Shown: piece after piece, positions 1-64,000 of the stretch
How positions within the stretch are numbered: position 1 is the stretch's first letter
How the letters are laid out: every line of letters begins with the position of its first letter
Assembly: GCA_964394685.1 (NCBI GenBank)
Contig: CAYMYO010000002.1
Location: 98,148-162,147, forward strand
Length of the DNA stretch: 64,000 nucleotides
From: an uncultured Gammaproteobacteria bacterium
GTDB taxonomy: Bacteria; Patescibacteriota; Microgenomatia; UBA10105; UBA927
Direction: 5' to 3'
Notes under the pieces: generated by a model
Seen by the model: only the letters and a program-made list of their open reading frames with translations
The model's database searches: none
What the model was told of the DNA's origin: nothing
Program-made: the position numbers and the translations under genes

Positions 1-1215
1 TTCTTCAAACGGTTCCTGGGTCATTCCATCAATTTCTTTGAGAATGACTTCCGGTTTTCCTACCTGCATTTCATATCCTTCACGTCGTAAATTCTCTAAA
101 AGGATTGCTAAATGGAGTTCCCCCCGACCTGCAACAACAAAACCGGTTCCCTGCGGATTAGGAGTGATGGTAATGCCAATATTGGTCTGTTTTTCTTTAA
201 GAAGTCTCGCGTGAATTTGTCGGGCGGTACAGAATTTTCCCTCTCTTCCTGCAAACGGACTGGTGTTAGCTGAAACAAGAATTTTGAGTGTCGGTTCTTC
301 CAGTGTAATAACCGGATATCCGGTCGGATCAGACGGATCTGTTATTGTCTGACCGATTGCAACATCGGTAATACCCGTTACTGCAATAATATCTCCGGTT
401 TGAGCTTCGTCTGTCTCGACGCGTTTAAGCCCAACGCTCGTAAATACCTGTTCTATCCGGTACTGTCCTATTTTTTTGTTTTCTTCTAATAGAAGTATTG
501 ATTGACGGGGTTTAATTGTTCCCTGCAATAATTTTCCGATAGCATACGTGCCTTTATAATCATCAAAATCCAAGGTTGATACCAACATTTTAGTAGGTTT
601 GTTGCTATCAGCTTTAGGAGCTGGTACTATTTTAAGAATTGCTTCAAAAAGAGGTGTTAAATCACCAGGAGCGTTCAAATCTTGCGGATATGGATCCCAC
701 ACTTTACCAGCCCGACCAACGGAATAGAGGACTGGATACGTTAGATCATCATCTTTGGTGGCAAGATGCAAAAATAATTCTTCGATTTCCCGAACAACCT
801 CTTCTACCCGTGCGTCTTTTCGATCTATTTTATTAATGACAACAATAATTTTTAGTTGCTGCTCCAGTGCCTTTGTAAGAACAAACTGTGTTTGCGGAAG
901 TGGGCCTTCGGCTGCATCAACCACAAGCACAGCTCCATCAGCCATATTTATGGTCCGTTCCACTTCTCCAGAGAAATCTGCGTGCCCCGGGGTGTCGATA
1001 ATGTTAATTTTTGTGCTTTTATACATGACAGAAGTGTTTTTAGCGAGTATTGTGATACCTTTTTCCCGCTCCAGAGGATTACTGTCCAAAATGGTGGTTT
1101 GGTTCATTTCAGCTTCATTTTCCCGAAACGTGTGAGTTTGTTTCAGCATGCCATCGACCAGGGTTGTTTTCCCGTGGTCAACGTGAGCGATGATTGCTAT
1201 ATTTCGGATGTCCAT
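1..1215 (-). CDS. typA: Translational GTPase TypA/BipA. The N-terminal ~405 aa are present; the 3' end runs off the window start.
   Basis: Reverse translation from ATG at complement 1213-1215 gives [24 protein letters not shown]...IIDTPGHADFSGEVER...VVINKIDR, the G1-G4 motifs of BipA. This ORF is not in the supplied track because it is edge-truncated. Confidence 0.85.
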   Translation of the reverse strand, partial: MDIRNIAIIAHVDHGKTTLVDGMLKQTHTFRENEAEMNQTTILDSNPLEREKGITILAKNTSVMYKSTKINIIDTPGHADFSGEVERTINMADGAVLVVDAAEGPLPQTQFVLTKALEQQLKIIVVINKIDRKDARVEEVVREIEELFLHLATKDDDLTYPVLYSVGRAGKVWDPYPQDLNAPGDLTPLFEAILKIVPAPKADSNKPTKMLVSTLDFDDYKGTYAIGKLLQGTIKPRQSILLLEENKKIGQYRIEQVFTSVGLKRVETDEAQTGDIIAVTGITDVAIGQTITDPSDPTGYPVITLEEPTLKILVSANTSPFAGREGKFCTARQIHARLLKEKQTNIGITITPNPQGTGFVVAGRGELHLAILLENLRREGYEMQVGKPEVILKEIDGMTQEPFEE

Positions 1216-1376
1216 AATAAAAATAACCCCCTTCTCCGCCAGTTGGCGGATTCGGAGGACAAACCTGCTTATTATTATACCATGTCTTTTTCATTTGTCA
1301 TGCTGAATTTATTTCAGCATCTCTTTGATATGATGTATTTATGCGTCACGTTACCTATCACTACTTTATCTACATC

Positions 1377-1646
1377 ATGACAAACAAACGACGTGGAACA
1401 TTATATATCGGAGTAACGAATAATTTAGGAAGACGGGTGTTTGAACACAAACATGCTCTTTTTGAAGGATTTACAAAAGACTACCATCTTCATACATTAG
1501 TATATTACGAAGAATTTACGGATGTAGAACTCGCAATCAAACGCGAAAAACAACTCAAACGGTGGCATCGTCAATGGAAGATAAATCTGATTGAATCAAC
1601 TAATCCAGATTGGAAAGATTTGTCTATCCAATATTTTGGATCCTGA
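1377..1646 (+). CDS. GIY-YIG nuclease family protein (UPF0213/YhbQ-like small endonuclease)
   Basis: MTNKRRGTLYIGVTNNLGRRVFEHK contains the GIY..YIG motif with Arg and Glu in a small ~90 aa protein. I prefer the internal ATG at 1377 over the track start at 1341. Confidence 0.7.
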   Translation: MTNKRRGTLYIGVTNNLGRRVFEHKHALFEGFTKDYHLHTLVYYEEFTDVELAIKREKQLKRWHRQWKINLIESTNPDWKDLSIQYFGS

Positions 1647-1712
1647 AACAAGTTCAGGATGACAAAAAGGCTTCTGTTGCAGTAAACCCAATTTCTTTCT
1701 ATACTGGTTAGT

Positions 1713-3848
1713 ATGCAACGAAAACGCCATTATCGGAAACGCGGACCATTCCATTTAAAATTAAAAAAACAAACAGTCTATACCGTTGCCGCTGTTTGGC
1801 TCTGGTTGTTTGCGGCCGCCATCTTTTTGTCTCTTTTTGGTGAAGGAACGGCACTATCACGGCTTCGGGATGCAATCTATACAAAAATCGGGTCACTTCT
1901 GTACCCACTGCCGGTGTATCTTATATCCGTCAGCTTCTTGTTTTTTAAAGTGAAATCAACATTGGGTAAACCCAATATACCACTCGGATTTACATTGCTT
2001 CTTTTTGCTCTTTTGGGACTTACGCAATCAGGAGCATTTGGAGAATTGCTTATGGCAACATCTGCCAATGCCATATCTATAGAAGGAGCATTTTTATTAT
2101 TTATTGGCATATTTATTATCGGTCTCATTGTTGTACTTAATACGTCACTTGATAGTTTTATGAATATCATCCTTATGGGACTACAACGCATATTTGAATG
2201 GGTGGGGGGACTGTTCAAAGAGATGGTGGCACCAAAAAGTAAATTCATTGGTGGAACAAAAGAAATGAAGATTAAAGGTGGAGAATTTTTAGATACAAAA
2301 CCCATGATCAAAGCAAATCCCGTAGTCCCAGTTCGTCCCGCGCCAGTGATACCAAAATCTGAATTTAAAATTACTTCCAATATGGTTCCTCAAGAGCAAA
2401 TGATATGGGAATATCCGCCGCTTACCCTTTTGTCGGATGGCCCAGGAGAACGGGCAGACCGGGGAGATGTGAAGAAAAATGCCGATATCATTAAAAGTAC
2501 ACTGGATAGTTTTGGCATTATGGCTAATGTTGTTGAGGTAAATAAAGGACCGGCAATAACAGAGTATGCGCTTGAAATTGCTCTTGGGACAAAAGTATCC
2601 AAAATTCAGTCATTATCCAGTGATTTAGCACTTGCTCTTTCAGCGCCCACTGGTGCGGTTCGTATTCAAACGCCAATTCCGGGAAGAAATCTTGTTGGTA
2701 TTGAAATACCAAATCGCGGACTTGAGTTTGTCACACTCAAACGCATGTTGGAATCGCAAGTTTTGGCGAAGGCAAAAAGTAAACTATGTGTAGCACTGGG
2801 CCTTGATGTGTCTGGAAACCCCGTGATGGTTGATATCGGGAAAATGCCGCACATGCTCATTGCCGGTACCACAGGGAGCGGGAAATCCGTTCTTGTGAAT
2901 GCTTTTATCACGTCACTTTTATTTCGAACCACTCCTCAAGAAGTGAAACTTATCCTTATTGATCCAAAACGTGTTGAGCTTACCGGATATAACGGCATTC
3001 CGCATTTGCTGGCTCCTGTTATTGTTGATGCCGATAAAGCATTAAGCGCGCTTCACTACGCGGTCAAAGAAATGGAAATACGCTATAAGCAGCTTGCGGA
3101 AGTCGGGGTAAAAAATATTGATGGATTTAATGAACTTGCCGGCATTCAAACCATGCCGTATATCGTTATCTTTATCGATGAACTTGCTACCCTTATGGCG
3201 TTTGCTCCCGTTGATGCTGAGGATACGATTTGCCGGATTGCTCAGATGTCCAGAGCTGTTGGAATTCATTTGGTGTTAGCGACACAGCGGCCGAGTGTTG
3301 ACGTTATTACGGGACTTATCAAAGCAAATATTCCATCTCGTGTCGCTTTTAATGTGTCATCCATGATTGATTCACGAGTGGTCATTGATATGCCGGGAGC
3401 TGAAAAACTACTTGGTCGTGGAGACATGTTATTTGTTCCTCCTGATCAAAGTAAACCGACGCGTATTCAAGGAACATTTGTATCAGAACAGGAAGTCAAC
3501 AAGGTAGTAGAGTTTCTAAAGTCAAAAAATACTCCTGTTCAATATACTGATGAAGTAGTCAATACTCCTGTGTCGGTTCTTCATAGAGGTGGTTCTATGG
3601 CAACGATGAGTGCGGACGGGAAAGATCAACTGTTTGACGAAGCCCTCAGACTTATTTGTCAGCATGATAAAGCTTCAGCGTCACTTTTACAACGCAGGCT
3701 GTCCGTCGGATATGCCAGGGCCGCTCGCATTCTTGATCAACTTGAATCAGAAGGAATAATAGGTCCTGGGGAAGGATCAAAACCACGAGACGTGCTTATA
3801 AAAAATCCTGATGATTATTACGCACAAATTCAACAACCTCAAGAATAA
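1713..3848 (+). CDS. ftsK: DNA translocase FtsK/SpoIIIE
   Basis: N-terminal TM helices, Walker A GTTGSGKSV, LVLATQRPSVDVITG, and a C-terminal gamma/winged-helix domain LLQRRLSVGYARAARILDQLE. Confidence 0.9.
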   Translation: MQRKRHYRKRGPFHLKLKKQTVYTVAAVWLWLFAAAIFLSLFGEGTALSRLRDAIYTKIGSLLYPLPVYLISVSFLFFKVKSTLGKPNIPLGFTLLLFALLGLTQSGAFGELLMATSANAISIEGAFLLFIGIFIIGLIVVLNTSLDSFMNIILMGLQRIFEWVGGLFKEMVAPKSKFIGGTKEMKIKGGEFLDTKPMIKANPVVPVRPAPVIPKSEFKITSNMVPQEQMIWEYPPLTLLSDGPGERADRGDVKKNADIIKSTLDSFGIMANVVEVNKGPAITEYALEIALGTKVSKIQSLSSDLALALSAPTGAVRIQTPIPGRNLVGIEIPNRGLEFVTLKRMLESQVLAKAKSKLCVALGLDVSGNPVMVDIGKMPHMLIAGTTGSGKSVLVNAFITSLLFRTTPQEVKLILIDPKRVELTGYNGIPHLLAPVIVDADKALSALHYAVKEMEIRYKQLAEVGVKNIDGFNELAGIQTMPYIVIFIDELATLMAFAPVDAEDTICRIAQMSRAVGIHLVLATQRPSVDVITGLIKANIPSRVAFNVSSMIDSRVVIDMPGAEKLLGRGDMLFVPPDQSKPTRIQGTFVSEQEVNKVVEFLKSKNTPVQYTDEVVNTPVSVLHRGGSMATMSADGKDQLFDEALRLICQHDKASASLLQRRLSVGYARAARILDQLESEGIIGPGEGSKPRDVLIKNPDDYYAQIQQPQE

Positions 3849-3854
3849 GCTCCT

Positions 3855-4490
3855 ATGAAAACAGTTGGCAGTATTCTCAAAGAAGCGCGACTAGCTAAAA
3901 ATCTTACCCTTATTGACGTAGAAAAAGTAACGAAAATCCGCGAGAAATTTTTAGACGCGATTGAACAGGATGCATATCAACTGCTTCCATCTCCAATTTA
4001 TGCAAAAGGATTTGTCAAAAATTATGGAGAGTATTTGGGGCTCGACAGCACCCGTGTGATGGCGTTTTTTCGAAGACAGACCGTTGATATAAAACGCTCA
4101 AGTTTACTTCCAAATAAATCAGAAGATATTGGGTCAAAAGGATTACGTATCACTCCCGGCAGGTTTATTGCTCTTATTGTCGGTGCGTTTATATTAGTAT
4201 TTTTAGTGTATTTTGGATTTCAATATCAAAAATTGTATATGCCGCCAACGCTTGCCATTACTACTCCCATACAAGAATCGATAGTAAAAGAAAAAAAATT
4301 AGATATTTTGGGGACAACCAATCCGGATGCAACAGTTATGGTCAATGGAGTAAGTGTGACTGTCCGTTCCGACGGACGGTTTTTTACACAGATAACGGTT
4401 GAACCCGGAGTCAACACGATAACCATTCTTGCAACATCTCGGTATGGAAAAACAACCATGATTACTCGAAAAGTGGGATTACAACAATAA
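3855..4490 (+). CDS. RodZ-like helix-turn-helix membrane protein
   Basis: An N-terminal XRE-type HTH (ILKEARLAKNLTLIDVEKVTKI) is followed by one TM helix and a C-terminal beta-rich domain, as in RodZ/DUF4115 proteins. Confidence 0.6.
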   Translation: MKTVGSILKEARLAKNLTLIDVEKVTKIREKFLDAIEQDAYQLLPSPIYAKGFVKNYGEYLGLDSTRVMAFFRRQTVDIKRSSLLPNKSEDIGSKGLRITPGRFIALIVGAFILVFLVYFGFQYQKLYMPPTLAITTPIQESIVKEKKLDILGTTNPDATVMVNGVSVTVRSDGRFFTQITVEPGVNTITILATSRYGKTTMITRKVGLQQ

Positions 4491-4519
4491 CTCATTGACA
4501 GATATCAGCTTTTGATTTA

Positions 4520-4807
4520 TTGTACTTATACGTTTACCTGCCTATGGATCCAGTACAGTTGACCATCATCATTATTAGCTTCATTTTAACGACCCTTGTT
4601 GTTATTTTATCCATTCAAGTTTGGCATATTTTAGGAGAATTTCGTTTAACAGCACAGAAAGTAAACAAAATGCTTGATGATGGCGGGAAAGTTACTGGGG
4701 TAATTAGCGATTCTGCTACGTCTGTAGCCGGATTTGTGAGCGGGATTAAAACGGGAATGAATGTGTTGTCTCTATTTAAGAAAAAGAAAGAGGAACCTCA
4801 TGAATGA
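4520..4807 (+). CDS. small membrane protein, hypothetical
   Basis: 95 aa with one N-terminal TM helix; it overlaps the next ORF by 8 nt. Confidence 0.35.
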   Translation: MYLYVYLPMDPVQLTIIIISFILTTLVVILSIQVWHILGEFRLTAQKVNKMLDDGGKVTGVISDSATSVAGFVSGIKTGMNVLSLFKKKKEEPHE

Positions 4808-5162
4808 AGAACGACATGATAATCGGTTTTGGTTTGGTTTTTTTATCGGCGGTCTCATTGGAGCAGGCATTATTGTTCTTTTGGGAACAAAAGAGGGGAA
4901 GAAAATTGAACAACTTCTTGAGAAAAAAGGAAAAGATGCACTTGATGATTTGGAAGAGAAAGTGAAAGACTTGAAAGAAAAAGGTGAAATTTTGAAAGAT
5001 GAAGTTGTGGAACAGGTTATTGAAAAAAAAGAAGAACTGACAGAATTAGCATCAGAGAAAGTTGATGAAACACTTTCACACATAGAATCTCTACAGCAAC
5101 AGGGTCTCCATAACACCCAAAAACTCCGCCGCGCCTTCAAGAATCTTCCGAAGAAGAAGTAA
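4800..5162 (+). CDS. YtxH-like membrane-anchored coiled-coil protein
   Basis: The N-terminal TM helix FWFGFFIGGLIGAGIIVLLG is followed by a charged coiled-coil segment rich in K/E. The ATG at 4800 is preceded by a GAGG Shine-Dalgarno. Confidence 0.45.
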   Translation: MNEERHDNRFWFGFFIGGLIGAGIIVLLGTKEGKKIEQLLEKKGKDALDDLEEKVKDLKEKGEILKDEVVEQVIEKKEELTELASEKVDETLSHIESLQQQGLHNTQKLRRAFKNLPKKK

Positions 5163-5174
5163 CGGTATCTCTTC

Positions 5175-5203
5175 TTGCAAAAATATCATCCTCGGTATAT
5201 TGT
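5175..5203 (+). promoter_or_regulatory. candidate sigma70-type promoter (TTGCAA-N17-TATTGT) upstream of the dehydrogenase gene
   Basis: Hexamers read directly at 5175-5180 and 5198-5203, followed by the GAGGAGG Shine-Dalgarno and the ATG at 5233. Confidence 0.3.
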
Positions 5204-5232
5204 ATGTGTAACTAATTGTTGAGGAGGTATTC

Positions 5233-6177
5233 ATGAGGAGCGCTATATTTTTGCAGAAAAAAGTATTTACAGACAGCCAACTTGTTAAATTAACTGCTCT
5301 TGGTGATATATCATTTACATCTACAGACGGAGAAATGACCATCGAAGAATGTAAAGAGCACGCAAAAAATGCAGACATATTAGGATTAGATCCCGATAAC
5401 TTTGGAGGTTTTGAAAAAGCTCGAGCGCGAACAACAGAGATAATGGAAACATGTCCACAGTTAAAAGGGATTGCCCTTGCAACGACGTCCTTCGGATGGG
5501 TAGATTTGGAGTACTGTAAAAAGCGGGGAATTTCTGTATCAAATGTCCCCGGATATTCGAGAGAATCTGTTGCAGAGCACACCATTGCACTTCTTTTGTG
5601 TATGGCAAAACGAGTGTTAATAACAGATCGCAAAACTCAAAAAGGGCAGTATGTGAAAGAAATGGGTTTTGAACTTGCTGGGAAAACACTGGGAATTATC
5701 GGCATTGGAAATATCGGTTCAAGAACGGCAGAAATTGCACAGGGGATTGGGATGAAAGTAATAGCATATAATCATTCTTCAAAAACTGTCCCAGGAGTAG
5801 AGATGAAGTCACTTGACGAAGTGTTGAGTGAATCTGATGCTCTTGCATTTCATACGACGCATACAGATGTAAATAAGGGATTTATTGGGAAAGAGCAAAT
5901 AGCAAAAATGAAACAGGGAGTGATTATCGTAAATACTGCAGATGAAGCCTTTATTGATGAAACCGCAATGGCAGAAGCATTAAAAAGCGGAAAAGTAGAT
6001 ATGTATACCAGCGAAGGAACGTTATTTGAAAATACACCGCTTGCCGGAATGGAGAGGGCAATAGGGCTTAAAGGATTTGGGTACTATACCCGCGAAGCAA
6101 TACGGAATCTCTTTGAAATATTTGCAGACGATCTCGTCGCAATATCTCAAGGGAAACCAATCCATGTCGTTGGTTAA
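5233..6177 (+). CDS. D-isomer-specific 2-hydroxyacid dehydrogenase family, NAD-binding
   Basis: Rossmann motif GKTLGIIGIGNIGSRTAEIAQGIGMKV and the catalytic-domain layout of the D-2-HDH family. Confidence 0.8.
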   Translation: MRSAIFLQKKVFTDSQLVKLTALGDISFTSTDGEMTIEECKEHAKNADILGLDPDNFGGFEKARARTTEIMETCPQLKGIALATTSFGWVDLEYCKKRGISVSNVPGYSRESVAEHTIALLLCMAKRVLITDRKTQKGQYVKEMGFELAGKTLGIIGIGNIGSRTAEIAQGIGMKVIAYNHSSKTVPGVEMKSLDEVLSESDALAFHTTHTDVNKGFIGKEQIAKMKQGVIIVNTADEAFIDETAMAEALKSGKVDMYTSEGTLFENTPLAGMERAIGLKGFGYYTREAIRNLFEIFADDLVAISQGKPIHVVG

Positions 6178-6491
6178 TTGATTTCTTTTTTCATCCACGC
6201 GAGATATTTTTTGGAGACATGAGTGAGAGGGATAGCTAGAATTCCAGGAGTATCGTATGAGTGAATTTTTGATACGGTTTTTTCTATTTCTTCCCATTTT
6301 TCATCAAAGGTTTTTGCAAAAAGTACAATTTCATTGGCGTCTTCGATATGTTTATGCCAGAAATACAAAGAATGAACAGGATTTGTGAGGATATTTACAC
6401 AGGCGACCAATCGTTTTTTGAGAAGCATTCTGCTTATATCTTCCGCTTCTTGTTTATCTTTACAATCAATGAAAACGAGAATTGGGTTCAT
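6174..6491 (-). CDS. cutA: divalent-cation tolerance protein CutA
   Basis: 105 aa with VACVNILTNPVHSLYFW and a ...YDTPGILAIP C-terminus typical of CutA1. Confidence 0.7.
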   Translation of the reverse strand: MNPILVFIDCKDKQEAEDISRMLLKKRLVACVNILTNPVHSLYFWHKHIEDANEIVLFAKTFDEKWEEIEKTVSKIHSYDTPGILAIPLTHVSKKYLAWMKKEIN

Positions 6492-6826
6492 AATATGATT
6501 TTATGTTGTTTTGGGTTAAACTTAGGTGAGGTTACCATAAAAATAGATAGATTTCCATTCCATGCAAACTGTTCGTGATGTTGTATATAAAGTGTGTCGC
6601 CAGAAATGATGGAATGTTTTTCTTTCGGTAATTCTATTTCTCCTGATCCACTAACAACATAAGCAATTTCATCCGAGATTTTATTCATTGCAAATCCCTG
6701 TTCCGGATACCTTCCTTTGATTTCGGCAATAGCTCCATTCATGAGTTTTATATCCATAGGATATTCATGAATGTTTGTAGTTAGAGAAGAATAATTAGTT
6801 GTTTCTGATTTTTTGACAAGTTTCAT
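6488..6826 (-). CDS. cupin domain protein
   Basis: 112 aa; the EIAYVVSGSGEIEL...GDTLYI pattern matches a cupin beta-barrel. It overlaps cutA by 4 nt, consistent with an operon. Confidence 0.5.
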   Translation of the reverse strand: MKLVKKSETTNYSSLTTNIHEYPMDIKLMNGAIAEIKGRYPEQGFAMNKISDEIAYVVSGSGEIELPKEKHSIISGDTLYIQHHEQFAWNGNLSIFMVTSPKFNPKQHKIIL

Positions 6827-6828
6827 AA

Positions 6829-7668
6829 TTATCGATAAAGAAAAAATATTCCTGCGATGCCAATAATAACACCGAGAATTTTTTGAAATAATTGTAAATT
6901 TTCTCCGAGTAGCAAAATTCCAAATATTACTGGAGTGACATAGGAGAGACTTTTATACATAGGTAGTGTTTGAGAGACGTTGGTTTGTTGAAGAACAATA
7001 AGAAATATTAGCCATGAGCCAACCGCGAGGAACGCATTCAACATAATAATTATCGGGTATTTGTGGAATATTGTTTTCATTTCCATCCATGTCGACCGTT
7101 TTCTTCCGAAAAGAAGAAAAATGAGAAACGAATTAATGAATGTATAAGTATACGGAGAAAAATCATCGAGAATAATTTTGTCTAAGTATCCCGCAATTCC
7201 GCTTGTTGTAGCCATAAGAAGCGCAAACCACATACCAGTGGTGACAGAAAATCGTTTCTTGTTATATGCAAGCAACATTCCGCTTCCCACAATAAGGAAT
7301 AATCCAAAATATCGAAGAGGTGTGTAGGATTCACGAAGAAAAAGGATTCCAAGAATAGCACTGATGACCACGCTTATTTTATGAATAATACTTACTACTG
7401 ATGCATCAGTGTTTTGGTATGCTTTGAAACTGAAAAATACACTTAACCCATATACTGTTATAGATATAAAAACAATAAGCCAATATGTTGGAGAAAGGGA
7501 AATATGCGGACGGATGAAAAGAAGAGGAAAAGCAATAACAGAAGCTGCAAGCATTTGAAGGGCAGTATAAGATGCGGCTGAGTATTTTACATCAGTGATT
7601 TTTTTATTAAGAAGATAGGTAAACCCTATTGCGATGCTAGCAAGTATCAGAAGAACTTGATGTGACAT
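6829..7668 (-). CDS. EamA/DMT-family transporter
   Basis: About 10 predicted TM helices in two EamA-like halves. Confidence 0.6.
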   Translation of the reverse strand: MSHQVLLILASIAIGFTYLLNKKITDVKYSAASYTALQMLAASVIAFPLLFIRPHISLSPTYWLIVFISITVYGLSVFFSFKAYQNTDASVVSIIHKISVVISAILGILFLRESYTPLRYFGLFLIVGSGMLLAYNKKRFSVTTGMWFALLMATTSGIAGYLDKIILDDFSPYTYTFINSFLIFLLFGRKRSTWMEMKTIFHKYPIIIMLNAFLAVGSWLIFLIVLQQTNVSQTLPMYKSLSYVTPVIFGILLLGENLQLFQKILGVIIGIAGIFFLYR

Positions 7669-7685
7669 AGTTCTATTATAAAGCT

Positions 7686-8867
7686 TTACCTATTATGTTT
7701 TTTCAAAAGAACAATTGTTGTTGGAACAGTTGTTATAAGAGTTAATACTCCAAGACTAAACATGACCCATCCGCTTCCAAATATTGAGAGAATTGGATTG
7801 AGTGCAAAGGTGAGAAGAAAATATATTAAACTTGTTGCCATACCGAGTGCAGATATTGCTGTTGCTCTATACTTTGATTCAAATTCCATATTGGTATATT
7901 GATCAAGAATTGTCCATCTAAAGATTGAAGCGATATAAATAAGAAAGATACTAACGGTGGTTGCAATTTTCGGGAGCATTGGAGCAAATAAGAAGCCAAG
8001 AAGTAAACAAATAGGAAAAAATAAATATGCAGTGGTTCTTGAAAAAAATTTATATTTTGCAATTGCTATTCCGACGATTGCGACAATGATACTATTTACT
8101 GCTGCAATCCATCCGCGTTCAATTGCATTAAATCCAACATCGGTTGTAAATACATTGAGGAGAAAATACAGGTAATACCACGTGATACCGCTTATCGAAA
8201 TGTAATAGAGAGAAAAATCACGAATATATGGGGTTTTAAAAAGTTCCCCAAATCCGAGTTTTGTTTGCTGTATATAATTTGTTATGGTAAATTTTTCAGA
8301 ATCAATATGCGGTTCGACCATAAACAAAGTAATAATTCCCGCGATGATCATCGCAATGCCAACGAGCGCATAGGGGAGGCGATAATAGTAAAGAAAAATA
8401 TATCCCCCAGCAAATGCTGCAATAGTAAGTCCAATCCGATAAATAAGTTGATTTTGATTAGCAAGTAAACTGAATTGCGATTCCTTTTTAAGTTCTTTGA
8501 GTGTGTCATAGAAGAGGGCGGTATCCGCTCCTGATACAAATGTACTTCCAATTTGGGCAAATACTGCCCCAATCCACAACCAAGAAACATTTTGTGATTG
8601 AGATATAAAAATATAACTTCCTCCCTCAATGAGAAGTCCAAGAAAAACGATATATTTTCTTCCAAGTAGGTCAGCGAGTGCTCCTGTTGGTAGTTCAAGA
8701 AAAACTGATACTAAATGTGTTACTGCGTAAATAATAGCAAGTGTTGTTGCCGGGGCAAACTTTCCTTCAAAGGCATACCAGATAGGAAGAAAAAAAAGAA
8801 GAGAAGTGAAAAATATTTTTATGCGAGCTAAACGAATATTTCTCTGAAGAAGTTGTTGATAATTCAT
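7686..8867 (-). CDS. MFS transporter
   Basis: About 12 TM helices with an MFS-like G-x-x-x-D-x-x-G-R-K/R loop (ADLLGRKY). Confidence 0.65.
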   Translation of the reverse strand: MNYQQLLQRNIRLARIKIFFTSLLFFLPIWYAFEGKFAPATTLAIIYAVTHLVSVFLELPTGALADLLGRKYIVFLGLLIEGGSYIFISQSQNVSWLWIGAVFAQIGSTFVSGADTALFYDTLKELKKESQFSLLANQNQLIYRIGLTIAAFAGGYIFLYYYRLPYALVGIAMIIAGIITLFMVEPHIDSEKFTITNYIQQTKLGFGELFKTPYIRDFSLYYISISGITWYYLYFLLNVFTTDVGFNAIERGWIAAVNSIIVAIVGIAIAKYKFFSRTTAYLFFPICLLLGFLFAPMLPKIATTVSIFLIYIASIFRWTILDQYTNMEFESKYRATAISALGMATSLIYFLLTFALNPILSIFGSGWVMFSLGVLTLITTVPTTIVLLKKHNR

Positions 8868-8870
8868 GAC

Positions 8871-9518
8871 CTATTTGTTTAATTCCTGCAAAATATCATC
8901 GCTTGTTACGACAAATCCATAATAATCATTAAAGAAGGCTAATGTGTGTTCATGAATAAATTGATTACCATCATATGTTTGTACTAAATCACTGAGGATA
9001 AATGAATTATATCCTTCGGACGCCGCTCGTTTGGCAGTTGCATCAACACATACTTCAGTTCGTACTCCGGAAATAAGAACATTTTGAATATTTCTTTTTT
9101 TGAGGAGTGTTTGTATATTGGTATATGCAAACGCATCATAATGAGGTTTATCAATGAGTATTGCTTCTTTTGGTATTGCACAATCATAAATTTCTTCTCC
9201 GCCAGACCCTTTCACACAAGGGAAGGTGAATCCTTCTTTTGTTACTGCGGTTATTAAATTTTTTGGAGTTATTCCATCTTTTGAAATAAATCTCGTGTAG
9301 ATTACTAATATCCCTTTATTGGCTAGTGTTTGAGCAAATCTCTCCACTTTTTTTGTAATTGAATACATTTTAGAAACTAATTTTCCTCTTTTTACGACAT
9401 ATCCATCAGGAGCGTAAAAATCTTTCTGCATGTCAATAACAATGAGCGCTGTATTTTGGGGAGTTATTGATGACCAATCAGAGAGATTGCCTTTCATATG
9501 TTTATAAATCCAATACAC
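8871..9518 (-). CDS. isochorismatase-family cysteine hydrolase
   Basis: ALIVIDMQKDF...VIYTRF...VLISGVRTEVCV carries the catalytic Asp/Lys/Cys layout of isochorismatase-like hydrolases. Confidence 0.7.
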   Translation of the reverse strand: MYWIYKHMKGNLSDWSSITPQNTALIVIDMQKDFYAPDGYVVKRGKLVSKMYSITKKVERFAQTLANKGILVIYTRFISKDGITPKNLITAVTKEGFTFPCVKGSGGEEIYDCAIPKEAILIDKPHYDAFAYTNIQTLLKKRNIQNVLISGVRTEVCVDATAKRAASEGYNSFILSDLVQTYDGNQFIHEHTLAFFNDYYGFVVTSDDILQELNK

Positions 9519-9572
9519 ATATTATACATGGTATAATCTGATCATGACCAAGTAGTGAAACTTCAGAAGATT

Positions 9573-9845
9573 ATGTTCTTTTATACGTATGTTCTTGAGA
9601 GCAAAATAAAGAAAAAGTTGTATATTGGATATACGGGTGATTTAGTTCGAAGAGTAAAAGAACATAATCTTGGACTGAATCAATCAACGAAACCTTATAA
9701 ACCGTGGAAACTTATTTATTATGAAGCGAGTCTCGATCAAGAAGATGCAAAACGCAGAGAAATGTATCTTAAAACAAGTCAAGGAGGGAGACTTCTCAAG
9801 CGCAGATTGAAAGAATATTTCTTTCAACACCTGCGTTTTGCCTGA
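9573..9845 (+). CDS. GIY-YIG nuclease family protein, a paralog of the 1377..1646 gene
   Basis: MFFYTYVLESKIKKKLYIGYTGDLVRRVKEHN. The track ORF starts at a GTG at 9555, but the ATG at 9573 fits the family N-terminus. Confidence 0.65.
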   Translation: MFFYTYVLESKIKKKLYIGYTGDLVRRVKEHNLGLNQSTKPYKPWKLIYYEASLDQEDAKRREMYLKTSQGGRLLKRRLKEYFFQHLRFA

Positions 9846-9860
9846 AGTTCTACTACGTGG

Positions 9861-11684
9861 ATGAGCGCTGATGAGATTCGGTCGAAATATTTATCATTTT
9901 TTCAAAAACCTCCCAGGAATCATAAGGTAATTCCATCTGCTCCACTGGTACCTGAAAATGATCCAACAACACTGTTTAACAGCGCTGGTATGCAGCCACT
10001 CATTCCATACCTATTAGGTCAACCTCACCCTTTAGGCAAACGTTTGGTAAACAGTCAAAAATCATTCAGGTCTCAGGATATTGATGAAGTCGGGGATAAC
10101 CGGCATACCACATTTTTTGAAATGCTCGGGAATTGGTCTTTGGGAGATTACTTTAAAAAAGAACAGCTTTCATGGTTTTATGAATTTCTCACACGTGAAT
10201 TGGGACTAGATCCAAAAAAACTGTATATTTCTGTATTTCAAGGAAATGGAAGCGCTCCAAAAGATGAAGAATCATACGGTATTTGGAAAAGCCTTGGATT
10301 CCCTGATGATCACATTTTTTACTACGATGTCAGTAAAAACTGGTGGAGCAGATCTGGAGCTCCAGAACAAATGACTGCTGGTGAACCGGGCGGACCGGAC
10401 AGTGAAGTGTTTTATGACTTCGGCATACCACATGATGCAAAATTCGGTAAGAAATGTCATCCGAATTGCCAATGCGGACGGTTTATGGAAATAGGCAATT
10501 CCGTATTTATGGAATACCAAAAAACATCTGATGGAAACATTGTGCCACTCCCCCAACGAAGCGTAGATTTTGGTGGGGGACTTGAAAGATTTAATGCTGT
10601 TGTTAACGGCACGCCGGATATTTTTACAACAGATAGCTTTTCTTCCATTATTTCCATCATTGAGCATGTTACAAAAAAGTCTTACGGAAAAAACATTGCT
10701 GAAACAACATCCATGCGAATAGTTGCAGACCATATCCGAGGGGCTGTCATGATGATGGCTGATGGAGTAGTACCAGGTAATAAACAACAGGGGTATATGT
10801 TGCGCAGACTCATCCGCAGGTCAATGCTTCATATCCGAAAACTTGGCCTTTGGGGTGAATGGAGTTATATCCCAGCTCTTGTTGCAGCGGTGATCAACCT
10901 CTATGAAGATGCATATCCGGAAATTGTTCCGAAACAGGACATCATTGAGAAACTGTTTATTGATGAAGCAAGCCGTTTTGGAAAAACAATTGAAAAGGGA
11001 CTAAAAGAAATTGAAAAAATTCCAACACTAGACGGAAAACAGGCGTTCACTCTTTATGAAACATACGGATTTCCTTGGGAAGTGACAGAGGAAATTGCAC
11101 GCGATAAAGGGCAAGTAGTTGATAGAGTTCAATTTGAAGATGAATTTAAAAAGCATCAGGAACTTTCGCGGACGGCAAGCGCAGGAATGTTTAAAGGAGG
11201 ACTTGCTGATCACAGTGAGGAAACGACCGAGCTTCATACCGCAACTCACCTATTACATGCAGCACTGCGGAAAGTATTAGGGGATCATATCGGGCAAAAA
11301 GGAAGTAACATAACAGGAGAGCGTTTGCGATTTGATTTTTCCCATCCGACAAAAATTACACCAGATGAACTGAAAACAATTGAAGATTTGGTAAATAACG
11401 CGATCGCGAAAAATTATCAGGTTTCCTATGTGGAGATGGACAAAACCGAAGCACTTGCTTTCGGCGCCCTTGGATTTTTTACGGAAAAATACGGTGACAA
11501 AGTTAAGGTTTATACAATTGGTGCTTCTTGCGAGATTTGTGGTGGACCGCACGTTTCCTTTACAGGGCAGCTTGGGCACTTTACAATAGATAAAGAGGAG
11601 TCAGCGAGTTTCGGCATCCGCCGGATCTATGCACACCTAACTCATGAATCTACCAGAACCACTACAGCAACTGTTTCGTCCTAA
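9861..11684 (+). CDS. alaS: alanine--tRNA ligase, short form (catalytic and editing domains, no C-terminal C-Ala/DHHA1 domain)
   Basis: The N-terminus KYLSFFQKPPRNHKVIPSAPLVP...FNSAGM is class II AlaRS motif 1. The editing-domain motifs HTATHLLHAAL and CGGPHV are present. The protein ends at 607 aa. Confidence 0.85.
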   Translation: MSADEIRSKYLSFFQKPPRNHKVIPSAPLVPENDPTTLFNSAGMQPLIPYLLGQPHPLGKRLVNSQKSFRSQDIDEVGDNRHTTFFEMLGNWSLGDYFKKEQLSWFYEFLTRELGLDPKKLYISVFQGNGSAPKDEESYGIWKSLGFPDDHIFYYDVSKNWWSRSGAPEQMTAGEPGGPDSEVFYDFGIPHDAKFGKKCHPNCQCGRFMEIGNSVFMEYQKTSDGNIVPLPQRSVDFGGGLERFNAVVNGTPDIFTTDSFSSIISIIEHVTKKSYGKNIAETTSMRIVADHIRGAVMMMADGVVPGNKQQGYMLRRLIRRSMLHIRKLGLWGEWSYIPALVAAVINLYEDAYPEIVPKQDIIEKLFIDEASRFGKTIEKGLKEIEKIPTLDGKQAFTLYETYGFPWEVTEEIARDKGQVVDRVQFEDEFKKHQELSRTASAGMFKGGLADHSEETTELHTATHLLHAALRKVLGDHIGQKGSNITGERLRFDFSHPTKITPDELKTIEDLVNNAIAKNYQVSYVEMDKTEALAFGALGFFTEKYGDKVKVYTIGASCEICGGPHVSFTGQLGHFTIDKEESASFGIRRIYAHLTHESTRTTTATVSS

Positions 11685-13821
11685 AAAACCTCGGAAGGAA
11701 CTGTATCTTTCGATTGCGCTTTGCCATTTCCATATCGGAGCATGCGCGTGGTCAATGGATGCTGATGGAGTGCTCCTTGTTGCAGCTTCTGAAAGTAAAA
11801 AACTTGGAGTGTATAGCTGGGAAAATCGTATTGAAATTGCAGACGAGCTCATTGAAAAATTATCTGAATATGCAGGAACTGATGCTATTCACCAAGTAGT
11901 CTTTGGATTGTCTCAAGATATGCTGACTGCGTCAGGAGATATTGAAAAAGGAGTAAAACTTGAGTTGAAAAAGATGTCAACCATGTTGGATTTATCTCCT
12001 GTTGGATTTGTGAATATTGATACAGCAGTGGTATTTCAGATAAAACATGATGAAGGAGTGCCTCCGAGCGTCATTCTTTTACATGTGCAAGGGGATGAAA
12101 TGACTATGTCTCTGTATCGCGTTGGAATCTGTGTTGGGACGCGAACCATTCAAAAAACTGAATTTATTGTTGAAGATGTTGAGACCGCAATCAAAAGCTT
12201 TTCTGACGTTGAAGTGCTCCCCTCCCGGATACTTCTTTTCGGAGATGATACAAATGTTTTGGAAACCATACAATCGCAACTGTTAACACATCAATGGCCA
12301 AACCGAGTAAATTTTCTTCACTATCCAAAAATTGATGTTATGCCTGTGGAAGACGTTGCCCGTGCAGTGGCTCTCGCTGGAGCAAGCGAATTAGCTTCCG
12401 CAATGGGCATTGATACTGAAGAACAAGAAACAACTGTTGTAGCGCAACCAGAAGAAAAGCTTGTCGCTGAAGAAAAACCATCTTCGGAAGATAAAGATAT
12501 TGTTGAGGAAATTGATGATGCATTTGGTAAGGACATAGATAAAGAGAAGTTAGAAGAAATTGAAATTAGTCCTGAAGATGCAAATGTGGTTTCGGTATCA
12601 CCAGAAGTATTAGGGTTTGGGAAAAAACATTTTCAAATGCCTAAAATGCCTAAACTGCCAAAAATACCAATTCACGGAATTACGCTTCCACTTGGAATTA
12701 TCGGAATTCTCATTGTTGTTCTTTTAGGATTTCTTTACTATTTTCTTCCAAAAGCAACTATCACTATCGGTGTACTGCCGCAGGTGATTACCAAGGAAAA
12801 AGCAGTCACTATTTCAACGGTTGCAACAGGAGTAGATGGAGAGAAATTTATTGTTCCGGGGAAAAAACAAGAAAAATCCATATCCGGAGAAAAAACTATG
12901 CCGGTCACCGGAAAGAAAAAAATCGGCGACCCCGCTCGCGGAACAGTCACAGTATATAACCACGATGAGACTAATCCCCTTGTTTTAAAAAGAGGCACAG
13001 TGTTTATTAGTAATTCGTTAGAATTTACTTTAGATAGTGATGTAACGATTCCCTCCGCAAGTGTTTCTGGATTAACGCTTGGTGGCAAGACGACAACATT
13101 TGGAAAACGTTCTGCTGTACTGACAGCATCAAATATTGGAACAGATAGTAATTTGCCAATTGATCAAAAATTTACTGTTAAGAATATGTCTACAGAAGAT
13201 GTTACTGCATCAAATGCGCAGGCATTTACTGGAGGAACGAGCAGACAAGCAACTGTTGTATCACGGGCTGATTATGATGCGCTCATCAAGGCACTCACCG
13301 ATGAGCTGGTTGTCAAAGCAAAAGAAGAACTTTCCCAAGGAGTGATAGGAGGAGAAAAATTAATTGAGCAGACAATCAAAACAACGGTGACAAGTAAAAC
13401 ATTTACAGAAGAATTGGATCAGGAAGCAAAAGAGTTGCATGGTAAGGCAACTATAACCGTAAGTGGAACTTCGTATAAAGAGGAGGATATTCAATTACTT
13501 TTGTTAACGCTCGCTTCTAAAGATATTCAATCAGGATATATCGCAAATGAAGGAAGAACGACCATAACAGTGACAAGTCCAATAGTGAAAAAAGACGGAA
13601 CTATTGCCGCTCAAGCTTCAATTCGATTGGTATCTATTCCAAAAATTGATGTTGAGAAGGTACGAAAATCACTGGTAGGAAAATCATTTATGAGTGCTCA
13701 AGCACTCTTAAAACAAATTCAGGGAGTGGGAAGCGCTGAGTTTGTATTTAAACGATCACTTGGGAATAAACTTCCGTTAAAAGCAACGAATATCACCATT
13801 GACGTTGTCATAGTCCAGTAA
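11644..13821 (+). CDS. hypothetical bitopic membrane protein. It has a ~340 aa cytoplasmic domain that may be actin-like (FtsA/PilM-like), a single TM, and a ~360 aa extracytoplasmic T/S/K-rich domain.
   Basis: One TM helix, ITLPLGIIGILIVVLLGFLYYFL. The N-terminal region has an alternating hydrophobic pattern reminiscent of the actin-fold N-terminus, which is only a weak inference. It overlaps the alaS 3' end by 41 nt. Confidence 0.45.
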   Translation: MNLPEPLQQLFRPKKPRKELYLSIALCHFHIGACAWSMDADGVLLVAASESKKLGVYSWENRIEIADELIEKLSEYAGTDAIHQVVFGLSQDMLTASGDIEKGVKLELKKMSTMLDLSPVGFVNIDTAVVFQIKHDEGVPPSVILLHVQGDEMTMSLYRVGICVGTRTIQKTEFIVEDVETAIKSFSDVEVLPSRILLFGDDTNVLETIQSQLLTHQWPNRVNFLHYPKIDVMPVEDVARAVALAGASELASAMGIDTEEQETTVVAQPEEKLVAEEKPSSEDKDIVEEIDDAFGKDIDKEKLEEIEISPEDANVVSVSPEVLGFGKKHFQMPKMPKLPKIPIHGITLPLGIIGILIVVLLGFLYYFLPKATITIGVLPQVITKEKAVTISTVATGVDGEKFIVPGKKQEKSISGEKTMPVTGKKKIGDPARGTVTVYNHDETNPLVLKRGTVFISNSLEFTLDSDVTIPSASVSGLTLGGKTTTFGKRSAVLTASNIGTDSNLPIDQKFTVKNMSTEDVTASNAQAFTGGTSRQATVVSRADYDALIKALTDELVVKAKEELSQGVIGGEKLIEQTIKTTVTSKTFTEELDQEAKELHGKATITVSGTSYKEEDIQLLLLTLASKDIQSGYIANEGRTTITVTSPIVKKDGTIAAQASIRLVSIPKIDVEKVRKSLVGKSFMSAQALLKQIQGVGSAEFVFKRSLGNKLPLKATNITIDVVIVQ

Positions 13822-13822
13822 T

Positions 13823-14503
13823 ATGCCACTGTACCGCTACGTGAAAGCCATACCAAAAAAACCGGTGAAACGATCGGTGTACGTATCATATGGTCTTATG
13901 GGGACAGGAGTATTGATTTTATTATGGACTCTCTGGCCAATTCTATCTTTTTCAACGCTTGCCAACTCGCTATCTAAAACAGTTTCTCCAGTAGGTCCGT
14001 TTACCCCTATTGCACAAGCAGCAGATATTCTAAATCCTAATACGTGGTTTCCGACGTCTCCACAAAAACGAGTGACGGCGAAAGTAAACACGTACACGCT
14101 TTCTATTCCTAAGATAAAGATCAAAGACGCATTGGTCACTATATCTGGAGATGATTTAATGGTGAGTTTAGTGCATTATGGAGGTACTCCGTTGCCGGGG
14201 CAGTATGGTAATAGTGTGATATTTGGTCACTCAACCCTTCCGCAATTTTTTAGTCCGACGAATTACAAAACAATATTTTCACTTCTTCCAACGATGAAAA
14301 TTGGTGATGTTATAGATGTGATGTATGATGGAGTCAAATATTCTTATATTGTGTATGACATGGTGGTAGTTGAACCGACGGATTTATCTCCTCTTGAACA
14401 GCGATTTGATGATTCATATATGACCCTCGTAACGTGTGTTCCACCGGGAACCTATTGGAAGCGGCTTAATGTAAAAGCGCGGCTTATGAAAACACCATCA
14501 TAG
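13823..14503 (+). CDS. sortase family transpeptidase
   Basis: An N-terminal TM anchor is followed by the conserved His (VIFGHSTL), the catalytic Cys in LVTCVP, and a downstream Arg, the sortase H/C/R triad. Confidence 0.7.
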   Translation: MPLYRYVKAIPKKPVKRSVYVSYGLMGTGVLILLWTLWPILSFSTLANSLSKTVSPVGPFTPIAQAADILNPNTWFPTSPQKRVTAKVNTYTLSIPKIKIKDALVTISGDDLMVSLVHYGGTPLPGQYGNSVIFGHSTLPQFFSPTNYKTIFSLLPTMKIGDVIDVMYDGVKYSYIVYDMVVVEPTDLSPLEQRFDDSYMTLVTCVPPGTYWKRLNVKARLMKTPS

Positions 14504-14533
14504 TGACAACGTGATATACTATGCATACAGAAT

Positions 14534-14725
14534 ATGTTTAAAAACATGATCGCACCAGTACAAGCATGGCTTCTTTCCCAAGGAAAATGTGTTGGATGTG
14601 GAAAACCATTGGATAAACCTCAAGGAAAGGGATTTCTTCAGATAACGTGTGCGTGTGGACGGATGTATATGTTTGATGCCCAATCAAATAAATACAGGAG
14701 GGCAACGCTCGATGAAATTAAATAA
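14534..14725 (+). CDS. small zinc-ribbon protein (CxxC...CxC)
   Basis: 63 aa with CVGCGKP...ITCACGRMY. It overlaps the mltG start by 14 nt. Confidence 0.4.
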   Translation: MFKNMIAPVQAWLLSQGKCVGCGKPLDKPQGKGFLQITCACGRMYMFDAQSNKYRRATLDEIK

Positions 14726-15692
14726 TATTGTGAAGGTCCGCATCATTGTTACTGTGATTATTATTTTCTTTTCTGTGTTGGGTGGATATCTTTGGTGGAC
14801 GTATGCGATGGGGCCAGTCGATACAAATGATACTACACCAATGATGTTTGTTGTTCCCCGCGGGCAAGGATCCAAAGAATTATCGAAGCGACTTGCAACA
14901 ACTGGACTTATTCGAAGTCAAATTGGTTTTTATCTTCTTGTACGGTTTTTCGGAACCGATGGACAAATCCAGGCAGGGGATTTCCGCTTAAATAAATCCA
15001 TGGATGCAAAAACCATTGCCTCGGAACTCACCCGCGGCATGCTTGATGTTTGGGTGACAACATTAGAAGGATGGAGAAATGAAGAAATTGCAATGGTGCT
15101 TTCTAAAGACTTGAATATTCCGGAAAAAGAATTTTTAGAAGTAGCTCAAGAAGGGTATATGTTTCCTGATACATATCTTATCCCAAAAGATGCAACAGCA
15201 GGGGCAATTGTTTCAATGTTTATTGATAATTTCAATAAAAAAGTTACACCAGAAATGTTGAGCACACTTAAAAAAGAAGGGATGACAAAAGATGAACTTG
15301 TTATTATTGCGTCACTGGTTGAACGGGAAGGGAGAACGAATACCGATCGGCCAATTATTGCTGGCATTCTTCTTAATCGTCTTCGGAGAAACTGGCCTTT
15401 ACAGGTTGATGCAACACTTCAATATGCTCTTGGGTATCAACAACGGGAAAAAATATGGTGGAAAAAAGAGTTGACTGATGAAGACAAAAAAATTGATTCT
15501 CAATACAATACCTATCTCAATCCTGGACTTCCTCCTGCACCAATTGCAAATTCTGGACTTGAAGCAATTAAAGCAGTTATCAATTCTCAAGTAACCGAAT
15601 ATATGTTTTATTTGCATGATAAAAATGGTGTGGCTCATTATGCTAAAACTATTGAGGGTCACGTAGAAAATATAACCAAATATTTAGAGTAA
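14712..15692 (+). CDS. mltG: endolytic murein transglycosylase MltG (YceG family)
   Basis: An N-terminal TM and then the YceG-like domain: FVVPRGQGSKELSKRL...DFRLNKSMDAKTI...ASLVEREGRTNTDRPIIAGILLNRL...YNTYLNPGLPPAPIANSG. Confidence 0.8.
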   Translation: MKLNNIVKVRIIVTVIIIFFSVLGGYLWWTYAMGPVDTNDTTPMMFVVPRGQGSKELSKRLATTGLIRSQIGFYLLVRFFGTDGQIQAGDFRLNKSMDAKTIASELTRGMLDVWVTTLEGWRNEEIAMVLSKDLNIPEKEFLEVAQEGYMFPDTYLIPKDATAGAIVSMFIDNFNKKVTPEMLSTLKKEGMTKDELVIIASLVEREGRTNTDRPIIAGILLNRLRRNWPLQVDATLQYALGYQQREKIWWKKELTDEDKKIDSQYNTYLNPGLPPAPIANSGLEAIKAVINSQVTEYMFYLHDKNGVAHYAKTIEGHVENITKYLE

Positions 15693-15696
15693 TTTC

Positions 15697-17376
15697 ATGA
15701 AGCGGCTGTTTTATTATATTGTTAGTTTCTTTGTTTTTCTTGTGCTTCCATTTTCAGTTCGCGCGGAAGATATCCGTAATTTTACCACAACTATCACAGT
15801 TGCAAACAATAGTTCCATGACTGTGTCTGAGGATATTACATATAATTTCGGTACTGTTGACCGGCATGGAATATTTCGAACTATTCCCATAACGAAAACC
15901 AATGATCAGGGGGAGAAATTTAAACTCGATATTACTGGGATTAGTGTCGTGGATAGTCAGGGAGTGCCGTATCAAATGCAACAAACGTCCACTTCAGATG
16001 AAATAACATTGAAAATCGGAGATCCGAATAAAACCATTACTGGTGTTTATACCTATCGTATTACATATACTGTTTCTGGAGCATTCGTTCCATTTTCTGA
16101 TCATGATGAATTATATTGGAATATCGTCGAAACAAAATGGGAAGTGCCTATTCAGAAAGTCAGAGTTGTCGTGCAGTTTCCCTTTTCATCCGTTTCTGGT
16201 GACATACAACTTGCCTGTTACACAGGAGTGTATAAAAGTATTTCCCAAGGATGTACGACTTCATACAACAGCGGTACGGTAACTGTTGATTCAACAAGTA
16301 GTTTATCCTCAGGAGAAGGGTTATCTGTTGTCATTGGGTTTCCGAAAAATTTACTCACAATTACTGAAGCCAAAAAAATTAATACTAGATGGGAAACCAT
16401 CATTGGATTTATCATGAGCATACTATTTATTCTAGCTGGGCTCTCTTGGTATGTGGTTGCTCCGCTTTGGATAATTATTCATTGGTATAGAATTGGTCGT
16501 GATCCGAAAGGAACCGTCGGAGCCGCGCATGTGTGGTTTGACGTGCCGAAGTTAAAAAATGGGAAAATACTTACTCCTGGTGAAACAGGAACGCTGGTCG
16601 ATGAGACAACAGATTTAAAGGATATTACCGCGACAATTATTGATTTAGCGAGACGCGGATATACAAAAATTGTTGAAAAAAAGAAAAATGATTTTTACCT
16701 GGAAAAAACAACGCCAAAAAAAGATGCAGGCATGGATTCATTTGAGAAAAAATTATATAATGGAATATTTGATGGAGAAGAAAGCATACGGATTAAGGGT
16801 ACAGATTTGGCTCCAGTTGTATCAATTACGAAAGCAGAGCTGTATGAGACCGTGGTGCGGGATGGATTATTTCCAAAAAATCCGCAAACTCAGAGGACTA
16901 TGTATTATATTCTTGCAGCTGTTGCGTTATTTACCGGTAATTTATTACTTGCAGCTGTTGCGTTTTTGTTTGGTCGGGCAATGCCACGAAAAACTATTGA
17001 TGGAGTCAATGCCGCAAATGTTGCTGCTGCGCTCAAGGGTTTTATTGTTTCTCAGGATAGGCAGTATAAATTCCAGGCAGAAAAACAGCTCTTATTTGAA
17101 AAAATGCTTCCCTATGCAATTATCTTTGGAGTTGAAAAAATTTGGGCACAGCGTTTTAAAAATATAGACATAAGTCAGCCATCTTGGTACCAGTCATACA
17201 ATAGTAGTGCTTTTACCACTATGTATTTAGCGAGCAGTCTAAGTCACAGTTTTTCCTCTAGTGTTGTGAGTGCCGCTACACCAATGCGTTCATCATCTGG
17301 ATTTTCATCTGGATTTTCCAGTGGAGGTGGGTTTTCCGGCGGCGGAGGCGGTGGTGGAGGAGGCGGAAGTTGGTAG
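15697..17376 (+). CDS. DUF2207-type membrane protein with a Gly/Ser-rich C-terminal tail
   Basis: A signal peptide, a long extracellular beta-rich domain, TM helices around residues 235-260 and 400-420, and a C-terminal SSGFSSGFSSGGGFSGGGGGGGGGGSW. Confidence 0.6.
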   Translation: MKRLFYYIVSFFVFLVLPFSVRAEDIRNFTTTITVANNSSMTVSEDITYNFGTVDRHGIFRTIPITKTNDQGEKFKLDITGISVVDSQGVPYQMQQTSTSDEITLKIGDPNKTITGVYTYRITYTVSGAFVPFSDHDELYWNIVETKWEVPIQKVRVVVQFPFSSVSGDIQLACYTGVYKSISQGCTTSYNSGTVTVDSTSSLSSGEGLSVVIGFPKNLLTITEAKKINTRWETIIGFIMSILFILAGLSWYVVAPLWIIIHWYRIGRDPKGTVGAAHVWFDVPKLKNGKILTPGETGTLVDETTDLKDITATIIDLARRGYTKIVEKKKNDFYLEKTTPKKDAGMDSFEKKLYNGIFDGEESIRIKGTDLAPVVSITKAELYETVVRDGLFPKNPQTQRTMYYILAAVALFTGNLLLAAVAFLFGRAMPRKTIDGVNAANVAAALKGFIVSQDRQYKFQAEKQLLFEKMLPYAIIFGVEKIWAQRFKNIDISQPSWYQSYNSSAFTTMYLASSLSHSFSSSVVSAATPMRSSSGFSSGFSSGGGFSGGGGGGGGGGSW

Positions 17377-17433
17377 TATCTAATACCCTATAATAAAGGT
17401 ATAATAGAAAAGCAGTATGGAAGGAGAATAATT

Positions 17434-17517
17434 ATGGCACGACTAGTGAAAATAACAGCACAGGAACCATTTGAGGTTAAACCACAAGTGAAATCCGTGC
17501 ATATTTGTATGTGTTGA
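17434..17517 (+). CDS. candidate small ORF (27 aa, MARLVKITAQEPFEVKPQVKSVHICMC)
   Basis: A strong Shine-Dalgarno, AAGGAG, sits 7 nt upstream of the ATG. This ORF is not in the track because it is shorter than 60 aa. Confidence 0.25.
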   Translation: MARLVKITAQEPFEVKPQVKSVHICMC

Positions 17518-17553
17518 TTATCGAAAAATCAACCATTTTGTGATGGATCACAC

Positions 17554-17682
17554 ATGAAAACGAACAATGAAGATGAAAAAAAAGTATATGTTTATAGCGA
17601 TAGCGAATCGCGGAAGGAGGTGTGCGATTGCAGCAGCGACAAAAAGTGCGACTGCGGAAGCGCGTGTTGTGAAGGTAAGTAA
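17554..17682 (+). CDS. candidate small cysteine-rich peptide (42 aa)
   Basis: MKTNNEDEKKVYVYSDSESRKEVCDCSSDKKCDCGSACCEGK has 6 Cys in its last 18 residues arranged as CxC...CxC...CC. It has no obvious Shine-Dalgarno. Confidence 0.25.
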   Translation: MKTNNEDEKKVYVYSDSESRKEVCDCSSDKKCDCGSACCEGK

Positions 17683-17711
17683 AAAGGTGTTTTTTTAAAG
17701 AAAGTATTATT

Positions 17712-18101
17712 ATGGCAATGAAATTGTTTGTTGGTAGTTTATCGTATAACACAACTGATCAAACGCTCCGCGATGCATTTTCGCAAGCTGGAACAGTCGT
17801 CACCGCAACGGTAATCATGGACAAATTTTCCGGCAGATCCAAAGGATTTGGATTTGTGGAAATGAGTTCAGATGATGAAGCTAAAAAGGCGATGGAAATG
17901 TGGAATGGGAAAGACCTAGATGGTCGAACTCTCATCGTAAACGAAGCACGTCCTATGGTTCCCCGAGATCAACGCCCAGGAGGCGGATTCGGTGGAGGTG
18001 GTGGACGAGGTGGATACGGTGGTGGATCACGCGGCGGATTTGGTGGTGGACGAGGTGGAGATCGCGGCGGACGGGATGATCGCGGCGGACGGGATTGGTA
18101 A
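17712..18101 (+). CDS. glycine-rich RNA-binding protein (RRM domain with an RGG/Gly-rich tail)
   Basis: RNP-2 LFVGSL and RNP-1 KGFGFVEM are followed by GGGFGGGGGRGGYGGGSRGGFGGGRGGDRGGRDDRGGRDW. Confidence 0.8.
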   Translation: MAMKLFVGSLSYNTTDQTLRDAFSQAGTVVTATVIMDKFSGRSKGFGFVEMSSDDEAKKAMEMWNGKDLDGRTLIVNEARPMVPRDQRPGGGFGGGGGRGGYGGGSRGGFGGGRGGDRGGRDDRGGRDW

Positions 18102-18117
18102 ATAAAACCTTCTGTCT

Positions 18118-18318
18118 ATGATAAAGACTCTAGCTCTTATTATCGGAGGACTAATGGCTGTTGGTGTATTAGCAGTGGCTTTTAAAACAGTTACAGGTGA
18201 AGATGCGTGGATTTGTTCCGGTGGAACATGGGTGAAACATGGGAAACCATTTTTACCTCAACCGACATTTCCTTGTCCTACTATTGAACTGACGCCAACG
18301 ATAAAAAATAAACGATAA
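18118..18318 (+). CDS. small membrane protein, hypothetical
   Basis: 66 aa with one TM helix LALIIGGLMAVGVLAVAF. Confidence 0.35.
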   Translation: MIKTLALIIGGLMAVGVLAVAFKTVTGEDAWICSGGTWVKHGKPFLPQPTFPCPTIELTPTIKNKR

Positions 18319-18334
18319 AATAATAAAACAAAAA

Positions 18335-18366
18335 ACAGTCCGTGTTTTTCATGGGCTGTTTTTTTG
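18335..18366 (+). terminator. rho-independent terminator
   Basis: A 10-bp stem ACAGTCCGTG / CATGGGCTGT with two G-U pairs and a 5-nt loop is followed by TTTTTTTGTTG. Confidence 0.5.
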
Positions 18367-18393
18367 TTGTAGAATGAATACAAGGAGTACAGT

Positions 18394-18810
18394 ATGCCTT
18401 GGTATGTGTATGCGTTTTTATCCGCAATTTTTGCTGCAGCAGTTGCAATACTTGGGAAAATTGGAGTAGCAAACATTAATTCCAACCTCGCTACAGCAAT
18501 CCGGACCATTGTCATTTTTGCGTGGGGTATTGTATTTGCACAGGGGACGCATAAGCAATTAGGAAGCATTCCAAAAAATACAATCATCTTTTTAATTCTG
18601 TCTGGGATAGCGACGGGTTTATCATGGCTCTTTTATTTTAGAGCACTCCAACTTGGGACCGCCTCACAGGTGGCTCCGATTGATAAATTCAGCCTGGTTT
18701 TGACGATTATCTTTGCATTTTTATTTTTGAAAGAAAAAGTTACTCTGTCGGTACTAGCTGGGGTTATTTGTATTACTATCGGAATCTTACTCGTACTTCT
18801 CAATAAATAA
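18394..18810 (+). CDS. EamA-like small (4-TM) transporter
   Basis: 138 aa with four TM helices and a single EamA-type half-transporter. Confidence 0.5.
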   Translation: MPWYVYAFLSAIFAAAVAILGKIGVANINSNLATAIRTIVIFAWGIVFAQGTHKQLGSIPKNTIIFLILSGIATGLSWLFYFRALQLGTASQVAPIDKFSLVLTIIFAFLFLKEKVTLSVLAGVICITIGILLVLLNK

Positions 18811-18819
18811 TTCTCCTAG

Positions 18820-18847
18820 TTGACAGGATGGGAAATATAAGTATAAT
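18820..18847 (+). promoter_or_regulatory. candidate sigma70-type promoter for rpoBC, TTGACA-N16-TATAAT
   Basis: A consensus -35 at 18820-18825 and a consensus -10 at 18842-18847. A leader hairpin lies at 18874-18892. Confidence 0.45.
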
Positions 18848-18940
18848 TAATGGTAATTGAATAGCCTAAAGAGGTGAACGATCATTGTTCACTTCTTTCT
18901 TTTGCGTTTTTATTAAAGAATTTATAGGGATTTATTGTTA

Positions 18941-21900
18941 ATGGCCAAAGACAATCATTCTCATCGATTATATTGGGGAAAAGAGTATACAGATCTTCCC
19001 GAGCTCGATCTTACGCTTGTACAGCGTGAATCATACCAATGGTTTTTGGAAGATGGTGTCAAGACGCTTCTTTCTGAAATTTCACCCGTATCAGACTTTA
19101 CTGGAAAAAACTGGGAACTTGCTTTTAGCGATTATTTTTTTGGAAAACCACGACTCACTCCACTGACTGCTATTGAAAAGGGTTTAACGTACGATATGCA
19201 GCTGAAGGTTATTGCAACACTCACAAATAAGCAAACCGGTCACCACGTATCCCAAGAAGTTTTTCTTGGTGATATCCCAGCAATGACTCAAAATGGAACC
19301 TTCATTATTAATGGAACAGAACGATGTGTTGTTAATCAACTTGTCAGGTCTCCCGGTATTTATTTTACCGGAGAAGTAGATCCTACAACCGGAAGAACTC
19401 TCTATAGTGCTGAAATTCGACCAATGCACGGAAGTTGGTTAGAACTGTTTGTTACACGAAACAATATACTTATGGTGAGAATTGACCGAAGACGAAAATT
19501 CGTCGGAAGCACATTTCTACGCGCTTTGGGATTATCCACAAATGAAGAAATTAAGGAAGCTTTTGCAGCTGTGGATGTCAATCCTGACATGCGCATTATT
19601 GATAATACGCTTGTAAAAGATCCAACAACAAGTCAAACAGAAGCAATTTTGGAAATCTACCGAAAACTTCGACCAGGTGAACCAATTGTACTTGATAATG
19701 CGCGTGAGTTATTTCAATCGATGTTTTTCGATTATCGAAGATATTCTCTTGAACGCGTAGGCAGGTACAAGATGAACAAAAAACTTGGGATTGACGTGCC
19801 AAATGAAAAGTCTCATTGGATTTTAACCAAAGAAGACGTACTTGGGGCAATTACCTACCTTATTAATACCATTAATGGAAAAGGTGATGTTGATGATATT
19901 GATCATCTTGGAAATCGTCGTGTTCGAAGGGTGGGTGAGCTTGTCGCAACCAATGCGTTTCGTGTTGGACTTCTCCGACTCGAACGGTCGATTCGGGAAA
20001 AAATGAGCTTAGCCGGACCACTCGCAGTAGATTTACTTCCGACGCAACTGGTCAATGCTCGGCCGATTATTGCTGCAATTAATGATTTTTTCCGTACGAG
20101 TCAATTGTCAACAATTCTTGATCAAACAAATCCACTTGCGGAGGTCGATAATTTACGTCGGTTTACCGTTATGGGTATTGGTGGAATTTCCCGAGAACGC
20201 GCATCATTTTCTATTCGAGATATTAACGCTTCTCAATATGGTCGGATTTGTCCAGTAAGAAGTCCAGAGGGGCCAAACATTGGACTAGTTACCTATATGT
20301 CTTTGTATGCCAGAGTCAATGAATACGGATTTTTGGAAACACCATATCGAAAAGTAGTAAAAATCACCTCTGGAGATAAGACACAAATGAAAGTTACCGA
20401 TGAAATGGTGTATTTGGATGCAAACGATGAACAATATCATTATATTACTCATGCAGATTTACCTATTGATGCAAATGGAATTATTCAAATTGATCGTGTT
20501 CCCGTTCGATATAAAGGAGATTTTGCTGAAGCGGATGTGATGGTTGTTGAGTATTTGGATATCGTTCCACGGCAAGTTGTTGGGGTTCCAGCATCCCTTA
20601 TTCCATTTTTAGCTCATGATGAAGCAAACCGTGCGTTGATGGGCACGCATATGCAATGTCAAGCAGTGCCATTACTTCAACCACAAGCTCCTATTATTGG
20701 AACGGGTATGGAACGAGCTGTTGCTGGATCTATGGGTAGATGTATTTATGCAAAAGATGATGGAGTTGTTGTCTATGCAGATGCAGCATCAGTAACAGTG
20801 AGATATAAAAATGGTGATGAAGAGCAGTATACTCTTGAAAAATTTAAGCGATCAGCTCAATCAACATGTTATAACCAACATGTTGAAGTCGCAACGGGCG
20901 ATAAATTGAAAAAGGATGACGTCATTATCGAGGGGCCGGCAACTGATGGAGGAGAACTTGCTCTTGGATCTAATATGGTTGTTGCATACATGAGTTTTGA
21001 TGGCCTTGGATACGAAGATGCTATTGTTATTTCAGATCGATTAGTGAAAGATGATGTGTTGTCATCAATTAATATTGAGGAATATGAAGCGAGTGTTGTT
21101 GATACAAAACTAGGGCCTGAAGAAACAACGCGTGATATTCCAAATGTTGGAGAGGAAGCGCTTCGAAATCTAGATAAAGATGGGATAGTTGTTGTCGGCG
21201 CAGAGGTTGCTCCAAACGATATTTTAGTTGGAAAAATTGCTCCAAAAGGTGAAACAGAACTCACCGCTGAGGAACGACTTCTTCGTGCAATTTTTGGAGA
21301 AAAAGCACGAGAAGTGCGCGATACTAGCTTACGGGTTCCTCACGGCGAACGAGGAACCGTAATTGATGTACAAATTCTTGATAAAGAACAAGGGGATGAA
21401 CTTGAACCGGGAACAAACCGAAAAATCATTGTTAAAGTGGCGCAAATGAGAAAAGTCGTTGTGGGAGACAAACTTGCAGGAAGACACGGAAACAAAGGTG
21501 TTATTTCAAAAATACTTCCAGTTTCTGACATGCCATATTTATCTGATGGAACAATTGTTGACGTTATCATTTCCCCATTATCAGTTTTGTCTCGTATGAA
21601 TTTAGGGCAACTTCTTGAAACCCATTTGGGACTTGCTGCTAAAAAACTCAATGTTAAGATTGCTGTTCCAGTGTTTGAAAAAGTTAAAGAAGAAAAAATT
21701 GTTGAAAAAATTAAGGAAGCGAATTTACCATTATCTGGAAAAGCAACACTTTACGATGGAAGGACTGGAAAAGCATTTAGTGAATCAATAGTTATGGGAG
21801 TCGGATTTATTATGAAACTTATCCACATGGTGGAGGATAAAACTCACGCGCGCTCAACTGGTCCATATTCTCTTGTAACTCAACAACCTCTCGGCGGAAA

Positions 21901-22285
21901 AGCACAAATGGGAGGACAGCGGTTAGGAGAAATGGAAGTGTGGGCACTAGAGGCACACCGCGCAGCACATATTTTACAAGAAATGTTAACGATTAAATCC
22001 GATGATGTAGTGGGACGTGCAAAAGCATTTGAATCAATTGTAAAAGGTATTGATATTCCAGCTTCTAATGTTCCAGAATCATTTAAAGTGTTGGTTAAAG
22101 AACTTCAAGCATTAGGATTATCTGTTAAGCCAACGGGAGCAGTTACAGCGAAACAATTAGCTGTTGCCGAAGAAGCAAAAGCAGCGGTAGACGCGAACGC
22201 GAAAGAACATGCTCAGGCAACTGGGGCAGAAGTTGTTACAGAACCGATAGTCGAAGTAACGGAGGGAGTTGCGAAAATGGAGTAA
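18941..22285 (+). CDS. rpoB: DNA-directed RNA polymerase subunit beta
   Basis: Conserved RpoB blocks are present, including GNRRVRRVGEL, RFTVMGIGGIS, NMQRQAVP-like and HGNKGVISKI. The first ATG is at 18941; the track ORF begins at an upstream TTG. Confidence 0.95.
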   Translation: MAKDNHSHRLYWGKEYTDLPELDLTLVQRESYQWFLEDGVKTLLSEISPVSDFTGKNWELAFSDYFFGKPRLTPLTAIEKGLTYDMQLKVIATLTNKQTGHHVSQEVFLGDIPAMTQNGTFIINGTERCVVNQLVRSPGIYFTGEVDPTTGRTLYSAEIRPMHGSWLELFVTRNNILMVRIDRRRKFVGSTFLRALGLSTNEEIKEAFAAVDVNPDMRIIDNTLVKDPTTSQTEAILEIYRKLRPGEPIVLDNARELFQSMFFDYRRYSLERVGRYKMNKKLGIDVPNEKSHWILTKEDVLGAITYLINTINGKGDVDDIDHLGNRRVRRVGELVATNAFRVGLLRLERSIREKMSLAGPLAVDLLPTQLVNARPIIAAINDFFRTSQLSTILDQTNPLAEVDNLRRFTVMGIGGISRERASFSIRDINASQYGRICPVRSPEGPNIGLVTYMSLYARVNEYGFLETPYRKVVKITSGDKTQMKVTDEMVYLDANDEQYHYITHADLPIDANGIIQIDRVPVRYKGDFAEADVMVVEYLDIVPRQVVGVPASLIPFLAHDEANRALMGTHMQCQAVPLLQPQAPIIGTGMERAVAGSMGRCIYAKDDGVVVYADAASVTVRYKNGDEEQYTLEKFKRSAQSTCYNQHVEVATGDKLKKDDVIIEGPATDGGELALGSNMVVAYMSFDGLGYEDAIVISDRLVKDDVLSSINIEEYEASVVDTKLGPEETTRDIPNVGEEALRNLDKDGIVVVGAEVAPNDILVGKIAPKGETELTAEERLLRAIFGEKAREVRDTSLRVPHGERGTVIDVQILDKEQGDELEPGTNRKIIVKVAQMRKVVVGDKLAGRHGNKGVISKILPVSDMPYLSDGTIVDVIISPLSVLSRMNLGQLLETHLGLAAKKLNVKIAVPVFEKVKEEKIVEKIKEANLPLSGKATLYDGRTGKAFSESIVMGVGFIMKLIHMVEDKTHARSTGPYSLVTQQPLGGKAQMGGQRLGEMEVWALEAHRAAHILQEMLTIKSDDVVGRAKAFESIVKGIDIPASNVPESFKVLVKELQALGLSVKPTGAVTAKQLAVAEEAKAAVDANAKEHAQATGAEVVTEPIVEVTEGVAKME

Positions 22286-22287
22286 TT

Positions 22288-25200
22288 ATGGATACGAAAT
22301 CAACATTTGCTAATATTATTGATTTTTCTGGACTTGAGATTCGACTTGCCTCAAGTGAGGATATTAAATCTTGGTCCTATGGGGAAATAACAAAACCAGA
22401 GACCATTAATTACCGGACACTTAAACCAGAAAAAGATGGGCTGTTTGATGAACGTATTTTTGGACCCACCAAAGATTGGGAGTGTTACTGCGGAAAATAT
22501 AAGCGGATTCGATACCGCGGTATTATTTGCGATAAATGTGGTGTAGAAGTCACTCAAAGTAAAGTGAGACGAGAACGAATGGGGCATATCACACTTGCAG
22601 CTCCTGTTGCGCATGTATGGTTTTTTAAGGGAGCTCCTTCAAAATTATCACTTCTTTTAGACATGAGTCCACGTGCATTAGAAGGTGTCATTTATTTCGC
22701 TCAATATTTAGTTACAAAGATTGATGAAGATAAGAAAAAAGAAGTATTAAAAAAGATGACTGATAATGGAAAAGTACGCTTAGATGAGATAGAAAAACGG
22801 TTTAAAGATGAAAAAACAAAAAAACAAAAGGAATTATCGGAGGAAAAAGAATCTATCAAAGAAAAAATCAAAGGAAAAGAAGCACAAGATCTTGCTATAG
22901 TAGAACTCGAGCTTCGTGAACGACAGGAATTAACGAGACTAGAAGATCAGATGATTAAAGAACAAGCAAAAGTGAAAGAGGTAGTTGATCAACTATTATC
23001 TATTGTTAAAAACATTAAACCATTAACAACGATTACCGAAGATGAGTATTTAAAACTTTATGAATATGACGCTGTCGCAGGATTTTCTGTTGGTATGGGA
23101 GCGGAGGCGGTACTTGAGGTAGTCAAACATGTAAATTTAGCTAAACTAGCTGCTGAACTTCATGAAGAAATTCAAAATACTTCAGGACAACGTCATATCA
23201 AAGCAACCAAACGGCTTCGTGTCGTTGATGGTATGCGAAAAGCAATCATTAAACCTGAATGGATGATTATGTCACTATTACCTGTGATTCCTCCAGATCT
23301 TCGACCTATGGTGCAGTTAACTGGTGGACGATTTGCAACAAGCGACTTAAATGATTTGTATCGGCGGGTCATAAACAGAAATAATCGTTTGAAGCATTTA
23401 ATGGATCTTGGTGCGCCAGAAATTATTCTTCGGAATGAAAAACGGATGCTTCAGGAGGCTGTTGATAGTTTAATAGATGCCACACAGCGTCCATCATCCC
23501 GGGCAGTTATTCAACCGCTTCGATCACTATCAGATATGCTTCGTGGGAAACAAGGTAGGTTTAGACAAAATTTACTTGGAAAGCGAGTCGACTATTCCGG
23601 CCGGTCCGTCATCGTTGTCGGACCAGAGCTTAAACTTACCCAATGTGGACTTCCAAAGGAAATGGCACTTGAAATGTTTAAACCGTTTGTTTTGCGTGAG
23701 CTTATCGTCAGGGGAATTGCTCCAAATGTTAAAAATGCCAAAAATGTACTCGATCGTCGGACACCTGAAGTATTTGATATATTGGATGAAATTACAAAAA
23801 ATCATCCGGTGCTTTTGAACCGTGCACCAACACTCCACAAACTAGGTATTCAGGCATTTTTTCCAGTCCTTATTGAAGGATCAGCTATTCAGATTCACCC
23901 ATGTGTTTGCGCGGGATACAATGCTGATTTTGATGGAGATCAGATGGCTGTTCATATCCCACTTTCTAAAGAGAGTCAATATGAAGCAATCCATTTGATG
24001 CTTCCAACATTTAGTTTGCTTAAGCCCGCTGATGGATCACCAATTACCGTTCCAAACAAAGAAATGGTGATTGGTTGTTATTACTACACCACCATGGATG
24101 CTGGTAAAATTCAAAAGCAAGAAAAGGACATGACGTTATATCGTGATGAGGAAGAAGCAATAATTGCGTATCAAACAGAACATATTACGCTTCGGGAGCC
24201 AATTCGATTACCCATCAAAGGAAGTATCATAGTTACAACGATTGGTCGAATTTTGTTTAACGAAAAATTACCTGAGAAACTCCGTTATATCAATACACCT
24301 GTTAAAGCTGCAACGATTAAAACAATTATTACCCAAGCACTTCGGGAATATCCAAAAGAAGAAGTGGTGGTGCTTATTGACGCAATCAAATCCATTGGAT
24401 TTGAAGGGGCAACATTCTGCGGAGGATTGTCCGCATCAGTATTTGACAATGTCATGGTAGATAATAAAAGTGACATTATTGATGAAGCAGAAAACAAAGT
24501 TAAAGATATTGATGGAAACTATCAGCAAGGTCTTATTACTCTTGAAGAGAAGAAACGGTTATCGAATGAAATTTGGATTGAGGTTACTGAGCGATTAGCA
24601 AATTTAACCTGGGATAATATGAAAGTAGATAATCCGGTAAAAATGATTATCGATTCCGGAGGAGCTCGTGCATCCAAAGATCAACTCAAGCAGCTGGCAG
24701 CTATCAAAGGACTTGTTGTTGATCCCTTAGGAAAAATTGTTGAGTTACCGACAAAAAGCAATTATCGTGAAGGATTATCTATTTTTGAATACGTCACTTC
24801 TACTCGCGGATCTCGAAAAGGACTGACTGATTCAGCACTAAAAACTGCTGACGCAGGATATTTGACCCGACGACTTGTTGATGTGGCGCACGATGTTCTG
24901 ATTCGCATGGATGATTGTGGTACGGAAGAAGGGTTTGAGTTAGTACGACGGGAAGACAGACAAACGCCATTTGCAAACCGTTGCATCGGCCGATTTGCAG
25001 CTGTTGACATTAAAGCTCCGGACAGCAAGAAAGTGCTTATTGTCAAAGGAGAACTCATTGATGAGTCCAATGCAAAGCTCATTGATGAACATGCCGTAGA
25101 AAGCATTAGTGTGCGTTCCCCAATTACCTGTCGGGCGCAAATTGGGATGTGTGCAAAATGTTATGGTCGTGATTTTTCAACAACAAACCTTGTCGACATG

Positions 25201-26010
25201 GGAACACCAGTCGGTGTCATTGCCGCTCAGTCAATCGGTGAGCCGGGAACACAGCTAACTATGCGGGTTCGTCATGCAGGAGGAATAGTTGGACTGGACG
25301 TCACACAAGGACTTCCTCGTGTTGAGGAATTGTTTGAATGTCGAACACCGAGAGTGTTATCACCAATTTCAGAAATTGCCGGAAAAGTTGAGGTTACAGA
25401 AACAACTGAAGGATACAAAATTGTTGTTAAAAACACATCTCTTAAGCCGGTTGAAGAACGGGAATACACCATTCCCATCACAAGTGAACTTAAAGTAAAA
25501 ACTGGAGATCTTATTGGTGCAGGTGATCAATTATCGAGCGGGTATCTTGATGTGAAAGAAGTGCTTGAAATCCGTGGACTTCGGGGAGCACAAAAATATC
25601 TCATTACCGAAGTGCAGCGTGTCTATGAATCTCAGGGAATTGGCATTCATGACAAACATTTTGAAGTAATTGTCCGGAAAATGAGCGATAAAGTACGTAT
25701 TGATAGCGCCGGAGATACAACCATGCTTCCGGGAGAACTTGTTGACCGCGCCAGTTTTACCGCCGAAAATGCGCGGGTACTTGCTGCAGGCGGAGAACCG
25801 GCAACTGCAAACATCGTGCTTCTCGGTATCACCCGGGCATCACTCTATACAGAGTCCTGGCTGTCAGCAGCATCATTCCAGGAAACAACGAATGTGCTTA
25901 CCGATGCAGCCCTTGCTGGTAAAGAAGATAAGTTGCTTGGGTTAAAAGAAAACGTTATAATCGGACGACTTATTCCAGTTGACGCTGAGCGTGCACAGAT
26001 GCTGAAATAA
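22288..26010 (+). CDS. rpoC: DNA-directed RNA polymerase subunit beta'
   Basis: The zinc-binding CxxC...CxKC, the active-site [12 protein letters not shown], and the trigger loop and bridge helix regions are all present. Confidence 0.95.
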
Positions 26011-26015
26011 TACCT

Positions 26016-26453
26016 ATGCCAACAATTAATCAACTTATCAAATTTGGCCGACGCCGAAAGTCAAAAAAAATAAAAGCAACAGCGCTACGCAAGTTTTTTA
26101 ACACGAAAACGCGGCAGATGAAACAGATGCCGGCTCCGTTTAAACGGGGTGTGGTGACACTGGTCAAAACCATGACCCCAAAAAAGCCAAATTCAGCGTT
26201 AAGGAAAGTTGCCCGTGTGAGATTATCCAATAAACAGGAAGTGACGGCATATATCGGAGGAATCGGACATGAACTCACTGAACACGCAATTGTAATGATT
26301 CGCGGGGGTAGGGTGCCGGATTTACCAGGAGTGAAATATCATATCGTTCGGGGAAAATATGACGCAACGGGGGTAGTCAATCGAAAACAAGGAAGAAGCA
26401 GATATGGGACAAAAGCAACTGCTACCGGACCAACTGCTGCAAAAGCAAGTTAA
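26016..26453 (+). CDS. rpsL: 30S ribosomal protein S12
   Basis: PTINQLI...[14 protein letters not shown]...[30 protein letters not shown]. Confidence 0.9.
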
Positions 26454-26459
26454 TAACCT

Positions 26460-26933
26460 ATGAGATCAAATAAAACATATACAAAAATACTCCCGGGTGA
26501 TGCAATCTATGGAAATAGACTACTGACAAGGTTTATTAATCGTGTGATGAAAAGCGGAAAAAAACGGGTAGCCGAGCAACTCGTGTATGGAGCATTAGAT
26601 ATCATTAAAGAAAAGGGAGAAGATCCAATAAAAGTGCTTGAAACAGCAATTAACACCGTTGGACCGAAAACAGAAGTGAAAGCGCGGCGGGTTGGTGGAG
26701 CATCTTATCAAGTGCCTATGGAAGTACGGGGAGATCGAAGAATTGCTCTCGCTATTCGATGGATTGTGGAATCCGCTAATAAACGGTCAAATAAAGAATA
26801 TAAAACCTACGCAGAAAAATTAGCTGCAGAATTGACTGATTGCGCTAAAGGTGTCGGAGAAGCAATTAAGAAACGTGATACCATACTCCGTATGGCTGAA
26901 GCGAACAAGGCATTTGCCCACTTCAAGTGGTAA
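26460..26933 (+). CDS. rpsG: 30S ribosomal protein S7
   Basis: PDAIYGNRLLTRFINRVMKSGKK...EVRGDRRIALAIRWIVESA. Confidence 0.9.
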   Translation: MRSNKTYTKILPGDAIYGNRLLTRFINRVMKSGKKRVAEQLVYGALDIIKEKGEDPIKVLETAINTVGPKTEVKARRVGGASYQVPMEVRGDRRIALAIRWIVESANKRSNKEYKTYAEKLAAELTDCAKGVGEAIKKRDTILRMAEANKAFAHFKW

Positions 26934-26959
26934 TTTGTTCTTCATAGTACAATAGAACC

Positions 26960-27442
26960 ATGGTATCTATTACTATTCAATCGGTTAGGCAGAGTGATAT
27001 TCCTTGGATAACCGAGGTCTTTCAAACACGTTGGGGAGGAGATTTTATCGTAAGCCGGGGCAAGAAACATAACCCAAAAGATCTTTTTGGTTTTATTGCA
27101 TGTATTGATACACAAAAAGTTGGGCTACTGACATTTAGAAACGATGATGATTCAATAGAATTAGTTTCGTTAGATAGTCTTTGTGATAATCAGGGAATCG
27201 GAACGGCATTAGTTCAAGCGTTAATTAATTATGCTAAAGAAAATAACAAACGGCGGATATGGCTTGTGACTACAAATAATAATACTCATGCGATGCGGTT
27301 TTATGAACACAGAGGATTGAGAAAAGTTCGCGAATATCTAAATGCAATAGTTGAATCAAGAAGAATAAAGCCATCAATACCGCTTACAGATGAATTTGGA
27401 GTAGAAATCAAAGATGAAATTGAATACGAGTATCAATTATGA
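26960..27442 (+). CDS. GNAT family N-acetyltransferase
   Basis: GNAT motif A-like QGIGTALVQALINYAKENN...RFYEHRGL. Confidence 0.7.
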   Translation: MVSITIQSVRQSDIPWITEVFQTRWGGDFIVSRGKKHNPKDLFGFIACIDTQKVGLLTFRNDDDSIELVSLDSLCDNQGIGTALVQALINYAKENNKRRIWLVTTNNNTHAMRFYEHRGLRKVREYLNAIVESRRIKPSIPLTDEFGVEIKDEIEYEYQL

Positions 27443-28527
27443 GACAAAAATGTTTTATATTTTCTATTACTTAGATCTGCAAGCTTCTTGGCTCTTTGTT
27501 TTTTCACATCAGATGGTAGTTCTTTGTAAATACAAGACAATTTCACTGCTGCGGTTCCTGGTCGGGGCGAATACCGAAAGACATGAAATTTTGAAATTGG
27601 GCTTTTTTTCAGAAACTCATACGTTTTTTGAAATTCTTTTTCAGATTCTCCGGGAAATCCGACGATGACGTCTGTTGCAATGAGCGCGTGCGGGTTTATT
27701 TTATGAAGTGTCGTTAATCGGTTCATCAATTCTTCTTGTTTATACTGGCGGTTCATACGTTTTAGAATTGTGTTGGATCCGGATTGAATAGGAATATGGA
27801 AAAAATGAACAAATCTAGTGTTATCTTTATTGTTTTTGTACCATGAAAGGAATTCTGGAGTGATGCTCCAAGGATGAATGGATCCAAAACTTACTCGATC
27901 AATTTTTGTATGCGTAAGTATTGAATCGATAAGTTCCATAAGTGTTTCTTCAGTGTCTTGACCAAAATACTCTGTATTAATCGCTGTTAAAATAACTTCT
28001 TGAATGAGAATATTTGATTGCTGTATTTCGGTTACAATATCAGCAATTTTTCGTGAAACTGCTCTTCCGCGAGTAAACGGTACAATACAATACGAGCAAA
28101 ACCGATTACATCCATCCTGAATTTTTATCATCATCCGACCTGAGTTTAAAAACTTATCATGGTTAACATTGTCATCCGCCAGCTGGCGGATCCCAGTATG
28201 ATTTTTGGTTAGATGCATTAATAATTGTGCTATTGAATTTTTCTTTTTATTATGTATCCAATAATCAACTTCTTTCAAAAGAGTGTTATTTTTAAACCAC
28301 AACGTCGCAGAGCATCCCGTAACGACGATTTTGGTCTTTGGAAATTTTTTCCGTATTTGATAGATATGTTGTCGCACTTCCCGTTCTGCTTTTCCGGTAA
28401 CTGCACAGGAGTTAATGATATAGAATTCTGGACGTTTTTCATCCCATGAAAACCCTGCATCAATAAGTTTTTTATCTAATACTTGTTTTTCGGCCTCATT
28501 GACACGACAGCCGAATGAAAAGCTCAT
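27433..28527 (-). CDS. MiaB/RimO/MtaB-family radical-SAM methylthiotransferase-like protein without a C-terminal TRAM domain
   Basis: An N-terminal MTTase domain (FGCRVNEAE...INSCAVTGKAE) is followed by the radical-SAM CNRFCSYC and PIQSGSNTILKRM. The protein ends where a TRAM domain would begin. The track ORF extends to 28551; the start at 28527 is chosen on the family N-terminus. Confidence 0.7.
   Translation of the reverse strand: MSFSFGCRVNEAEKQVLDKKLIDAGFSWDEKRPEFYIINSCAVTGKAEREVRQHIYQIRKKFPKTKIVVTGCSATLWFKNNTLLKEVDYWIHNKKKNSIAQLLMHLTKNHTGIRQLADDNVNHDKFLNSGRMMIKIQDGCNRFCSYCIVPFTRGRAVSRKIADIVTEIQQSNILIQEVILTAINTEYFGQDTEETLMELIDSILTHTKIDRVSFGSIHPWSITPEFLSWYKNNKDNTRFVHFFHIPIQSGSNTILKRMNRQYKQEELMNRLTTLHKINPHALIATDVIVGFPGESEKEFQKTYEFLKKSPISKFHVFRYSPRPGTAAVKLSCIYKELPSDVKKQRAKKLADLSNRKYKTFLSHN
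28174..28191. repeat. 18-bp GC-rich perfect palindrome ATCCGCCAGCTGGCGGAT; near-identical copies lie at 1234-1251 and 49997-50014
   Basis: Read directly. It is a perfect palindrome here, inside the MiaB-like CDS. The other copies match at 16/18 and 17/18 positions. Confidence 0.6.
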
Positions 28528-28652
28528 AAACGTCCGATTCATGAAGCTCATTGTAGCACACCATTCTTGCTTGATCCTGTGTTATTAAAGGATCAGCTTA
28601 GAATGGTGGGTACCCGTAGTAATTCTGATTACAGAGGGTATACAATAACTTC

Positions 28653-29255
28653 ATGTTGCCAATGAAGGTTCGAAACCATTTTAAAAAAGTTGACCCAATT
28701 TTATTTTCTTTAATCAAGAAACATGATGATATATCAATACAGCATTCGAATAACTATTTTTTGAGTTTATGTCGTGAGATCATGACACAACAACTGGCGA
28801 GCGGAGCGGCACGTGCAATTTTCGGGAGATTTGAGAAATTGTTTGAAAAAAGAGAAGTGGCACCGGAAATGGTTTTATCTCTTTCCGATCAAACAATTCG
28901 CGATACCGGAGCTTCATGGGCAAAGGTCAAATACATAAAAAGTCTTGCACAATGTGTCGCTTCGAAAACAATTGATTTGGACGGTATTGAGAAATTAAAT
29001 AACAAAGAAGTGATACAAGAGTTAATAAAAGTGAAAGGAATTGGTCCGTGGACAGCGGAAATGTTTTGTATGTTTTCACTCGGCCGTGAAGATGTATTTT
29101 CGTATGGAGATTTAGGTCTTCGTCACGCAATACAAAAAGCATATGGATTCAAAAAAGAACCAACAATAAAACAAATGGAGAAAATCACTTCAAAATGGTC
29201 ACCATATCGTACCTACGGAGCGCTTCTTCTTTGGAATAGTATTGATACAGTATAA
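28653..29255 (+). CDS. HhH-GPD DNA glycosylase, AlkA-like (3-methyladenine DNA glycosylase II)
   Basis: Helix-hairpin-helix VKGIGPWTAEMFCMF plus the catalytic Asp region SYGDLGL. Confidence 0.75.
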   Translation: MLPMKVRNHFKKVDPILFSLIKKHDDISIQHSNNYFLSLCREIMTQQLASGAARAIFGRFEKLFEKREVAPEMVLSLSDQTIRDTGASWAKVKYIKSLAQCVASKTIDLDGIEKLNNKEVIQELIKVKGIGPWTAEMFCMFSLGREDVFSYGDLGLRHAIQKAYGFKKEPTIKQMEKITSKWSPYRTYGALLLWNSIDTV

Positions 29256-30090
29256 TGAAATTATGAAAGATAAATATTCTGCTATTTGGTTATCGCATTC
29301 ATCAATTACTGACTATCTCAAATGTCCGCGCGCGTATTTTTTGAAAAACATGTATCGGGATCCGAAAAATAATCATAAGATTGCCATCATGCAACCGGCT
29401 CTTGCTCTTGGACAAACCGTGCACAGTGTTTTAGAATCACTTTCAACGCTTCCTGTGGAAGATCGTTTAATAGAATCGCTTGTAACGAAATTTGAAAAAA
29501 CGTGGGAAGAAATATCCGGGAAAAAAGGCGGATTTACAACAAGTGAAGAGGAAGAAAAATATAAAAAACGGGGGATAGAAATGATGGAACGGATTATGAA
29601 AAATCCCGGACCAATTTTGAAAAAAGCAATAAAAATCCGCCAAGAATTGCCGTATTTTTGGCTATCGGAAGAACAGAATATAATTCTCTGCGGCAAACTT
29701 GATTGGCTGGAGTATCTTGAGGATGTTGACAGTATTCGGATTATTGATTTCAAAACAGGAAAATTTGATGAAGATCCGGATTCCTTACAACTTCCTATTT
29801 ACATACTTCTTGCAACCAACTGTCAGACAAAAAAAGTATATGGTGCTCAATACTGGTATCTCAATCGTGATATTGCACCCGTTGACGTAGTTCTTCCCAC
29901 AGTAGAAGATGCGACAAAACGGCTTCTTGATATTGCCCGAACTATTTCTCTTGCACGAAAACTTGAACGGTTTGTGTGTACTCGGAAAGACGGATGTCCT
30001 GCATGTACACCCTATGAAATGGTGTTAACAGGAAAAGCAGAATTTATCGGCGTAGGAGTATATAATCAGGATACGTATATATTAAAATAA
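29242..30090 (+). CDS. Cas4-like PD-(D/E)XK nuclease with a 4-Cys cluster (DUF83/RecB-like); standalone, with no CRISPR array or cas genes in the window
   Basis: An N-terminal Cys in DYLKCPRAYF, the core IIDFKTGK, and the C-terminal CTRKDGCPACTPY, which is the Cas4/AddB-type Fe-S arrangement. Confidence 0.65.
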   Translation: MIQYNEIMKDKYSAIWLSHSSITDYLKCPRAYFLKNMYRDPKNNHKIAIMQPALALGQTVHSVLESLSTLPVEDRLIESLVTKFEKTWEEISGKKGGFTTSEEEEKYKKRGIEMMERIMKNPGPILKKAIKIRQELPYFWLSEEQNIILCGKLDWLEYLEDVDSIRIIDFKTGKFDEDPDSLQLPIYILLATNCQTKKVYGAQYWYLNRDIAPVDVVLPTVEDATKRLLDIARTISLARKLERFVCTRKDGCPACTPYEMVLTGKAEFIGVGVYNQDTYILK

Positions 30091-30102
30091 AGGAGGATCA
30101 CC

Positions 30103-30603
30103 ATGTCAACAAATACACTGTCAGTTACAATAAAAAAAATTATTACACTGGAAACAGCGATTTTTACGTTAGCATTTTGTGTGCCGCTTCTGTTTAATGG
30201 TTCACAGATTGTTACTGGAAGTATAATAAATACTCTTTTGTTTATTTCAGCAGCTAAACTGTCAAAGCGGGCGTTGCCATTCATCGCGATCATTCCAAGT
30301 TTGGGCGCTGTATCAAACGGTATTCTTTTTGGCCCATTTACTATATATCTCGTTTACTTTCTGCCATTTATTTGGATGGGAAATTATCTTTTGATGTGGA
30401 TAGCAAAATCCAGCAATTTTTTGATTGCCGCACTTGCGAAAAGTACATTTTTGTTTTTGATTGCTTATGTTTTTGTATCTTTCCATATTGTTCCAAAAAT
30501 ATTTTTAACTGCGATGGGAGTTTTACAGCTTGTTACTGCCATTGTTGGAGGAATAGCTGCCATCGGGATATCAAAATATATTTTAAAACCAGCTCATGAA
30601 TGA
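30103..30603 (+). CDS. polytopic membrane protein (about 5 TM), function unknown; co-operonic with the next gene
   Basis: 166 aa, with a strong Shine-Dalgarno AAAGGAGG and a stop overlapping the next start (ATGAATGA). Confidence 0.4.
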   Translation: MSTNTLSVTIKKIITLETAIFTLAFCVPLLFNGSQIVTGSIINTLLFISAAKLSKRALPFIAIIPSLGAVSNGILFGPFTIYLVYFLPFIWMGNYLLMWIAKSSNFLIAALAKSTFLFLIAYVFVSFHIVPKIFLTAMGVLQLVTAIVGGIAAIGISKYILKPAHE

Positions 30604-31399
30604 AGTAGAACAACTCGTTCAACTAATAAAAGATAAAAAGCATCTTGTTGCGATGCTTGCTCCGTCGTTTCCAATTGTTTTTGATTATCCGGATATTGTA
30701 AAACGTTTGAAACAAATAGGATTTCAGGAAGTTTTGGAGGTATCGGTGGGAGCTGAAATTACAAACGAACAGATGCTTGCGGAGTTAAATAAAGATAAAA
30801 AGAAACGATTTATTACCAGTCCCTGTGCAAGTGCTGTTCGGCTTATTCGGAAAAAATATCCGCAGCTTGAAAAATATCTTGCGTACAACGTTGATTCGCC
30901 AATGGTTGCTACCGCAAAGATTGCCCATCATAAGTGGCCGGATGCAAAGGTTGTGTTTATCGGACCCTGTATAGTGAAACGGCTTGAGGCATCAGAAGAT
31001 CATCCGGATTTAGATATTTTAGTTTTGACGTATAAGGAGCTCAATGAAGTATTGAAGGTTATTCAACCAGATGAAGCCATACCAGTTGAGAAATTATTTG
31101 ATTTAGAAAATTCCAGCACTCGGTTGTATCCAATATCCGGAGGATTAGCAGCCACAAGCTGTTCGTCACATTTACTTTCAAGTGATGAACTACAGGTGAT
31201 ATCAGGATGGAAAAACTGTGCAGAGGCGCTGGATAATTTTGAGAAAAACACCTCTGTTCGGCTTCTTGATATTCTCTTTTGCGATGGAGGATGTATTAAT
31301 GGCCCGGGGATTGAAAGCACGTTATCACTTGATGAGCGAAGAAATAAATTACTCGGATATATCGACCAGAGAAAAGCAGAATCTTCAGTTTCTTCGTGA
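30596..31399 (+). CDS. [FeFe]-hydrogenase H-domain-like protein, truncated, with a degenerate first cluster motif
   Basis: VAMLAPSFPIVFDYPD...GFQEVLEVSVGAEI matches the start of the H-domain. Motif L1 is degenerate (FITSPCASAV versus consensus TSCCPxW). Motif L2 is present as GPCIVKRLE (consensus PCxxKxxE). Motif L3 is present as FCDGGCINGPG (consensus CxGGCxxG). The protein is 267 aa with no ferredoxin-like N-terminus. Confidence 0.6.
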   Translation: MNEVEQLVQLIKDKKHLVAMLAPSFPIVFDYPDIVKRLKQIGFQEVLEVSVGAEITNEQMLAELNKDKKKRFITSPCASAVRLIRKKYPQLEKYLAYNVDSPMVATAKIAHHKWPDAKVVFIGPCIVKRLEASEDHPDLDILVLTYKELNEVLKVIQPDEAIPVEKLFDLENSSTRLYPISGGLAATSCSSHLLSSDELQVISGWKNCAEALDNFEKNTSVRLLDILFCDGGCINGPGIESTLSLDERRNKLLGYIDQRKAESSVSS

Positions 31400-31532
31400 C
31401 AAATTCGGGAATTTGTGTATACTACGAAAACAAAAGTGTAAAAGATTGTTTTCTCAGTATAAACCCATCTAATCAGATTTTTCGCTTTACAAGCTGCAAA
31501 TCTGAGTAAGATGGGTATACAATACTCCTACT

Positions 31533-32600
31533 ATGATGACGACGATCAATTGTCCCTACTGCGGGAAACCTGTTGAGATATCAAAAGCGATTGAAGAGGA
31601 TCTTCGACATGCAATTGAAGATGACGTAAAGAGTAAATTGCAGGAAAAAGCAGTTTTAGAGGTGAAAGAAAAAGAGAGAGAATTATTGGAGACAAAAAAA
31701 CAACTTGCTGAACTTATCAGACAACTTCGTGAGGAAAAAGTAGCACGCGAAAATGTGGAAGTGACGATGCAAAAAAGACTGTTGGAAGAACAGGAAAAAA
31801 TCAGAGTGAAAGCCAAGGAAGAAGATTCCGAAAAACACAGATTGGAGCTGAAAGAAAAAGAGACGCAGCTGGAAAGTATGCGAAAAACCATTGAAGAGTT
31901 GCAGCGTAAGGGAAGTGTCGGGTCACAACAGTTGCAGGGAGAGGTACAGGAGCTGGATCTGGAGCAAACACTGCATAACACATTTCCTCAAGATGCAATT
32001 GTTCCAATAGGAAAAGGAGTATTGGGAGCAGATATCAGGCAGGTTGTTAAAAGTCCGATGGGTATGGATTGCGGGACGATTCTTTGGGAATCAAAGCGGA
32101 CAAAGGCATGGTCAGATGGATGGATAGGAAAACTCAAAGAAGATTTGCTTCATGACAAAGCACACATCCCGGCAATCATTTCCGATACGCTTCCGGATGA
32201 GGCAAAATCCGGAATGGGATTCAAAGACGGCGTGTGGATTGCGTCACATAAACTCGCATTACCATTAGCTGCGCTTCTTCGAAAATCACTGTTGGACGCA
32301 GCCAAGCAGAAAAAAATTGCTGGAGCCCAGTCGTCAAAAGCAGAAGAGCTTTATGGGTTCGTAACCAGCCACGATTTTCAACATCAGATGGAAGCAATGA
32401 TTGAAACCTATCAGGACATGCAGAAAGAAATTCAAAAAGAACGTATGTCGTTTGAGCGAAGTTGGAAACTTCGCGAAATGCAGGTCAGCAGATTATTGAC
32501 TGGTGTAGCAGGACTCTATGGTAGCATGCAAGGAATTGCTGGAGCTGCACTTGCTCCAATTAAAAGCCTCGAATTGCCAAGCGGTGAACAATTGGAGTAG
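31533..32600 (+). CDS. DUF2130-like protein: an N-terminal zinc ribbon plus a long coiled coil
   Basis: CPYCGKP is followed by ~130 aa of K/E-rich coiled coil and a conserved C-terminal domain. Confidence 0.45.
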   Translation: MMTTINCPYCGKPVEISKAIEEDLRHAIEDDVKSKLQEKAVLEVKEKERELLETKKQLAELIRQLREEKVARENVEVTMQKRLLEEQEKIRVKAKEEDSEKHRLELKEKETQLESMRKTIEELQRKGSVGSQQLQGEVQELDLEQTLHNTFPQDAIVPIGKGVLGADIRQVVKSPMGMDCGTILWESKRTKAWSDGWIGKLKEDLLHDKAHIPAIISDTLPDEAKSGMGFKDGVWIASHKLALPLAALLRKSLLDAAKQKKIAGAQSSKAEELYGFVTSHDFQHQMEAMIETYQDMQKEIQKERMSFERSWKLREMQVSRLLTGVAGLYGSMQGIAGAALAPIKSLELPSGEQLE

Positions 32601-32611
32601 GATAGAGCTAT

Positions 32612-33124
32612 ATGATAAAAAAATCAAAAACATTCCCAATGGGAGTTAAAATTCTTATCGGCTGCGTCGGGTTACTTGTTATAGTGGGAATTCTTATGGG
32701 GACCATTGGAAGCGTCATTTTTTCCAAATTTGGCCTCAATTTCATGAAAAAAGCAGTGGAAACAAAAACCGGCGCAGAGATTAATGTCGGCGAAGGAAAA
32801 ATTCCAACCGGATTTCCAAAGGATTTTCCGTTGTATGCTGGGGCGAAAGTTGAAGGGAATATCTCAGGAGCTGAGAATAAAGCGGGAAAGGGATTTTGGT
32901 TAATTTTATCAACTCCAGACGCGGCTGAAAAAGTAACCGCATTTTACGAAACAAATTTACCCAAAAACGGATGGACTGTTGGTAATACGATGAATATTGG
33001 GCCATCGTCAACATGGGAAGTAACAAAAGGGGATATGGCAGGGGCTGTGATAGTAGCGACAGATGAAAAAGAAAAAGGGACAAGTATTGTTATAACACTG
33101 GCTCCAAAAGAAAAGGAAGAATAA
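32612..33124 (+). CDS. membrane-anchored hypothetical protein
   Basis: An N-terminal TM helix followed by a soluble domain; no recognisable motif. Confidence 0.4.
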   Translation: MIKKSKTFPMGVKILIGCVGLLVIVGILMGTIGSVIFSKFGLNFMKKAVETKTGAEINVGEGKIPTGFPKDFPLYAGAKVEGNISGAENKAGKGFWLILSTPDAAEKVTAFYETNLPKNGWTVGNTMNIGPSSTWEVTKGDMAGAVIVATDEKEKGTSIVITLAPKEKEE

Positions 33125-33125
33125 T

Positions 33126-33593
33126 ATGAACGGAAATAAGACAGTTATAGCAATATTACTGTCTGCACTCATGATCTGCGCGACCATTTATTATGTTGGG
33201 AAAAAGCCGGACAAAATTCCGACAGTTATCGTTCCGGAAAGCAATCAGTCGCAAACAGCAATTGCGACGCCAACCGCGGAAATACCAACACTAACAATAG
33301 ATGATCTTGCGCTTATTACCAAAGCAATAGCTCTCAAAACCGGTCTTTCTGAAACGGCAATCAACGTGACCATTTCAAAACACATTGGCGACTACGCAAA
33401 AGGCGGGATAGTAGAAAAGACAAGTGAAGTTGGCGGAGCCCAGTGGTTTGCGGCAAAGAAAAACGGCGCATGGGTTATTGTGCATGATGGGCAGGATTAT
33501 CCGAAATGCAGTGTACTTGTTGGATTTACATTTCCAAAAGAAATATTGGATAGTTGTTGGGACGATGCGACAAACAAGTTAAAAAGTTTGTGA
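33126..33593 (+). CDS. membrane-anchored hypothetical protein
   Basis: An N-terminal TM helix followed by a soluble domain; no recognisable motif. Confidence 0.4.
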   Translation: MNGNKTVIAILLSALMICATIYYVGKKPDKIPTVIVPESNQSQTAIATPTAEIPTLTIDDLALITKAIALKTGLSETAINVTISKHIGDYAKGGIVEKTSEVGGAQWFAAKKNGAWVIVHDGQDYPKCSVLVGFTFPKEILDSCWDDATNKLKSL

Positions 33594-34552
33594 TCAAACG
33601 ATACATAGGCATTTGTATACTTCTTTTTGGAATAGGACTTTATTTTTATTTTTTTCAAAAAGATCAAACGGTGTCACTCTCTCCGATAGTAGAACAATCA
33701 ACATGGACGCTGATAGCTACAGGTGATATTATTCCCGCCCGGTCAGTGAATTACAAAACACTTACGTATAAAGATTTTACCTGGGCGTGGAAGAATATTG
33801 CGCCAATAATAAAAGTTGGTGATATCACGGTTATTAATTTAGAATCTCCGCTTATAGATAATTGTCCAATAACCAACGAAGGCTTCAAATTTTGCGGAGA
33901 CAGCCGTCACATCGAAGGACTGGTTCATGCCGGCGTTGATGTGGCGACACTTGCCAATAACCACATTGGAAATTATGGAAAAAGTGGAATTGATGAAACA
34001 GTACAGCTGCTTCGATCCCATGGTATTGATGTTGCTGGGATTAATGAGGAACCGCCGATATGGGTTGTTAACAACATTCGTGTTGGATTTCTTGCATATA
34101 ACGATATTGGCGCAAAAGAAGAAGGAGTGTCGTGGGCGGATACAAATGTTATGGAAAAGGAAATTCAGAAGTTACGGAATAGTGTTGATGTATTGGTGGT
34201 GTCGATGAGTTGGGGAGAAGAATATATGGTTACACCGTCAGCCAGACAAAAAGAATTGGCTCATTTTATTATTGATAGCGGCGCGGATCTGATTTTAGGC
34301 AATCACCCTCACTGGATTCAGCCGGTCGAAGTGTATCAAGGTAAATATATTGTGTACGCGCATGGCAATACCATATTTGATCAAATGTGGAGCGAAGAAA
34401 CAAAAACAGGTGTTATCGGGAAATATACATTTTCAGGAATGCGGCTTACAAATGTCGAGTTTATACCAACGTATATCAAAGATTATGGTCAGCCAACGCT
34501 TCTTACCGGCGAGGCAAAAAAAGAAATATTACAGAAAATAATGATACTATAA
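33554..34552 (+). CDS. CapA-family (PGA_cap) metallophosphatase-like protein
   Basis: GDITVINLESP...LANNHIGNYGKSG...GNHPHWIQPVE...YAHGNTIFDQ. The track start is a TTG; the true start is uncertain. Confidence 0.75.
   Translation: MLGRCDKQVKKFVIKRYIGICILLFGIGLYFYFFQKDQTVSLSPIVEQSTWTLIATGDIIPARSVNYKTLTYKDFTWAWKNIAPIIKVGDITVINLESPLIDNCPITNEGFKFCGDSRHIEGLVHAGVDVATLANNHIGNYGKSGIDETVQLLRSHGIDVAGINEEPPIWVVNNIRVGFLAYNDIGAKEEGVSWADTNVMEKEIQKLRNSVDVLVVSMSWGEEYMVTPSARQKELAHFIIDSGADLILGNHPHWIQPVEVYQGKYIVYAHGNTIFDQMWSEETKTGVIGKYTFSGMRLTNVEFIPTYIKDYGQPTLLTGEAKKEILQKIMIL
34457..34552 (+). repeat. direct repeat copy A, the in-frame capA 3' end
   Basis: About 75% nt identity to 35954-36049; it encodes EFIPTYIKDYGQPTLLTGEAKKEILQKIMIL*. 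Confidence 0.6.
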
Positions 34553-34582
34553 ATGTATGAGGAAAATTATAACTCTAAATTT

Positions 34583-34606
34583 AATGTTATAGAATTCAAT
34601 AACATT
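34583..34606. repeat. 24-bp palindromic site, copy 1 (AATGTTATAGAATTCAATAACATT)
   Basis: 8-bp arms around a GAATTC core. It lies inside a ~57-bp segment that duplicates an internal part of the KilA-N gene. Confidence 0.6.
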
Positions 34607-34730
34607 AGAAAAGAAGCAGGATTTAATATTTAAACACATCGAATTCGACGGGTTTAAAAATAAACCAACATGTAATTTAATTATGGCGAATTTGCCATAA
34701 TAAAAAAGAATATAAAATAACAAAGTATTT

Positions 34731-35558
34731 ATGAGAAAAATCACAGCTCAAGGCTTTGATATTGCCATTATTCGCAAAGATAATGAGGAATATATTTCTT
34801 TGACCGACATGGCAAAGTTTAAAGATCGTGAAGCAACAGGTATTGTAATTTCTAATTGGTTATCCACGAAATACACGATCCAGTTTGCTGGAGCTTGGGA
34901 ACAAGTTCATAACCCTATGTTTAATGTTATGGAATTCCATAACATTAGAAATGAAGCTGGATCTCATGGATTTATTTTATCCTCTTCAAAATGGATACAA
35001 AAAACAAACGCAATAGGGATACGGTCATCTTCTGGTCGATATGGCGGTACTTTTGCTCACAAAGATATTGCTTTCGAGTTTGCAACATGGATTTCGCCAG
35101 AATTCAAACTCTATCTTATTAAAGAATTCCAGCGGTTAAAAGAAGAAGAAAATAAACGATTGGTTCTCGGATGGGATCTCAAACGTCAGCTTACCAAAAT
35201 TAATTATAGAATTCATACAGACGCAATTAAAGATAATTTACTCCCGAAAACTGTAACAAAGAAACAAGCACAGATAACTTATGCAACCGAGGCAGATATA
35301 TTGAATATCGCACTGTTTAGCAAAACCGCCAAAGACTGGCAAAGTGAAAATAAAAATAAAGAAGGAAATATTCGTGACTATACTGATGTTGTTCAACTTG
35401 TGGTACTCGCTAATCTTGAAAGTATCAACGCAGAATTCATTAAAAAAGGAATTCCTCAATCGGAACGATTAGTTCAACTGAATGCAATTGCCATCTCTCA
35501 AATAAAGTCACTCATCGGCAATCCTTCAATCAAAAAATTAGAACGTGGAAGTAAATAA
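34731..35558 (+). CDS. KilA-N domain protein (phage/plasmid-type)
   Basis: The N-terminal domain FDIAIIRKDNEEYISLTDMAKF...ISNWL...GGTFAHKDIAFEFATWISPEFKLYLIKEF matches the KilA-N consensus (GTxxH.D.A..FA.WiSpeF). Confidence 0.6.
   Translation: MRKITAQGFDIAIIRKDNEEYISLTDMAKFKDREATGIVISNWLSTKYTIQFAGAWEQVHNPMFNVMEFHNIRNEAGSHGFILSSSKWIQKTNAIGIRSSSGRYGGTFAHKDIAFEFATWISPEFKLYLIKEFQRLKEEENKRLVLGWDLKRQLTKINYRIHTDAIKDNLLPKTVTKKQAQITYATEADILNIALFSKTAKDWQSENKNKEGNIRDYTDVVQLVVLANLESINAEFIKKGIPQSERLVQLNAIAISQIKSLIGNPSIKKLERGSK
34923..34946. repeat. 24-bp perfect palindrome, copy 2 (AATGTTATGGAATTCCATAACATT), inside the KilA-N coding sequence
   Basis: Its reverse complement is identical to itself; it encodes FNVMEFHNI. 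Confidence 0.6.
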
Positions 35559-35559
35559 A

Positions 35560-35955
35560 ATGATTAAGAAAAAGCCAGTTTATTCAATCAGCGATAGATT
35601 GTGGGGTGAGGACGGACCCTATTCGGAAGTGAAATTGATTATTGAGACACGGATTTTAGACGAGAGGATAAGCAGGACATTTGTCATCGTTGAAGTATCA
35701 ATAAATCCATATACATTTGAATTAATACGGAAGCATAAGACTTTATTTTATAGTGATAAAATGATCCAGCAATTATTAGAACATTCTGAATATCGAGGGC
35801 AAAGTGATGGATATGTTTCTATGGCATTTTCTGAGGAATATGGACCAGATGTGCTAGAAAAGGCCCAGCAATCAGTCGAATATTGTAAGAATACAATTGT
35901 CAAAATGCACCAATTTGTAATGAAACAATTGAATAATAAAAAAAATATAAATTAA
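35560..35955 (+). CDS. hypothetical protein (element cargo)
   Basis: The ATG at 35560 lies immediately after the KilA-N stop and has a GGAAG Shine-Dalgarno. No recognisable domain. Confidence 0.35.
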   Translation: MIKKKPVYSISDRLWGEDGPYSEVKLIIETRILDERISRTFVIVEVSINPYTFELIRKHKTLFYSDKMIQQLLEHSEYRGQSDGYVSMAFSEEYGPDVLEKAQQSVEYCKNTIVKMHQFVMKQLNNKKNIN

Positions 35956-36049
35956 ATTTATCCCAACCTATATTCAAGACTACGGTCAACCAACCCTTCT
36001 TACCGGCGACGCAAAAGAAAAAGTATTACAAAAGCTAAGTGTAAATTAA
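35954..36049 (+). repeat. direct repeat copy B, the orphan capA 3' end
   Basis: See copy A. It is out of frame with the upstream ORF and ends in TAA at 36047-36049. Confidence 0.6.
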
Positions 36050-36101
36050 TATGTTTACGTTATTATTCACCCATTCTGCCTGCATTAAAAAAAATGTTTT
36101 A

Positions 36102-36758
36102 TTATATTACCTTAGTGGAGTGAACACCTTTTTTGGCGAGGAGATATTTTACAGAAGTATTTTGTTTGTTCAATGAATCTATTACTTTAGAAATTAACTT
36201 TTTTGGATCAGGTCCAAAATGGACTATTGCATTAGTTTTTTTAGGCACTTTTGTGATTAATGTTTTTAAATCGTCTGTGATCCCTCCAGTTTCAGTTAAA
36301 ACGCCAATAATTTTTCCCATCTCATATAGATTAATGAATTCATTTAACGTGCCCCATCTGCCGGAAATAATTATTGCCGCATCACAGTTGGCTGTTGAGA
36401 TAACATTTCTGTAGCATAGCCGCGCAAACTGTTCACATTTGAACTGATTGTTATTCCTTATAAAAAAGAGTTTCTTATAATACGCTGGGACATAAAATAA
36501 TTTGGTAAATATAGAAGGATTATTTTCCGGAAAAAACATTTTATGGTGTTGAAAATCAATTTCAGGAGTAAAACCCCAAATATCTACACCCTTTTTCGAG
36601 GCTTCATTGGCAACCATATAAGGTAATCCCGTGCTCCCGCCGGTTATCAGGATTAAATTTTTACGTTTTCCAAATTCTATTCCTAATTTTTTTGCAAGAA
36701 CTAAAGCTTTTTTGTTATTTTCTACCGCAGATCCAAAAACTCCAATTTTGTATATCAT
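36102..36758 (-). CDS. LOG-family (TIGR00725-like) Rossmann-fold nucleotide-binding protein
   Basis: LILITGGSTGLPYMVANEA (GGxxGxM) and AIIISGRWGTLNEFINLYE (PGGxGTxxE-like), the two LOG signature motifs. Confidence 0.65.
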   Translation of the reverse strand: MIYKIGVFGSAVENNKKALVLAKKLGIEFGKRKNLILITGGSTGLPYMVANEASKKGVDIWGFTPEIDFQHHKMFFPENNPSIFTKLFYVPAYYKKLFFIRNNNQFKCEQFARLCYRNVISTANCDAAIIISGRWGTLNEFINLYEMGKIIGVLTETGGITDDLKTLITKVPKKTNAIVHFGPDPKKLISKVIDSLNKQNTSVKYLLAKKGVHSTKVI

Positions 36759-36794
36759 AAGTTTTTAGACTATATTCTTAAAATAATTATATAC

Positions 36795-38357
36795 TTATTG
36801 CCACTCTATCGTTGCCGGAGGTTTGTCTGTTATATCGTACACGACTCTCCCAACTCCCACTTCGTCAACTATTCTTTTGGAGATTGTTTTAAGGTACGGA
36901 AGTGCCTTTAAGGAAAAATTTGCCGTCATAGAATTTATTGATTCGACTACCCTTACTACAATTGCCTTATTATATTTTTGATGTTCATCTCCTTTGATTC
37001 CAAGACTGGGGACATTGATAAGTATTGCAAATGACATCCATATATCGTTTTTTACCGGGCTATTTTGCAGTGTTTCCTCTATTATTTTAGTAGCTTTTCT
37101 TACAAGTTCTACTTTGCTTCTCGTTACCTCTCCCTGTACTCTTATTGCAAAACCGGGACCTGGAAAAACCTTTTTAAATACTGCTTCATCTGGCAAATTC
37201 AAGAAATTAGCTACCAGCCTCACTTTGTCTTTAAATAAATCCCTAAGGGGTTCTAATAATTCTACATTTAAATGATTTGGTAAGCCGCCAACATTGTGAT
37301 GAGGTTTTATTTGAGATGAAAATTTTGTTACGCCACTTTCTACAACGTCAGACCAAATAGTTCCCTGGGCTACAATTTTTGTGTTGTATTTTTTAGCTAT
37401 TTCTTCGAATATTTCAATGAATGTCTTGCCAATTATTTTGCATTTTTTATCGGGTTTAATTTCTGATTTTAGCGCATTGAAAAATCTATCGCTTTCGTTA
37501 ACGACTTCAAGTTTTATATCAAATTTACGACAAAATAATACAACTTCACTTTGAGTTTCTTTTGGCATTAAACCACTATCAACATAAATTGCAATTATTT
37601 GACTTTTTCTTAAAGCTTTTTTTAATAAAGCTGTCATTGTTAGTGAATCAACTCCACCTGATACAGCGACTATAACTTTGCTTTCCCTCACGCGAGATTT
37701 AATTGACAGTATTGCCTGATCAACGAAAATTTTAGGTGTCCATTTCAATTTCTTTTTGATTTTACAAATTTTGAAGGAAAAATTTGAGAGGATTATATCT
37801 CCCTGTATAGTATGAGAAACTTCGGGGTGAAATTGCACACCGAATAGATTAGAGCCTATTTTTTTATACGCGGTAATAGGTGTGTATTCACTTGATGCTA
37901 ATATTTCGTATCCTTTGGGCAATTGCATTACGGTGTCTCCGTGACTCATCCAAACAATAGAATTATTTGTAACTCCATCGAATAAAGCATTTTTATGGAT
38001 TATTGAAATTTGCGAACTACCATACTCTGATTTTTCTTTTTTTACTTGTCCACCTTTTATTTTGGCTAATAATTGATGGCCATAACAAATTCCCAATACC
38101 GGAGTTCCACTTTCTAGCCATGTTTGATCAAATAGTATGGAGTTCGTTTTAACAGAAGCTGCGCTTCCGGACAATATTAATCCTTTAACTTGAAAATTAT
38201 TATTTTCTATATTTGTTATCCAATCTTTATGACAAATATCAGCCGGCACGATGACTGAATACGCACCAACATCCTGAAGCCTAGATTTAATTAAATGCGT
38301 GTATTGGCTGCCAAAGTCGAATATTAAAATTATCTCTTTTTTTGATACCATGTTCAT
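36795..38357 (-). CDS. guaA: GMP synthase (glutamine-hydrolysing): GATase-1 plus a PP-loop ATP pyrophosphatase
   Basis: A GATase with catalytic Cys (GICYGHQLL), the PP-loop VAVSGGVDSL, and a C-terminal HHNVGGLP dimerisation motif. Confidence 0.85.
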   Translation of the reverse strand: MNMVSKKEIILIFDFGSQYTHLIKSRLQDVGAYSVIVPADICHKDWITNIENNNFQVKGLILSGSAASVKTNSILFDQTWLESGTPVLGICYGHQLLAKIKGGQVKKEKSEYGSSQISIIHKNALFDGVTNNSIVWMSHGDTVMQLPKGYEILASSEYTPITAYKKIGSNLFGVQFHPEVSHTIQGDIILSNFSFKICKIKKKLKWTPKIFVDQAILSIKSRVRESKVIVAVSGGVDSLTMTALLKKALRKSQIIAIYVDSGLMPKETQSEVVLFCRKFDIKLEVVNESDRFFNALKSEIKPDKKCKIIGKTFIEIFEEIAKKYNTKIVAQGTIWSDVVESGVTKFSSQIKPHHNVGGLPNHLNVELLEPLRDLFKDKVRLVANFLNLPDEAVFKKVFPGPGFAIRVQGEVTRSKVELVRKATKIIEETLQNSPVKNDIWMSFAILINVPSLGIKGDEHQKYNKAIVVRVVESINSMTANFSLKALPYLKTISKRIVDEVGVGRVVYDITDKPPATIEWQ

Positions 38358-38367
38358 AGTTATTTAG

Positions 38368-39003
38368 TCAACGTTTTATGGATTTAAAGACAAACCCCTT
38401 TTTTTGTTGCGAAATAAATTCTTTCAAAAAATTAATGTCTTTTGCAGACAGGATTTTTTCGTCAAAAGCGACTTTTAACAAATTATTAATATTTGTAATC
38501 GAACACACATCTACTGATAATCTTTCTTTAATAAAATCATCATGACCATAGCTAAAAATAGCATGTACATATATTTGATAACCCAAGCGTTTTAATTCAT
38601 ATATTGCCGGTTGAATTGTAGCTCCGGACACAATGACATCATCTATGATTACAACTTTATTTCGTCCTGTCGGAATTTGTCCAACAAACCTTCCTTTTTC
38701 GGCATATTCTTTATCACTTTTCCGATATAATACCAGCGGAATATTTAACTTATCAGCAAGTATTGAAGCAAAATATGATCCGCCGCTTTCAATGCCACAA
38801 ACGAGGTCAGTATGAGGGGGTATGATACTCAATAAATCATCAGTAATTATTTTCCTTAGTTTAATGTTATTTAATGTATTTTTAATATTGATAAAAATCG
38901 GGGTCATCCTGTTAGGTTGTACTTCAAAAAATATTTTAGGGCTGTACTTTAATACGCCGGGAGAAGTAACCAATAATCTTTCAAGTTCAAAATTAGAGTT
39001 CAT
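38368..39003 (-). CDS. type I phosphoribosyltransferase, orotate PRTase-like
   Basis: PRPP-binding loop VVIIDDVIVSGATI. The overall layout (GxLKYSPKIFF, GIESGGSYFAS) resembles PyrE. Confidence 0.6.
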   Translation of the reverse strand: MNSNFELERLLVTSPGVLKYSPKIFFEVQPNRMTPIFINIKNTLNNIKLRKIITDDLLSIIPPHTDLVCGIESGGSYFASILADKLNIPLVLYRKSDKEYAEKGRFVGQIPTGRNKVVIIDDVIVSGATIQPAIYELKRLGYQIYVHAIFSYGHDDFIKERLSVDVCSITNINNLLKVAFDEKILSAKDINFLKEFISQQKKGFVFKSIKR

Positions 39004-39165
39004 AGATATACTTATTTATCGAATCGTTTCGCAAAATTTAAGGAATTTATTATTGCATCCTTTTATTCAAGTTAAAGCTGATTATAGCATTATAATAATC
39101 TGTAATGATAGTTTGTATTCTTTATACCGTACCTGTTATATATGAGTTTCTGGTATAATTGTTTC

Positions 39166-39717
39166 ATGCTATATATTTTGGGGGGAGCATCAAGATCAGG
39201 AAAATCCATAATTGCCCGTAGATTTGTTTCGGAAAAGCAAATACCTTTTTTTTGCTTAGACGTTTTAATTACCTCTTTGCAAGAGATCCCATCCCTAGAC
39301 ATTAAACATGGGCAACCTATTATAAGCAAATCAGAAAAGCTGTGGCCGGTAGTTAAACCACTACTTACTCATTTATTTAGGGAGGAACTAAATTATTTGA
39401 TTGAAGGTGATGGGATACTTCCAAGCAAGATAGCCGAATTAATAAAGGATTTTTCAAATGAAATTAAAGCATGTTTTGTCGGCTTTTCTGAGATAAGTCT
39501 TCAAGACAAATTCAAGAAAATAAAAGAATTTGGAGAGAACAAAGATGACTGGACAAAAAGAGTTTCTGATGAAAAATTAATGTCAAACATTGAGGATATG
39601 ATTATGTTTAGTAAGTATCTTAAATCTGAGTGTAATAAATATAACATTCGTTATTTTGATTCATCTGATAATTTTTGTGAATATCTTGAAAACGTATTTC
39701 AGTATTTAACAAAATAA
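39166..39717 (+). CDS. P-loop kinase, chloramphenicol-phosphotransferase (CPT)-like fold
   Basis: Walker A ILGGASRSGKS, similar to the CPT-family GxSSxGKS. The ATG at 39166 is preferred over the track start. Confidence 0.45.
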   Translation: MLYILGGASRSGKSIIARRFVSEKQIPFFCLDVLITSLQEIPSLDIKHGQPIISKSEKLWPVVKPLLTHLFREELNYLIEGDGILPSKIAELIKDFSNEIKACFVGFSEISLQDKFKKIKEFGENKDDWTKRVSDEKLMSNIEDMIMFSKYLKSECNKYNIRYFDSSDNFCEYLENVFQYLTK

Positions 39718-39730
39718 GTTTGAATCTCCT

Positions 39731-41293
39731 CTACCGCTCCGTCATTATATATTTTAAGGCCGTCTTGTTGTTGGGTTCACAGATCAGAGCATTTTCAAAA
39801 CAATGAATGGCAGTATTATAAAAACGTTGGTTTAGAAATTTTTCTCCCTGAGTGATATGATTTTGTATTGGTTGTTTGTACCAAAACGTAAGCAGGGAAG
39901 ATTTTGGATTTTCAACGGCAAATTTTGATAATGTTTTGTGGGCTAATTGATACTGATGGTTAGCAGCTTGAGCTATTGCTATATTAATAGCAACTTCAGG
40001 AATGGTGGATGCTGCCTGTTTGAAGTTGTCTATAGCTTCAGTATATTTATGTAATCCCAATAGAGCTTTTCCCCGTTTCAATGTTAAATCTGCATTCCTG
40101 TGTGTTGTGTTTTTTGAAAGTATGTTCAGAGATTCGGTGAATTTCCCTAACGCAAGTAACACGTCAATGTGATGATATCTCGGCTTGCTGTCATTCGTAT
40201 TACGTTTTTTTGTATGAATAGGTGTGGGGTTTTGTGTATAATATTCGATAATTCGTTTCTTTGCATGGGTCAGCTGGTTCGGGTAATTATTTATCTGACC
40301 TGATTTAAGAAGTGTATAAAAAAGTTGTCGGTTTTGTTTGTATTCAAGATGCTTATTTTCAGTTCTTGCGGGGTGGCTTATGTGTAAACCGGAAGCCGCA
40401 TAGACAGGTACAACAAAGTTTCCTACCGAAATTGCTTTAGCCGCTAGATGACCATCCTCACATCCCCACCCACAAAACCGCTCATCATACCCGCCGATTT
40501 CATAGTATGTAGATTTCGGCAAGCTGAAAAGTGCTCCAATAACGAGATCAGATAGAAGCCATGGATCATAGTTATTACGCATCCAGAGGCCGTGCAAATG
40601 GCCCAAATTTTTAAAATGGTTACTTGTCAGGCACATGTTGTCTGGAAATCCAGGAGAGGGGAAAGCTATTCTTTCATCTCTTACAAGAGATGAATATTGA
40701 TGGGACCCATATCGACGAATGTATTTTGGATTTATCAGAAGACTGTTTTTGGATATATTTGAACGAAAACCAGCCAACAATACGTTCGAGAATTGTCGGT
40801 GTCGCTCGATAAAATGCTCAATGGTATAGTGTGACAAAACCATGTCTGCGTCGCAAGAAATAATAATTTCATTTTCAGCAATAGAAATTCCGGTGTTTAG
40901 CGCTTGAGCTCGTCCGTGGTGTTTTTGTTTTATGGCTGTAAGATTTAATGCAAGCGTATTTTTTTTAATAATTTCCCATGTCCCGTCATCGGATCCGTCA
41001 TCTACCACGAGAACTTGCAGTCTATTTTGATGCTCTACATTAAAACTACTTTGTTCAATCGATGTTAAGCAGGAAAGTATAGATGATGCAGCATTTCTTG
41101 CTGGAATAACTACGGTTGCTGTTATTTTTTTAGCAGAAGTTGATTTTGCCGGTGGCGAAAAAGGATCCAGCAGGTCTAATTTATTAACCTTAAAGTATTT
41201 TTCCTCAATTTGGGAATAGTCGTTGCTTTTTTTCTCAAGAGCTTTTTTTTGATTCATTGTATGTTGGTTTTTGCAAAACCCATATAACAGCAA
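39731..41293 (-). CDS. family-2 glycosyltransferase fused to C-terminal TPR repeats
   Basis: A GT2 domain (VVIPARNAASSI...LQVLVVDDGSDDGT...ISCDADMV) followed by TPR-like repeats. The start may be the internal Met at 41257. Confidence 0.7.
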   Translation of the reverse strand: MLLYGFCKNQHTMNQKKALEKKSNDYSQIEEKYFKVNKLDLLDPFSPPAKSTSAKKITATVVIPARNAASSILSCLTSIEQSSFNVEHQNRLQVLVVDDGSDDGTWEIIKKNTLALNLTAIKQKHHGRAQALNTGISIAENEIIISCDADMVLSHYTIEHFIERHRQFSNVLLAGFRSNISKNSLLINPKYIRRYGSHQYSSLVRDERIAFPSPGFPDNMCLTSNHFKNLGHLHGLWMRNNYDPWLLSDLVIGALFSLPKSTYYEIGGYDERFCGWGCEDGHLAAKAISVGNFVVPVYAASGLHISHPARTENKHLEYKQNRQLFYTLLKSGQINNYPNQLTHAKKRIIEYYTQNPTPIHTKKRNTNDSKPRYHHIDVLLALGKFTESLNILSKNTTHRNADLTLKRGKALLGLHKYTEAIDNFKQAASTIPEVAINIAIAQAANHQYQLAHKTLSKFAVENPKSSLLTFWYKQPIQNHITQGEKFLNQRFYNTAIHCFENALICEPNNKTALKYIMTER

Positions 41294-42110
41294 CAGGTAA
41301 TCCTTCGAGCGCTTTGGATATGGTTGTTATATTTAGTTTGGACCCCTTTTGTAGAATTTGAATCTGTTCTGTCATTATTTTCGGTTCCTGACATTGTAGT
41401 ATTTTGAGAGACGCCTTATTAAACGCATTGATGTATGTACTATGCCAGAAAACATTATCTTTAATATAACCCCACCCGTCTTTTTTATCATGGAACTCTG
41501 CGTGAGCACCTAATGCGACAAGCCAGGGATGTACGCTTGAAATCACAATATATCCGCCAGGGAGTACGACCCGGGTAAGTTCTTTGATAACTTCGTCAAT
41601 ATTTGTTACATAATGTATTGCGAGTCCGCATACCACGAGGTTAAATTTTTCGTTTTCAAAGGGTAGTGTATTTAAGTCACCCTGGATAAAGTTTATATTT
41701 TTGTTTTTCTTTTTTGCTAATTTAAGCATGTCGTCCGATATATCAATTCCCGTTACATTGTGTCCAATTGAATTAAGAAATGCACTATATCTTCCTGTGC
41801 CACAAGCTGCATCTAAGGCGGCACCAGGAGTAAATTTTTTCAATATTGATTTAACAACAGGTTCTTCAACTTGAATTAAGATATTTTGCTCTTTATCATA
41901 TGTTTTTGACCATATCTTATATCCTGTTTTAATACCATGTTCAATTGCTTTTTGGTCACGAATATTGTGGACGTCTTTTTCGGTCCTGGAGATAAATGAA
42001 ATTTCTTTAAAAATAGACAATATAGACGCATTATTTCCAATAAGCCAATTTCTCAGTAACGCTAAACCGGCATATCCGAGCGCGCGTTGTTTTTCGTAGT
42101 TGATAACCAT
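41235..42110 (-). CDS. class I SAM-dependent methyltransferase (Methyltransf_11-like)
   Basis: SAM motif I ALDAACGTGRYSAFL and motif post-I VTGIDISDDM. Confidence 0.7.
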   Translation of the reverse strand: MVINYEKQRALGYAGLALLRNWLIGNNASILSIFKEISFISRTEKDVHNIRDQKAIEHGIKTGYKIWSKTYDKEQNILIQVEEPVVKSILKKFTPGAALDAACGTGRYSAFLNSIGHNVTGIDISDDMLKLAKKKNKNINFIQGDLNTLPFENEKFNLVVCGLAIHYVTNIDEVIKELTRVVLPGGYIVISSVHPWLVALGAHAEFHDKKDGWGYIKDNVFWHSTYINAFNKASLKILQCQEPKIMTEQIQILQKGSKLNITTISKALEGLPVAVIWVLQKPTYNESKKSS

Positions 42111-42150
42111 TATCCTGTATAATAAGATAGTCTGTTTGAAAGGGCAATAT

Positions 42151-43359
42151 ATGGATCCATACTATAAGAAAGACATAACGTTTCACTATAATGACCGTGA
42201 GTTACATTTTCGTGTTTCACAATCACTGTTTAGTTCGCAGGATATTGATTTGGGAACCAGGCATCTCATTAAGACTATTGCAGATGTCAAACTACAAAAC
42301 TGTAGAAAAATATTAGATTTAGGATGTGGCTACGGACCTATCGGTATTGCCTTAAAAACTGTGCACCCATCCAGTGAAGTTCAGATGGTTGATAAGGATG
42401 CTCTCGCCCTTAGTTATTGCTGCCAAAATCTTGAACTTAATAATCTATCAGGTGTCAAAGTATATGCTAGTCTTGGCTACGACGATGTTGCAGATAACGA
42501 TTTCGATTTAATAGTTTCAAATATTCCCGCAAAGGTAGGAGATAGAGTCATTACACATATGCTAAAGGATTCCAGATTTCATCTCAAACGCGGCGGTCGA
42601 ATGGCTATCGTCGTTATAGATGCCATAGGTGATTACATAACTAAAGAACTCAACGATTCTGGAATAAATATAGTGTTTACTAAAAAATGGCCAGGGTATT
42701 TAGTTTTTCACTATGAATTTTTACCGGCGCATGTTTCAAATACGAGGCAGTCTCCAGATTCATTTATGAGCGGTATTTATGATCGTGAGCAAAAACTCAT
42801 TACTCGCGATGGGATTAGTTTTTTTATACAAACAACATATAATTTACCAGAATTTGACACGATTAGTTATGAAACAGATTTAGTGCTTAATTCTCTAAAG
42901 ATATTTAGAAATAAACAGTTTAATACCGTTCTGGTATTTAACCCCAGACAGGGATATATTCCTGTTACACTGTCTAAAATAACAAGCGTTCGAAAAATTT
43001 GTCTTGTTGATCGGGATATGCAAGCATTAAAATTGTCACAAAAAAACCTTTTGTCCAATGGGTACCCAGCGGAGAATATATCGTTAACACATCAGGTAGG
43101 AATTTCTATTCAGGACGAAGAGTTAATTGATTGCATAGTGGGGGTTCTGGATGAGGATAATAATCTAGATATTCAGTCTCTCTATTTACAAGAAGCAGCA
43201 AGCCAGATTTCGAAAAGCGGAATTGTAATTTTTGCAGCAGGTTCCACTATGATTACGCGTCTGGAGGGTTTGCTTCATAGACAAAAAATTTTGCAAATAG
43301 TAGCAAGAAAGCGATCAAAAGGGAAAAGCGTTATCATCATGAAACGCAAAGCTCAATAA
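42151..43359 (+). CDS. SAM-dependent methyltransferase with an N-terminal MTS (RsmC/RlmG-type small) domain and a C-terminal degenerate second Rossmann-like domain
   Basis: ILDLGCGYGPIGIAL...VQMVDKDALAL...DLIVSNIP (an NPPF/NIP-type motif IV). The ATG at 42151 is preferred over the TTG at 42100. Confidence 0.55.
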   Translation: MDPYYKKDITFHYNDRELHFRVSQSLFSSQDIDLGTRHLIKTIADVKLQNCRKILDLGCGYGPIGIALKTVHPSSEVQMVDKDALALSYCCQNLELNNLSGVKVYASLGYDDVADNDFDLIVSNIPAKVGDRVITHMLKDSRFHLKRGGRMAIVVIDAIGDYITKELNDSGINIVFTKKWPGYLVFHYEFLPAHVSNTRQSPDSFMSGIYDREQKLITRDGISFFIQTTYNLPEFDTISYETDLVLNSLKIFRNKQFNTVLVFNPRQGYIPVTLSKITSVRKICLVDRDMQALKLSQKNLLSNGYPAENISLTHQVGISIQDEELIDCIVGVLDEDNNLDIQSLYLQEAASQISKSGIVIFAAGSTMITRLEGLLHRQKILQIVARKRSKGKSVIIMKRKAQ

Positions 43360-43428
43360 ACTCTTTTGGTGAAATGATTACCCCAGTAAAGAGCTACCGG
43401 TCGCATGAGGAAGAAAAAAATTTCTGAG

Positions 43429-43809
43429 TTATACTTTAGTCTTCTGTGGACATCTAATTTTTTCTTGAACTACATCCGCTTTTCCGATTTTGATGGGATT
43501 AATCAGTTCCTGTAGCCAATATGCGTTCGTTGGTAAAGCGTCTACCGAAGCGGTGATAATATATTTCCCTAAAGCACGGCTACAAACAAAATCCCGGCTT
43601 TTTCCAAACATAAATTCTTCAGGCTTAATACGAGTTATGTTTGTTGTGTATGATTGGAGTTTATTAAAGGTTTCATCTCCTTTGCCGTAATATAATACAA
43701 CCAGTCCGATAGGGAAGATTTACTTTTTGAGTTTTCAGTTTTTTTAAAAATTTGTCCAAGATTTTTCCAGTGTCTCTCACCATTATGGTTACTGAAATTA
43801 AATCTCTCA
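43429..43809 (-). pseudogene. probable frameshifted remnant of a glycosyltransferase-like gene
   Basis: Two adjacent minus-strand reading frames. One reads MRDLISVTIMVRDTGKILDKFLKKL..., a GT2-like N-terminus, and ends at a TGA. The other reads ...ILPIGLVVLYYGKGDETFNKL...CPQKTKV. Together they cover most of an otherwise empty 450-bp gap. Confidence 0.3.
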
Positions 43810-43812
43810 TAC

Positions 43813-44787
43813 TTATTTCCAGTTTTTAGGTGTTAAACCGCTAGGCAACTCAAGTTTCGTATATGTATATTCCTGCGGCCCTTGCTGTTTCACCCAGTTC
43901 CAGGTCTCCTCCAATGCTTTTTGAAATGGCGTATCTTTGTAGCCGAACACCTGTTTGATTAACGTATGATCTGGCACGGCAGTATTAATTTCCTGTACCC
44001 GATCTGGTAAGTATGCCGGTAAAATAGAACGTTTGCATATTTTTTGGATAGCTTCAGAGAGTTCGTTTATTGACCAATCCATATCCGAACCAACGTTAAA
44101 TGTCATTCCTGCAACCTGTTCGAATCCACAACGATAGATGATATAAACAACATCTTTAACATAGGAGAAGCAGCGTCGCATTTCGCCGTTCCCATATATG
44201 GAGTACGGTTTATTTCTCAGGATGTGATTCATAAAAAGTGTCACAACGTTCCGATATGGATCTTTCATGTTTTGCCTCGGTCCGAATACGTTGTGAGGTC
44301 TGACGATAACGAATTCAAATCCGTGTACCTGACTCATCACTTTAAGTGAATTTTCGTTTGTGAGTTTGCTGATTCCGTAAATATCCTGCGGAATCGGAGT
44401 GTCCGATTCTTTAAAGGTTATTGTGATTGACCCATACACGGCGACACTGGAAGTAAAAACGAACCGCTTTATTTTTTTTGCCCGAATAGACGGGACGAGC
44501 GTGTTGAAAAAAACATTTATATTATTATTCGTTATTTCAATAGGAGAGAACAACGATTTACCTTCTGCGGCATCAGCCGCTAGTCCATACACTATTTCTG
44601 GGGAAATCGACTCAATTATCCTTTTAGACTTCTCGGTGTCTTTAAGATCTAGATAAAAATTATGGCATTTCGTATTCTCGTTCCTATTGGTTCCGGAGAT
44701 TCCATAGACCTCATGTCCTTTTGACAACAACAGATCGACAAGATGTGACCCGATAAATCCGGAATGGCCAGTTACAAGACATTTCAT
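43813..44787 (-). CDS. NAD-dependent epimerase/dehydratase (extended SDR family)
   Basis: The N-terminal Rossmann motif MKCLVTGHSGFIGSHLV and the catalytic YxxxK region (YGISK). The start is taken at the Met giving the canonical N-terminus. Confidence 0.75.
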   Translation of the reverse strand: MKCLVTGHSGFIGSHLVDLLLSKGHEVYGISGTNRNENTKCHNFYLDLKDTEKSKRIIESISPEIVYGLAADAAEGKSLFSPIEITNNNINVFFNTLVPSIRAKKIKRFVFTSSVAVYGSITITFKESDTPIPQDIYGISKLTNENSLKVMSQVHGFEFVIVRPHNVFGPRQNMKDPYRNVVTLFMNHILRNKPYSIYGNGEMRRCFSYVKDVVYIIYRCGFEQVAGMTFNVGSDMDWSINELSEAIQKICKRSILPAYLPDRVQEINTAVPDHTLIKQVFGYKDTPFQKALEETWNWVKQQGPQEYTYTKLELPSGLTPKNWK

Positions 44788-44868
44788 AATAAGTACCTGA
44801 ATTATCTGCTTTTTGGCCCGTAACATCAACTGTTGAGTAATGAGTACCGTTGAAGTACAATTATATCA

Positions 44869-46005
44869 ATGAAGAGGCTGGTTCTCACCGCACAGGATTT
44901 TGCATTTGGATCAATAGGGCCACTACTGTATCTTGCGGATCTGCTCAAAGACAAAGAACATGAGTTGATTTTTGTCGGTTTTGGTACTTCTTTGCAACTT
45001 GCTAAAAAATTCCCGTTTGACGAAATTTATGAGCTGGATACCGAAGATCCTAAAACCACTGCAGAGCTAGAGGCAATCATATCCAAATCAGACGCCGTCA
45101 TTAGCTGTACAGATATTCCAAGTATTATAGCTGCCAAGAAGTTTAAAAAAATAACGGTTTGGGAAGATATTTTATTTTGGTTCTGGCCGGAAATTCCAGA
45201 AGCGCTCTTTGATGTCGATCTATATATTCGTGAACGGGCGTTTGACGCAAGCGTGAATGAGGCTAGATATGGTACTAAGATAAAAAACCTTTTCACGGTG
45301 GGTCCGATTATGGGTACCGTTCAAAAACGTATTAGGACGAATCAAGCAATTATTTCATACGGCGGTGCACAGGCGACGCATGTGTATCAGGTCGGCAAAG
45401 ATACTAATTACCCCTTCGTCATGACAGATATTTTATCTAAATATGTTGATTGGTCAGATTTTAAGCGTGTGATTTTAGCGACCAGTGAACAAGTGATTGA
45501 ACAATTGAAAACTCGTTTTTCGAACACACCATTTGAATTTGCCACACTTGCACACGATACATTTTTAACGGAGATGTCTCGGTCTCAGGTAATACTCATC
45601 ACTCCTGGCTTGATAACAACGCAATGTGCTTTTTATTCGGAAACTCCGGTAATTTTTCTTCCGGGATCAAACGATAGTCAGTATTTGCAGATAAATGATC
45701 TGCGTAGCCTCGGTTTGGCGCCAGCGTCTGTTGGGTTAAATGATTTTCTTCCAAAGCTCGATTTATTACACCTGCCCGGTAGTGAAAGTACGAAGCTAGT
45801 GATGGAACAATTACGGTTACTTGAAAAATCGCTGGACACTCAGATGCAAATTGGTACTCGTATAAATGAGTTAGTTAAAACTCGTGATATTTGGTCCAAG
45901 GAATCTGTACCTAAAGGCAAAATGTATATAGATTCGTTGGGAGGTAATGGAGCTAGTTTAGCAGCAAAAAAAATTAAGAAACTTTTAACTTTGCAAAATA
46001 AGTAA
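44869..46005 (+). CDS. GT-B fold glycosyltransferase (MurG/UGT-like), putative
   Basis: A two-Rossmann-domain layout with a Gly-rich N-terminal loop AFGSIGPLLYL and C-terminal nucleotide-sugar-binding-like segments. This is an inference from the pattern only. Confidence 0.4.
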   Translation: MKRLVLTAQDFAFGSIGPLLYLADLLKDKEHELIFVGFGTSLQLAKKFPFDEIYELDTEDPKTTAELEAIISKSDAVISCTDIPSIIAAKKFKKITVWEDILFWFWPEIPEALFDVDLYIRERAFDASVNEARYGTKIKNLFTVGPIMGTVQKRIRTNQAIISYGGAQATHVYQVGKDTNYPFVMTDILSKYVDWSDFKRVILATSEQVIEQLKTRFSNTPFEFATLAHDTFLTEMSRSQVILITPGLITTQCAFYSETPVIFLPGSNDSQYLQINDLRSLGLAPASVGLNDFLPKLDLLHLPGSESTKLVMEQLRLLEKSLDTQMQIGTRINELVKTRDIWSKESVPKGKMYIDSLGGNGASLAAKKIKKLLTLQNK

Positions 46006-46135
46006 TCCACAATATTTCGACCAGGATTATAGGATTATTCAAATCATAAAAAGAGGAAGCACATTGGGATATACTGAAATAGTACATTCTCTAGACATAC
46101 AACACTTTTTTTTGTACAATAGGGAATAAGAAAGC

Positions 46136-46165
46136 ATGAACTGCTTTGTGAAAGCAGTTCTTTTT
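46136..46165 (+). terminator. rho-independent terminator downstream of the glycosyltransferase gene
   Basis: GAACTGCTTT gtga AAGCAGTTC, a perfect 10-bp stem, followed by TTTTTATG. Confidence 0.5.
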
Positions 46166-46306
46166 ATGTCTATGCCACGTAGTGAATTTCGCTCAATGTT
46201 GAAAGCATTGAATAAATGATTTCATTCGTTGGCTATTGTATAAATGTTATTTTAAAGAAAAGAAGATTGATATTTCGTAAGAAATAGCGAAATTCTACTA
46301 CCTGGT

Positions 46307-48409
46307 ATGGCTACACAAAATGTGACTGTTACAGAAAACCGTGATGTCCCGCTTGAAAAAGTGCGGAACATCGGAATTATTGCACACATTGATGCAGGGA
46401 AAACCACAACCACAGAGCGGATTCTGTACTACACCGGTAAAAGTTACAAAATCGGCGACATCGATGAAGGAACAACGGTCATGGACTGGATGGATCAGGA
46501 ACGGGAACGCGGAATTACGATTGTGTCAGCTGCAACAACCACATTTTGGAATGGATACCGGTTTAACATTATTGATACTCCGGGACACGTCGATTTTACA
46601 GCTGAAGTTGAGCGGTCACTTCGGGTTCTTGACGGAGGAATTACGGTTCTTGATGGAGAAGAAGGCGTGCAGTCTCAATCAGAAACAGTGTGGCGGCAAG
46701 CAGACAAGTACAAAGTTCCCCGCATTTGTTTTGTGAACAAAATGGATAAACTGGGAGCTGATCTTGATACGACTGTTGCCTCAATAGAAGATAGATTAGG
46801 AGCCCGAACTGCTGTTATGGTAGTTCCAATCGGTCGGGAAAGTTTATATAAAGGGAATGTCGATTTACTGACTCAAAAAGCAATGGTGTGGCACAGCGAT
46901 GATCTTGGAGCTACATTTGATGTCATTGAAATCCCTGAAGAATTAAAAAAATTAGCTGAAGAACGTCGACATAAGCTCGTTGAACGGATTAGCGAGACAG
47001 ATGATGTGCTCATTGAAAAGTTTTTAGGCGGAGTTGATCCAACTGTCGATGAACTCAAAGCCGCACTTCGAAAAGCAGTGATTGGATATAAACTTGTCCC
47101 TGTGTATGCAGGTACTTCGCTTCGTAATAAAGGCGTGCAGCCGCTTCTTGATGCAGTTGTTGATTATCTTCCATCTCCTCTTGATATGCCGGATGTGACC
47201 GGAACTGATCCCAGAACCAATGAACCTGCAACACGAAAACGTAATGAGATAGACTTTTTTACTGGACTAGCTTTTAAGATTCAAATTGACCCGCATGTAG
47301 GAAAACTCACGTATGTCCGTATCTATTCAGGAAAAATTGAATCAGGTTCCTACGCGTATAATTCCAGTAAAGGAATTAAAGAGCGTATCGGACGCTTACT
47401 TCTTATGCACGCAAACCAGCGGGAGGAAATTAAAGAAGCATTTGCGGGAGAAATTGTGGCTGTTGTTGGGTTTAAGGACACGATCACCGGTGACACGATT
47501 GCAGATGCAGAAAATCCTATCATTTTAGAACAAATTACCTTTCCGGAGCCGGTCATATCTCTTGCTATTGAACCGAAGACGAAAAATGATCAGGAGAAAA
47601 TGGGATACGCGCTTCAACGACTTGCTGAAGAAGACCCGACATTTAAAGTGAAATCCAATCAGGAAACCAACCAGACTATTATTTGGGGAATGGGGGAGCT
47701 GCATTTGGATGTTCTTGTGGACCGAATGAAGCGGGAATTTAAAGTGGAAGCAAATGTCGGAGCGCCGCAAGTTGCATACAAGGAAACAATTACCCGTATG
47801 GCCGAAGGAGAAGGAAAATATATCAAACAAACCGGAGGTCATGGACAATACGGGCATTGTTGGCTTCGGATTGAACCAAAACCAAGAGGAGAAGGATTTG
47901 AATTTATTGATGAGATTAAAGGCGGCGCTATTCCACGGGAGTTTATTAAGCCAGTTGAAAAAGGTGTCGTTGAAGCTATGGAAAATGGCTGTATCGCAGG
48001 ATATCCGCTTGTGGATATGTCAGTTGCGCTCTACGACGGAACATATCATGATGTTGATTCTTCCGAGCTTGCGTTTAAAATTGCCGGCAGCATGGCACTT
48101 CAGGCAGCGGTCAAACAAGCAGGAGTGACGATTTTAGAGCCAATTATGAAGGTCGAAGTGACAACGCCAGATGAATATATGGGAGATGTGATCGGTGATT
48201 TATCCAGCAAACGTGCCCAAATTATGGGAACTCAAAAACGAGGAAATACGACCATCATTTTAGCACAAGTTCCCCTTGCTGAGCTTTCCGGATACGCAAC
48301 AACGCTTCGGTCTTTGTCTAAGGGTCGGGCTTCCTACTATATGGAGCCAAGTCACTACGAAGAAGTACCGAAGAACATTCAGGAAAAGATCATTGCGAAA
48401 AAAGTGTAA
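46307..48409 (+). CDS. fusA: elongation factor G
   Basis: [15 protein letters not shown]...DTPGHVDF...NKMDK plus EF-G domains II-V. Confidence 0.95.
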
Positions 48410-48485
48410 TATGTGTTACAATCACATTCGCTTGCAACATAAGCACAGTTTTTTTATTGGTTAACTAAAAATTTAAGGAGGAACT

Positions 48486-49673
48486 ATGGCAGACCAACAA
48501 AAGTTTGTTCGTAATAAACCACATCTAAATATTGGTACTATCGGTCACGTTGACCATGGAAAAACAACACTTACTTCAGCTATTACCCACGTTTTGGCAA
48601 AAAAGGGTTTAGCAAAAGCCCTCAAATATGAAGAAATTGATAGTGCTCCAGAGGAAAAAGCTCGTGGAGTCACGATTAACATTCATCATTCTGAATACGA
48701 AACAGAAAAACGACATTATGCACACATTGATGCTCCAGGGCATGCTGACTATGTCAAAAACATGATTACCGGTGCCGCTCAAATGGATGGCGCAATTTTG
48801 GTTGTTTCAGCTCCTGATGGTCCAATGCCGCAAACAAGGGAGCACATACTCCTTGCTAAACAAGTCAATGTTCCGGCAATTATCGTATTTATGAATAAAT
48901 GCGATATGGTGCAGGATAAAGAATTGTTGGACCTTGTTGAGATGGAAGTTCGGGAACTGTTGACAAAATACGGGTTCCCGGGAGATAAGACTCCGGTTAT
49001 TCGAGGATCAGCGCTGAAAGCCCTTCAAGGAGATCCGGAAGCCGAAGCAAGTATTACCGAGCTTATGAAAACAGTGGATGAGTATGTTTCAGATCCAGTT
49101 CGTCCAACAGACAAACCATTCCTTATGCCTATCGAGGACGTATTTTCAATCAAAGGTCGGGGAACAGTGGTGACCGGACGAATTGAACGCGGTAAAGTGA
49201 AAATTAACGAAACTGTTGAAATTGTTGGTATTAAACCCACGCAATCAACGGTTGTAACAGGAGTCGAGATGTTTCGAAAACTTCTTGATGAAGGAATAGC
49301 TGGAGACAACGTCGGCGTACTGCTTCGCGGAATTGAAAAAGACCAAGTGGAGCGTGGACAGGTGCTAGCAGCGCCTGGAAGTGTGAAACCACATACACAA
49401 TTTGAAGCAGAAATTATCGTACTTGCGAAAGAAGAAGGTGGACGACATACGCCATTCTTTTCAGGGTACCGACCACAATTCTATATAAGAACGACAGATG
49501 TAACTGGAGAAGTCACACTTCCACAAGGAGTTGAGATGGTTATGCCTGGGGACAACACCAAAATGACAGCTAAACTTATCGTTCCAGTTGCTCTTGAGGA
49601 AGGCGTGCGATTCGCTATCAGGGAAGGTGGACATACGGTAGGAGCTGGAGTCGTTACAAAAATTATAGAGTAA
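48486..49673 (+). CDS. tuf: elongation factor Tu
   Basis: [10 protein letters not shown]...DAPGHADY...NKCDMV. The Shine-Dalgarno is AAGGAGG. Confidence 0.95.
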
Positions 49674-49688
49674 GAAGGATATTTAACA

Positions 49689-49997
49689 ATGCCAAAAGGT
49701 CGAATTCGCGTACGTTTAAAAGCATACGACAGCAGAGTTATTGATGATTGCTGTCAGAAAATTCTTGATGTAGCAGTCAGGACTGGCGCTCGTGTGGTAG
49801 GACCTGTACCCTTACCTACATCCAAGGAACATTTTAACGTGCAGCGCGCAACGTTTATCGACAGAAACAGTCGGGAAGATTTCATGATTGCGACGCATAA
49901 ACGGCTTGTAGATATCATAGAGCCGACGGATAAGACGATTGATCAACTCATGCATTTGGATTTACCTGCTGGAGTTGATGTAGAGATAAAGATGTAA
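49689..49997 (+). CDS. rpsJ: 30S ribosomal protein S10
   Basis: RIRVRLKAYDSRVIDDCCQKIL...HKRLVDI. Confidence 0.9.
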   Translation: MPKGRIRVRLKAYDSRVIDDCCQKILDVAVRTGARVVGPVPLPTSKEHFNVQRATFIDRNSREDFMIATHKRLVDIIEPTDKTIDQLMHLDLPAGVDVEIKM

Positions 49998-50071
49998 TCC
50001 GTCAGCTGGCGGATCATGAGATACTTTGGTATGCTCGCGTTTTGAGTCCAAAAGTCTCGGAGACGTTGTAA

Positions 50072-50099
50072 AACGACCGTTCCGAGGTCGTTTTTTTTA
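50072..50099 (+). terminator. terminator- or attenuator-like hairpin between rpsJ and rplC
   Basis: AACGACC gttccga GGTCGTT followed by a T8 run, read directly. Confidence 0.5.
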
Positions 50100-50108
50100 T
50101 TGGTACAT

Positions 50109-50729
50109 ATGAAAAGTTTACTTGGGTATAAAGGAAAGCAAACACAGACATTCACTGAAAGTGGAGAACGGATTCCTGTAACTCACATTACAGCTGGTCC
50201 GTGTTATATTACAGCACTTGATATAACACCAGCTTATACAAATATCCAAATTGGATTTGGAACCAAAACACAGAATACCAAAGCTGAAATTGGACACACG
50301 AAAAAAGCGGGGATTACACAAAAACTCCGCTTTTTACGTAGTATGAGGGTGACAACCATTCCTGAAGGATGGGTTGTCGGGAAAGAACTGGCAATTGGAG
50401 ATGTGTTTGCCATTGGAGATGTGATTCGAGTAACAGGAATATCAAAAGGAAAAGGATTTGCAGGGGTTGTCAAACGGCATGGATTTGCAGGCGGTCCAAA
50501 AACCCACGGTCAATCAGATAAAGAGAGGTCGCCGGGTTCTATTGGTGCAACAACGACACCGGGAAGGGTATTCAAAGGGAAGCGTATGGCAGGACGGATG
50601 GGGCAAGATACAGTCACTGTGAAAGGACTAAATGTCGTTGCAATTAATGAAGCAAATCACTTACTTATTGTCAAAGGTCTTGTACCGGGACCAAAAAATA
50701 CACTTATAATAATCGCAAAAGAAAACTAA
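50109..50729 (+). CDS. rplC: 50S ribosomal protein L3
   Basis: MKSLLGYKGKQTQTFTESGERIPVT...GKGFAGVVKRHGF. The ATG at 50109 is preferred over the track's TTG at 50100. Confidence 0.9.
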   Translation: MKSLLGYKGKQTQTFTESGERIPVTHITAGPCYITALDITPAYTNIQIGFGTKTQNTKAEIGHTKKAGITQKLRFLRSMRVTTIPEGWVVGKELAIGDVFAIGDVIRVTGISKGKGFAGVVKRHGFAGGPKTHGQSDKERSPGSIGATTTPGRVFKGKRMAGRMGQDTVTVKGLNVVAINEANHLLIVKGLVPGPKNTLIIIAKEN

Positions 50730-50730
50730 T

Positions 50731-51420
50731 ATGGCAACGATAAAAAAGACTACCAAAGTGAAAAAGACAACGTCTGTTAAAAAAGAGGATGTGTTAAGTG
50801 CGCCTTCTTATGCACCAACAGGGGAATCAGCTGGTATTGAAAAACTTCCCAAAGAAGTATTTGGTGTTCGTGTCAATCTTCAAATCATTGCACAAGCAGT
50901 GAGAGTATATAGAGCTAATCAACGAGAAGGATCGGCAACAACAAAAACTCGCGGTGAAGTAACAGGATCAACGAGAAAGATTTATAAACAAAAAGGGACG
51001 GGTCGAGCTCGTCATGGGAACATTCGGGCACCTATTTTTGTCGGCGGTGGAATTATTTTTGGACCTCAAATACGGGATTATTCAAAAAATTTGCCTCAAG
51101 CCATGCGAGCTCTCGCGCTAACAAGCGCGCTTTCGTATCAGCAAAAAGAGGGACGAATAGTGGTTGTCGAGAAAACAGATGGAGTAGAACCGAAGACATC
51201 TATCATTGCAAAGGGACTAGTGAGGATGGGAGTTATTAAACCTGTGCTTATTATTGTCCATGACCCACATAGTCCGTTTGTCAAAGCAATTCGAAATATT
51301 GAAAAAGTGACATTTGTTCCAGCGTCTCAAGTAACAACGTATGATATTGTAACTCACAAAACAATTTGTTTGACGAAAGAATCTGTAGAAATAGTATCGC
51401 GCCGCGTCAAACGCGGTTAA
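50731..51420 (+). CDS. rplD: 50S ribosomal protein L4
   Basis: YKQKGTGRARHG...PIFVGGGIIFGP. Confidence 0.9.
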   Translation: MATIKKTTKVKKTTSVKKEDVLSAPSYAPTGESAGIEKLPKEVFGVRVNLQIIAQAVRVYRANQREGSATTKTRGEVTGSTRKIYKQKGTGRARHGNIRAPIFVGGGIIFGPQIRDYSKNLPQAMRALALTSALSYQQKEGRIVVVEKTDGVEPKTSIIAKGLVRMGVIKPVLIIVHDPHSPFVKAIRNIEKVTFVPASQVTTYDIVTHKTICLTKESVEIVSRRVKRG

Positions 51421-51423
51421 TAT

Positions 51424-51726
51424 ATGAACTCGCCAATTTTAATTCGACCATATATAACAGAAAAAACAATGCAACTTGCCCAAACCAATTGGTTTAGTTT
51501 TGTTGTCGCCTTGTATGCAAATAAAGCACAAATAGCTGGGGAAGTTGCACATATGTATAAGGTAACAGTCATTGGTGTTAGGACAAGTGTGGTAACCGGA
51601 AAAATGAAAAGGACAGGGAAGAGACAGCAACCAACTCAAAAACCAACATGGAAAAAAGCAATGGTACAGCTTAAAAACGGTCAAACGATTGATGCATTTC
51701 AAATCGGCGAACAGGAAAAAAAGTAA
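51424..51726 (+). CDS. rplW: 50S ribosomal protein L23
   Basis: 100 aa with the L23 fold and in the conserved position. Confidence 0.85.
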   Translation: MNSPILIRPYITEKTMQLAQTNWFSFVVALYANKAQIAGEVAHMYKVTVIGVRTSVVTGKMKRTGKRQQPTQKPTWKKAMVQLKNGQTIDAFQIGEQEKK

Positions 51727-51732
51727 TCCCGC

Positions 51733-52515
51733 ATGGCGGGACTAGCGCATATGAATAAACAACAGACAAAGAAAACAAAACGATTATTGACCATCCTACC
51801 GAAACAAAGCGGTCGGGATGTTGCTGGTCATGTGGCTGTTCGTCATCAAGGCGGACGACATAAACGCATGTATCGGGAGATTGATTGGATGCGTACCAAA
51901 GACGCAATTGCAGCAACTGTGCTTGCTATTGAATACGATCCAAATAGAAGCGCAGATATTGCGCTCCTTCAATATAAAGATGGAGAGAAAAGGTATATTA
52001 TTGCTCCTGTCGGACTGAAAGTTGGATCAACGGTGGTAAGCGGCGAAGTGGTTGATGCGGTAGTTGGAAATACTATGCCGCTTGGAAATATCCCAATTGG
52101 AACGCTCATTCATAATATTGAAATTAAACCTGGGTGTGGGGCTCAGATGATCAGGTCAGCCGGATCATTTGCGACAGTTCTCGCCCGCGATGGAAACATC
52201 GTGCAAATTAAACTTCCGTCAGGAGAAACTCGATTATTTTCCGTTTTATGCAGAGCAACCGTCGGACAAATTGGGAATGTTGAATGGAAAAATAGAGTCA
52301 TTGGAAAAGCAGGTCGGTCACGACATATGGGTATTAGGCCAACAGTGAGAGGTGTAGCTCAAAATCCCAGGTCTCATCCACACGGAGGAGGAGAGGGGCG
52401 AAGTGGCATTGGTATGCCATCACCAAAAAGTCCATGGGGTAAAAAGACCCTTGGGAAAAAGACACGAAAACGTGTAAAATACAGCGATCGGTTTATAGCA
52501 AGCCGAAAAAAGTAA
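51733..52515 (+). CDS. rplB: 50S ribosomal protein L2
   Basis: [17 protein letters not shown]...[13 protein letters not shown]...[17 protein letters not shown]. The start could instead be the second ATG at 51751. Confidence 0.9.
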
Positions 52516-52524
52516 GGAGCAATT

Positions 52525-52809
52525 ATGGCACGATCAAGCAAAAAAGGACCATATATAGATAAACGGATACTTATTAAAGTGAATAAGCAAAAAGCTGGCG
52601 GTGATCGCACACCGATTAAAACATGGAGTCGTGCGTGTCAGATTCCTCCGGAATTTGTGGGCGTTACATTTGCAGTTCATAACGGTCACATATTTAACGA
52701 AGTATTTGTGAATGAATCCATGGTAGGACATCGGCTGGGAGAATTTTCTCCAACGCGGACATTTCGAGGTCACGGGCAAGTAACAAAACGAACAATGGAT
52801 AAAACATAA
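52525..52809 (+). CDS. rpsS: 30S ribosomal protein S19
   Basis: [11 protein letters not shown]...[23 protein letters not shown]. Confidence 0.9.
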
Positions 52810-52810
52810 T

Positions 52811-53170
52811 ATGGAATTTCAAGCAACGACTAAATACATTCGAACAAGTACGCGGAAAGTGCGTCTTATTACTGATGCAATCCGTGGGATTCGCGCTGAC
52901 AAAGCGATAGCTATCCTCACAATGACGCCAAAAGCAGCAACACAACCAGTACTAAAAACATTACTCAGCGTTATAGCGAATGCAAAAAAAACAGTTGCAG
53001 ACGCTCATACCTTGGTCATAACTAAAATTGAAGTTTCAGGCGGACCGGTCATGAAAAGGTTTCATGCGGTATCACGGGGAATGGCGCATGCATACAAGAA
53101 ACGAATGACACATCTGAAGATTGTTGTAGAAGAAAAAGGCCTGCCTGCCGGCAAGGCAGGAGAGAAATAA
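52811..53170 (+). CDS. rplV: 50S ribosomal protein L22
   Basis: RTSTRKVRLITDAIRG. Confidence 0.9.
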   Translation: MEFQATTKYIRTSTRKVRLITDAIRGIRADKAIAILTMTPKAATQPVLKTLLSVIANAKKTVADAHTLVITKIEVSGGPVMKRFHAVSRGMAHAYKKRMTHLKIVVEEKGLPAGKAGEK

Positions 53171-53173
53171 CCT

Positions 53174-53851
53174 ATGGGACAAAAAATTAATCCAAAAGGT
53201 TTTCGGATAGGAACAGTGTTTACCTGGTCCTCCCGATGGTTTGCTGATAAGAAGCACTATAAAGAATTCTTATTTGAAGACGTCGATCTTAGGAAATTTA
53301 TCTTTAAACGTCTCAAAACCGCAGGACTTGAACAAGTTGATATTGAGCGCTCTATTAATAAGATGAAAATTACGCTTCATGTGTCACGACCGGGACTCGT
53401 CATCGGACGGGGTGGAAGCGGATTGGAAGAGTCAAAAAAAGCAATTGAAAAATTTTTACGCGAGTGGGAACAAACACGGGCAACAAACTTGCAAAAGAAA
53501 CATGCAGGAGATACAGGAAAATCTAAAATCGAAATTGCTGTTGAGCCGGTCAAAGAACCGAATTTAAGCGCATATTTGGTTGCTACCACCATAGCTGACC
53601 AACTGGCACGGAGAATTCCGCATAAACGGGCGTGCAACCAAGCGCTTGAACGCGTGATGGGAGCAGGAGCACGGGGAATTAAAATTGCACTATCAGGTCG
53701 TATCGCAGGAGCAGAAATTGCACGGCACGAAAAGTTTGGTGTAGGAACAGTGCCGCTTTCAACAATACGGGAAAATATTGATTTTGCAGCAGTACCGTCA
53801 CTCACGAAATCCGGATATATCGGAGTAAAAGTGTGGATTTGTAAAAAATAA
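53174..53851 (+). CDS. rpsC: 30S ribosomal protein S3
   Basis: GQKINPKGFRIG, the KH domain, and GAEIAR. Confidence 0.9.
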   Translation: MGQKINPKGFRIGTVFTWSSRWFADKKHYKEFLFEDVDLRKFIFKRLKTAGLEQVDIERSINKMKITLHVSRPGLVIGRGGSGLEESKKAIEKFLREWEQTRATNLQKKHAGDTGKSKIEIAVEPVKEPNLSAYLVATTIADQLARRIPHKRACNQALERVMGAGARGIKIALSGRIAGAEIARHEKFGVGTVPLSTIRENIDFAAVPSLTKSGYIGVKVWICKK

Positions 53852-53854
53852 CAT

Positions 53855-54262
53855 ATGTTAATGCCGAGACGCGCCAAACATAGAAAATCATTCCGGGGGA
53901 AACGAACCGGGATTGCAACGCGGGGAGTGAATATTGATTTTGGAGAATTTGGATTAAAAGCGATGACGTGTGGATGGGTTTCGAGTAGGCAGATAGAAGC
54001 GGCACGTCGAGCACTCACCCATTATGTGAAACGCGGAGGAAGAATTTGGATCCGTATATTTCCGGATAAACCAGTGACGAGAAAACCGCCGGAAACCAGA
54101 ATGGGAAGCGGAAAAGGAGATATTCATGAGTATGTTGCAGTAGTTCGCCCGGGGCGGATTTTGTTTGAAATGGGCGGAATATCTGAAGCAGATGCTCGAG
54201 AAGCAATGCGTTTAGGAGCAGCGAAGTTACCTGTTCGAACACGATTTATGATAAAGGAATAA
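53855..54262 (+). CDS. rplP: 50S ribosomal protein L16
   Basis: [16 protein letters not shown]. Confidence 0.9.
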
Positions 54263-54263
54263 T

Positions 54264-54473
54264 ATGAAACGAAAAGATAAAATACAAATACACAGTATGA
54301 ATGTCGCTGAACTAACGAGTCAGTTATTGACAATTGGAGAACAAATAAAAAAAATGAACATGGAACGATTGACCAAACCGGCAAAAAATGTTCACGAAAT
54401 AACAACGCTCAAACGAAAAGTAGCTATTATGAAAACTATCGTAAGTCAAAAAAATCAAGGAGAGGCAGTATGA
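54264..54473 (+). CDS. rpmC: 50S ribosomal protein L29
   Basis: 69 aa, helical, in the conserved position between L16 and S17. Confidence 0.8.
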   Translation: MKRKDKIQIHSMNVAELTSQLLTIGEQIKKMNMERLTKPAKNVHEITTLKRKVAIMKTIVSQKNQGEAV

Positions 54474-54727
54474 CAACTATTCGTAAAGGAAAAACATTTA
54501 CAGGTATTGTGGCACACGTGGGAGAATTCAAAACAATCACTGTTGAGGTAGTTCAGATTACCCGTCATCCACTGTATCGAAAAACCATGCGCAGCACGAA
54601 ACGATTTCTTGTTCATTACGAGGGAACAGCATTAAAAGTTGGCGATCATGTCACGATTGTTGAAACCCGACCAATAAGTAGACTCAAACGATTTATGGTT
54701 TTTGAAGGAAAAGGAAAAATACTATGA
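54470..54727 (+). CDS. rpsQ: 30S ribosomal protein S17
   Basis: GIVAHVGEFKTITVEV...HPLYRK. Confidence 0.85.
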   Translation: MTTIRKGKTFTGIVAHVGEFKTITVEVVQITRHPLYRKTMRSTKRFLVHYEGTALKVGDHVTIVETRPISRLKRFMVFEGKGKIL

Positions 54728-55092
54728 TTCAGAGACGTACAAAATTAGTTCCGGCAGATAATAGTGGAGTGCAGTGGATGACAGTCCTCCATATTTATGG
54801 TGCATCAAAACGAAATACCGCCACTCTTGGAGATATTGTGCAGTGTGTTGTGAAAAAAGCAGATCCAACAGGAATAGTAAAAGATGATGAGCTCATAAAA
54901 GTTGTTATTGTTCGAACTCACAAAGAATATAGACGGAAAGACGGTTCATATATCCGGTTTGACGACAACGCAGGTGTTGTCATCGACCTAGATGAGAACC
55001 CACGGGGAACACGCATCTTTGGTCCAATAGCGCGTGAGATAAAAGAAAGAGGATTTGATAAAATAGCCAGCATGGCATTGGAGATGTATTAA
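54724..55092 (+). CDS. rplN: 50S ribosomal protein L14
   Basis: MIQRRTKLVPADNSGV. Confidence 0.9.
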   Translation: MIQRRTKLVPADNSGVQWMTVLHIYGASKRNTATLGDIVQCVVKKADPTGIVKDDELIKVVIVRTHKEYRRKDGSYIRFDDNAGVVIDLDENPRGTRIFGPIAREIKERGFDKIASMALEMY

Positions 55093-55093
55093 T

Positions 55094-55399
55094 ATGAAAT
55101 TTCATAAAGCTGACGAAATCATCGTAACAATAGGGAAAGATAAAGGACGCAAAGGGAAAATTGAAGAAGTGTTTCCGGGCGACAGCACCGTTCGTGTAGT
55201 TGGGATCAATATGTATAAACGGCATATGAAGCGTCGGGATGATAAGCATCCCGGAGGAATCATCGAAAAACAACGGCCGATATCAGTTGGAAAAATCGCG
55301 CTTGTCTGTCCAAAATGCGGGAAACCAACACGTATCGGATATAGCGTGACAGCGAAAGAGAAATACCGTATCTGTAAAAAATGTGAAGCAAAATTATAA
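55094..55399 (+). CDS. rplX: 50S ribosomal protein L24
   Basis: A KOW motif GDEIIVTIGKDKGRKGKI. Confidence 0.85.
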   Translation: MKFHKADEIIVTIGKDKGRKGKIEEVFPGDSTVRVVGINMYKRHMKRRDDKHPGGIIEKQRPISVGKIALVCPKCGKPTRIGYSVTAKEKYRICKKCEAKL

Positions 55400-55402
55400 C
55401 GT

Positions 55403-55918
55403 ATGACAGAAATAGAAAAAAAACTTATGGATGAACTTGGCATTAAAAACCGTATGGCAGTGCCAAAGCTGATCAAAATTGTGATTAATTGCAGTTTGGG
55501 AGAAGCAATTACTGACAAGAAAGTCATGGAAAAGATGGCGGTGCAGCTGGCAGCTATTACCGGTCTCCATCCAGTGACAACAAAAGCCAAAAAAGCAATA
55601 TCAGCGTTTAAACTTCGGGAAGGTGATGCAATCGGATTAAAAGTGACACTTCGGGCGAAACGCATGAATGATTTTCTGACAAGACTGACGGGTGTTGCTC
55701 TTCCGCGGGTACGGGATTTTCGTGGAGTTCCGAACAAAGGATTTGATGGAAATGGAAATTATACCTTAGGCATTGCAGAACAAACTATTTTTCCGGATTT
55801 AGACTATGGGTTAGTAGATAAAGTACGTGGTTTTGAAGCCACATTTGTAACAAGTGCGCAAACGGATGATCAGGCAAAAGCGCTCCTTACACTTTTAGGA
55901 TTGCCGTTTGAAAAATAA
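55403..55918 (+). CDS. rplE: 50S ribosomal protein L5
   Basis: [20 protein letters not shown]...GNYTLGI. Confidence 0.9.
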
Positions 55919-55922
55919 TTTT

Positions 55923-56108
55923 ATGGCAAAAACATCTGATGTGGTGAAATTTAATAAAAAGCAGAAATTTGCGGTCCGACATAAAAACCGGTGTAATCTC
56001 TGTGGACGGTCAAGAGCGTACATGCGTAAATTCGGTGTGTGCAGAATTTGTTTTCGGTCTTTGGCACATAAAGGTGAATTGCCGGGGGTGGTAAAAGCAT
56101 CATGGTAA
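55923..56108 (+). CDS. rpsN: 30S ribosomal protein S14, type Z (zinc-binding short form)
   Basis: 61 aa with CNLCGR...CRICFR, a CxxC...CxxC pair. Confidence 0.85.
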
Positions 56109-56120
56109 AGGGAGCACTAT

Positions 56121-56513
56121 ATGGTAAATGATCCAATTGGAGACATGTTAATTCAAATAAAAAATGCACAAGCAGCAAGGCGTAAGTCGCTTGAGATTCC
56201 GTATTCCGGCATGAAATACGCTCTTGCGACCATACTCGTGAAAGAACGGTACATTGAAGAAGTGAAAAAAGTCGGAGATAATCCGAAATACCGGTTGCAT
56301 ATTATGCTTCGTTATGACAATGGAAATCCGGCAATTACCGATGTGAAACGTATCAGTAAACCAGGGCTTCGTTGGTATATCGATAAAGGAGCCATACCGA
56401 TAGTTGTTGGCGGCATGGGAACGGCAATTATTTCTACGTCTAAAGGAATGATGACCGGAAGAGAAGCAAAGCGTATTGGAATCGGTGGGGAATTATTGTG
56501 TGAAATTTGGTAA
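56121..56513 (+). CDS. rpsH: 30S ribosomal protein S8
   Basis: DPIGDMLIQIKNAQ. Confidence 0.9.
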   Translation: MVNDPIGDMLIQIKNAQAARRKSLEIPYSGMKYALATILVKERYIEEVKKVGDNPKYRLHIMLRYDNGNPAITDVKRISKPGLRWYIDKGAIPIVVGGMGTAIISTSKGMMTGREAKRIGIGGELLCEIW

Positions 56514-56518
56514 AAAAT

Positions 56519-57088
56519 ATGTCACGGATAGGAAAAACACCAATTGAAATACCGCAAGGAGTAACCATTACCAAAGATGGAAGTGAACTTGTGGTGAAAG
56601 GGCCAAAAGGAGAATTGCGGGGTCCGCTTCCTGATGGCGTTGATATGACGATAGTTGGATCTGTATGTACGATAACATGCATTAAAACAGACACAAAACA
56701 TCTCGCACTTCACGGATTTACCCGCGCAACTCTTTCTAATATGGTCAAAGGAGTGACAGTCGGATGGACGCGGACGCTCGAACTAGCTGGAGTCGGGTTT
56801 CGGGCAACGGTGACAAATATGAATGTGGTTCTTACGGTAGGATTTTCTCATGAAGTAACGATTGCTCCACCAACTGGAATTGCATTTACAGTTACTGAAG
56901 GGAAAATTATTGTATCTGGCATTGATAAGCAGCTCGTTGGTCAGGTAGCAGCAAATATTAGAAATGTGAAAAAGCCTGAGCCATACAAAGGAAAAGGGAT
57001 TAAATATCAAGGAGAACATATCAGGAAAAAAGCCGGAAAATCAGCCAAAGCAATTGGCGGAGCAGCAAGTGCTGGAGCGGCGAAATAA
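56519..57088 (+). CDS. rplF: 50S ribosomal protein L6
   Basis: MSRIGKTPIEIPQGV, a two-domain L6. Confidence 0.9.
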   Translation: MSRIGKTPIEIPQGVTITKDGSELVVKGPKGELRGPLPDGVDMTIVGSVCTITCIKTDTKHLALHGFTRATLSNMVKGVTVGWTRTLELAGVGFRATVTNMNVVLTVGFSHEVTIAPPTGIAFTVTEGKIIVSGIDKQLVGQVAANIRNVKKPEPYKGKGIKYQGEHIRKKAGKSAKAIGGAASAGAAK

Positions 57089-57101
57089 AGGATGAAGACA
57101 T

Positions 57102-57440
57102 ATGATAACACGTATATCTAAAAAAACTATTCATAATAAACGGGTTGCCAGAATTCGGGCAAAAGTTCGGGGGACGGCCAATCGTCCACGACTATCCGTA
57201 TTTCGGTCAAATGTGGCCTTAACGATTCAAGTCATCGATGATGTTGCGAAGAAAACATTGTATACATTTCGTGCGGCCGGAAAAAATGCAGCTGCGGCAA
57301 AAACAATTGGAGAGAAGGTTATTGTATTTGCGAAAAAAAATCACATCACAACACTTGTTTTTGATCGCGGAGGGTATAAATATCACGGAGTTATTAAGAC
57401 AATTGCCGACTCAGTGCGTGAAGGGGGTATAACGATATGA
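57102..57440 (+). CDS. rplR: 50S ribosomal protein L18
   Basis: RLSVFRSN...[11 protein letters not shown]. Confidence 0.85.
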
Positions 57441-57904
57441 TAGACACACGTAAAGTCCCATCAGAATTTGAAGAAAAAGTTGTTCAGGTTAACCGCGTTT
57501 CCAAAAAAACAAAAGGCGGAAATAAAATAGGATTTTCAGTTCTTGTTGTCGTTGGTGATAAAAAGGGAAAAGTGGGGGTAGGTTTAGGCGGTGCTCCCGA
57601 CGTGTCATCGGCCGTAAAAAAAGCAGTCAGTTATGCAAAAAAACATATGATTGTTGTTCCTATGCACAAAAAAACTATTCCTCATGAAGTGTTTGTGAAA
57701 CGGGGAGCAGCACAAGTATTGATTAAACCCGCGCCTCCCGGAACAGGAGTTATTGCGGGAGGTGCAGTTCGGGCCGTTGTTGAAGCAGCAGGGATAAGAG
57801 ATGTAGTATCAAAAATTCTTGGAAGCAAAAATCAAGCATCTAATGTCTATGCTACGATGGAAGCACTCAAAAAATTACACGCAGTTCATATCCGTCATGA
57901 CTAA
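57437..57904 (+). CDS. rpsE: 30S ribosomal protein S5
   Basis: [14 protein letters not shown]...[12 protein letters not shown]. Confidence 0.9.
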
Positions 57905-57908
57905 AAAT

Positions 57909-58331
57909 ATGAAATTACCAAAGCTCGTTCAAACAACCAAAAAACGATTAGGAAGAGGACATGGGTCCGGACGTGTGAAAACGAGTGGGCGGGGAACAAA
58001 AGGACAAAATGCACGGGGACATGTGCGGATGGGATTTGAAGGAGGACAACTTGCGCTTACCAAACGCCTTCCATTTTTGCGAGGAAAAAAGCGAAATAAA
58101 TCCTTAGTAGATAAACCAATGCTCCTCTATGTAGGAAGTCTTGATCAATTTCCAGCAAACGCAATCATTGATAAGGCATTTCTTATTAAGCACGATGTAA
58201 TTGTGTCTGTTACGACACGCGTGAAAGTAGTGGGCAAAGCGGCTCTTGTTCATGCATACACTGTGCATATTCCTTGTTCAAAACAAAGCGCTGCTGCAAT
58301 AACCAAAGCTGGCGGAAAAGTGATACAGTGA
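57909..58331 (+). CDS. rplO: 50S ribosomal protein L15
   Basis: [27 protein letters not shown]. It follows rpsE directly, with no rpmD in between. Confidence 0.85.
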
Positions 58332-58335
58332 TATC

Positions 58336-59625
58336 ATGAACACCATACTGTCACCAATTATTTCTAGTTGGAAAACACCGGAGTTACGGCGCAAAATTCT
58401 TCTTACTGCGATGCTCTTTGTACTCTTTCGTTTATTTGCTCATATTCCTATTCCCGGAGTGGATACCAATAAACTCGCTGCACTTTTTGCACAAAATCAA
58501 TTTTTGGCTCTTCTTGATGTTTTTTCCGGAGGAACGCTTGTGAATTTTTCCATTCTTGCCTTAGGAATTAATCCATATATCAACGCCTCGATTATTTTAC
58601 AGTTACTTCAAATAGTACTGCCGAAATTAGAAGAACTGCAGAAAGAAGGGGAATACGGAAGAGAAAAAATTAATCAATATACACGGCTTCTCACTATTCC
58701 TCTTGCTACTGTTCAGGCAATTGGTATGTTTGCACTACTTAAAAATCAAGGCATTGTATCAGCTGTTGATCCGTTAACATTCATTACCATTATTTGTACG
58801 ATGACAGCGGGAACAGTCTTGGTTATGTGGTTTGGGGAGCTCATTACTGAATACGGAATTGGCAACGGAATATCACTACTTATATTTGCAGGTATCGTTG
58901 GTCGGATGCCTGTTGTCTTTGGTCAAGCATTCACAGCAGCAACTGCTGAATCAGTGACCAATTTGCTGCTTTTATTAGGTCTTGGGCTTGCCGTTATTGC
59001 TGCAACAGTGGTGGTCAATGAAGCAGTACGGAAAGTAACTGTTCAATACGCGCGCCGAATTCGGGGAAATAAGATGTATGGAGGAGGCGCTTCGTTTTTA
59101 CCGCTTCGGGTTAATCAAGCAGGAGTCATCCCAATCATCTTTGCCGTGTCACTTGTGTTACTTCCGTCACTTCTCGGAGGATTTTTAGCACAAGTAAAAA
59201 GTCCTCTGCTCGTGTCGTTTGGGCATGGTCTCACGTATCTCTTTAATCCCAACGGTGTTTTTTACAATCTGTTCTATTTTTTCCTTGTTATTGGATTTAC
59301 GTATTTCTATACCGCAATTACGTTTAATCCAACAAAAATTGCAGGAGAAATCCAAAAGTATGGCGGGTTTATCCCCGGAATTCGTCCCGGGGCACCAACA
59401 GCGTCGTATTTAAATTATATTTTAACCCGTATTACCCTTGCTGGTGCGTTATTTTTGGGTTGTATTGCAATTTTACCATCGCTTGCCCGCGGAATAACCG
59501 GCATGACCACACTTCTTATTGGTGGAACAAGCATTCTCATCGTTGTATCCGTGGTGCTTGAAACAGTAAAAACATTAGAAGCGCAGCTTGTCATGCGCAA
59601 CTATGAAGGATTTTTAAAGGAATAA
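58336..59625 (+). CDS. secY: preprotein translocase subunit SecY
   Basis: 10 TM helices and conserved SecY segments ([22 protein letters not shown]). Confidence 0.9.
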
Positions 59626-59637
59626 GGAGGAGAAGAT

Positions 59638-60240
59638 ATGCATATTGTATTTTATGGCCCGGAAGGATCAGGAAAAGGAACACAAGCAAAATTACTCGCA
59701 GACAAATTGCATTGTCCGATCTTAACCAGCGGCGATTTGGTCCGTGATGCGGCAACGAATGATAAAGGTATTATTGGAGAAGTATGTCGGGAAGCGGTAA
59801 CAGAAGGAAAATATGTAGCAAATAGTGAAATGGAAGTATTGTGGAAATGGAGACTTAAGGAAGATGATGCAAAAGGCGCATGGATTATGGACGGATTTCC
59901 AAGAAATGTAGAACAATCTAAATTCTTAGACGACAAGATCGATAAGTATGGATATAAAGTTGAATTTGTGATATTTCTTAAACTTTCTGAAGATGTATCG
60001 TATGAGCGGCTTATTAAACGAGGCAGACCTACATATCCGGGAAGCACTGAACTTCACGATTCACCCCAGCGGATAAAAAGCAGACTTGCAATATATATAG
60101 AAAGTGAACAAGCGGTCCTTGATTACTACAAAACAACAGGGGTACAACTTGTTGAAATTGATGCAAATAAAAGTATCGAAGCGGTGCATAACGACATCAT
60201 GAAGTACATTGATGCGTATAAAAACGCAAATGAAAAATAA
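59638..60240 (+). CDS. adk: adenylate kinase
   Basis: P-loop GPEGSGKGTQ, NMP-binding LTSGDLVR, and DGFPRN. Confidence 0.85.
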   Translation: MHIVFYGPEGSGKGTQAKLLADKLHCPILTSGDLVRDAATNDKGIIGEVCREAVTEGKYVANSEMEVLWKWRLKEDDAKGAWIMDGFPRNVEQSKFLDDKIDKYGYKVEFVIFLKLSEDVSYERLIKRGRPTYPGSTELHDSPQRIKSRLAIYIESEQAVLDYYKTTGVQLVEIDANKSIEAVHNDIMKYIDAYKNANEK

Positions 60241-60808
60241 TCCTTGTATTATTGGACTTGTAGGACTTCCCGGCGCGGGGAAGACAACGGTAACGGAATT
60301 TTTGGAAAAACACGGGTTTGTCCGCGTTATTCTTTCAGATATTATCCGTGATGAACTAAAACAAAAAGGGATTGTAGAACCTTCACGAGAAATACTTCAA
60401 AACACAGGAAATGAAATGCGAAGAATGTATGGTTCGGATGTACTTGCAAAACGCGCAATCAAACAGCTCCGAAGTATGGGGGGGGATAAATTCGTTATTG
60501 ATGGTATACGGAATGTATCGGAAATTACATATTTGAAAAAACAAAATCACCTTTTACTTATTGGTATTCAAGCAGTAGCACGAGTGAGGTTTATGAGATT
60601 AAAAACAAGAAAACTCAACCCATTAACAAACTCATACCAAGAATTTCTTCTCCAAGCGAGACGTGAGAATAAACTTGGTGCAAATACAACAGGGCTTCGA
60701 GTCATTGATTGCTTAAAACAATGTCAAACAATATTGGTTAATTCGAAAACAGTACCAATGTTTGAGAAACAGTTACATGCGTTTCTTGCAAAGAATGGCA
60801 TAGTATGA
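60230..60808 (+). CDS. P-loop nucleotide/NMP kinase-like protein (AAA_17/18-type)
   Basis: Walker A GLVGLPGAGKTTV and FVIDGIRN; no LID domain. It overlaps the adk stop. Confidence 0.5.
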   Translation: MKNNPCIIGLVGLPGAGKTTVTEFLEKHGFVRVILSDIIRDELKQKGIVEPSREILQNTGNEMRRMYGSDVLAKRAIKQLRSMGGDKFVIDGIRNVSEITYLKKQNHLLLIGIQAVARVRFMRLKTRKLNPLTNSYQEFLLQARRENKLGANTTGLRVIDCLKQCQTILVNSKTVPMFEKQLHAFLAKNGIV

Positions 60809-61371
60809 GAATAATACTACTTGGACCGCCGGCATCAGGGAAAGGAACACAAGGGGAACTACTTGAGAAGAAATATCATGTACCGCGGCTTTCCGTAGGA
60901 GCGCTCATCCGCAGGCATGTCCAGGAACAAACACCTCAAGGGAAACGTATTGAACCCACGATGACAGCAGGGAAAGCAATACCCGCTGACACGTATATTG
61001 ATCTTGTCGGCGAGTGGATGCTGGAGCATAAAGATGGATTTATCATAGATAATCTCATTCGGTCCAGCGAACAACTCCATGCGTTTGACACATTTAGCAA
61101 AAAGAATTCGTTCACCCTTGACTTTGTTTTTATTTTTCGCGTGTTTGAATGTGAAGCGCGAAGACGATTGCATATCAGAAAGACTGTGAAAAATCGATCA
61201 GATGGACATGATGAAGCAATTCATGAACGCTTCGTAACGTTTAATACCTCAATCAGTGAGATAGTTGGGTATTTTTCAAAACAACATGTTCTCTATGAGA
61301 TAGATACGTCCGGTTCTATCGATTCAACTCATCATAATATTATTTCAATTATCTCATCTCACACATCATGA
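60805..61371 (+). CDS. adenylate kinase-like NMP kinase paralog (short form without a LID)
   Basis: ILLGPPASGKGTQ, VGALIRR and FIIDN parallel the adk motifs. Confidence 0.6.
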   Translation: MRIILLGPPASGKGTQGELLEKKYHVPRLSVGALIRRHVQEQTPQGKRIEPTMTAGKAIPADTYIDLVGEWMLEHKDGFIIDNLIRSSEQLHAFDTFSKKNSFTLDFVFIFRVFECEARRRLHIRKTVKNRSDGHDEAIHERFVTFNTSISEIVGYFSKQHVLYEIDTSGSIDSTHHNIISIISSHTS

Positions 61372-62132
61372 ATGTTATTAAATCAAAAGAAGAATTAGTA
61401 TCAATGCGGACAGGGGGAAAGAAATTAGGTCGTATTCTTCGGGAGCTTCTCCTGATGTCAACGGAGGGAACAAATCTATTAGACATAGAAAAACACGCAA
61501 AATATCGGATACAAGAAGAGGATGGACTTCCATCTTTTACGACCGTTGAAGGATATCCGTTTGTGACGTGCTTATGTATTAATGAGGAAGTGGTGCATGG
61601 GATGCCGCGTGATTACGCGCTTCGTGATGGCGATATTCTTACAATCGACATTGGGATGATATATGAAGGGCTTCATACAGATACTGCTTCATCAATTTGT
61701 ATTGGACCGAACATAGATATCAAAAAAGAGCAGTTTTTGAAAACTGGCGAGATTGCCTTAGGAAGGGCAATTATGGTCGCAATTGCTGGAAACAGAGTGG
61801 GAGACATATCAAATGCCATTCAGACCACCATTGAGGCTTCTGGGTACCACGTAGTTGTGGATTTAACCGGTCATGGAGTGGGAAGGATGCTTCACGAAGA
61901 ACCAATGATTCCTGAGTATGCACGGGGAGACATCAATAAAACTCCTCTTTTGGTGAGCGGTATGACACTGGCTATTGAAGTCATTTATGCGATGGGACAA
62001 GGAAATATCTGTTATAAAAGCAATGACGGATGGACACTGGAATCAAAAGATAGATCACTGACTGCCACATTTGAACATACGATCCTTATTGGAGACAAAA
62101 AAAGCGACGTGTTGACCAAAGCTGAAATTTAA
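61368..62132 (+). CDS. map: type I methionine aminopeptidase
   Basis: Metal ligands in DGDILTIDIG...HGVGRMLHEEP...EHTILI. Confidence 0.9.
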   Translation: MNVIKSKEELVSMRTGGKKLGRILRELLLMSTEGTNLLDIEKHAKYRIQEEDGLPSFTTVEGYPFVTCLCINEEVVHGMPRDYALRDGDILTIDIGMIYEGLHTDTASSICIGPNIDIKKEQFLKTGEIALGRAIMVAIAGNRVGDISNAIQTTIEASGYHVVVDLTGHGVGRMLHEEPMIPEYARGDINKTPLLVSGMTLAIEVIYAMGQGNICYKSNDGWTLESKDRSLTATFEHTILIGDKKSDVLTKAEI

Positions 62133-62204
62133 TGTAAAATAAAGCCCTTACCCGCCAAGACTCATGCGTAGGAGGTCAGGCGGGAGTTGTATTATTGCGT
62201 ATTT

Positions 62205-62423
62205 ATGGCCCATCAAGGAAATATTGAGATAGAAGGAACCGTACTTGAGTGTTTACCTAATACGCTATTTCGCGTCAAATTACCAAATAGTGCAATTGTT
62301 CTTTGTCACTTGTCAGGTAAAATGCGATTAAATTATATTCGTATTATGCCGGGAGACAAAGTAAAAATAGAAATGACCCTGTACGATACGACCAAAGGAA
62401 GAATTACGTATCGTGTACGATAA
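62205..62423 (+). CDS. infA: translation initiation factor IF-1
   Basis: The S1-like [17 protein letters not shown]...[19 protein letters not shown]. The ATG at 62205 is preferred over the track's TTG. Confidence 0.85.
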
Positions 62424-62427
62424 CACT

Positions 62428-62541
62428 ATGAAAGTCCGAGCAAGTGTAAAACTATTATGTAATAAATGCAAAATTGTCCGCAGACGCGGGCGTGTATTTG
62501 TGATTTGTGAAAATCCAAAACATAAACAACGACAAGGATAA
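62428..62541 (+). CDS. rpmJ: 50S ribosomal protein L36
   Basis: [37 protein letters not shown], a near-textbook L36. It is absent from the track because it is shorter than 60 aa. Confidence 0.9.
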
Positions 62542-62546
62542 TGAGT

Positions 62547-62966
62547 ATGGCACGTATTGCTGGAGTTGATATACCAAATGAAAAACGGCTTGATATTGCC
62601 CTTACCTATATCTATGGGATTGGACGGGTAAATGTGAAAACTGTATTGAAATCTACAAATATCGATGCATCCAGACGTGTTAAAACCCTCACTGATGAAG
62701 AAATTAGTCATATTGCAAAAGTGATTGAAAAAGGATTTACTGTTGAGGGAGACCTGCGTCAAGAATTATCTGCTAATATTAAACGACTTCGGGAAATTGG
62801 ATCATATCGGGGGAGCAGGCATTCACATAAATTACCATCCCGTGGACAACGAACCCGTTCAAATGCCCGTACAAAGAGGGGGAAGAGATTGACAGTGGGA
62901 GCAATGAAAAAAGATGACCGGATAAAGACAGATACAAAAGCTCCGGAGGCAGAAGCAAAGGCATAA
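62547..62966 (+). CDS. rpsM: 30S ribosomal protein S13
   Basis: MARIAGVDIPNEKRLDIALTYIYGIG. Confidence 0.9.
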   Translation: MARIAGVDIPNEKRLDIALTYIYGIGRVNVKTVLKSTNIDASRRVKTLTDEEISHIAKVIEKGFTVEGDLRQELSANIKRLREIGSYRGSRHSHKLPSRGQRTRSNARTKRGKRLTVGAMKKDDRIKTDTKAPEAEAKA

Positions 62967-62972
62967 CATCAT

Positions 62973-63344
62973 ATGGCAACAAAAACAATAAAAAAAGTAG
63001 TTGAAAAAGGAAAAGTGTATATCACTGCAACATTCAATAACACGATTGTGACGATTACTGATGGCATGGGCAATTCATTATATTGGGGATCATCCGGTAT
63101 GGTTGGATTTAAAGGCGCCAGGAAAGCAACTCCCTATGCAGCAACGACTGCTGTTGAAACAGTTGCCAGAAAAGCTCTTGATAACGGCATGCGGGAAGTT
63201 GAAGTATTTATCAAAGGGCCGGGAGCGGGTCGAGATGCAGCACTTCGAGCACTTCGAGCTGTTGGGCTGAATATTACCTTAATTGCTGATGTGACCCCAA
63301 TTCCTCATAACGGAGTGCGGGCAAAGAAAAAGAGGAGAGTATAA
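62973..63344 (+). CDS. rpsK: 30S ribosomal protein S11
   Basis: [18 protein letters not shown]...[13 protein letters not shown]. Confidence 0.9.
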
Positions 63345-63345
63345 T

Positions 63346-63966
63346 ATGGCACGGTATACTGGACCAAAAAATAGATTAGCACGCAGGGAGGGCATGGATT
63401 TAGGCTTAAAAACCATTGGGAGCCATGCACATGCGGAGCTACTCAAACGTTTAGCAATTTTACCCGGTCAACACGGAGTAAAAGGACGACGGAAAACATC
63501 AGGATATGGTATACAACTGCGGGAAAAGCAAAAAGTAAAACGGATATATGGGACATTAGAACGACAATTTAGAAAAATATTTGAACAGGCAAAAAAATGG
63601 AAAGGGAATACGGGAGAAAAACTTGTTGAATTTTTGGAAAGCCGGCTTGATAACACTATCTATCGCATGAATTTGGCGCCAACCAGAACCATGGCACGGC
63701 AACTGGTCAGTCACCGGCACGTATTTGTTAACGGAGCGATTGTGAACATTCCGTCATATCGGATTAAGACGAATGATGTCATTATGATGACTTCTAAAGC
63801 GCTTGAAATACCGGCGGTCAAGAAGTTACTCGAAGAAAAAAGTCCTCAATTACCAGCATGGATTGAGCGGAAAGGTCCTGTAGGAAAAATTGTCCGACTC
63901 CCGGAACGGACTGATGTACAAGAAGATATCAATGAACAATTAATAGTAGAATTTTATTCTCGGTAA
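63346..63966 (+). CDS. rpsD: 30S ribosomal protein S4
   Basis: ARYTGPK...; an S4 domain with a C-terminal LIVEF. Confidence 0.9.
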   Translation: MARYTGPKNRLARREGMDLGLKTIGSHAHAELLKRLAILPGQHGVKGRRKTSGYGIQLREKQKVKRIYGTLERQFRKIFEQAKKWKGNTGEKLVEFLESRLDNTIYRMNLAPTRTMARQLVSHRHVFVNGAIVNIPSYRIKTNDVIMMTSKALEIPAVKKLLEEKSPQLPAWIERKGPVGKIVRLPERTDVQEDINEQLIVEFYSR

Positions 63967-63981
63967 GGAGGAGAAACGTAT

Positions 63982-64000
63982 ATGTCAGAACCAAATTTTT
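63982..64000 (+). CDS. rpoA: probable start of the RNA polymerase alpha subunit (5' fragment only)
   Basis: The Shine-Dalgarno AAGGAGGAG is followed by the ATG at 63982. The call rests only on the conserved position after rpsD. Confidence 0.4.

Follow-up and report, generated by a model that had tools for sequence, protein, structure and literature searches.

The canonical str operon of E. coli and most bacteria reads rpsL-rpsG-fusA-tufA, after which come rpsJ and the S10 operon, and the window, by which we mean the whole 64,000-nucleotide stretch of DNA analysed here, keeps this order and orientation but places 19,373 nt between rpsG and fusA (Table 1). How did a gap of this size come to lie in so conserved an arrangement? 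The genes on either side remain tightly adjacent, with 6 nt between rpsL and rpsG (26453 to 26460) and 76 nt between fusA and tuf (48409 to 48486), and the right flank is colinear with that of a relative, L088, through L3/L4. Defined as about 300 nt or less on the same strand, rpsG-fusA adjacency is absent from the window; in a control set of 80 loci from diverse bacteria, the distance is at most 300 nt in 75 of the 77 unrelated bacteria with enough sequence to measure it. The original prediction, made from the sequence alone, was right that this adjacency is highly conserved, and the wide separation in the window is neither chance nor common. It also gave the correct ends of the gap (rpsG to 26933, fusA from 46307) and the correct order of tuf and rpsJ, and described an accessory insertion of about 19 kb at a hotspot. 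We instead favor, at a probability of roughly three in four, a history in which an old split carrying a backbone of about 7.6 kb was enlarged in the window lineage by about 11.5 kb, in at least three pieces.

Table 1. Features of the str region in the window.
Feature	Position	Strand	Basis or remark
rpoB	18935-22285		left of gap
rpoC	22288-26010		left of gap
rpsL	26016-26453	+	Pfam Ribosom_S12_S23; left conserved flank
rpsG	26460-26933	+	Pfam Ribosomal_S7; left conserved flank
GNAT acetyltransferase	26960-27442	+	Pfam Acetyltransf_1; directly after rpsG
MiaB/RimO-family radical SAM methylthiotransferase, best match MtaB (tRNA modification)	27433-28551	-	TIGR00089, TIGR01579
Co-directional backbone, 8 genes	28653-34552	+	Pfam; order shared with L082
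Backbone, first four: HhH-GPD glycosylase, PD-(D/E)XK nuclease, 166-aa membrane protein, Fe_hyd_lg_C protein		+	
Backbone, last four: DUF2130, small proteins of 170 and 155 aa, CapA/PGA_cap		+	
capA 3' end, copy 1 of 82-nt direct repeat D1	34460-34541	+	contiguous with capA
KilA-N gene-remnant spacer, 178 nt	34553-34730	+	repeat D2; blastn, tblastn to KilA-N alleles
KilA-N gene, intact, 275 aa, phage-type	34731-35558	+	Pfam KilA-N 3e-21
Orphan 136-aa ORF	35545-35955	+	
capA 3' end, copy 2, displaced	35957-36050	+	in frame to stop after FIPTYIQDYGQPTLLTGDAKEKVLQKLSVN
SLOG/LOG-like	36102-36758	-	Pfam
GMP synthase GuaA	36795-38357	-	Pfam, NCBIfam
OPRT-like phosphoribosyltransferase	38368-39003	-	Pfam
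P-loop protein	39142-39717	+	
GT2-TPR	39731-41293	-	
SAM methyltransferase	41235-42110	-	
Two-domain MTS methyltransferase	42100-43359	+	
GT2 pseudogene	43302-43822	-	
NAD epimerase/dehydratase	43813-44829	-	
GT-B glycosyltransferase GT378	44869-46005	+	
Promoter-like TAGACA-N17-TACAAT	46092-46120	+	conserved fusA leader
Hairpin GAACTGCTTT/AAAGCAGTTC, then T-run	46138-46160, leader to 46166	+	
Window-specific 140-nt insert in fusA 5' leader	46167-46306	+	
fusA	46307-48409	+	Pfam; right conserved flank
tuf	48486-49673	+	Pfam; right conserved flank
rpsJ	49689-49997	+	Pfam; right conserved flank, runs on into S10 operon

The 25 CDS first called in the gap reduce to 21 supported CDS, one pseudogene and two gene fragments. 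Pfam confirmed the proposed GNAT, MiaB-family radical SAM, HhH-GPD, PD-(D/E)XK, Fe_hyd_lg_C, DUF2130, PGA_cap and KilA-N proteins, as it did the SLOG/LOG-like, GMP synthase, PRTase, GT2-TPR, epimerase and two methyltransferase assignments.

Nine distinct relatives were sampled, with S7 75-92% identical to that of the window and none closer than 92%, and in all nine rpsG and fusA already lie 3.2 to >10 kb apart. The gap measures 8916 nt in L082, the closest relative (97% amino acid identity in the rpoB product), 4761 nt in L088, 7102-7462 nt in L087 and L089, 7224-7343 nt in L105 and L106, 5271 nt in L109 and L110, 3192 nt in L107 and L108, and >10 kb in L091, and the flanking products remain 82-97% (rpsL and rpsG) and 82-96% (fusA, tuf and rpsJ) identical across relatives. 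The split is older than the window lineage, the gap being present in every sampled relative; about 11.5 kb was probably added to it later. Across the ten genomes the interval shows at least three content types and measures 3.2 to 19.4 kb; content differs between sublineages, types B and C carrying redox and unrelated genes. Synteny thus speaks against an operon broken in the window genome, since every relative is split, and for an interval of variable content. The rpsG-fusA junction would have been broken in the ancestor of a Microgenomates (Gottesmanbacteria-like) clade, fusA-tuf-rpsJ probably acquiring its own promoter and leader, and the interval may then have gained and lost genes independently in each sublineage, as ordinary inter-operon DNA does.

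The first part of the gap is shared with relatives. L082 keeps nine genes, from the MtaB-like gene to CapA, in the window's order at 47-90% amino acid identity, and two independent assemblies of this relative (L082 and L083) agree on that order; the stretch 27433-34552 recurs with its order intact in L082, L084 and L088, with the capA, HhH-GPD and Fe_hyd genes missing from the L088 interval. The MtaB-like gene has orthologues of 68-70% at the same position in these three relatives, and its product passes the MiaB/RimO family cut-off (TIGR00089, 326 bits against 251), its highest-scoring family match being MtaB (TIGR01579, 334 bits against a cut-off of 357). Backbone GC is 0.387 and the composition of 26934-34552 is near background. 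Because the order is the same in L082 and the composition is near background, these 7.6 kb or so look vertically inherited. The GNAT gene is a putative lineage-specific addition, as no homologue was found in L082, L084, L087, L088, L089 or L091 and the stretch at its site measures 613 nt in the window versus 85 nt in L082. The idea of a ~19-kb accessory insertion consequently fails for the syntenic 27433-34552 and stands for 34553-46090 and the GNAT gene, both absent from relatives; relatives sharing both the genes and their order, with uniform composition, which would mark an ancient arrangement, are found for the first 7.6 kb and not for the rest.

Homology to L082 ends at 34553 and returns at about 46090 with sharp breakpoints, and in L082 the capA stop codon directly abuts the TAGACA promoter element of the fusA leader. 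None of six relative loci contains a homologue of the intervening DNA, and no relative has the ~11.5 kb here. The anticipated compositional shift falls at 34-40 kb: 34553-39730 has a GC of 0.325 and a tetranucleotide distance of 130-163 against 78 ± 12 outside, and the nucleotide-metabolism set (36102-39717) is the strongest codon-usage outlier, whereas 39731-46090 deviates mildly only, as does the codon usage of the glycosyltransferase/methyltransferase module within it. The 82-nt capA repeat brackets just the 1.4-kb KilA-N cassette rather than all of 34553-46090; no repeats were found at 46006-46091 or flanking the nucleotide-metabolism set and the module. This stretch is a composite of three pieces, namely the KilA-N cassette, the low-GC nucleotide-metabolism set and the module, which would have entered separately, downstream of the capA stop codon and ahead of the fusA promoter.

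Some integrative elements insert at the 3' end of a protein gene and supply a replacement end, as e14 and phage 21 do at icd in E. coli. The first piece resembles them in that a diverged capA 3' duplicate brackets phage-related DNA and leaves the capA ORF intact, and differs in its size of only 1.4 kb and in its content, one KilA-N gene beside an orphan ORF and the remnant of a KilA-N gene, with no recombinase. The two D1 copies are identical at 67 of 82 nt (82%) and lie at similar distances from L082 (76% and 79%), and the second begins abruptly past the stop codon that ends the 136-aa ORF. The duplication is an insertion signature, and a phage- or satellite-derived KilA-N/PDC-S22 cassette may have integrated at the capA 3' end, supplying a replacement end and displacing the other copy; it is now at best a decayed relic. 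The gene earlier called a KilA-N remnant is itself intact, the term being apt for the separate 178-nt spacer before it. This spacer holds three tandem palindromes of about 30 nt (starts at 34580, 34629 and 34676), each similar to the palindrome inside a KilA-N gene, a different allele in each case, and a scan for the motif gave just 4 matches across the window. KilA-N genes of the PDC-S22-type family contain a covarying 30-nt palindrome.

The KilA-N protein matches phrog_2657 (PHROG 2657, 'transcriptional regulator') over its full length (3e-54) and the PADLOC profile PDC-S22 with an E value of 6.8e-126 (its residues 2-272 align with positions 5-275 of the 281-position profile), and across its whole length it is 50-59% identical to genes of 80 IMG/VR loci, of Staphylococcus phage EW and of satellite phages of streptococci. 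PDC-S22 is a candidate single-gene defence family in PADLOC, and a defence role is predicted here on that match. Unlike the phage and satellite genes, the window gene is solitary in a candidate-phyla-radiation chromosome, without a prophage, between capA and nucleotide-metabolism genes. The 136-aa ORF had no matches in profile and homology searches (Pfam, PHROGs, NCBIfam).

The second piece, comprising the LOG-like, GuaA, OPRT-like PRTase and P-loop genes, may have come from another lineage. GuaA has the GATase, PP-loop and C-terminal domains of a glutamine-hydrolysing GMP synthase and scores 572 bits against a cut-off of 400 for NF000848, with TIGR00884 and TIGR00888 also above cut-off; its nearest relatives are at 77%, 68% and then ≤61%, in contrast to S7, which has many at 80-94%. 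The PRTase is nearest in the PDB to orotate PRTases.

The third piece is a portable six-gene module that circulates among Microgenomates and is already decaying in the window. The same order occurs in L194, to which DNA homology spans 39749-45999, and in L099, and the module is partial in L094, L096, L101, L104 and L191; among these other Microgenomates loci, no copy adjoins fusA. In L094, an rve integrase and a serine recombinase lie a few kb away. The probable pseudogene of the original prediction is the module's GT2 glycosyltransferase, which carries frameshifts, a stop and a deletion of about 125 codons relative to the intact L099 GT2. GT378 has no Pfam match and modelled with a pLDDT of 94.9 as a GT1/UGT-like fold, and Foldseek matched it to the GT1-family small-molecule glycosyltransferases YjiC, YojK, OleD and LanGT2 (probability 1.0, E ~1e-10, TM ~0.55) at 10-15% sequence identity. 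Its match to cytosylglucuronate synthase TIGR04467 is weak (46.8 bits, far under the cut-off of 300), so that a predicted GT-B/GT1 fold is all that is supported. The family numbers about 110 proteins, the named matches being from Patescibacteria only, mostly Microgenomates groups. We infer a role for the module in small-molecule or glycan glycosylation/methylation.

Might all or most of the 11.5 kb instead be ancestral to the window/L082/L088 group and deleted in the relatives? Loss is frequent in this interval, because L082 and L088 differ there by deletions and insertions (capA, HhH-GPD and Fe_hyd being absent from L088), and related organisms carry homologues of the module that are 88-90% identical. 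Such a history, however, needs precise independent losses in both L082 and L088, and it has to accommodate the deviant composition at 34-40 kb, the insertion signature at capA and a nearest GuaA relative at just 77%; moreover, among module copies with known surroundings the nearest (L191, 88%) lies just ahead of rpmF-nusB-rnc, and others lie elsewhere. We consider it unlikely. Our preference for gain in the window lineage over loss in the L082 and L088 lineages rests on parsimony and composition, because there are only nine relatives, none above 92% in S7.

The gap might also extend the translation operon functionally, with genes that stay beside rpsG and fusA because they serve translation. 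The description of the contents as unlinked to translation was overstated, the MiaB-like gene best matching MtaB, a tRNA methylthiotransferase; GuaA is a genuine GMP synthase that could supply GTP precursors, and the methyltransferase MT419 is weakly similar to RsmC, PrmC and PrmA, all below cut-off. Yet only the MtaB-like gene recurs, in one sublineage and on the opposite strand, interval types B and C hold redox and unrelated genes, and the methyltransferase travels with the glycosyltransferase module at unrelated loci, which makes this reading very doubtful.

In a further departure from the canonical operon, fusA in the window has a conserved promoter-like element and leader of its own. The promoter-like element, hairpin and T-run precede fusA in all relatives and include the region's best promoter-like and terminator-like sites, and the pattern has one match in the window, where 0.01 would be expected; no Rfam family matches the leader. 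The terminator-like hairpin sits between the predicted promoter and fusA. Because the element and hairpin are conserved in every relative, they suggest that fusA is transcribed independently from the predicted promoter, and this site, together with gap genes predicted on the opposite strand, would argue against one rpsL-to-tuf transcript. Downstream, the 140-nt insert is absent from L082 and L088 and single-copy in all sequence searched, with terminal inverted repeats of about 21 nt pairing across the fusA start codon and a fold z-score of -4.8.

That the whole 19.4 kb is one recent island splitting an intact str operon in the window genome is extremely improbable: its genes look accessory and GC overall is below the flanks, but the split is present in all relatives, the first 7.6 kb are syntenic and look orthologous in L082, L084 and L088 with near-background composition to 34552, no integrase, transposase or recombinase was found in the gap by Pfam (nor in 34553-46090 by NCBIfam and PHROGs), and the outer borders lack repeats. 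Equally hard to credit is a misassembly or binning error joining the block or its second half to the str genes, for although the contig is metagenome-assembled and the capA/KilA-N, P-loop/GT2-TPR and GT378/fusA-leader junctions are supported by the source contig only, the rpsG-GNAT-MtaB left junction recurs in an independent Logan assembly (L001), the backbone order recurs in both assemblies of a relative, S7, KilA-N, SLOG, GuaA, GT378 and FusA map to one 181,223-bp NCBI contig, the conserved leader directly follows the block, and no identical repeats at the junctions could mislead an assembler, D1 being just 82% identical. Identical sequences for KilA-N, SLOG and the P-loop protein are present in further Logan assemblies.

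On our preferred reading of stepwise enlargement, is the gap a hotspot? An integration hotspot or plasticity zone is a site where two constant core genes enclose accessory genes that vary from genome to genome, and the locus fits in having fixed rpsG and fusA flanks, gene sets that differ between genomes, and, in the window, a candidate defence gene and a portable biosynthetic module. It differs in that half of the gap content is conserved in the sublineage, no integrase was found in the gap and no tRNA gene within the window, and turnover seems slow. Compared with L082, there are 4 large indels in about 8 kb of gap and 1 in about 2.8 kb of non-operon DNA upstream of rpoB, a small sample, and 0 within operon blocks. 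Because indel frequency is similar in the gap and upstream of rpoB, the gap seems to behave like ordinary inter-operon DNA and not like an exceptional hotspot; of the predicted hotspot, the constant flanks and variable content stand, and an elevated indel density is not evident in this small sample. The case is one of instructive yet ordinary genome plasticity in a Microgenomates (candidate phyla radiation) bacterium.

The ends of rpsG and fusA that face each other lie 19,373 nt apart in the window (GC ~40%, no tRNA genes), so the ~19-kb separation of the original prediction is real. The single insertion that it proposed resolves into two layers, namely an old clade-wide break of the str operon and a composite ~11.5-kb addition specific to the window lineage. 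The rpsG-fusA split is unusual against bacteria generally: among 80 control loci from unrelated phyla, 77 of which have enough sequence downstream of rpsG, the distance is ≤300 nt in 75, with 702 nt in one exception and no fusA within 10 kb in the other. These controls came from a scan with S7 that was saturated by universal S7 motifs and therefore returned distant phyla only, at ≤59% identity. Among the contigs of nine graded S7 relatives, from 92% down to 75% identity, fusA adjoins rpsG in none, and the gap contents of the window and its relatives fall into at least three types. The PD-(D/E)XK gene lies within the gap in type A and 5′ of rpoB in L091 and some type B genomes. Because no relative keeps the adjacency, gap contents differ and the position of the PD-(D/E)XK gene shifts, the break is old and clade-wide and the interval has been remodelled repeatedly; with all nine sampled relatives already split, the split itself is not specific to this genome. 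Where named, S7 homologues at 75-100% identity belong to Patescibacteria, Microgenomates or Candidatus Gottesmanbacteria. The exact S7, KilA-N, SLOG, GuaA, GT378 (a GT-B glycosyltransferase) and FusA proteins are all carried by one 181,223-bp NCBI contig, and the rpsG-GNAT-MtaB junction is also present in an independent Logan assembly.

Coordinates and attributes of features (window positions unless a locus is named)
Feature	Position or locus	Detail
rpoB	18935-22285	
rpoC	22288-26010	
rpsL	26016-26453	
rpsG	26460-26933	
fusA	46307-48409	
tuf	48486-49673	
rpsJ	49689-49997	
rpoB-rpsG		GC 0.408
Shared backbone	26934-34552	GC 0.387
Low-GC segment	34553-39730	GC 0.325
Module and following DNA	39731-46090	GC 0.379
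fusA onward		GC 0.419
rpsG-fusA gap	L082	8916 nt
rpsG-fusA gap	L088	4761 nt
rpsG-fusA gap	L087 / L089	7462 / 7102 nt
rpsG-fusA gap	L105 / L106	7224 / 7343 nt
rpsG-fusA gap	L109 / L110	5271 nt
rpsG-fusA gap	L107 / L108	3192 nt
rpsG-fusA gap	L091	>10,000 nt
Type A gap	window, L082, L084, L088	MtaB-like (minus strand), HhH-GPD, PD-(D/E)XK, sometimes TspO, then DUF2130, two small proteins, sometimes CapA
Type B gap	L087, L089, L105/L106, L109/L110, partly L091	HhH-GPD, LigT, GSDH, DsbD, thioredoxin
Type C gap	L107/L108	short-chain dehydrogenase, VKOR, unknowns
SLOG/LOG-like gene	within 36051-39730	Pfam match
GMP synthase GuaA	within 36051-39730	572 bits against a cut-off of 400, genuine
Phosphoribosyltransferase (PRTase)	within 36051-39730	nearest to orotate PRTases
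P-loop protein	within 36051-39730	no family match
Six-gene module, in order	39731-46005	GT2-TPR, SAM methyltransferase, two-domain MTS methyltransferase, GT2, NAD epimerase/dehydratase, GT378
Palindrome within KilA-N gene	34917-34946	
Stand-alone palindromes 5′ of KilA-N	34580-34609, 34629-34658, 34676-34705	three different allele-type stems
fusA leader	46092-46166	also L082 19312-19383, L088 15147-15220; present in L087, L089, L105-L109

Nearly all gene names originally given to the gap are backed by Pfam and NCBIfam, and the predicted 25 CDS and one pseudogene become 21 supported coding genes, one pseudogene and two gene fragments. That these genes have no link to translation was too strong a statement, because the MiaB-like gene (27433-28551), a member of the MiaB/RimO family, scores best in NCBIfam as the tRNA enzyme MtaB.

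Comparison with L082, the closest relative (97% amino acid identity in RpoB), separates inherited from added DNA. Nine genes, from the MtaB-like gene to capA, keep the same order in both at 47-90% amino acid identity, and in L082 the TAGACA element that starts the fusA leader overlaps the capA stop codon. Since homology ends with the capA stop codon (34552) and is regained at ~46090, 34553-46090 (~11.5 kb) is most simply read as an addition specific to the window, so that synteny supports a variable island for this segment and not for the genes preceding it. The GNAT gene 3′ of rpsG is present in the window only, and TspO, DUF2000 and a 315-aa ORF in L082 only. Large indels between the two number four in the ~8 kb gap, one in the ~2.8 kb 5′ of rpoB and none within either the rpoB-rpsG or the fusA-onward block; the gap is as fluid as adjacent non-operon DNA, not clearly more so. 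The region 5′ of rpoB is also variable, making the rpoBC-rpsLG unit a conserved island between two fluid regions. That region holds DUF2207, zf-CDGSH, an EamA fragment, PD-(D/E)XK, TspO or DUF1761 depending on the genome, includes a 438-nt EamA-like piece in the window (18365-18802) that L082 does not have, and carries rplK-A-J-L in neither the window nor any relative (L082-L109). Within the shared genes, the HhH-GPD glycosylase (28653-29255) shares just 47% identity with the gene in its place in L082 (11579-12166), its PD-(D/E)XK neighbour being 90% identical, and is about equidistant (47-51%) from the copies in all other relatives having one, a pattern that suggests allelic replacement or unusually fast change at that single gene.

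Base composition sets off only part of the added DNA. In tetranucleotide usage, the 4-kb windows from 34, 36 and 38 kb stand farthest from the rest of the window, at distances of 139, 163 and 130, against a mean of 78 (sd 12, maximum 119) outside the block, and the sole strong outlier in codon usage is the SLOG/GuaA/PRTase/P-loop set (4.75 versus a null 95th percentile of 3.23). The compositional skew expected of an island is thus found at 34553-39730, while codon usage deviates only mildly in the module and the backbone, and does so even in the housekeeping flanks. A second low-GC stretch at ~4700-9520 (GC 0.35, tetranucleotide distance up to 119, codon usage 3.89 versus a null 95th percentile of 3.06), with genes on mixed strands for a 2-hydroxyacid dehydrogenase, EamA and MFS transporters and an isochorismatase, may be another accessory patch.

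The low-GC set probably came from another lineage, as the closest GuaA relatives stand at 77%, 68% and ≤61% identity, those named being other Microgenomates, whereas many S7 relatives reach 80-94%. The closeness of the PRTase to orotate PRTases weakens a straightforward reading of the LOG/GuaA/PRTase genes as purine salvage. A PDB sequence search with the P-loop protein gave no match, and att-like repeats were found neither for this set (36051-39730) nor for the module that follows (39731-46005).

This glycosyltransferase/methyltransferase module is portable. Two other loci, L194 (61-79% amino acid identity, GT2 intact) and L099, carry all six genes in unchanged order, and partial modules are found in L094, L096, L101 and L104; no copy among the loci found adjoins fusA elsewhere. 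Among copies with known neighbours, that of L191 is the closest (88-89%), and rpmF, nusB, rnc and khpA come after it; no rpmF-nusB-rnc locus lies in the window. DNA homology to L194 spans 39749-45999, its ends coinciding with the outer stop codons of the module, and in the window GT2 is a pseudogene, disrupted by frameshifts and an in-frame stop and shortened by a deletion of ~125 codons. On the metagenome contig L094, the module has as neighbours, at a distance of a few kb, an IS-type rve integrase and a large serine recombinase (9796-10668 and 12841-14211), which hints at how it moves between genomes. GT378 (44869-46005) has no match in Pfam or in a PDB sequence search and belongs to a family of ~110 proteins whose named members are all Patescibacteria, mostly Microgenomates groups; its predicted structure (pLDDT 94.9) is a GT-B fold resembling GT1 small-molecule glycosyltransferases. 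Assignment as a cytosylglucuronate synthase was discarded as a weak match far under the cut-off, and PADLOC 'mad2' matches of both methyltransferases cover only the generic methyltransferase domain and were not counted as evidence for a defence system.

At the start of the addition, the capA 3′ end is duplicated as an 82-nt direct repeat (34460-34541 and 35957-36038, 82% identical). Both copies keep the capA reading frame and are 76% and 79% identical to the capA 3′ end of L082; between them lie the KilA-N gene and an orphan 136-aa ORF, and copy 2 starts abruptly one base past the stop of that ORF. The arrangement follows the pattern of elements that integrate in the 3′ end of a gene and supply a replacement end; unlike these, the KilA-N cassette (34553-36050) has no recombinase. 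Tandem integration of the 10-kb segment at the same att site would be supported by a third capA 3′ remnant at 46006-46091; such a remnant was rejected because alignment scores there fall in the shuffle range (fraction 0.36-0.73), and sequence 3′ of copy 2 shows no similarity to the region upstream of fusA. The KilA-N gene, originally called a remnant, is intact and matches phrog_2657 (3e-54) and the PADLOC candidate defence gene PDC-S22 (7e-126) over its full length; its product is 50-59% identical to those of 80 IMG/VR loci, Staphylococcus phage EW and streptococcal satellite phages. Literature searches found PDC-S22 mentioned only in a Streptococcus suis survey. The 178-nt spacer 5′ of KilA-N holds pieces of other KilA-N alleles.

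Across 33 distinct KilA-N alleles, the segment coding for FNxxEFxxIK forms a 30-nt palindrome, TTTAA(A/T)-N6-GA(A/T)TTC-N6-(A/T)TTA(A/G)A, whose arms vary by allele yet stay complementary, with 88% of stem positions Watson-Crick and three to four different pair types at each of stem positions 4-8. A perfect 12-mer is present in 17 of the 33 alleles (shuffle mean 5.6, maximum 13). Matches to the motif number 79 within the KilA-N genes of L111-L190, four in the window, of which three are the stand-alone copies, and two in 1.5 Mb of unrelated loci, so the motif is nearly confined to these genes. L165, L168-L170 and L179 likewise have stand-alone 5′ copies whose stem differs. The palindrome could form a hairpin in RNA or DNA, mark a site of recombination or act as a symmetric operator specific to the allele; the excess of G·U over A·C in the stem (23 versus 13) is too weak to part an RNA hairpin from a symmetric DNA site. 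No relevant literature on KilA-N palindromes was found.

At the far end of the gap, a promoter-like element, TAGACA-N17-(T)GTACAAT, has a single match in the window, where chance predicts 0.01, and is kept 5′ of fusA in every relative. Behind it come an invariant AAGCA, a hairpin with lineage-variable arms, a T-run and, 8-25 nt on, the ATG. This conservation suggests separate transcription of fusA-tuf-rpsJ in the clade, and the terminator-like hairpin between the promoter-like site and fusA makes regulated read-through by an attenuator-type leader for the fusA-tuf-S10 genes possible. Covariation in the hairpin gives weak support over seven sequences; at gathering thresholds Rfam places no family in the window, the leader being only a chance-level match. 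The window leader carries an extra 140 nt (46167-46306) that close relatives do not have, single-copy in all sequence compared, with ~21-nt terminal inverted repeats that pair over the fusA AUG (fold z = -4.8) and a 17-codon ORF, MSMPRSEFRSMLKALNK; a MITE-like element and a structured regulatory leader are both possible readings of this insert. In two public Gottesmanbacteria loci (L105 17651-19801, L106 17770-19920), the annotated fusA (716 aa) appears to begin too far upstream, as its annotated N-terminal part takes in the conserved promoter and leader, and the conserved start, ATGGC, lies at the second ATG.

Literature on the str operon, rpsG, fusA, the candidate phyla radiation and Gottesmanbacteria synteny yielded no description of this arrangement. 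It adds a further case to processes already known, in which operons are disrupted and accessory DNA accumulates between core genes, and it reveals no new mechanism. The covarying KilA-N palindrome and the conserved fusA leader could outrank the split in interest. We regard as a long shot the scenario in which, given a conserved, covarying stem-loop in KilA-N/PDC-S22 coding sequence, the three stand-alone hairpins would be traces of cassettes exchanged serially, independently of a recombinase or directed by hairpins, the capA-fusA junction would be the landing pad of a hairpin-targeted mobile defence cassette and, separately, the fusA leader would attenuate EF-G, EF-Tu and S10-operon expression in the clade. 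If true, such a cassette would be of a kind not described before, here in a candidate-phyla-radiation bacterium, and the attenuator would likewise be undescribed. The split itself means that one of the most conserved bacterial adjacencies has long been broken across a whole candidate-phyla-radiation sublineage, and that the broken site then gathered ordinary accessory DNA: a phage-derived candidate defence gene, nucleotide-metabolism genes and a portable glycosylation module. It bears on the binning and checking of candidate-phyla-radiation genomes by ribosomal-protein synteny and on gene acquisition in small symbiotic genomes.

Follow-up and report, generated by a model that had tools for sequence, protein, structure and literature searches.

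The window, by which we mean the whole stretch of 64,000 nucleotides that was analysed, comes from a Patescibacteria (CPR) genome and has a GC content of 39%. It contains three near-identical 18-mers (copies 1 to 3), an mtaB-like gene that hosts one of them, and two small GIY-YIG genes. The features discussed here are the following:

1227 to 1260, minus strand: copy 1, nested untagged form, GTCCTCCGA-[ATCCGCCAACTGGCGGAG]-AAGGGGG, the inner hairpin being the 18-mer
1296 to 1323, plus strand: tagged hairpin upstream of the Ssn gene, tGTC[ATGCTGAA-tttat-TTCAGCAT]CTC
1341 to 1646, plus strand: Ssn-family nuclease with a single GIY-YIG domain (101 aa; Pfam GIY-YIG E = 1.7e-15), homologous to SsnA of Neisseria
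1637 to 1663, minus strand: tagged hairpin downstream of the Ssn gene, inverted, tGTC[ATCCTGAA-cttgt-TTCAGGAT]CCA
9555 to 9845, plus strand: second small GIY-YIG gene (Pfam), 96 aa, a more distant SsnA relative
27433 to 28551, minus strand: mtaB-like host gene of copy 2, an MtaB/MiaB-family methylthiotransferase (UPF0004 and radical SAM, no TRAM domain)
28170 to 28196, plus strand: copy 2, complete tagged hairpin unit (tag TGTC at 28170-28173, 18-mer at 28174-28191, tail CCCAG at 28192-28196)
49993 to 50017, plus strand: copy 3, degenerate tagged unit (TGTA, ATCCGTC-agct-GGCGGAT, tail CAT)

Anatomy of the three copies

The 18-mers form a family of hairpins resembling ATCCGYCAGYTGGCGGAT. A search of the window returned all three where the initial annotation had placed them: copy 2 as the perfect palindrome ATCCGCCAGCTGGCGGAT at 28174-28191, copy 1 as CTCCGCCAGTTGGCGGAT at 1234-1251 with two mismatches to copy 2, and copy 3 as ATCCGTCAGCTGGCGGAT at 49997-50014 with one. 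No further match with up to three mismatches was present in the window. Dinucleotide-preserving shuffles of the window gave a mean of 0.01 matches and none of the 100 shuffles reached three, which agrees with the earlier claim that such a recurrence is improbable by chance. The 18-mer is the sole GC-rich perfect palindrome of at least 16 nt in the window. Its centre differs by copy (CAGCTG, or CAGTTG in copy 1 and many copies elsewhere), and its substitutions are compatible with the hairpin, since they affect the loop or the terminal pair, or produce T·G pairing. The window had no match in Rfam or in a tRNA scan, and a literature search for the 18-mer sequence itself returned nothing relevant. 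Half-sites of 8 nt occur at 9198, 41553 and 58309, isolated and without a partner arm; they look like chance occurrences. Their rarity and the missing second arm led us to reject an uptake-sequence-like role of these half-sites.

On the strand antisense to the mtaB-like gene, copy 2 reads tGTC[ATCCGCC-agct-GGCGGAT]CCCAG. Folded as single-stranded DNA it leaves the GTC unpaired and forms a 7-bp stem with a 4-nt loop (-7.3 kcal/mol), and the Neisseria NTS repeat folded alongside it has an identical layout. The functional unit extends beyond the 18 bp and comprises about 27 nt, namely the TGTC tag, the hairpin and the CCCAG tail.

The tag of copy 3, TGTA, differs from TGTC by one mismatch, and the 18-mer of this copy shares its first base with the end of the rpsJ stop codon TAA (49995-49997). 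A single C>T change creates a T·G pair on the plus strand. The element is missing from the orthologous rpsJ-rplC spacer of the relative L180, where the next ~95 nt are conserved, and copy 3 is an indel relative to L180. The real terminator-like site of the spacer is a different hairpin, at 50070-50094.

Copy 1 is located between the minus-strand gene of a TypA/BipA-like translational GTPase (start codon at 1215) and the plus-strand GIY-YIG gene, 90 bp from the latter. No tag adjoins its 18-mer; a GTC is found 9 nt further out, at the base of an outer stem with the arms CCTCC and GGGGG, the latter being the Shine-Dalgarno region of the TypA-like gene. A Dojkabacteria locus (L069) carries GTCCTCCtt[18-mer]tcGGAGGAC and shares 25 identical nt with copy 1. 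We rejected a conserved typA leader as the explanation of copy 1, because the same composite element in L069 adjoins an unrelated gene. The gene contexts of all three copies (TypA/GIY-YIG divergence, MiaB-like linker, rpsJ stop) match those described in the initial annotation.

An Ssn-type nuclease gene in a hairpin-bounded cassette

The product of the gene at 1341-1646 is 51% identical to SsnA of N. gonorrhoeae over 85 aa (BLASTP, E = 2e-32), and a tblastn comparison with N. gonorrhoeae identified one locus (E = 3e-22), which is surrounded by 7 strict NTS repeats. By the criteria of Chenal et al. (2025) for a homolog of SsnA, an E below 1e-10, a single domain and a length of about 94 aa, it counts as an Ssn-family nuclease. 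PDB and NCBIfam returned no Ssn entry and only a weak UPF0213 match. A tagged hairpin stands on either side of the gene, with the core TGAA…TTCA and not CCGCCAG. The downstream hairpin overlaps the last codons of the gene and has a folding energy of -8.7 kcal/mol (z = -4.9). GTCAY-tagged hairpins number five in the window versus 0.96 in shuffles, and none of 200 shuffles reached five. Among the loci fetched, the same bracketing was observed at four other distinct Patescibacteria homolog loci (L303/L304, L305/L306, L309 and L310), with tails CCA/CCAG or close variants and with cores that are specific to each genome.

When the window is compared with L311, the similarity starts at the upstream hairpin (1296-1323) and stops exactly at the tag of the downstream one (1637-1663), while the outer flanks differ. 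Therefore, the ssn unit is a discrete cassette, and copy 1 lies outside of it. The loop of the downstream ssn hairpin holds a 33-nt insertion in L311.

The second small GIY-YIG product (9555-9845) is 38% identical to the N. gonorrhoeae SsnA over 64 aa (E = 5e-9). No tagged hairpins flank its gene in the window, and it is uncertain that it belongs to the hairpin system. In L259 and L201, GIY-YIG genes located close to tagged 18-mers are more similar to this gene than to the one at 1341-1646. In L259 six tagged hairpins with a CCGCCAGTTGGCGG core flank the GIY-YIG gene; this is the only locus in which the CCGCCAG core flanks such a gene, the hairpin of L201 being 0.9 kb away. Since the ssn brackets have the TGAA core, the enzyme encoded at 1341-1646 may not be the partner of CCGCCAG. 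The gene at 9555-9845 may be the partner of the 18-mer core, a reading for which L259 is the only locus that speaks. A local association of the 18-mer with GIY-YIG genes has no statistical support: a homolog was near it in none of 80 genome loci (533 kb) and a GIY-YIG gene was present in only 3 of 80 tagged metagenome loci, which is no enrichment.

The site in mtaB and copies in other genomes

The ORF that hosts copy 2 is uninterrupted (372 aa), and the 18-mer occupies six whole codons, I-R-Q-L-A-D, in agreement with the initial annotation. With tag and tail the element spans nine codons, which the sense strand translates as T-G-I-R-Q-L-A-D-D (residues 119-127). In an AlphaFold2 model with a mean pLDDT of 89.7 the residues of the 18-mer, 121-126, lie within the sole segment of pLDDT below 50 (residues 121-129), and the linker is thus predicted to be disordered. 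Copy 2 has the properties of an in-frame palindromic element: an intact ORF, a preserved frame and a permissive region.

The frame TTGTCATCC…GGATCC is kept at exactly the same codon position in six mtaB orthologs, four codons before a conserved DKFL motif, and it encloses four different hairpin cores whose lengths differ by multiples of 3. The linker that holds copy 2 does not exceed in length those of orthologs without the element. The longest identical run between the window and L002 is a block of 33 nt, against an overall identity of 77.6% for the two genes. A rough mtaB tree does not unite the carriers of the 18-mer core in one clade. The conservation of tag and tail at the nucleotide level while the core changes points to recognition of the tag and not to a need for any stable stem. 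The initial annotation had considered copy 2 a tolerated in-frame insertion of a short dispersed element. Dispersal and in-frame tolerance are borne out, but a recent insertion of six codons is not, because a tagged hairpin occupies precisely this codon position in the six orthologs above. It had also been reasoned that conservation of IRQLAD in orthologs, together with no further copies, would argue against an insertion; IRQLAD is present in only one ortholog (P0003), P0009 has VRQLTD, and many copies exist elsewhere.

The same 18-mer occurs in more than 120 reference-genome stretches, mostly from Patescibacteria and Bacteroidota, and several genomes have 2-3 perfect copies. Its occurrences there span several phyla and include tandem arrays, ORFs and tRNA-like repeats. 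Some of these copies form the apex of larger, classic tagged palindromes, for example GTCATTGCG[18-mer]CGCAATGAC and GTCATCCTG[18-mer]CAGGATGAC. Of 85 copies, 54 have no palindrome extension beyond the 18-mer. GTCAT within 13 nt of the reference-genome 18-mers is 6.5-fold enriched over control positions, but GTCA lies within that distance in only ~16% of the low-GC copies, and GTC immediately precedes the 18-mer no more often than at background (2 of 168 flanks). With so few copies tagged in the reference genomes, the core alone is not diagnostic of the class.

The tagged form, GTCAT followed by the core, is present in more than 120 metagenome stretches versus about one expected by our estimate. 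None of these copies is in mtaB. Ten have the NTS-like tail ATCCAG or ATCCAA and 11 have CCA. The symmetric arrangement GTCAT[core]ATGAC is common among them and does not represent dimers of two units.

Class assignment, alternatives and a possible mechanism

Our data suggest that the three 18-mers are a small dispersed hairpin repeat of the CGTC/TGTC-tagged REP class, of the type associated with Ssn nucleases, and we would give this reading a probability of roughly 0.6. The CGTC-tagged class includes the Neisseria dRS3/NTS and the Rickettsia RPE-4 and RPE-6 repeats (Di Nocera et al., 2013, PMC3733652), and its members are called Ssn-related motifs by Chenal et al. (2025, PMC11893778). It is defined by an unpaired CGTC tag (often TGTC, with CCTC accepted), a stem of 8-9 bp starting with A-T and T-A, a loop of 4-5 nt and an unpaired CCA tail (PMC3733652). 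Only copy 2 has the full tag, an unpaired TGTC. Its stem starts AT…AT and carries a 4-nt loop (AGCT) but has 7 bp, one pair below the published range, and formally the sequence is a 9+9 palindrome with no loop. As to the tail, copy 2 has CCC-A, copy 3 has CAT and copy 1 has none. Like the class, the repeat is dispersed in many copies (three in 64 kb, besides the genome and metagenome stretches given above).

The known repeats of the class are mostly intergenic, near the 3' ends of upstream ORFs, and intragenic ones are also known, including in tRNA-modification genes, with different repeats at the same site in orthologous genes (PMC3733652). The repeat described here shares both kinds of placement, and with the families CGTC-1 to CGTC-4 it shares the TGTC variant of the tag, the A-T then T-A start, the 4-nt loop and the unpaired CC(A) tail. 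It differs from these families in the 7-bp stem and in a core that is often untagged elsewhere. Moreover, head-to-head dimers predominate in CGTC-1 to CGTC-4 (PMC3733652), whereas the window contains none and all three copies are singletons.

A close comparison is the Neisseria NTS/dRS3 repeat, which small GIY-YIG 'Ssn' nucleases bind and cleave as single-stranded DNA, on the tagged strand only, and which has the form CGTCAT-TCCCGCG-MAV-GCGGGA-ATCYRG (PMC11893778). Copy 2 resembles it in the oriented unpaired GTCAT tag, the GC-rich hairpin of 7-8 bp and the 4-nt loop, and its tail ATCC(C)AG compares with ATCYRG. Both systems also have many dispersed copies and a single-domain GIY-YIG gene of ~100 aa bracketed by tagged hairpins. 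On the other hand, the stem sequence is unlike that of the window, and the published search pattern for Ssn-related motifs, HGTCWYN(0-2)YYVSBRHN(0-5)WNVSBRGN(0-2)RNCYNB (PMC11893778), has no match in the window (0.12 expected), while the same script gives 8 around N. gonorrhoeae ssnA. Copy 2 fits the tag part of the pattern, HGTCWY, but departs from it in two apex positions of the hairpin. In the window the tags are directed away from the ssn gene, in the nearest N. gonorrhoeae NTS copies towards it. Copies inside ORFs look frequent in Patescibacteria, with up to about 28% of the tagged metagenome copies by a crude ORF model, versus 2% reported for N. meningitidis (PMC11893778).

Two further systems invite comparison. 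The Rickettsia palindromic elements, of which RPE-1 is the classic in-frame insert, are likewise translated in frame within an intact housekeeping gene of a small reduced genome; however, copy 2 adds a much smaller insert, of 27 nt or 9 residues, and the mtaB site is occupied in several species with exchanged cores. The GTAG REPs with their RAYT transposases (REPtrons, relatives of IS200/IS605) also have an unpaired tetranucleotide tag, recognition as single-stranded DNA and an enzyme gene flanked by its own repeats. We rejected an identity with them: the tag here is (T/C)GTC, TGTC in copy 2, and the adjacent gene encodes a GIY-YIG nuclease and not a Y1 tyrosine transposase. Transposition is not known for the CGTC class.

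On this reading, what had been an unexplained GC-rich palindrome becomes a recognisable member of the CGTC-REP/Ssn-motif class. It represents a new sequence family and a new phylum for a known class of repeats, not a new phenomenon. The Patescibacteria are not among the 5 phyla listed by Di Nocera, De Gregorio and Rocco (2013, PMC3733652) and are absent from the text of Chenal et al. (2025, PMC11893778), so that the class is extended beyond its two defining papers. The locus offers a natural test bed, in which one small genome combines a cleanly delimited cassette for an Ssn homolog, two or more hairpin cores and an in-frame orthologous site that has different cores in several species. The mtaB site lets one ask if the repeats still move or become homogenised, and if recognition treats tag and core as separate parts. 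In annotation, odd peptides in CPR proteins (IRQLAD, PPAGG, ILKQVQDDK, ARND…) can be explained as translated hairpin repeats.

It could be argued that the 18-mer is a generic stable hairpin which acts at the RNA level (mRNA 3'-end protection, 5'-leader structure or terminator stems), has no relation to Ssn, and in copy 2 is preceded by an incidental tag. The majority of copies in other genomes are indeed untagged, and many extend into terminator-like stems that are followed by T runs (L072, L076, L099, L111, L131). Copy 3 comes immediately after the stop codon of rpsJ, and its single substitution still allows G·U pairing in the sense RNA; copy 1 is positioned between a strong promoter-like site of the TypA-like gene (11/12 consensus positions) and its ribosome-binding site, with an RNA fold of -20.9 kcal/mol (z = -3.1) in which CCUCC pairs with the Shine-Dalgarno GGGGG. 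However, a function at mRNA ends is inapplicable to copy 2, which is inside a coding region; the six mtaB orthologs conserve tag and tail nucleotides over changing cores; and metagenomes hold far more copies of the tagged form than expected. On the transcribed strand a T run is lacking after all three copies, and on the same ground they were rejected as intrinsic terminators. Thus we consider an RNA-level role unlikely as the general explanation, though deserving of some weight. It is rather doubtful that the 18-mer is a small palindromic insertion in its own right, which inserts into hairpin apices or the centres of palindromes, enters tagged REPs only secondarily and spreads by some unspecified mechanism. 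This would explain why the identical 18-mer sits at the exact centre of many longer palindromes with unrelated outer arms, and hairpin apices are sites of indels, as the loop insertion in L311 illustrates; the mtaB site remaining in frame while its core is replaced, and the scattered carriers of the 18-mer core in the mtaB tree, are also in its favour. Against it stand the small size of an 18-bp unit, which is too short to have ends of its own, the lack of any candidate mobilising enzyme besides the GIY-YIG genes, and the copies without palindrome extension, which are not nested. This idea is compatible with the main reading, because the exchange of cores could follow from Ssn cleavage and repair.

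Two explanations based on protein recognition of the palindrome have considerably less in their favour. An operator for a dimeric transcription factor is very improbable: the length of the perfect dyad is typical of an operator, and copy 1 is part of a region of divergent promoters, but copy 2 is in the middle of a gene, copy 3 is directly past a stop codon within an operon, the orthologous mtaB sites keep the flanks and swap the supposed operator, the substitutions are those of a hairpin, and the occurrences in tandem arrays, ORFs and tRNA-like repeats across phyla do not suit a regulatory site. CAGCTG is a known type II recognition sequence, and the initial annotation had suggested a target of restriction-modification or of a regulator that contains CAGCTG. 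We could hardly give credence to a restriction-modification or methylation target, since CAGCTG is neither avoided nor enriched in the window (18 observed versus 18.5 expected) and the copies do not all have the same centre. Among the window proteins scanned, none is a DNA methyltransferase or a restriction enzyme, the sole methyltransferase (42100-43359) matching families of small rRNA/protein methyltransferases.

If the three copies are Ssn-type tagged repeats, a mechanism can be proposed by homology with the known system. The tagged strand, when it becomes single-stranded during replication, transformation or repair, would fold into the 7-bp GC-rich hairpin with its unpaired 5' GTC tag, and a single-domain GIY-YIG nuclease of the Ssn family would bind the folded hairpin and cut the single strand a few bases upstream. 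The candidate nuclease is the product of 1341-1646, which is encoded inside its own hairpin-bounded cassette; its recognition of the CCGCCAG hairpin core, as well as a benefit to the cell, we only infer. The repeats may spread or persist through this interaction and would survive at sites of low harm, which for copy 3 is the position after a stop codon, for copy 1 a 5' leader and for copy 2 an in-frame place in a disordered linker.

As a speculation to which we attach little probability, the tag-and-tail frame seen in mtaB could be a fixed docking site and the core an exchangeable cassette. Ssn cleavage with templated repair would then copy the dominant core into resident tagged sites in a homing-like manner, even inside the linker of an essential gene, and transfer of the ssn cassette would have spread the identical 18-nt core across Patescibacteria, Bacteroidota and other phyla. 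Possibly the tag is in part a target site and not only a part of the element; this would fit L259, in which a tRNA-Val gene provides the GTCA tag with the TGAC of its anticodon loop.

Tagged hairpins in the window

The initial annotation had reported three related GC-rich 18-mers, and our data confirm them: copy 2 (28174-28191) is a perfect palindrome, copy 1 (1234-1251) has two mismatches and copy 3 (49997-50014) has one. Chance origin is unlikely, as was claimed, given that shuffles average 0.01 matches. No further match with up to three mismatches and no other GC-rich perfect palindrome of at least 16 nt was found in the window, whose GC content is 39%. Three changes separate the copies: CAGCTG to CAGTTG within the four central bases, one in the outermost pair, and a C>T substitution by which the plus strand keeps a T·G pair. 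A hairpin tolerates changes of this kind. The gene context had also been read correctly (TypA-like GTPase, GIY-YIG gene, MiaB/MtaB-family enzyme, rpsJ), and the proposed dispersed short element is a real, non-random, dispersed hairpin repeat. The gene order rpoB-rpoC-rpsL-rpsG … fusA-tuf-rpsJ-rplC and the closest protein relatives place the window in Patescibacteria, Gottesmanbacteria-like.

Copy 2 folded as single-stranded DNA has an unpaired GTC, a 7-bp stem and a 4-nt loop, and its frame is shared by both hairpins flanking the ssn gene, which is the GIY-YIG gene next to copy 1 (1341-1646, plus strand).

Hairpin units of the window
Copy 2, plus-strand reading: tGTC-ATCCGCC-agct-GGCGGAT-CCCAG
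Hairpin upstream of the ssn gene, plus strand: tGTC[ATGCTGAA-tttat-TTCAGCAT]CTC
Hairpin downstream of the ssn gene, minus strand: tGTC[ATCCTGAA-cttgt-TTCAGGAT]CCA
Copy 1, minus-strand reading: GTCCTCCGA-[18-mer]-AAGGGGG

Five hairpins of the window carry a GTCAY tag, compared with 0.96 in shuffled sequences, none of which (n = 200) has as many; those with a stem of at least 8 bp are the two ssn-flanking hairpins and copy 2.

Di Nocera et al. (2013; PMC3733652) defined a REP super-family with an unpaired CGTC tag, often TGTC, stems starting with A-T and then T-A, loops of 4-5 nt and an unpaired tail with the consensus CCA; it includes Neisseria dRS3 as well as Rickettsia RPE-4 and RPE-6. The units mostly sit near the 3' end of the ORF upstream of them, intragenic units are known, notably in DNA-repair and tRNA-modification genes, and no dedicated transposase was found (PMC3733652). 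SsnA, a GIY-YIG nuclease of 94 aa with a single domain, binds and cuts NTS (CGTCATTCCCGCGMAVGCGGGAATCYRG), which is dRS3 in its oriented form, and does so only when the DNA is single-stranded; Ssn-related motifs (SRMs) typically flank ssn genes across bacteria (Chenal et al., 2025; PMC11893778). Copy 2 resembles NTS in the tag GTCAT, a GC-rich stem of similar length, an equal loop length and the tail ATCC(C)AG.

The ssn gene and its cassette

The protein of 1341-1646 was compared by tblastn with a plasmid collection including two complete N. gonorrhoeae chromosomes and matched one N. gonorrhoeae locus (E = 3e-22). There a small GIY-YIG protein gene lies amid seven strict NTS copies within ±750 bp, and the locus is therefore ssnA; in a pairwise comparison, 85 residues align with SsnA at 51% identity (E = 2e-32). 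A second small GIY-YIG gene (9555-9845, plus strand) is more distant from SsnA (38% identity, E = 5e-9), and no tagged hairpins were found beside it. Hairpin brackets also occur at four other distinct ssn-homolog loci of Patescibacteria among those fetched with context.

Other bracketed ssn loci
Gottesmanbacteria, L303/L304
Nomurabacteria, L305/L306
Saccharimonadales, L309
Further locus, L310

Their layout pairs an upstream tGTC[AT…hairpin…AT] on the plus strand with a downstream one on the minus strand, most of the hairpins have the CCA tail, and the stem cores of bracket hairpins are genome-specific (ATTCCGGG, ATCCCAGCG, ATCCCAGA, ATCCTGAA, ATGCTGAA, TCCCGGG). In the closest relative (L311, 88% protein identity), similarity of the ssn copy to the window begins at the upstream hairpin and stops at the downstream tag; the outer flanks are unrelated. 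Thus, hairpin-ssn-hairpin behaves as a discrete cassette. Copy 1 falls outside it.

Upstream of ssn, L311 carries two to three tandem tagged hairpins. At its positions 408-470 (window 1640-1663) there is a 33-nt insertion exactly in the loop of the downstream hairpin, which marks hairpin apices as indel sites. A large share of the closest homologs of the window Ssn protein sit on contigs of 0.5-1.5 kb, which fits assembly breaks at the flanking hairpin repeats or multi-copy cassettes. In the Gottesmanbacteria genome L303 (2836-2972), the infA-rpmJ spacer of the ribosomal protein operon contains a cluster of three tagged hairpins, a parallel to copy 3 after rpsJ.

Copy 2 in the mtaB-like gene

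Copy 2 lies in the mtaB-like gene (27433-28551, minus strand), between the UPF0004 and radical-SAM domains, a segment that is hypervariable in the protein alignment. On the antisense strand, TTGTCATCC-[core]-GGATCC(C) is present in six orthologs, its tag preceding the conserved DKFL motif by exactly four codons.

Cores at the mtaB site
Window and L002: GCCAGCTGGC
L003: the core of the window and L002, decayed by three substitutions
L180: TGAACTTGTTTCA, the core also flanking the window's ssn gene
L181: CGGACAAGCGAAGAGCGATCAG
L179: CG-TCCGCCAGCAGGCGGA-TCAG

All differences in core length are multiples of three, which preserves the reading frame. The longest identical run between the mtaB genes of the window and L002 is a 33-nt block (overall identity 77.6%), situated in the least conserved part of the protein, and in a rough mtaB tree with the linker left out the orthologs with the 18-mer core do not form a single clade. 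More distant orthologs have other translated repeats at other positions of the same linker, for example ARND fused directly to DKFL. Since the tagged site is shared and other repeats occupy other positions, the linker is both a retained and a permissive site. The AlphaFold2 model is of high overall confidence (mean pLDDT 89.7), and its sole segment below 50 is residues 121-129, IRQLADDNV.

Distribution, rival readings and class

With Y/R allowed at the centre, the 18-mer occurs in at least 120 reference-genome stretches, against about 35 expected by our estimate from the collection size. Eighty loci were kept among the matches listed (26 Patescibacteria, 33 Bacteroidota, 21 other); several of the 21 are high-GC genomes with the match within an ORF, probably by chance. 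Among the matches listed, several genomes have two to three perfect copies, GTCAT within 13 nt of the 18-mer is 6.5-fold enriched, and any nearby GTCA tag accompanies only about 16% of the low-GC copies. The 18-mer forms the apex of tagged long palindromes at genomic loci L094, L101, L103, L105, L128 and L129; its contexts are heterogeneous and also include terminator-like stems, positions between CAAAGTT-like low-complexity repeats and the inside of long ORFs of low-GC genomes. The tagged 21-mer GTCATCCGCCAGYTGGCGGAT was found in at least 120 metagenome stretches, against about 1 expected by our estimate. Among the matches listed, about half are symmetric (GTCAT…ATGAC), ten oriented copies have a tail resembling that of NTS (ATCCAG or ATCCAA), a few are joined to half a GTCATTGCGAGG-type element as chimeras, and none lies in mtaB.

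Copies 1 and 3 could plausibly act at the RNA level. A promoter-like site at 1274-1301 on the minus strand (11/12 consensus positions) would start a TypA-like transcript about 50 nt ahead of the start codon, and its -35 hexamer, ATGACA, is complementary to TGTCAT, the tag of the upstream ssn hairpin. The predicted leader (1216-1267), which holds copy 1, folds at -20.9 kcal/mol (z = -3.1) with CCUCC paired to the Shine-Dalgarno GGGGG. Such a role leaves unexplained both copy 2 and the conserved tag with changing cores. A conserved typA leader is ruled out for copy 1 by a Dojkabacteria contig (L069), where the intact symmetric GTCCTCCtt[18-mer]tcGGAGGAC, 25 nt identical to the window, adjoins an unrelated gene; we therefore class copy 1 as a composite element that is dispersed. 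After the rpsJ stop codon, L180 has TGACATTT and next to it a conserved spacer, and the window has the palindrome in the place of TGACATTT, so copy 3 is an insertion/deletion difference between relatives. Its tag, TGTA, has one mismatch to TGTC, and the TAA of that stretch is also the rpsJ stop codon.

The regulator and restriction-modification targets suggested initially are not supported, given the distribution, the variable centre and the frequency of CAGCTG. A mini-insertion that targets hairpin apices is possible, and it could be a consequence of Ssn action instead of an alternative to it. We assign the palindrome family to the CGTC-REP/Ssn-motif class with a probability of about 0.6. The value is set there because the published SRM pattern matched no window hairpin (the same implementation recovers Neisseria copies); GIY-YIG genes were not enriched near the 18-mer among the matches listed (0/80 genome loci, 3/80 tagged metagenome loci); the GIY-YIG protein of the only tight case, metagenome contig L259, is nearer to the second gene of the window; around the window's ssn, the brackets have a different core from the 18-mer; and the 18-mer core by itself is not diagnostic. 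We infer that the hairpin may be cut by the particular nuclease encoded at 1341-1646. So assigned, the element is of a known kind, the CGTC/TGTC-tagged REP, alias dRS3, NTS or SRM, with Rickettsia-style in-frame carriage; new are the family of stems, the phylum and a conserved site within a gene whose hairpin cores are exchanged.

Contig L259 (Ga0209270_1055904, 1-1326) has a genuine tRNA-Val(GAC) at 322-397 and derivative tRNA-like units at 767-880, at 662-766 and, as a tandem of four 84-nt units, at about 10-320. In these derived units the place of the 3' D-stem and 5' anticodon-stem segment is taken by a tagged CCGCCAACTGGCGG hairpin that reaches exactly to the anticodon loop, so that the TGAC of this loop is the opposite-strand GTCA tag; small GIY-YIG genes come after the tRNA-like units. 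At many Patescibacteria, Bacteroidota and low-GC loci (L071, L074, L114, L115, L121, L123, L128) the 18-mer lies between short low-complexity direct repeats of the CAAAGTT, TTTGAGTT and TTTCTAA types, in some cases within long ORFs.

The rpsJ-rplC spacer (50018-50099, about 95 nt) is nearly identical in L180, and at its end, immediately ahead of rplC, lies a terminator-like hairpin (50070-50094) with its T run, which suggests a ribosomal-protein leader or attenuator; no Rfam match was found for it. An untagged GC-rich palindrome at 53140-53160, CCTGCCT-gccggca-AGGCAGG, is translated in-frame in the rplV C-terminal tail (…EEKGLPAGKAGEK*). The mtaB linker of ortholog P0011 has a similar peptide, CLPAGR, and palindromes of this type may form a second translated family. 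The start of a KilA-N domain gene (34731-35558) is surrounded by an AT-rich perfect palindrome of 26 bp, TAATGTTATGGAATTCCATAACATTA, and an inverted repeat related to it (34582-34607 and 34922-34947), both of which look like operators. The 34-40 kb region is probably an island (32-35% GC, reversed skew). The usual neighbours rpsG and fusA are about 19 kb apart in the window (26933-46307), with the minus-strand mtaB-like gene, repair nucleases and the low-GC island between them; in L179 and L180 the interval is only about 7-9 kb, and the core set shared with the window is HhH-GPD, PD-(D/E)XK, TspO and DUF2130.

Follow-up and report, generated by a model that had tools for sequence, protein, structure and literature searches.

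Which function could tie a short protein resembling [FeFe] hydrogenases to the small membrane protein encoded immediately before it? The question arises from two adjacent genes in a window of 64 kb of Patescibacteria DNA, which is the whole stretch that we analyzed and whose numbering is used throughout. The gene order of the window is bacterial (rpoB/C, S12-S7-EF-G-EF-Tu-S10), and the closest homologues of the hydrogenase-like protein (267 aa) are named Microgenomates, Roizmanbacteria, and similar. The first gene of the pair encodes an integral membrane protein of 166 aa (hereafter, the TM protein) and is preceded by a PD-(D/E)XK gene ending at position 30090. The start codon of the second gene, referred to here as the H-domain gene, lies within the 3' end of the TM gene, an arrangement that implies translational coupling; from this coupling, we infer that the 267-aa protein may associate with the membrane. 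The initial annotation had proposed both open reading frames, their overlap at the TM stop codon, a co-operonic arrangement, and a strong Shine-Dalgarno sequence in front of the TM gene, all of which we recovered (Table 1).

TABLE 1 Features of the gene pair and of the 267-aa protein (window numbering; A1, family alignment of 27 diverse homologues)
Feature	Residues	Position	Strand	Basis or remark
Shine-Dalgarno AAGGAGG		30090..30096	+	Read from sequence; 6 nt 5' of TM gene start codon
TM gene, 166-aa integral membrane protein		30103..30603	+	Six predicted helices; predicted ECF S-component-like fold
Overlap of TM gene and H-domain gene, ATGAATGA, 8 nt		30596..30603	+	Read from sequence
H-domain gene, 267-aa [FeFe]-hydrogenase-family protein, H-domain-only, ultraminimal, group-E-like		30596..31399	+	PF02906, AF2 model, Foldseek, family alignment
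VAMLAPSFP	18-26		+	
A22-P23-S24-F25-P26	22-26	30659..30673	+	A-P-S invariant in family (A1)
L1 equivalent, T74-S75-P76-C77	74-77	30815..30826	+	Profile alignments to CpI and TmHydA
L2 equivalent, GPCIVKRLE (G123-P124-C125-I-V-K128-R-L-E131)	123-131	30962..30988	+	A1 and CpI alignment
L3 equivalent, FCDGGCINGPG (F228-C229-D-G-G-C233-I-N-G-P-G)	228-238	31277..31309	+	A1 and CpI alignment

The H-domain-only protein and its putative H-cluster site

The 267-aa protein matched the Pfam profile PF02906 (Fe_hyd_lg_C) over its entire length (positions 1 to 245 of 245), with an E value of 7.5e-36 and a score of 124.4 bits (cutoff, 22.1). This was the sole domain returned by the Pfam search, in which neither Fer4 domains nor the C-terminal Fe_hyd_SSU region (PF02256) was found, in agreement with the first description of an H-domain-only relative of HydA devoid of F-cluster domains. 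The family profile matched HydA chains of the PDB with E values down to 7e-18, and the AF2 model (pLDDT, 88.1) superposed in Foldseek on CbA5H, CpI, and the HydA of HydABC (TMq of 0.72 to 0.81, E values down to 3e-14). The profile search and the structural superposition on HydA were thus both positive, and the 267-aa protein is almost certainly a genuine member of the H-domain family. Among the NCBIfam models, the best match was TIGR04105 (group B1; E value, 1.8e-42), with 145.6 bits (cutoff, 450) over model positions 211 to 458 only; this score and the lack of N-terminal ferredoxin domains set the protein apart from group B1. TIGR02512 scored 58.6 bits (cutoff, 406).

The initial annotation had called the protein truncated. 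We found instead a conserved minimal family of H-domain-only proteins of ~260 aa, which comprises more than 1,250 database clusters in Patescibacteria. So many homologous single-domain clusters imply purifying selection, and a pseudogene or a truncation was rejected given the size and conservation of the family and its invariant length. A second minimal subfamily from Patescibacteria, of ~285 aa (Parcubacteria type; 568 database clusters), was the sole return of a homologue search that was seeded with a divergent protein (L014) and aimed at archaeal members.

We then examined the residues of the active site. The four Cys ligands of the H-cluster (C300, C355, C499, and the bridging C503 in CpI) correspond to C77, C125, C229, and C233, and they are invariant in the family alignment (n = 27), as are the [2Fe] pocket residues K128 and E131 (CpI K358 and E361) and A22-P23-S24. 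We take this triplet to be A230-P231-S232 of CpI by matching of the motif, since the profile alignments to CpI begin only at profile position 32. The motifs VAMLAPSFP, TSPC, GPCIVKRLE, and FCDGGCINGPG lay where they had first been placed, L2 and L3 being kept, and L1 does contain one Cys instead of two: C77 is present, and P76 occupies the position of the first Cys. The word degenerate does not suit this L1, as the Pro is invariant across the family. In the profile alignments, P76 falls on CpI C299, a proton relay, and C77 on C300, a ligand of [4Fe-4S]H, so that the lost Cys is not a ligand of the H-cluster. The order of the ligands is that of HydA, as first reported, but the spacings of 47 and 123 aa given at that time have to be corrected to 48 (C77-C125) and 104 (C125-C229), compared to 55 and 144 in CpI, which corresponds to the same order with shorter loops.

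Other positions around the active site differ from those of CpI. G123 stands in place of M353, and L227, which directly precedes the L3 span, stands in place of M497. All five residues of the group A proton path are gone: C299, S319, E282, and R286 are replaced by P76, A95, Q59, and E63, respectively, and E279 belongs to a 4-residue segment that is absent. The protein therefore differs from prototypical group A enzymes, as it has neither TSCCPxW, the proton path, M353, M497, nor the Fe_hyd_SSU region. With Pro for C299, Gly for M353, Leu for M497, and the five proton-path residues missing, the protein could have very low activity or none. C299 is likewise missing from groups C and D, yet they are H-cluster enzymes (PMC10407848).

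Group E comprises the ultraminimal [FeFe] hydrogenases, presented in 2024 as an innovation of DPANN archaea, with Fm of "Ca. Forterrea multitransposorum" as an example (Greening et al., Cell 2024; PMC11216029). They consist of the H-domain only (~286 aa on average), with a single [4Fe-4S] site and no accessory clusters, and, as published, they form an archaeal clade that is monophyletic, with sensory group C as its sister (PMC11216029). In a bootstrapped neighbor-joining tree, which is a distance method only, all minimal proteins formed one clade (93% bootstrap) neighbored by multidomain sensory hydrogenases. This clade included an archaeal 299-aa protein, which joined the ~285-aa Parcubacteria type (96%). 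The archaeal protein is encoded on a metagenome contig (L095; TYW1 confirmed, RadA-like ORF recognized by eye) that carries homologues of both window genes, with 36% and 39% identity (36% for the hydrogenase), and it probably represents the published DPANN group E. Through this one archaeal metagenome protein and the distance tree, the 267-aa protein appears to fit the ultraminimal hydrogenases of group E. Once matured artificially, Fm of group E takes up [2Fe]adt and produces H2 (PMC11216029), and with such a presumed relative, the non-catalytic character first suggested for the 267-aa protein is not indicated. We consider it rather probable that an H-cluster is housed in this putative hydrogenase and supports H2 turnover.

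A membrane protein encoded beside [FeFe] hydrogenases

We looked into the genomic context of both genes. Among 78 genome loci containing the TM gene, a minimal H-domain gene was located directly downstream in 50, a canonical HydA was found within 6 kb in 14 and HydB in 2 more, and only 6 informative loci had no hydrogenase gene. Seen from the hydrogenase side, the TM gene was upstream in 11/12 informative close metagenome loci. Start and stop codons overlapped in 42/56 of the TM-then-H pairs of related loci. The combination of genes, which the initial annotation had not recognized, recurs in about 60 independent loci with 40 to 55% protein identity and differing neighbors, and a TM neighbor of this kind had already been noted under the name hyd6TM (PMC11216029). 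In 11 archaeal loci (Woese-, Nano-, Micr-, and Altiarchaeia), TM homologues were found within 4 kb of HydA, HydB, and HydC, the TM gene of the DPANN loci being divergently transcribed from hydABC. The family thus accompanies minimal hydrogenases, canonical HydA(B/C), and, once, a sensory hydrogenase, in CPR bacteria and DPANN archaea. Within the ~285-aa Parcubacteria subfamily, 2/4 of the loci examined had no TM gene within 4 kb, so the partner is not required by all minimal enzymes.

Neighbor clustering yielded no third conserved gene (ferredoxin, maturase, or ECF module); the clusters consisted of antisense shadow ORFs and of housekeeping genes (S2, EF-Ts, RF, L31, enolase, and PD-(D/E)XK nuclease). 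HydE/F/G-like ORFs were found neither in the flanks of ~93 TM-bearing CPR/DPANN loci nor in the 64-kb window, whereas in non-CPR loci, HydE, HydG, or HydF lay beside sensory hydrogenases. Most archaea with hydrogenases are without HydEFG, and an alternative maturation route has been postulated (PMC11216029).

The TM protein is predicted to have six helices, one more than the initial annotation had counted. It had no sequence match in Pfam, NCBIfam, or a PDB profile search, even at E values of 1 to 10, and matched no known S-component family. Its predicted structure displays the six-helix arrangement of S-components, and an S-component-like fold is likely on the basis of this model. Conserved motifs of the TM family are PQxLxGTxVN, PSxG, FGPxT, YFLPFIWxGN, K113, and VPKxFLTAMGxxQLxTAxxGG. 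Strong conservation was observed for Q35, N43, T80, W91, N94, M138, and Q142, which would occupy the outer half of each of helices 2, 4, and 6 according to the topology given by the positive-inside rule. Helix 1 is not conserved and has no conserved AxxxA, and the family contains no conserved His or Cys. No ORF with LSGGQ (ABC signature) was present in the 64-kb window, and the flanks held no conserved gene for an ECF module. The genes for group II ECF modules usually lie at other sites, and some S-components (BioY and BtuM) are solitary and transport without an ECF module (PMC11109136).

From its gene context, not its sequence, the 166-aa protein is probably of the hyd6TM type, hyd6TM being an uncharacterized TM protein of 4 to 6 helices that adjoins archaeal [FeFe] hydrogenases (PMC11216029). 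In the literature that we searched, hyd6TM was found only in that paper, and we came across no earlier statement of an S-component-like fold for it and no paper combining an FeFe hydrogenase with an S-component. The searches on Patescibacteria/CPR together with [FeFe] hydrogenases, group E, or HydE/G returned nothing specific.

Proposed function of the gene pair

We propose that the two genes form a module, widespread in Patescibacteria (CPR), in which an ultraminimal hydrogenase bearing an H-cluster is paired with an S-component-like partner dedicated to it, a reading that we favor by a small measure. The 267-aa protein would be cytoplasmic and belong to a clade sister to the sensory group C/D hydrogenases, and it retains all that is needed to hold the H-cluster, namely, the four Cys ligands, K358, E361, and A-P-S. 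It would most likely carry this cluster and allow fermentative reducing equivalents (reduced ferredoxin) to leave as H2, at rates expected to be modest, with protons passing straight to a solvent-exposed site. The TM protein, with the fold of a substrate-capture subunit, would be dedicated to the hydrogenase, capture a small molecule at the outer side of the membrane, and hand it over to the enzyme. Most plausibly, the molecule delivered would be needed for assembly of the [2Fe] part of the H-cluster, the organisms in question apparently having no HydE/F/G.

That the TM partner acts in uptake or maturation, and not as a mere anchor, is put forward tentatively. A narrower version, which we regard as quite speculative and on the whole unlikely, makes it a putative dedicated importer, or capture-and-handover device, for an organometallic cofactor or a late precursor. 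Scavenged from a host or from neighboring cells, the cargo would be either the [2Fe] subcluster or a synthon of the HydG/HydE type. If the importer reading is true, maturase-free CPR bacteria and DPANN archaea would activate apo-[FeFe] hydrogenases of any architecture in this way, and the TM protein would provide the "alternative maturation pathway" of Cell 2024 and be the first transporter known to serve an organometallic cofactor of an enzyme. Two other cargoes were rejected: riboflavin for the FMN of HydB, since the minimal enzymes have no flavin subunit, and metals taken up in the manner of CbiM/NikM, since the TM protein has no conserved N terminus, His, or Cys.

The TM partner might instead transport nothing and be only a membrane anchor or docking subunit, for the minimal hydrogenase here and for HydABC elsewhere. 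We judge this rather unlikely, as the conserved polar and aromatic residues sit in the outer halves of the helices, where S-components bind their substrate, and not on a cytoplasmic docking face. One would also not expect an anchor to be shared by hydrogenases of three different architectures, and the divergent transcription of the TM gene from hydABC in DPANN loci argues against it as well.

It is improbable, in our view, that the 267-aa protein is no hydrogenase in vivo and functions as a [4Fe-4S]-only redox protein (Nar1-like) or as an H2/redox sensor that works with an S-component-like receptor or transporter. Sensory hydrogenases with HisKA/HATPase, PAS, or sigma-54 activator domains are the multidomain proteins closest to it, but the 267-aa protein itself has no output domain. 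The absence of C299 and the Gly in place of M353 are features of sensors (PMC10407848), while the invariant K358, E361, and A-P-S have a role only at the [2Fe] subsite. No genes for maturases were observed in the vicinity, and yet the archaeal group E enzyme is catalytic once matured (PMC11216029). The S-component fold also serves receptors, including 5TMR sensor kinases (PMC11109136), but the TM family likewise partners canonical HydA of the TSCCP type together with HydB and HydC, and these are hydrogenases beyond doubt. Finally, the chance that the adjacency is coincidental or that one ORF is spurious is practically nil, as nothing beyond the missing annotation of the TM protein speaks for it, the synteny counts refute it with gene order and overlap shared by about 60 loci, and both families are under clear purifying selection.

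If the preferred reading of a hydrogenase module holds, the kind of enzyme reported from archaea would be very common in Patescibacteria, with two subfamilies of 1,250 and 568 clusters. The potential for H2 production would extend to much of the bacterial "dark matter," which would also offer many small scaffolds for biotechnology. The sole gene consistently tied to these hydrogenases encodes a membrane protein with a predicted micronutrient-capture fold, and this tie spans minimal and canonical architectures, one sensory case, and both domains of life. The TM gene would thus be a concrete, cloneable candidate for H-cluster building without HydEFG.

Comparison with known systems

The H-domains of sensory groups C/D (TmHydS and TamHydS) are the nearest relatives of the 267-aa protein, with 30 to 38% identity. 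Like the 267-aa protein, they have lost C299, have Gly in place of M353 (GPC motif), and are devoid of the group A proton path. Unlike it, they possess N-terminal Fer4, C-terminal FeS (PF04060), and PAS/kinase/phosphatase/sigma-54 output domains, and the C299 position, always Pro in the 267-aa family, is in most cases occupied by Ala, Asp, Ser, or Thr in the sensory enzymes. HydA1 from Chlamydomonas, a minimal group A enzyme of the M1 type, shares the H-domain-only composition and the fold, but it has TSCCP, M353, M497, the full proton path, and a C-terminal region resembling the small subunit, and it needs HydEFG. HydA1 is also larger, with a precursor of 457 residues (PMC11216029).

Group E enzymes resemble the 267-aa protein in being limited to an H-domain of ~260 to 300 aa with condensed loops and no accessory FeS clusters, in keeping all Cys ligands of the H-cluster, and in having proton-path residues unlike those of group A. 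Their hosts are archaea (DPANN), whereas the 267-aa protein is bacterial (Patescibacteria), and the Microgenomates-type subclade differs from group E by the Pro at the C299 position and by the overlapping TM gene upstream.

Compared to S-components (RibU, HmpT, PanT, ThiT, BioY, BtuM, and CbiM), the TM protein shows only 6 to 21% identity in structural alignments, and its family has no N-terminal metal-binding motif. Both hyd6TM and the window TM family are small multihelix membrane proteins whose genes in DPANN archaea adjoin those of [FeFe] hydrogenases. Beyond what is described for hyd6TM, the window TM family is also tied to minimal H-domain genes in bacteria.

Composition and surroundings of the gene pair

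The window carries a conserved two-gene module that combines an H-domain-only protein of the [FeFe]-hydrogenase family with a hydrogenase-linked membrane protein (hereafter TM protein) of predicted S-component fold. Both open reading frames (ORFs) lie in the interval proposed in the initial annotation, with the start of one overlapping the stop of the other. The upstream glycosylase and nuclease genes also overlap, and 12 nt separate the latter from the TM gene, so that all four genes may belong to a single transcript. A DUF2130 gene follows the H-domain gene after a gap of 133 nt. A PD-(D/E)XK (UvrD_C-fused) gene also precedes the pair in ∼7 related loci, which probably reflects lineage synteny and not a functional link, and no other conserved neighbor of the pair was found among the related loci.

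Features of the gene pair and its upstream region (window positions)
Feature	Position	Strand	Basis
HhH-GPD glycosylase gene	28653-29255		domain match
PD-(D/E)XK nuclease gene	29242-30090		domain match
AAGGAGG ahead of the TM ORF	30090-30096	+	sequence
166-aa hydrophobic protein (TM protein)	30103-30603	+	ORF
Overlap ATGAATGA, H-domain start codon within the end of the TM ORF	30596-30603	+	sequence
267-aa soluble protein (H-domain protein)	30596-31399	+	ORF

The window has a GC content of 39%. Since its gene order is that of a bacterial core (rpoB/rpoC and an S12-S7-EF-G-EF-Tu-S10 cluster) and the closest database homologue of the 267-aa protein (91% identity) is named Microgenomates group bacterium, the host is a Patescibacteria (CPR) bacterium. 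Elsewhere in the window, two small ORFs (1341-1646 and 9555-9845; 101 and 96 aa) have similar N termini (…YIGVTNNLGRRVFEHK… and …YIGYTGDLVRRVKEHN…) and appear to resemble GIY-YIG-type small nuclease domains.

The 267-aa protein and its family

We found that the Pfam domain Fe_hyd_lg_C matches the 267-aa protein across the entire profile (E = 7.5e-36), which upholds its initial reading as an H-domain. The top NCBIfam match, to the group B1 model, covers the C-terminal half only (E = 1.8e-42), with a score well under the membership cutoff. Failure to superpose on HydA had been set beforehand as a refutation, and the reading withstood this test: an AlphaFold2 model built from 27 homologues (pLDDT 88.1) gave TM-scores of 0.72 to 0.81 against solved HydA structures.

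Residues were mapped by profile alignments with the reference hydrogenases CpI and TmHydA. The [4Fe-4S]H ligands (C77, C125, and C229, equivalent to CpI C300, C355, and C499), the bridging cysteine (C233, CpI C503), the [2Fe]-pocket residues K128 and E131 (CpI K358 and E361) and A22-P23-S24 (CpI A230-P231-S232, a motif-based assignment; the CpI alignments begin at profile position 32), and the conserved S101-P102 (CpI S323-P324) are all retained and invariant in the family alignment. The proton relay is lost, with P76 at the position of CpI C299, as is the proton path, with A95, Q59, and E63 at those of S319, E282, and R286. CpI E279 has no counterpart and falls in a four-residue stretch absent from the minimal (H-domain-only) family, and G123 and L227 replace M353 and M497. 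The motif order is that of HydA, as first noted, but the loops are condensed: the ligands are spaced by 48 and 104 residues, versus 55 and 144 in CpI. The figure of 123 given at first was wrong. The 267-aa protein is thus a genuine, complete H-domain. A fifth cysteine, C208 (GWKNC), is invariant across the Microgenomates-type subfamily, but neither the Parcubacteria types nor the archaeal protein described below has it.

A database search returned 1,250 clusters of homologues; the 120 matches listed are all single-domain proteins of about 242 to 302 aa and, where named, come from Patescibacteria, Microgenomates, and Roizman-, Beckwith-, Levy-, and Pacebacteria. The 267-aa protein is therefore a member of a family and not a truncation, as had been thought. 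Nor is its first motif degenerate, since Pro precedes the first ligand Cys in every minimal member inspected (variants ITSPC, ITNPC, ITCPC, and IASPC). A search seeded with a divergent member revealed a second Patescibacteria subfamily, of ∼285 aa and hundreds of clusters.

A close minimal H-domain gene (52% identity; L089, 1335-2285) lies on a contig of 61% GC, and the 1.3 kb preceding it contain no TM gene; this GC content, atypical of Patescibacteria, could reflect transfer or another host lineage. In L080, a single ORF (5997-6806) matches the TM family over its N-terminal ∼100 residues and, in its C-terminal part, the H-domain from about residue 85 on. The two genes appear to have undergone an in-frame fusion or deletion here, which could be an assembly artifact or a decayed locus. 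Many "MAG TPA_asm" records with this pair of CPR/DPANN type (L003 to L080) bear the titles uncultured Gammaproteobacteria, Pseudomonadales, Saccharibacteria, or Methanosarcinales; these titles look like unreliable placeholders and were excluded as a basis for taxonomy.

Linkage of the TM family to hydrogenases

We scanned one genome per species with a TM profile and obtained 78 loci. A minimal H-domain gene lay directly downstream on the same strand in 50 of them, and a canonical long HydA (TSCCP/TTCCP, MPC, with Fer2/Fer4 and SSU regions) was located within 6 kb in 14. HydB adjoined the TM gene on short contigs in two cases, and one locus contained an odd fused ORF; five contigs stopped at the TM gene and were uninformative, and six loci had flanks without a hydrogenase gene. 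The linkage of the TM family is specific to [FeFe] hydrogenases. Three of the canonical-HydA loci are Patescibacteria operons of the order TM-HydB-HydA, and the other 11 are from DPANN (Woese-, Nano-, Micr-, and Altiarchaeia by record title), with HydA, HydB, and HydC. In the Patescibacteria loci L012, L013, and L028, an operon runs from the TM gene through HydB (Complex1_51K) to a canonical 531-aa HydA (TSCCPGW, Fer2_4 + Fer4 + SSU) in place of the minimal enzyme (e.g., L013, 5914-8997, flanked by the folate C1 genes SHMT, FTHFS, and FolD).

Viewed from the hydrogenase side, the TM gene was upstream in 11 of the 12 informative close metagenome loci, and the H-domain start overlapped the TM gene end in 42/56 pairs. 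In the archaeal locus L095, a TM gene (39% identity) lies downstream of the H-domain gene. The tie to the TM gene is looser in the ∼285-aa Parcubacteria subfamily: among four loci examined, the TM gene was upstream in L014, a divergent TM gene was downstream in L163, and L161 and L162 had none within 4 kb, which counts against an obligatory partner role. A distant TM homologue (E = 1.5e-17; L157, 6798-7340, minus strand) directly follows a kinase-type sensory hydrogenase (4806-6794, plus strand; Fer4 + H-domain + FeS + HisKA/HATPase); since this contig (256 kb, 44% GC) seems to resemble neither CPR nor DPANN, the TM family may extend past small-genome lineages.

We also screened all retrieved loci, by simple motifs, for radical-SAM ORFs of the HydE/G kind and for GTPases resembling HydF. 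The 64-kb window contains one radical-SAM gene, MtaB/MiaB-like, and neither a HydF-like GTPase nor an ORF with the ABC signature LSGGQ. Across ∼93 TM-bearing CPR/DPANN loci, no HydE/F/G was found, the screens flagging only a LipS2 and a TYW1, whereas the non-CPR loci L107, L112, L128, and L143 have HydE/HydG or HydF (NCBIfam-confirmed) beside sensory hydrogenases. Clustering with maturase genes is thus absent from all TM-bearing CPR/DPANN loci, a locus-level contrast that is confounded by taxonomy. On the latter four metagenome contigs, canonical HydA often adjoins the sensory hydrogenase genes too. In archaea, the full HydEFG set was reported in only 5/130 hydrogenase-bearing genomes, and an alternative pathway was postulated (PMC11216029).

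The membrane partner and relation to known systems

The TM protein has no sequence match in Pfam, NCBIfam, or PDB. At 50% identity, its family falls into 868 clusters, of which almost all are stand-alone proteins of 150 to 200 aa, and the positive-inside rule suggests an N-in/C-in topology. The invariant residues (Q35, G39, N43, F76-G77, T80, P88-F-I-W91, N94, P131, M138, and Q142) would sit in outer loops and in the outer half of each of helices 2, 4, and 6, the region where S-components bind their substrate. The helix-1 AxxxA motif is not conserved in the family. A CbiM/NikM-type metal site is disfavored, as there is no conserved N terminus, His, or Cys.

We propose, with low to moderate confidence, that the TM partner serves to capture a small molecule on behalf of the hydrogenase. 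Because it accompanies three architectures that share the H-cluster and not their electron-transfer partners, we tentatively favor acquisition of a cofactor or precursor. Some S-components, among them BioY and BtuM, are solitary and need no ECF module for transport (PMC11109136). The same distribution speaks against a plain membrane anchor, which we regard as doubtful. A receptor role is also less favored. The S-component fold occurs in 5TMR sensor kinases as well (PMC11109136). Our literature search found no paper linking [FeFe] hydrogenases to S-components. The pairing itself had been glimpsed before: the "hyd6TM" named only in figure legends of PMC11216029 very probably corresponds to the TM family, and this, together with the recurrence of the pair, revises the initial view of an unrecognized combination. 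Our analysis adds how widely the family is spread in Patescibacteria, the strict two-gene coupling, and the predicted S-component-like fold of the partner. From this fold follows a hypothesis, open to testing, of how the H-cluster could be assembled without maturases.

A metagenome scan recovered remoter relatives of the 267-aa protein (30 to 38% identity, 560 to 870 aa), whose N-terminal Fer4, H-domain, PF04060 FeS domain, and additional domains (PAS, HisKA/HATPase, or sigma-54 activator) identify them as group C/D sensory hydrogenases. Like the family of the window, they carry GPC (M353 to Gly) and lack C299, where they have A, D, P, S, or T; in groups C and D, C299 is not conserved and is mostly Ala, and the H-cluster is still carried (PMC10407848). 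L095, archaeal by a RadA-like ORF (by eye, from translation) and a TYW1 gene (NCBIfam-confirmed), encodes a 299-aa H-domain-only protein with 36% identity to that of the window. In a neighbor-joining tree (78 H-domains, 263 columns, 300 bootstraps), all minimal proteins formed one clade (93%) neighbored by sensory hydrogenases; within it, the L095 protein joined the ∼285-aa Parcubacteria type (96%) and the Microgenomates type joined the ∼267-aa Parcubacteria type (99.7%).

Group E comprises ultraminimal enzymes (mean, 286 aa) of DPANN archaea, sister to sensory group C (PMC11216029). The minimal clade, compared by description, fits it in size and restriction to the H-domain and probably also in its placement in the neighbor-joining tree, and the window's protein likely belongs to this group; Patescibacteria are not mentioned in PMC11216029. 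Fm, an enzyme of group E, holds a single [4Fe-4S] cluster, accepts synthetic [2Fe]adt, and produces H2 (PMC11216029), so that the early label "possibly non-catalytic" needs revision. By analogy, we infer with moderate confidence that the 267-aa enzyme would bind an H-cluster and evolve H2 as a fermentative electron sink, protons presumably reaching the solvent-exposed site directly because there is no group-A proton path. The 267-aa enzyme is probably a bacterial counterpart, or sister, of this recently described archaeal kind.
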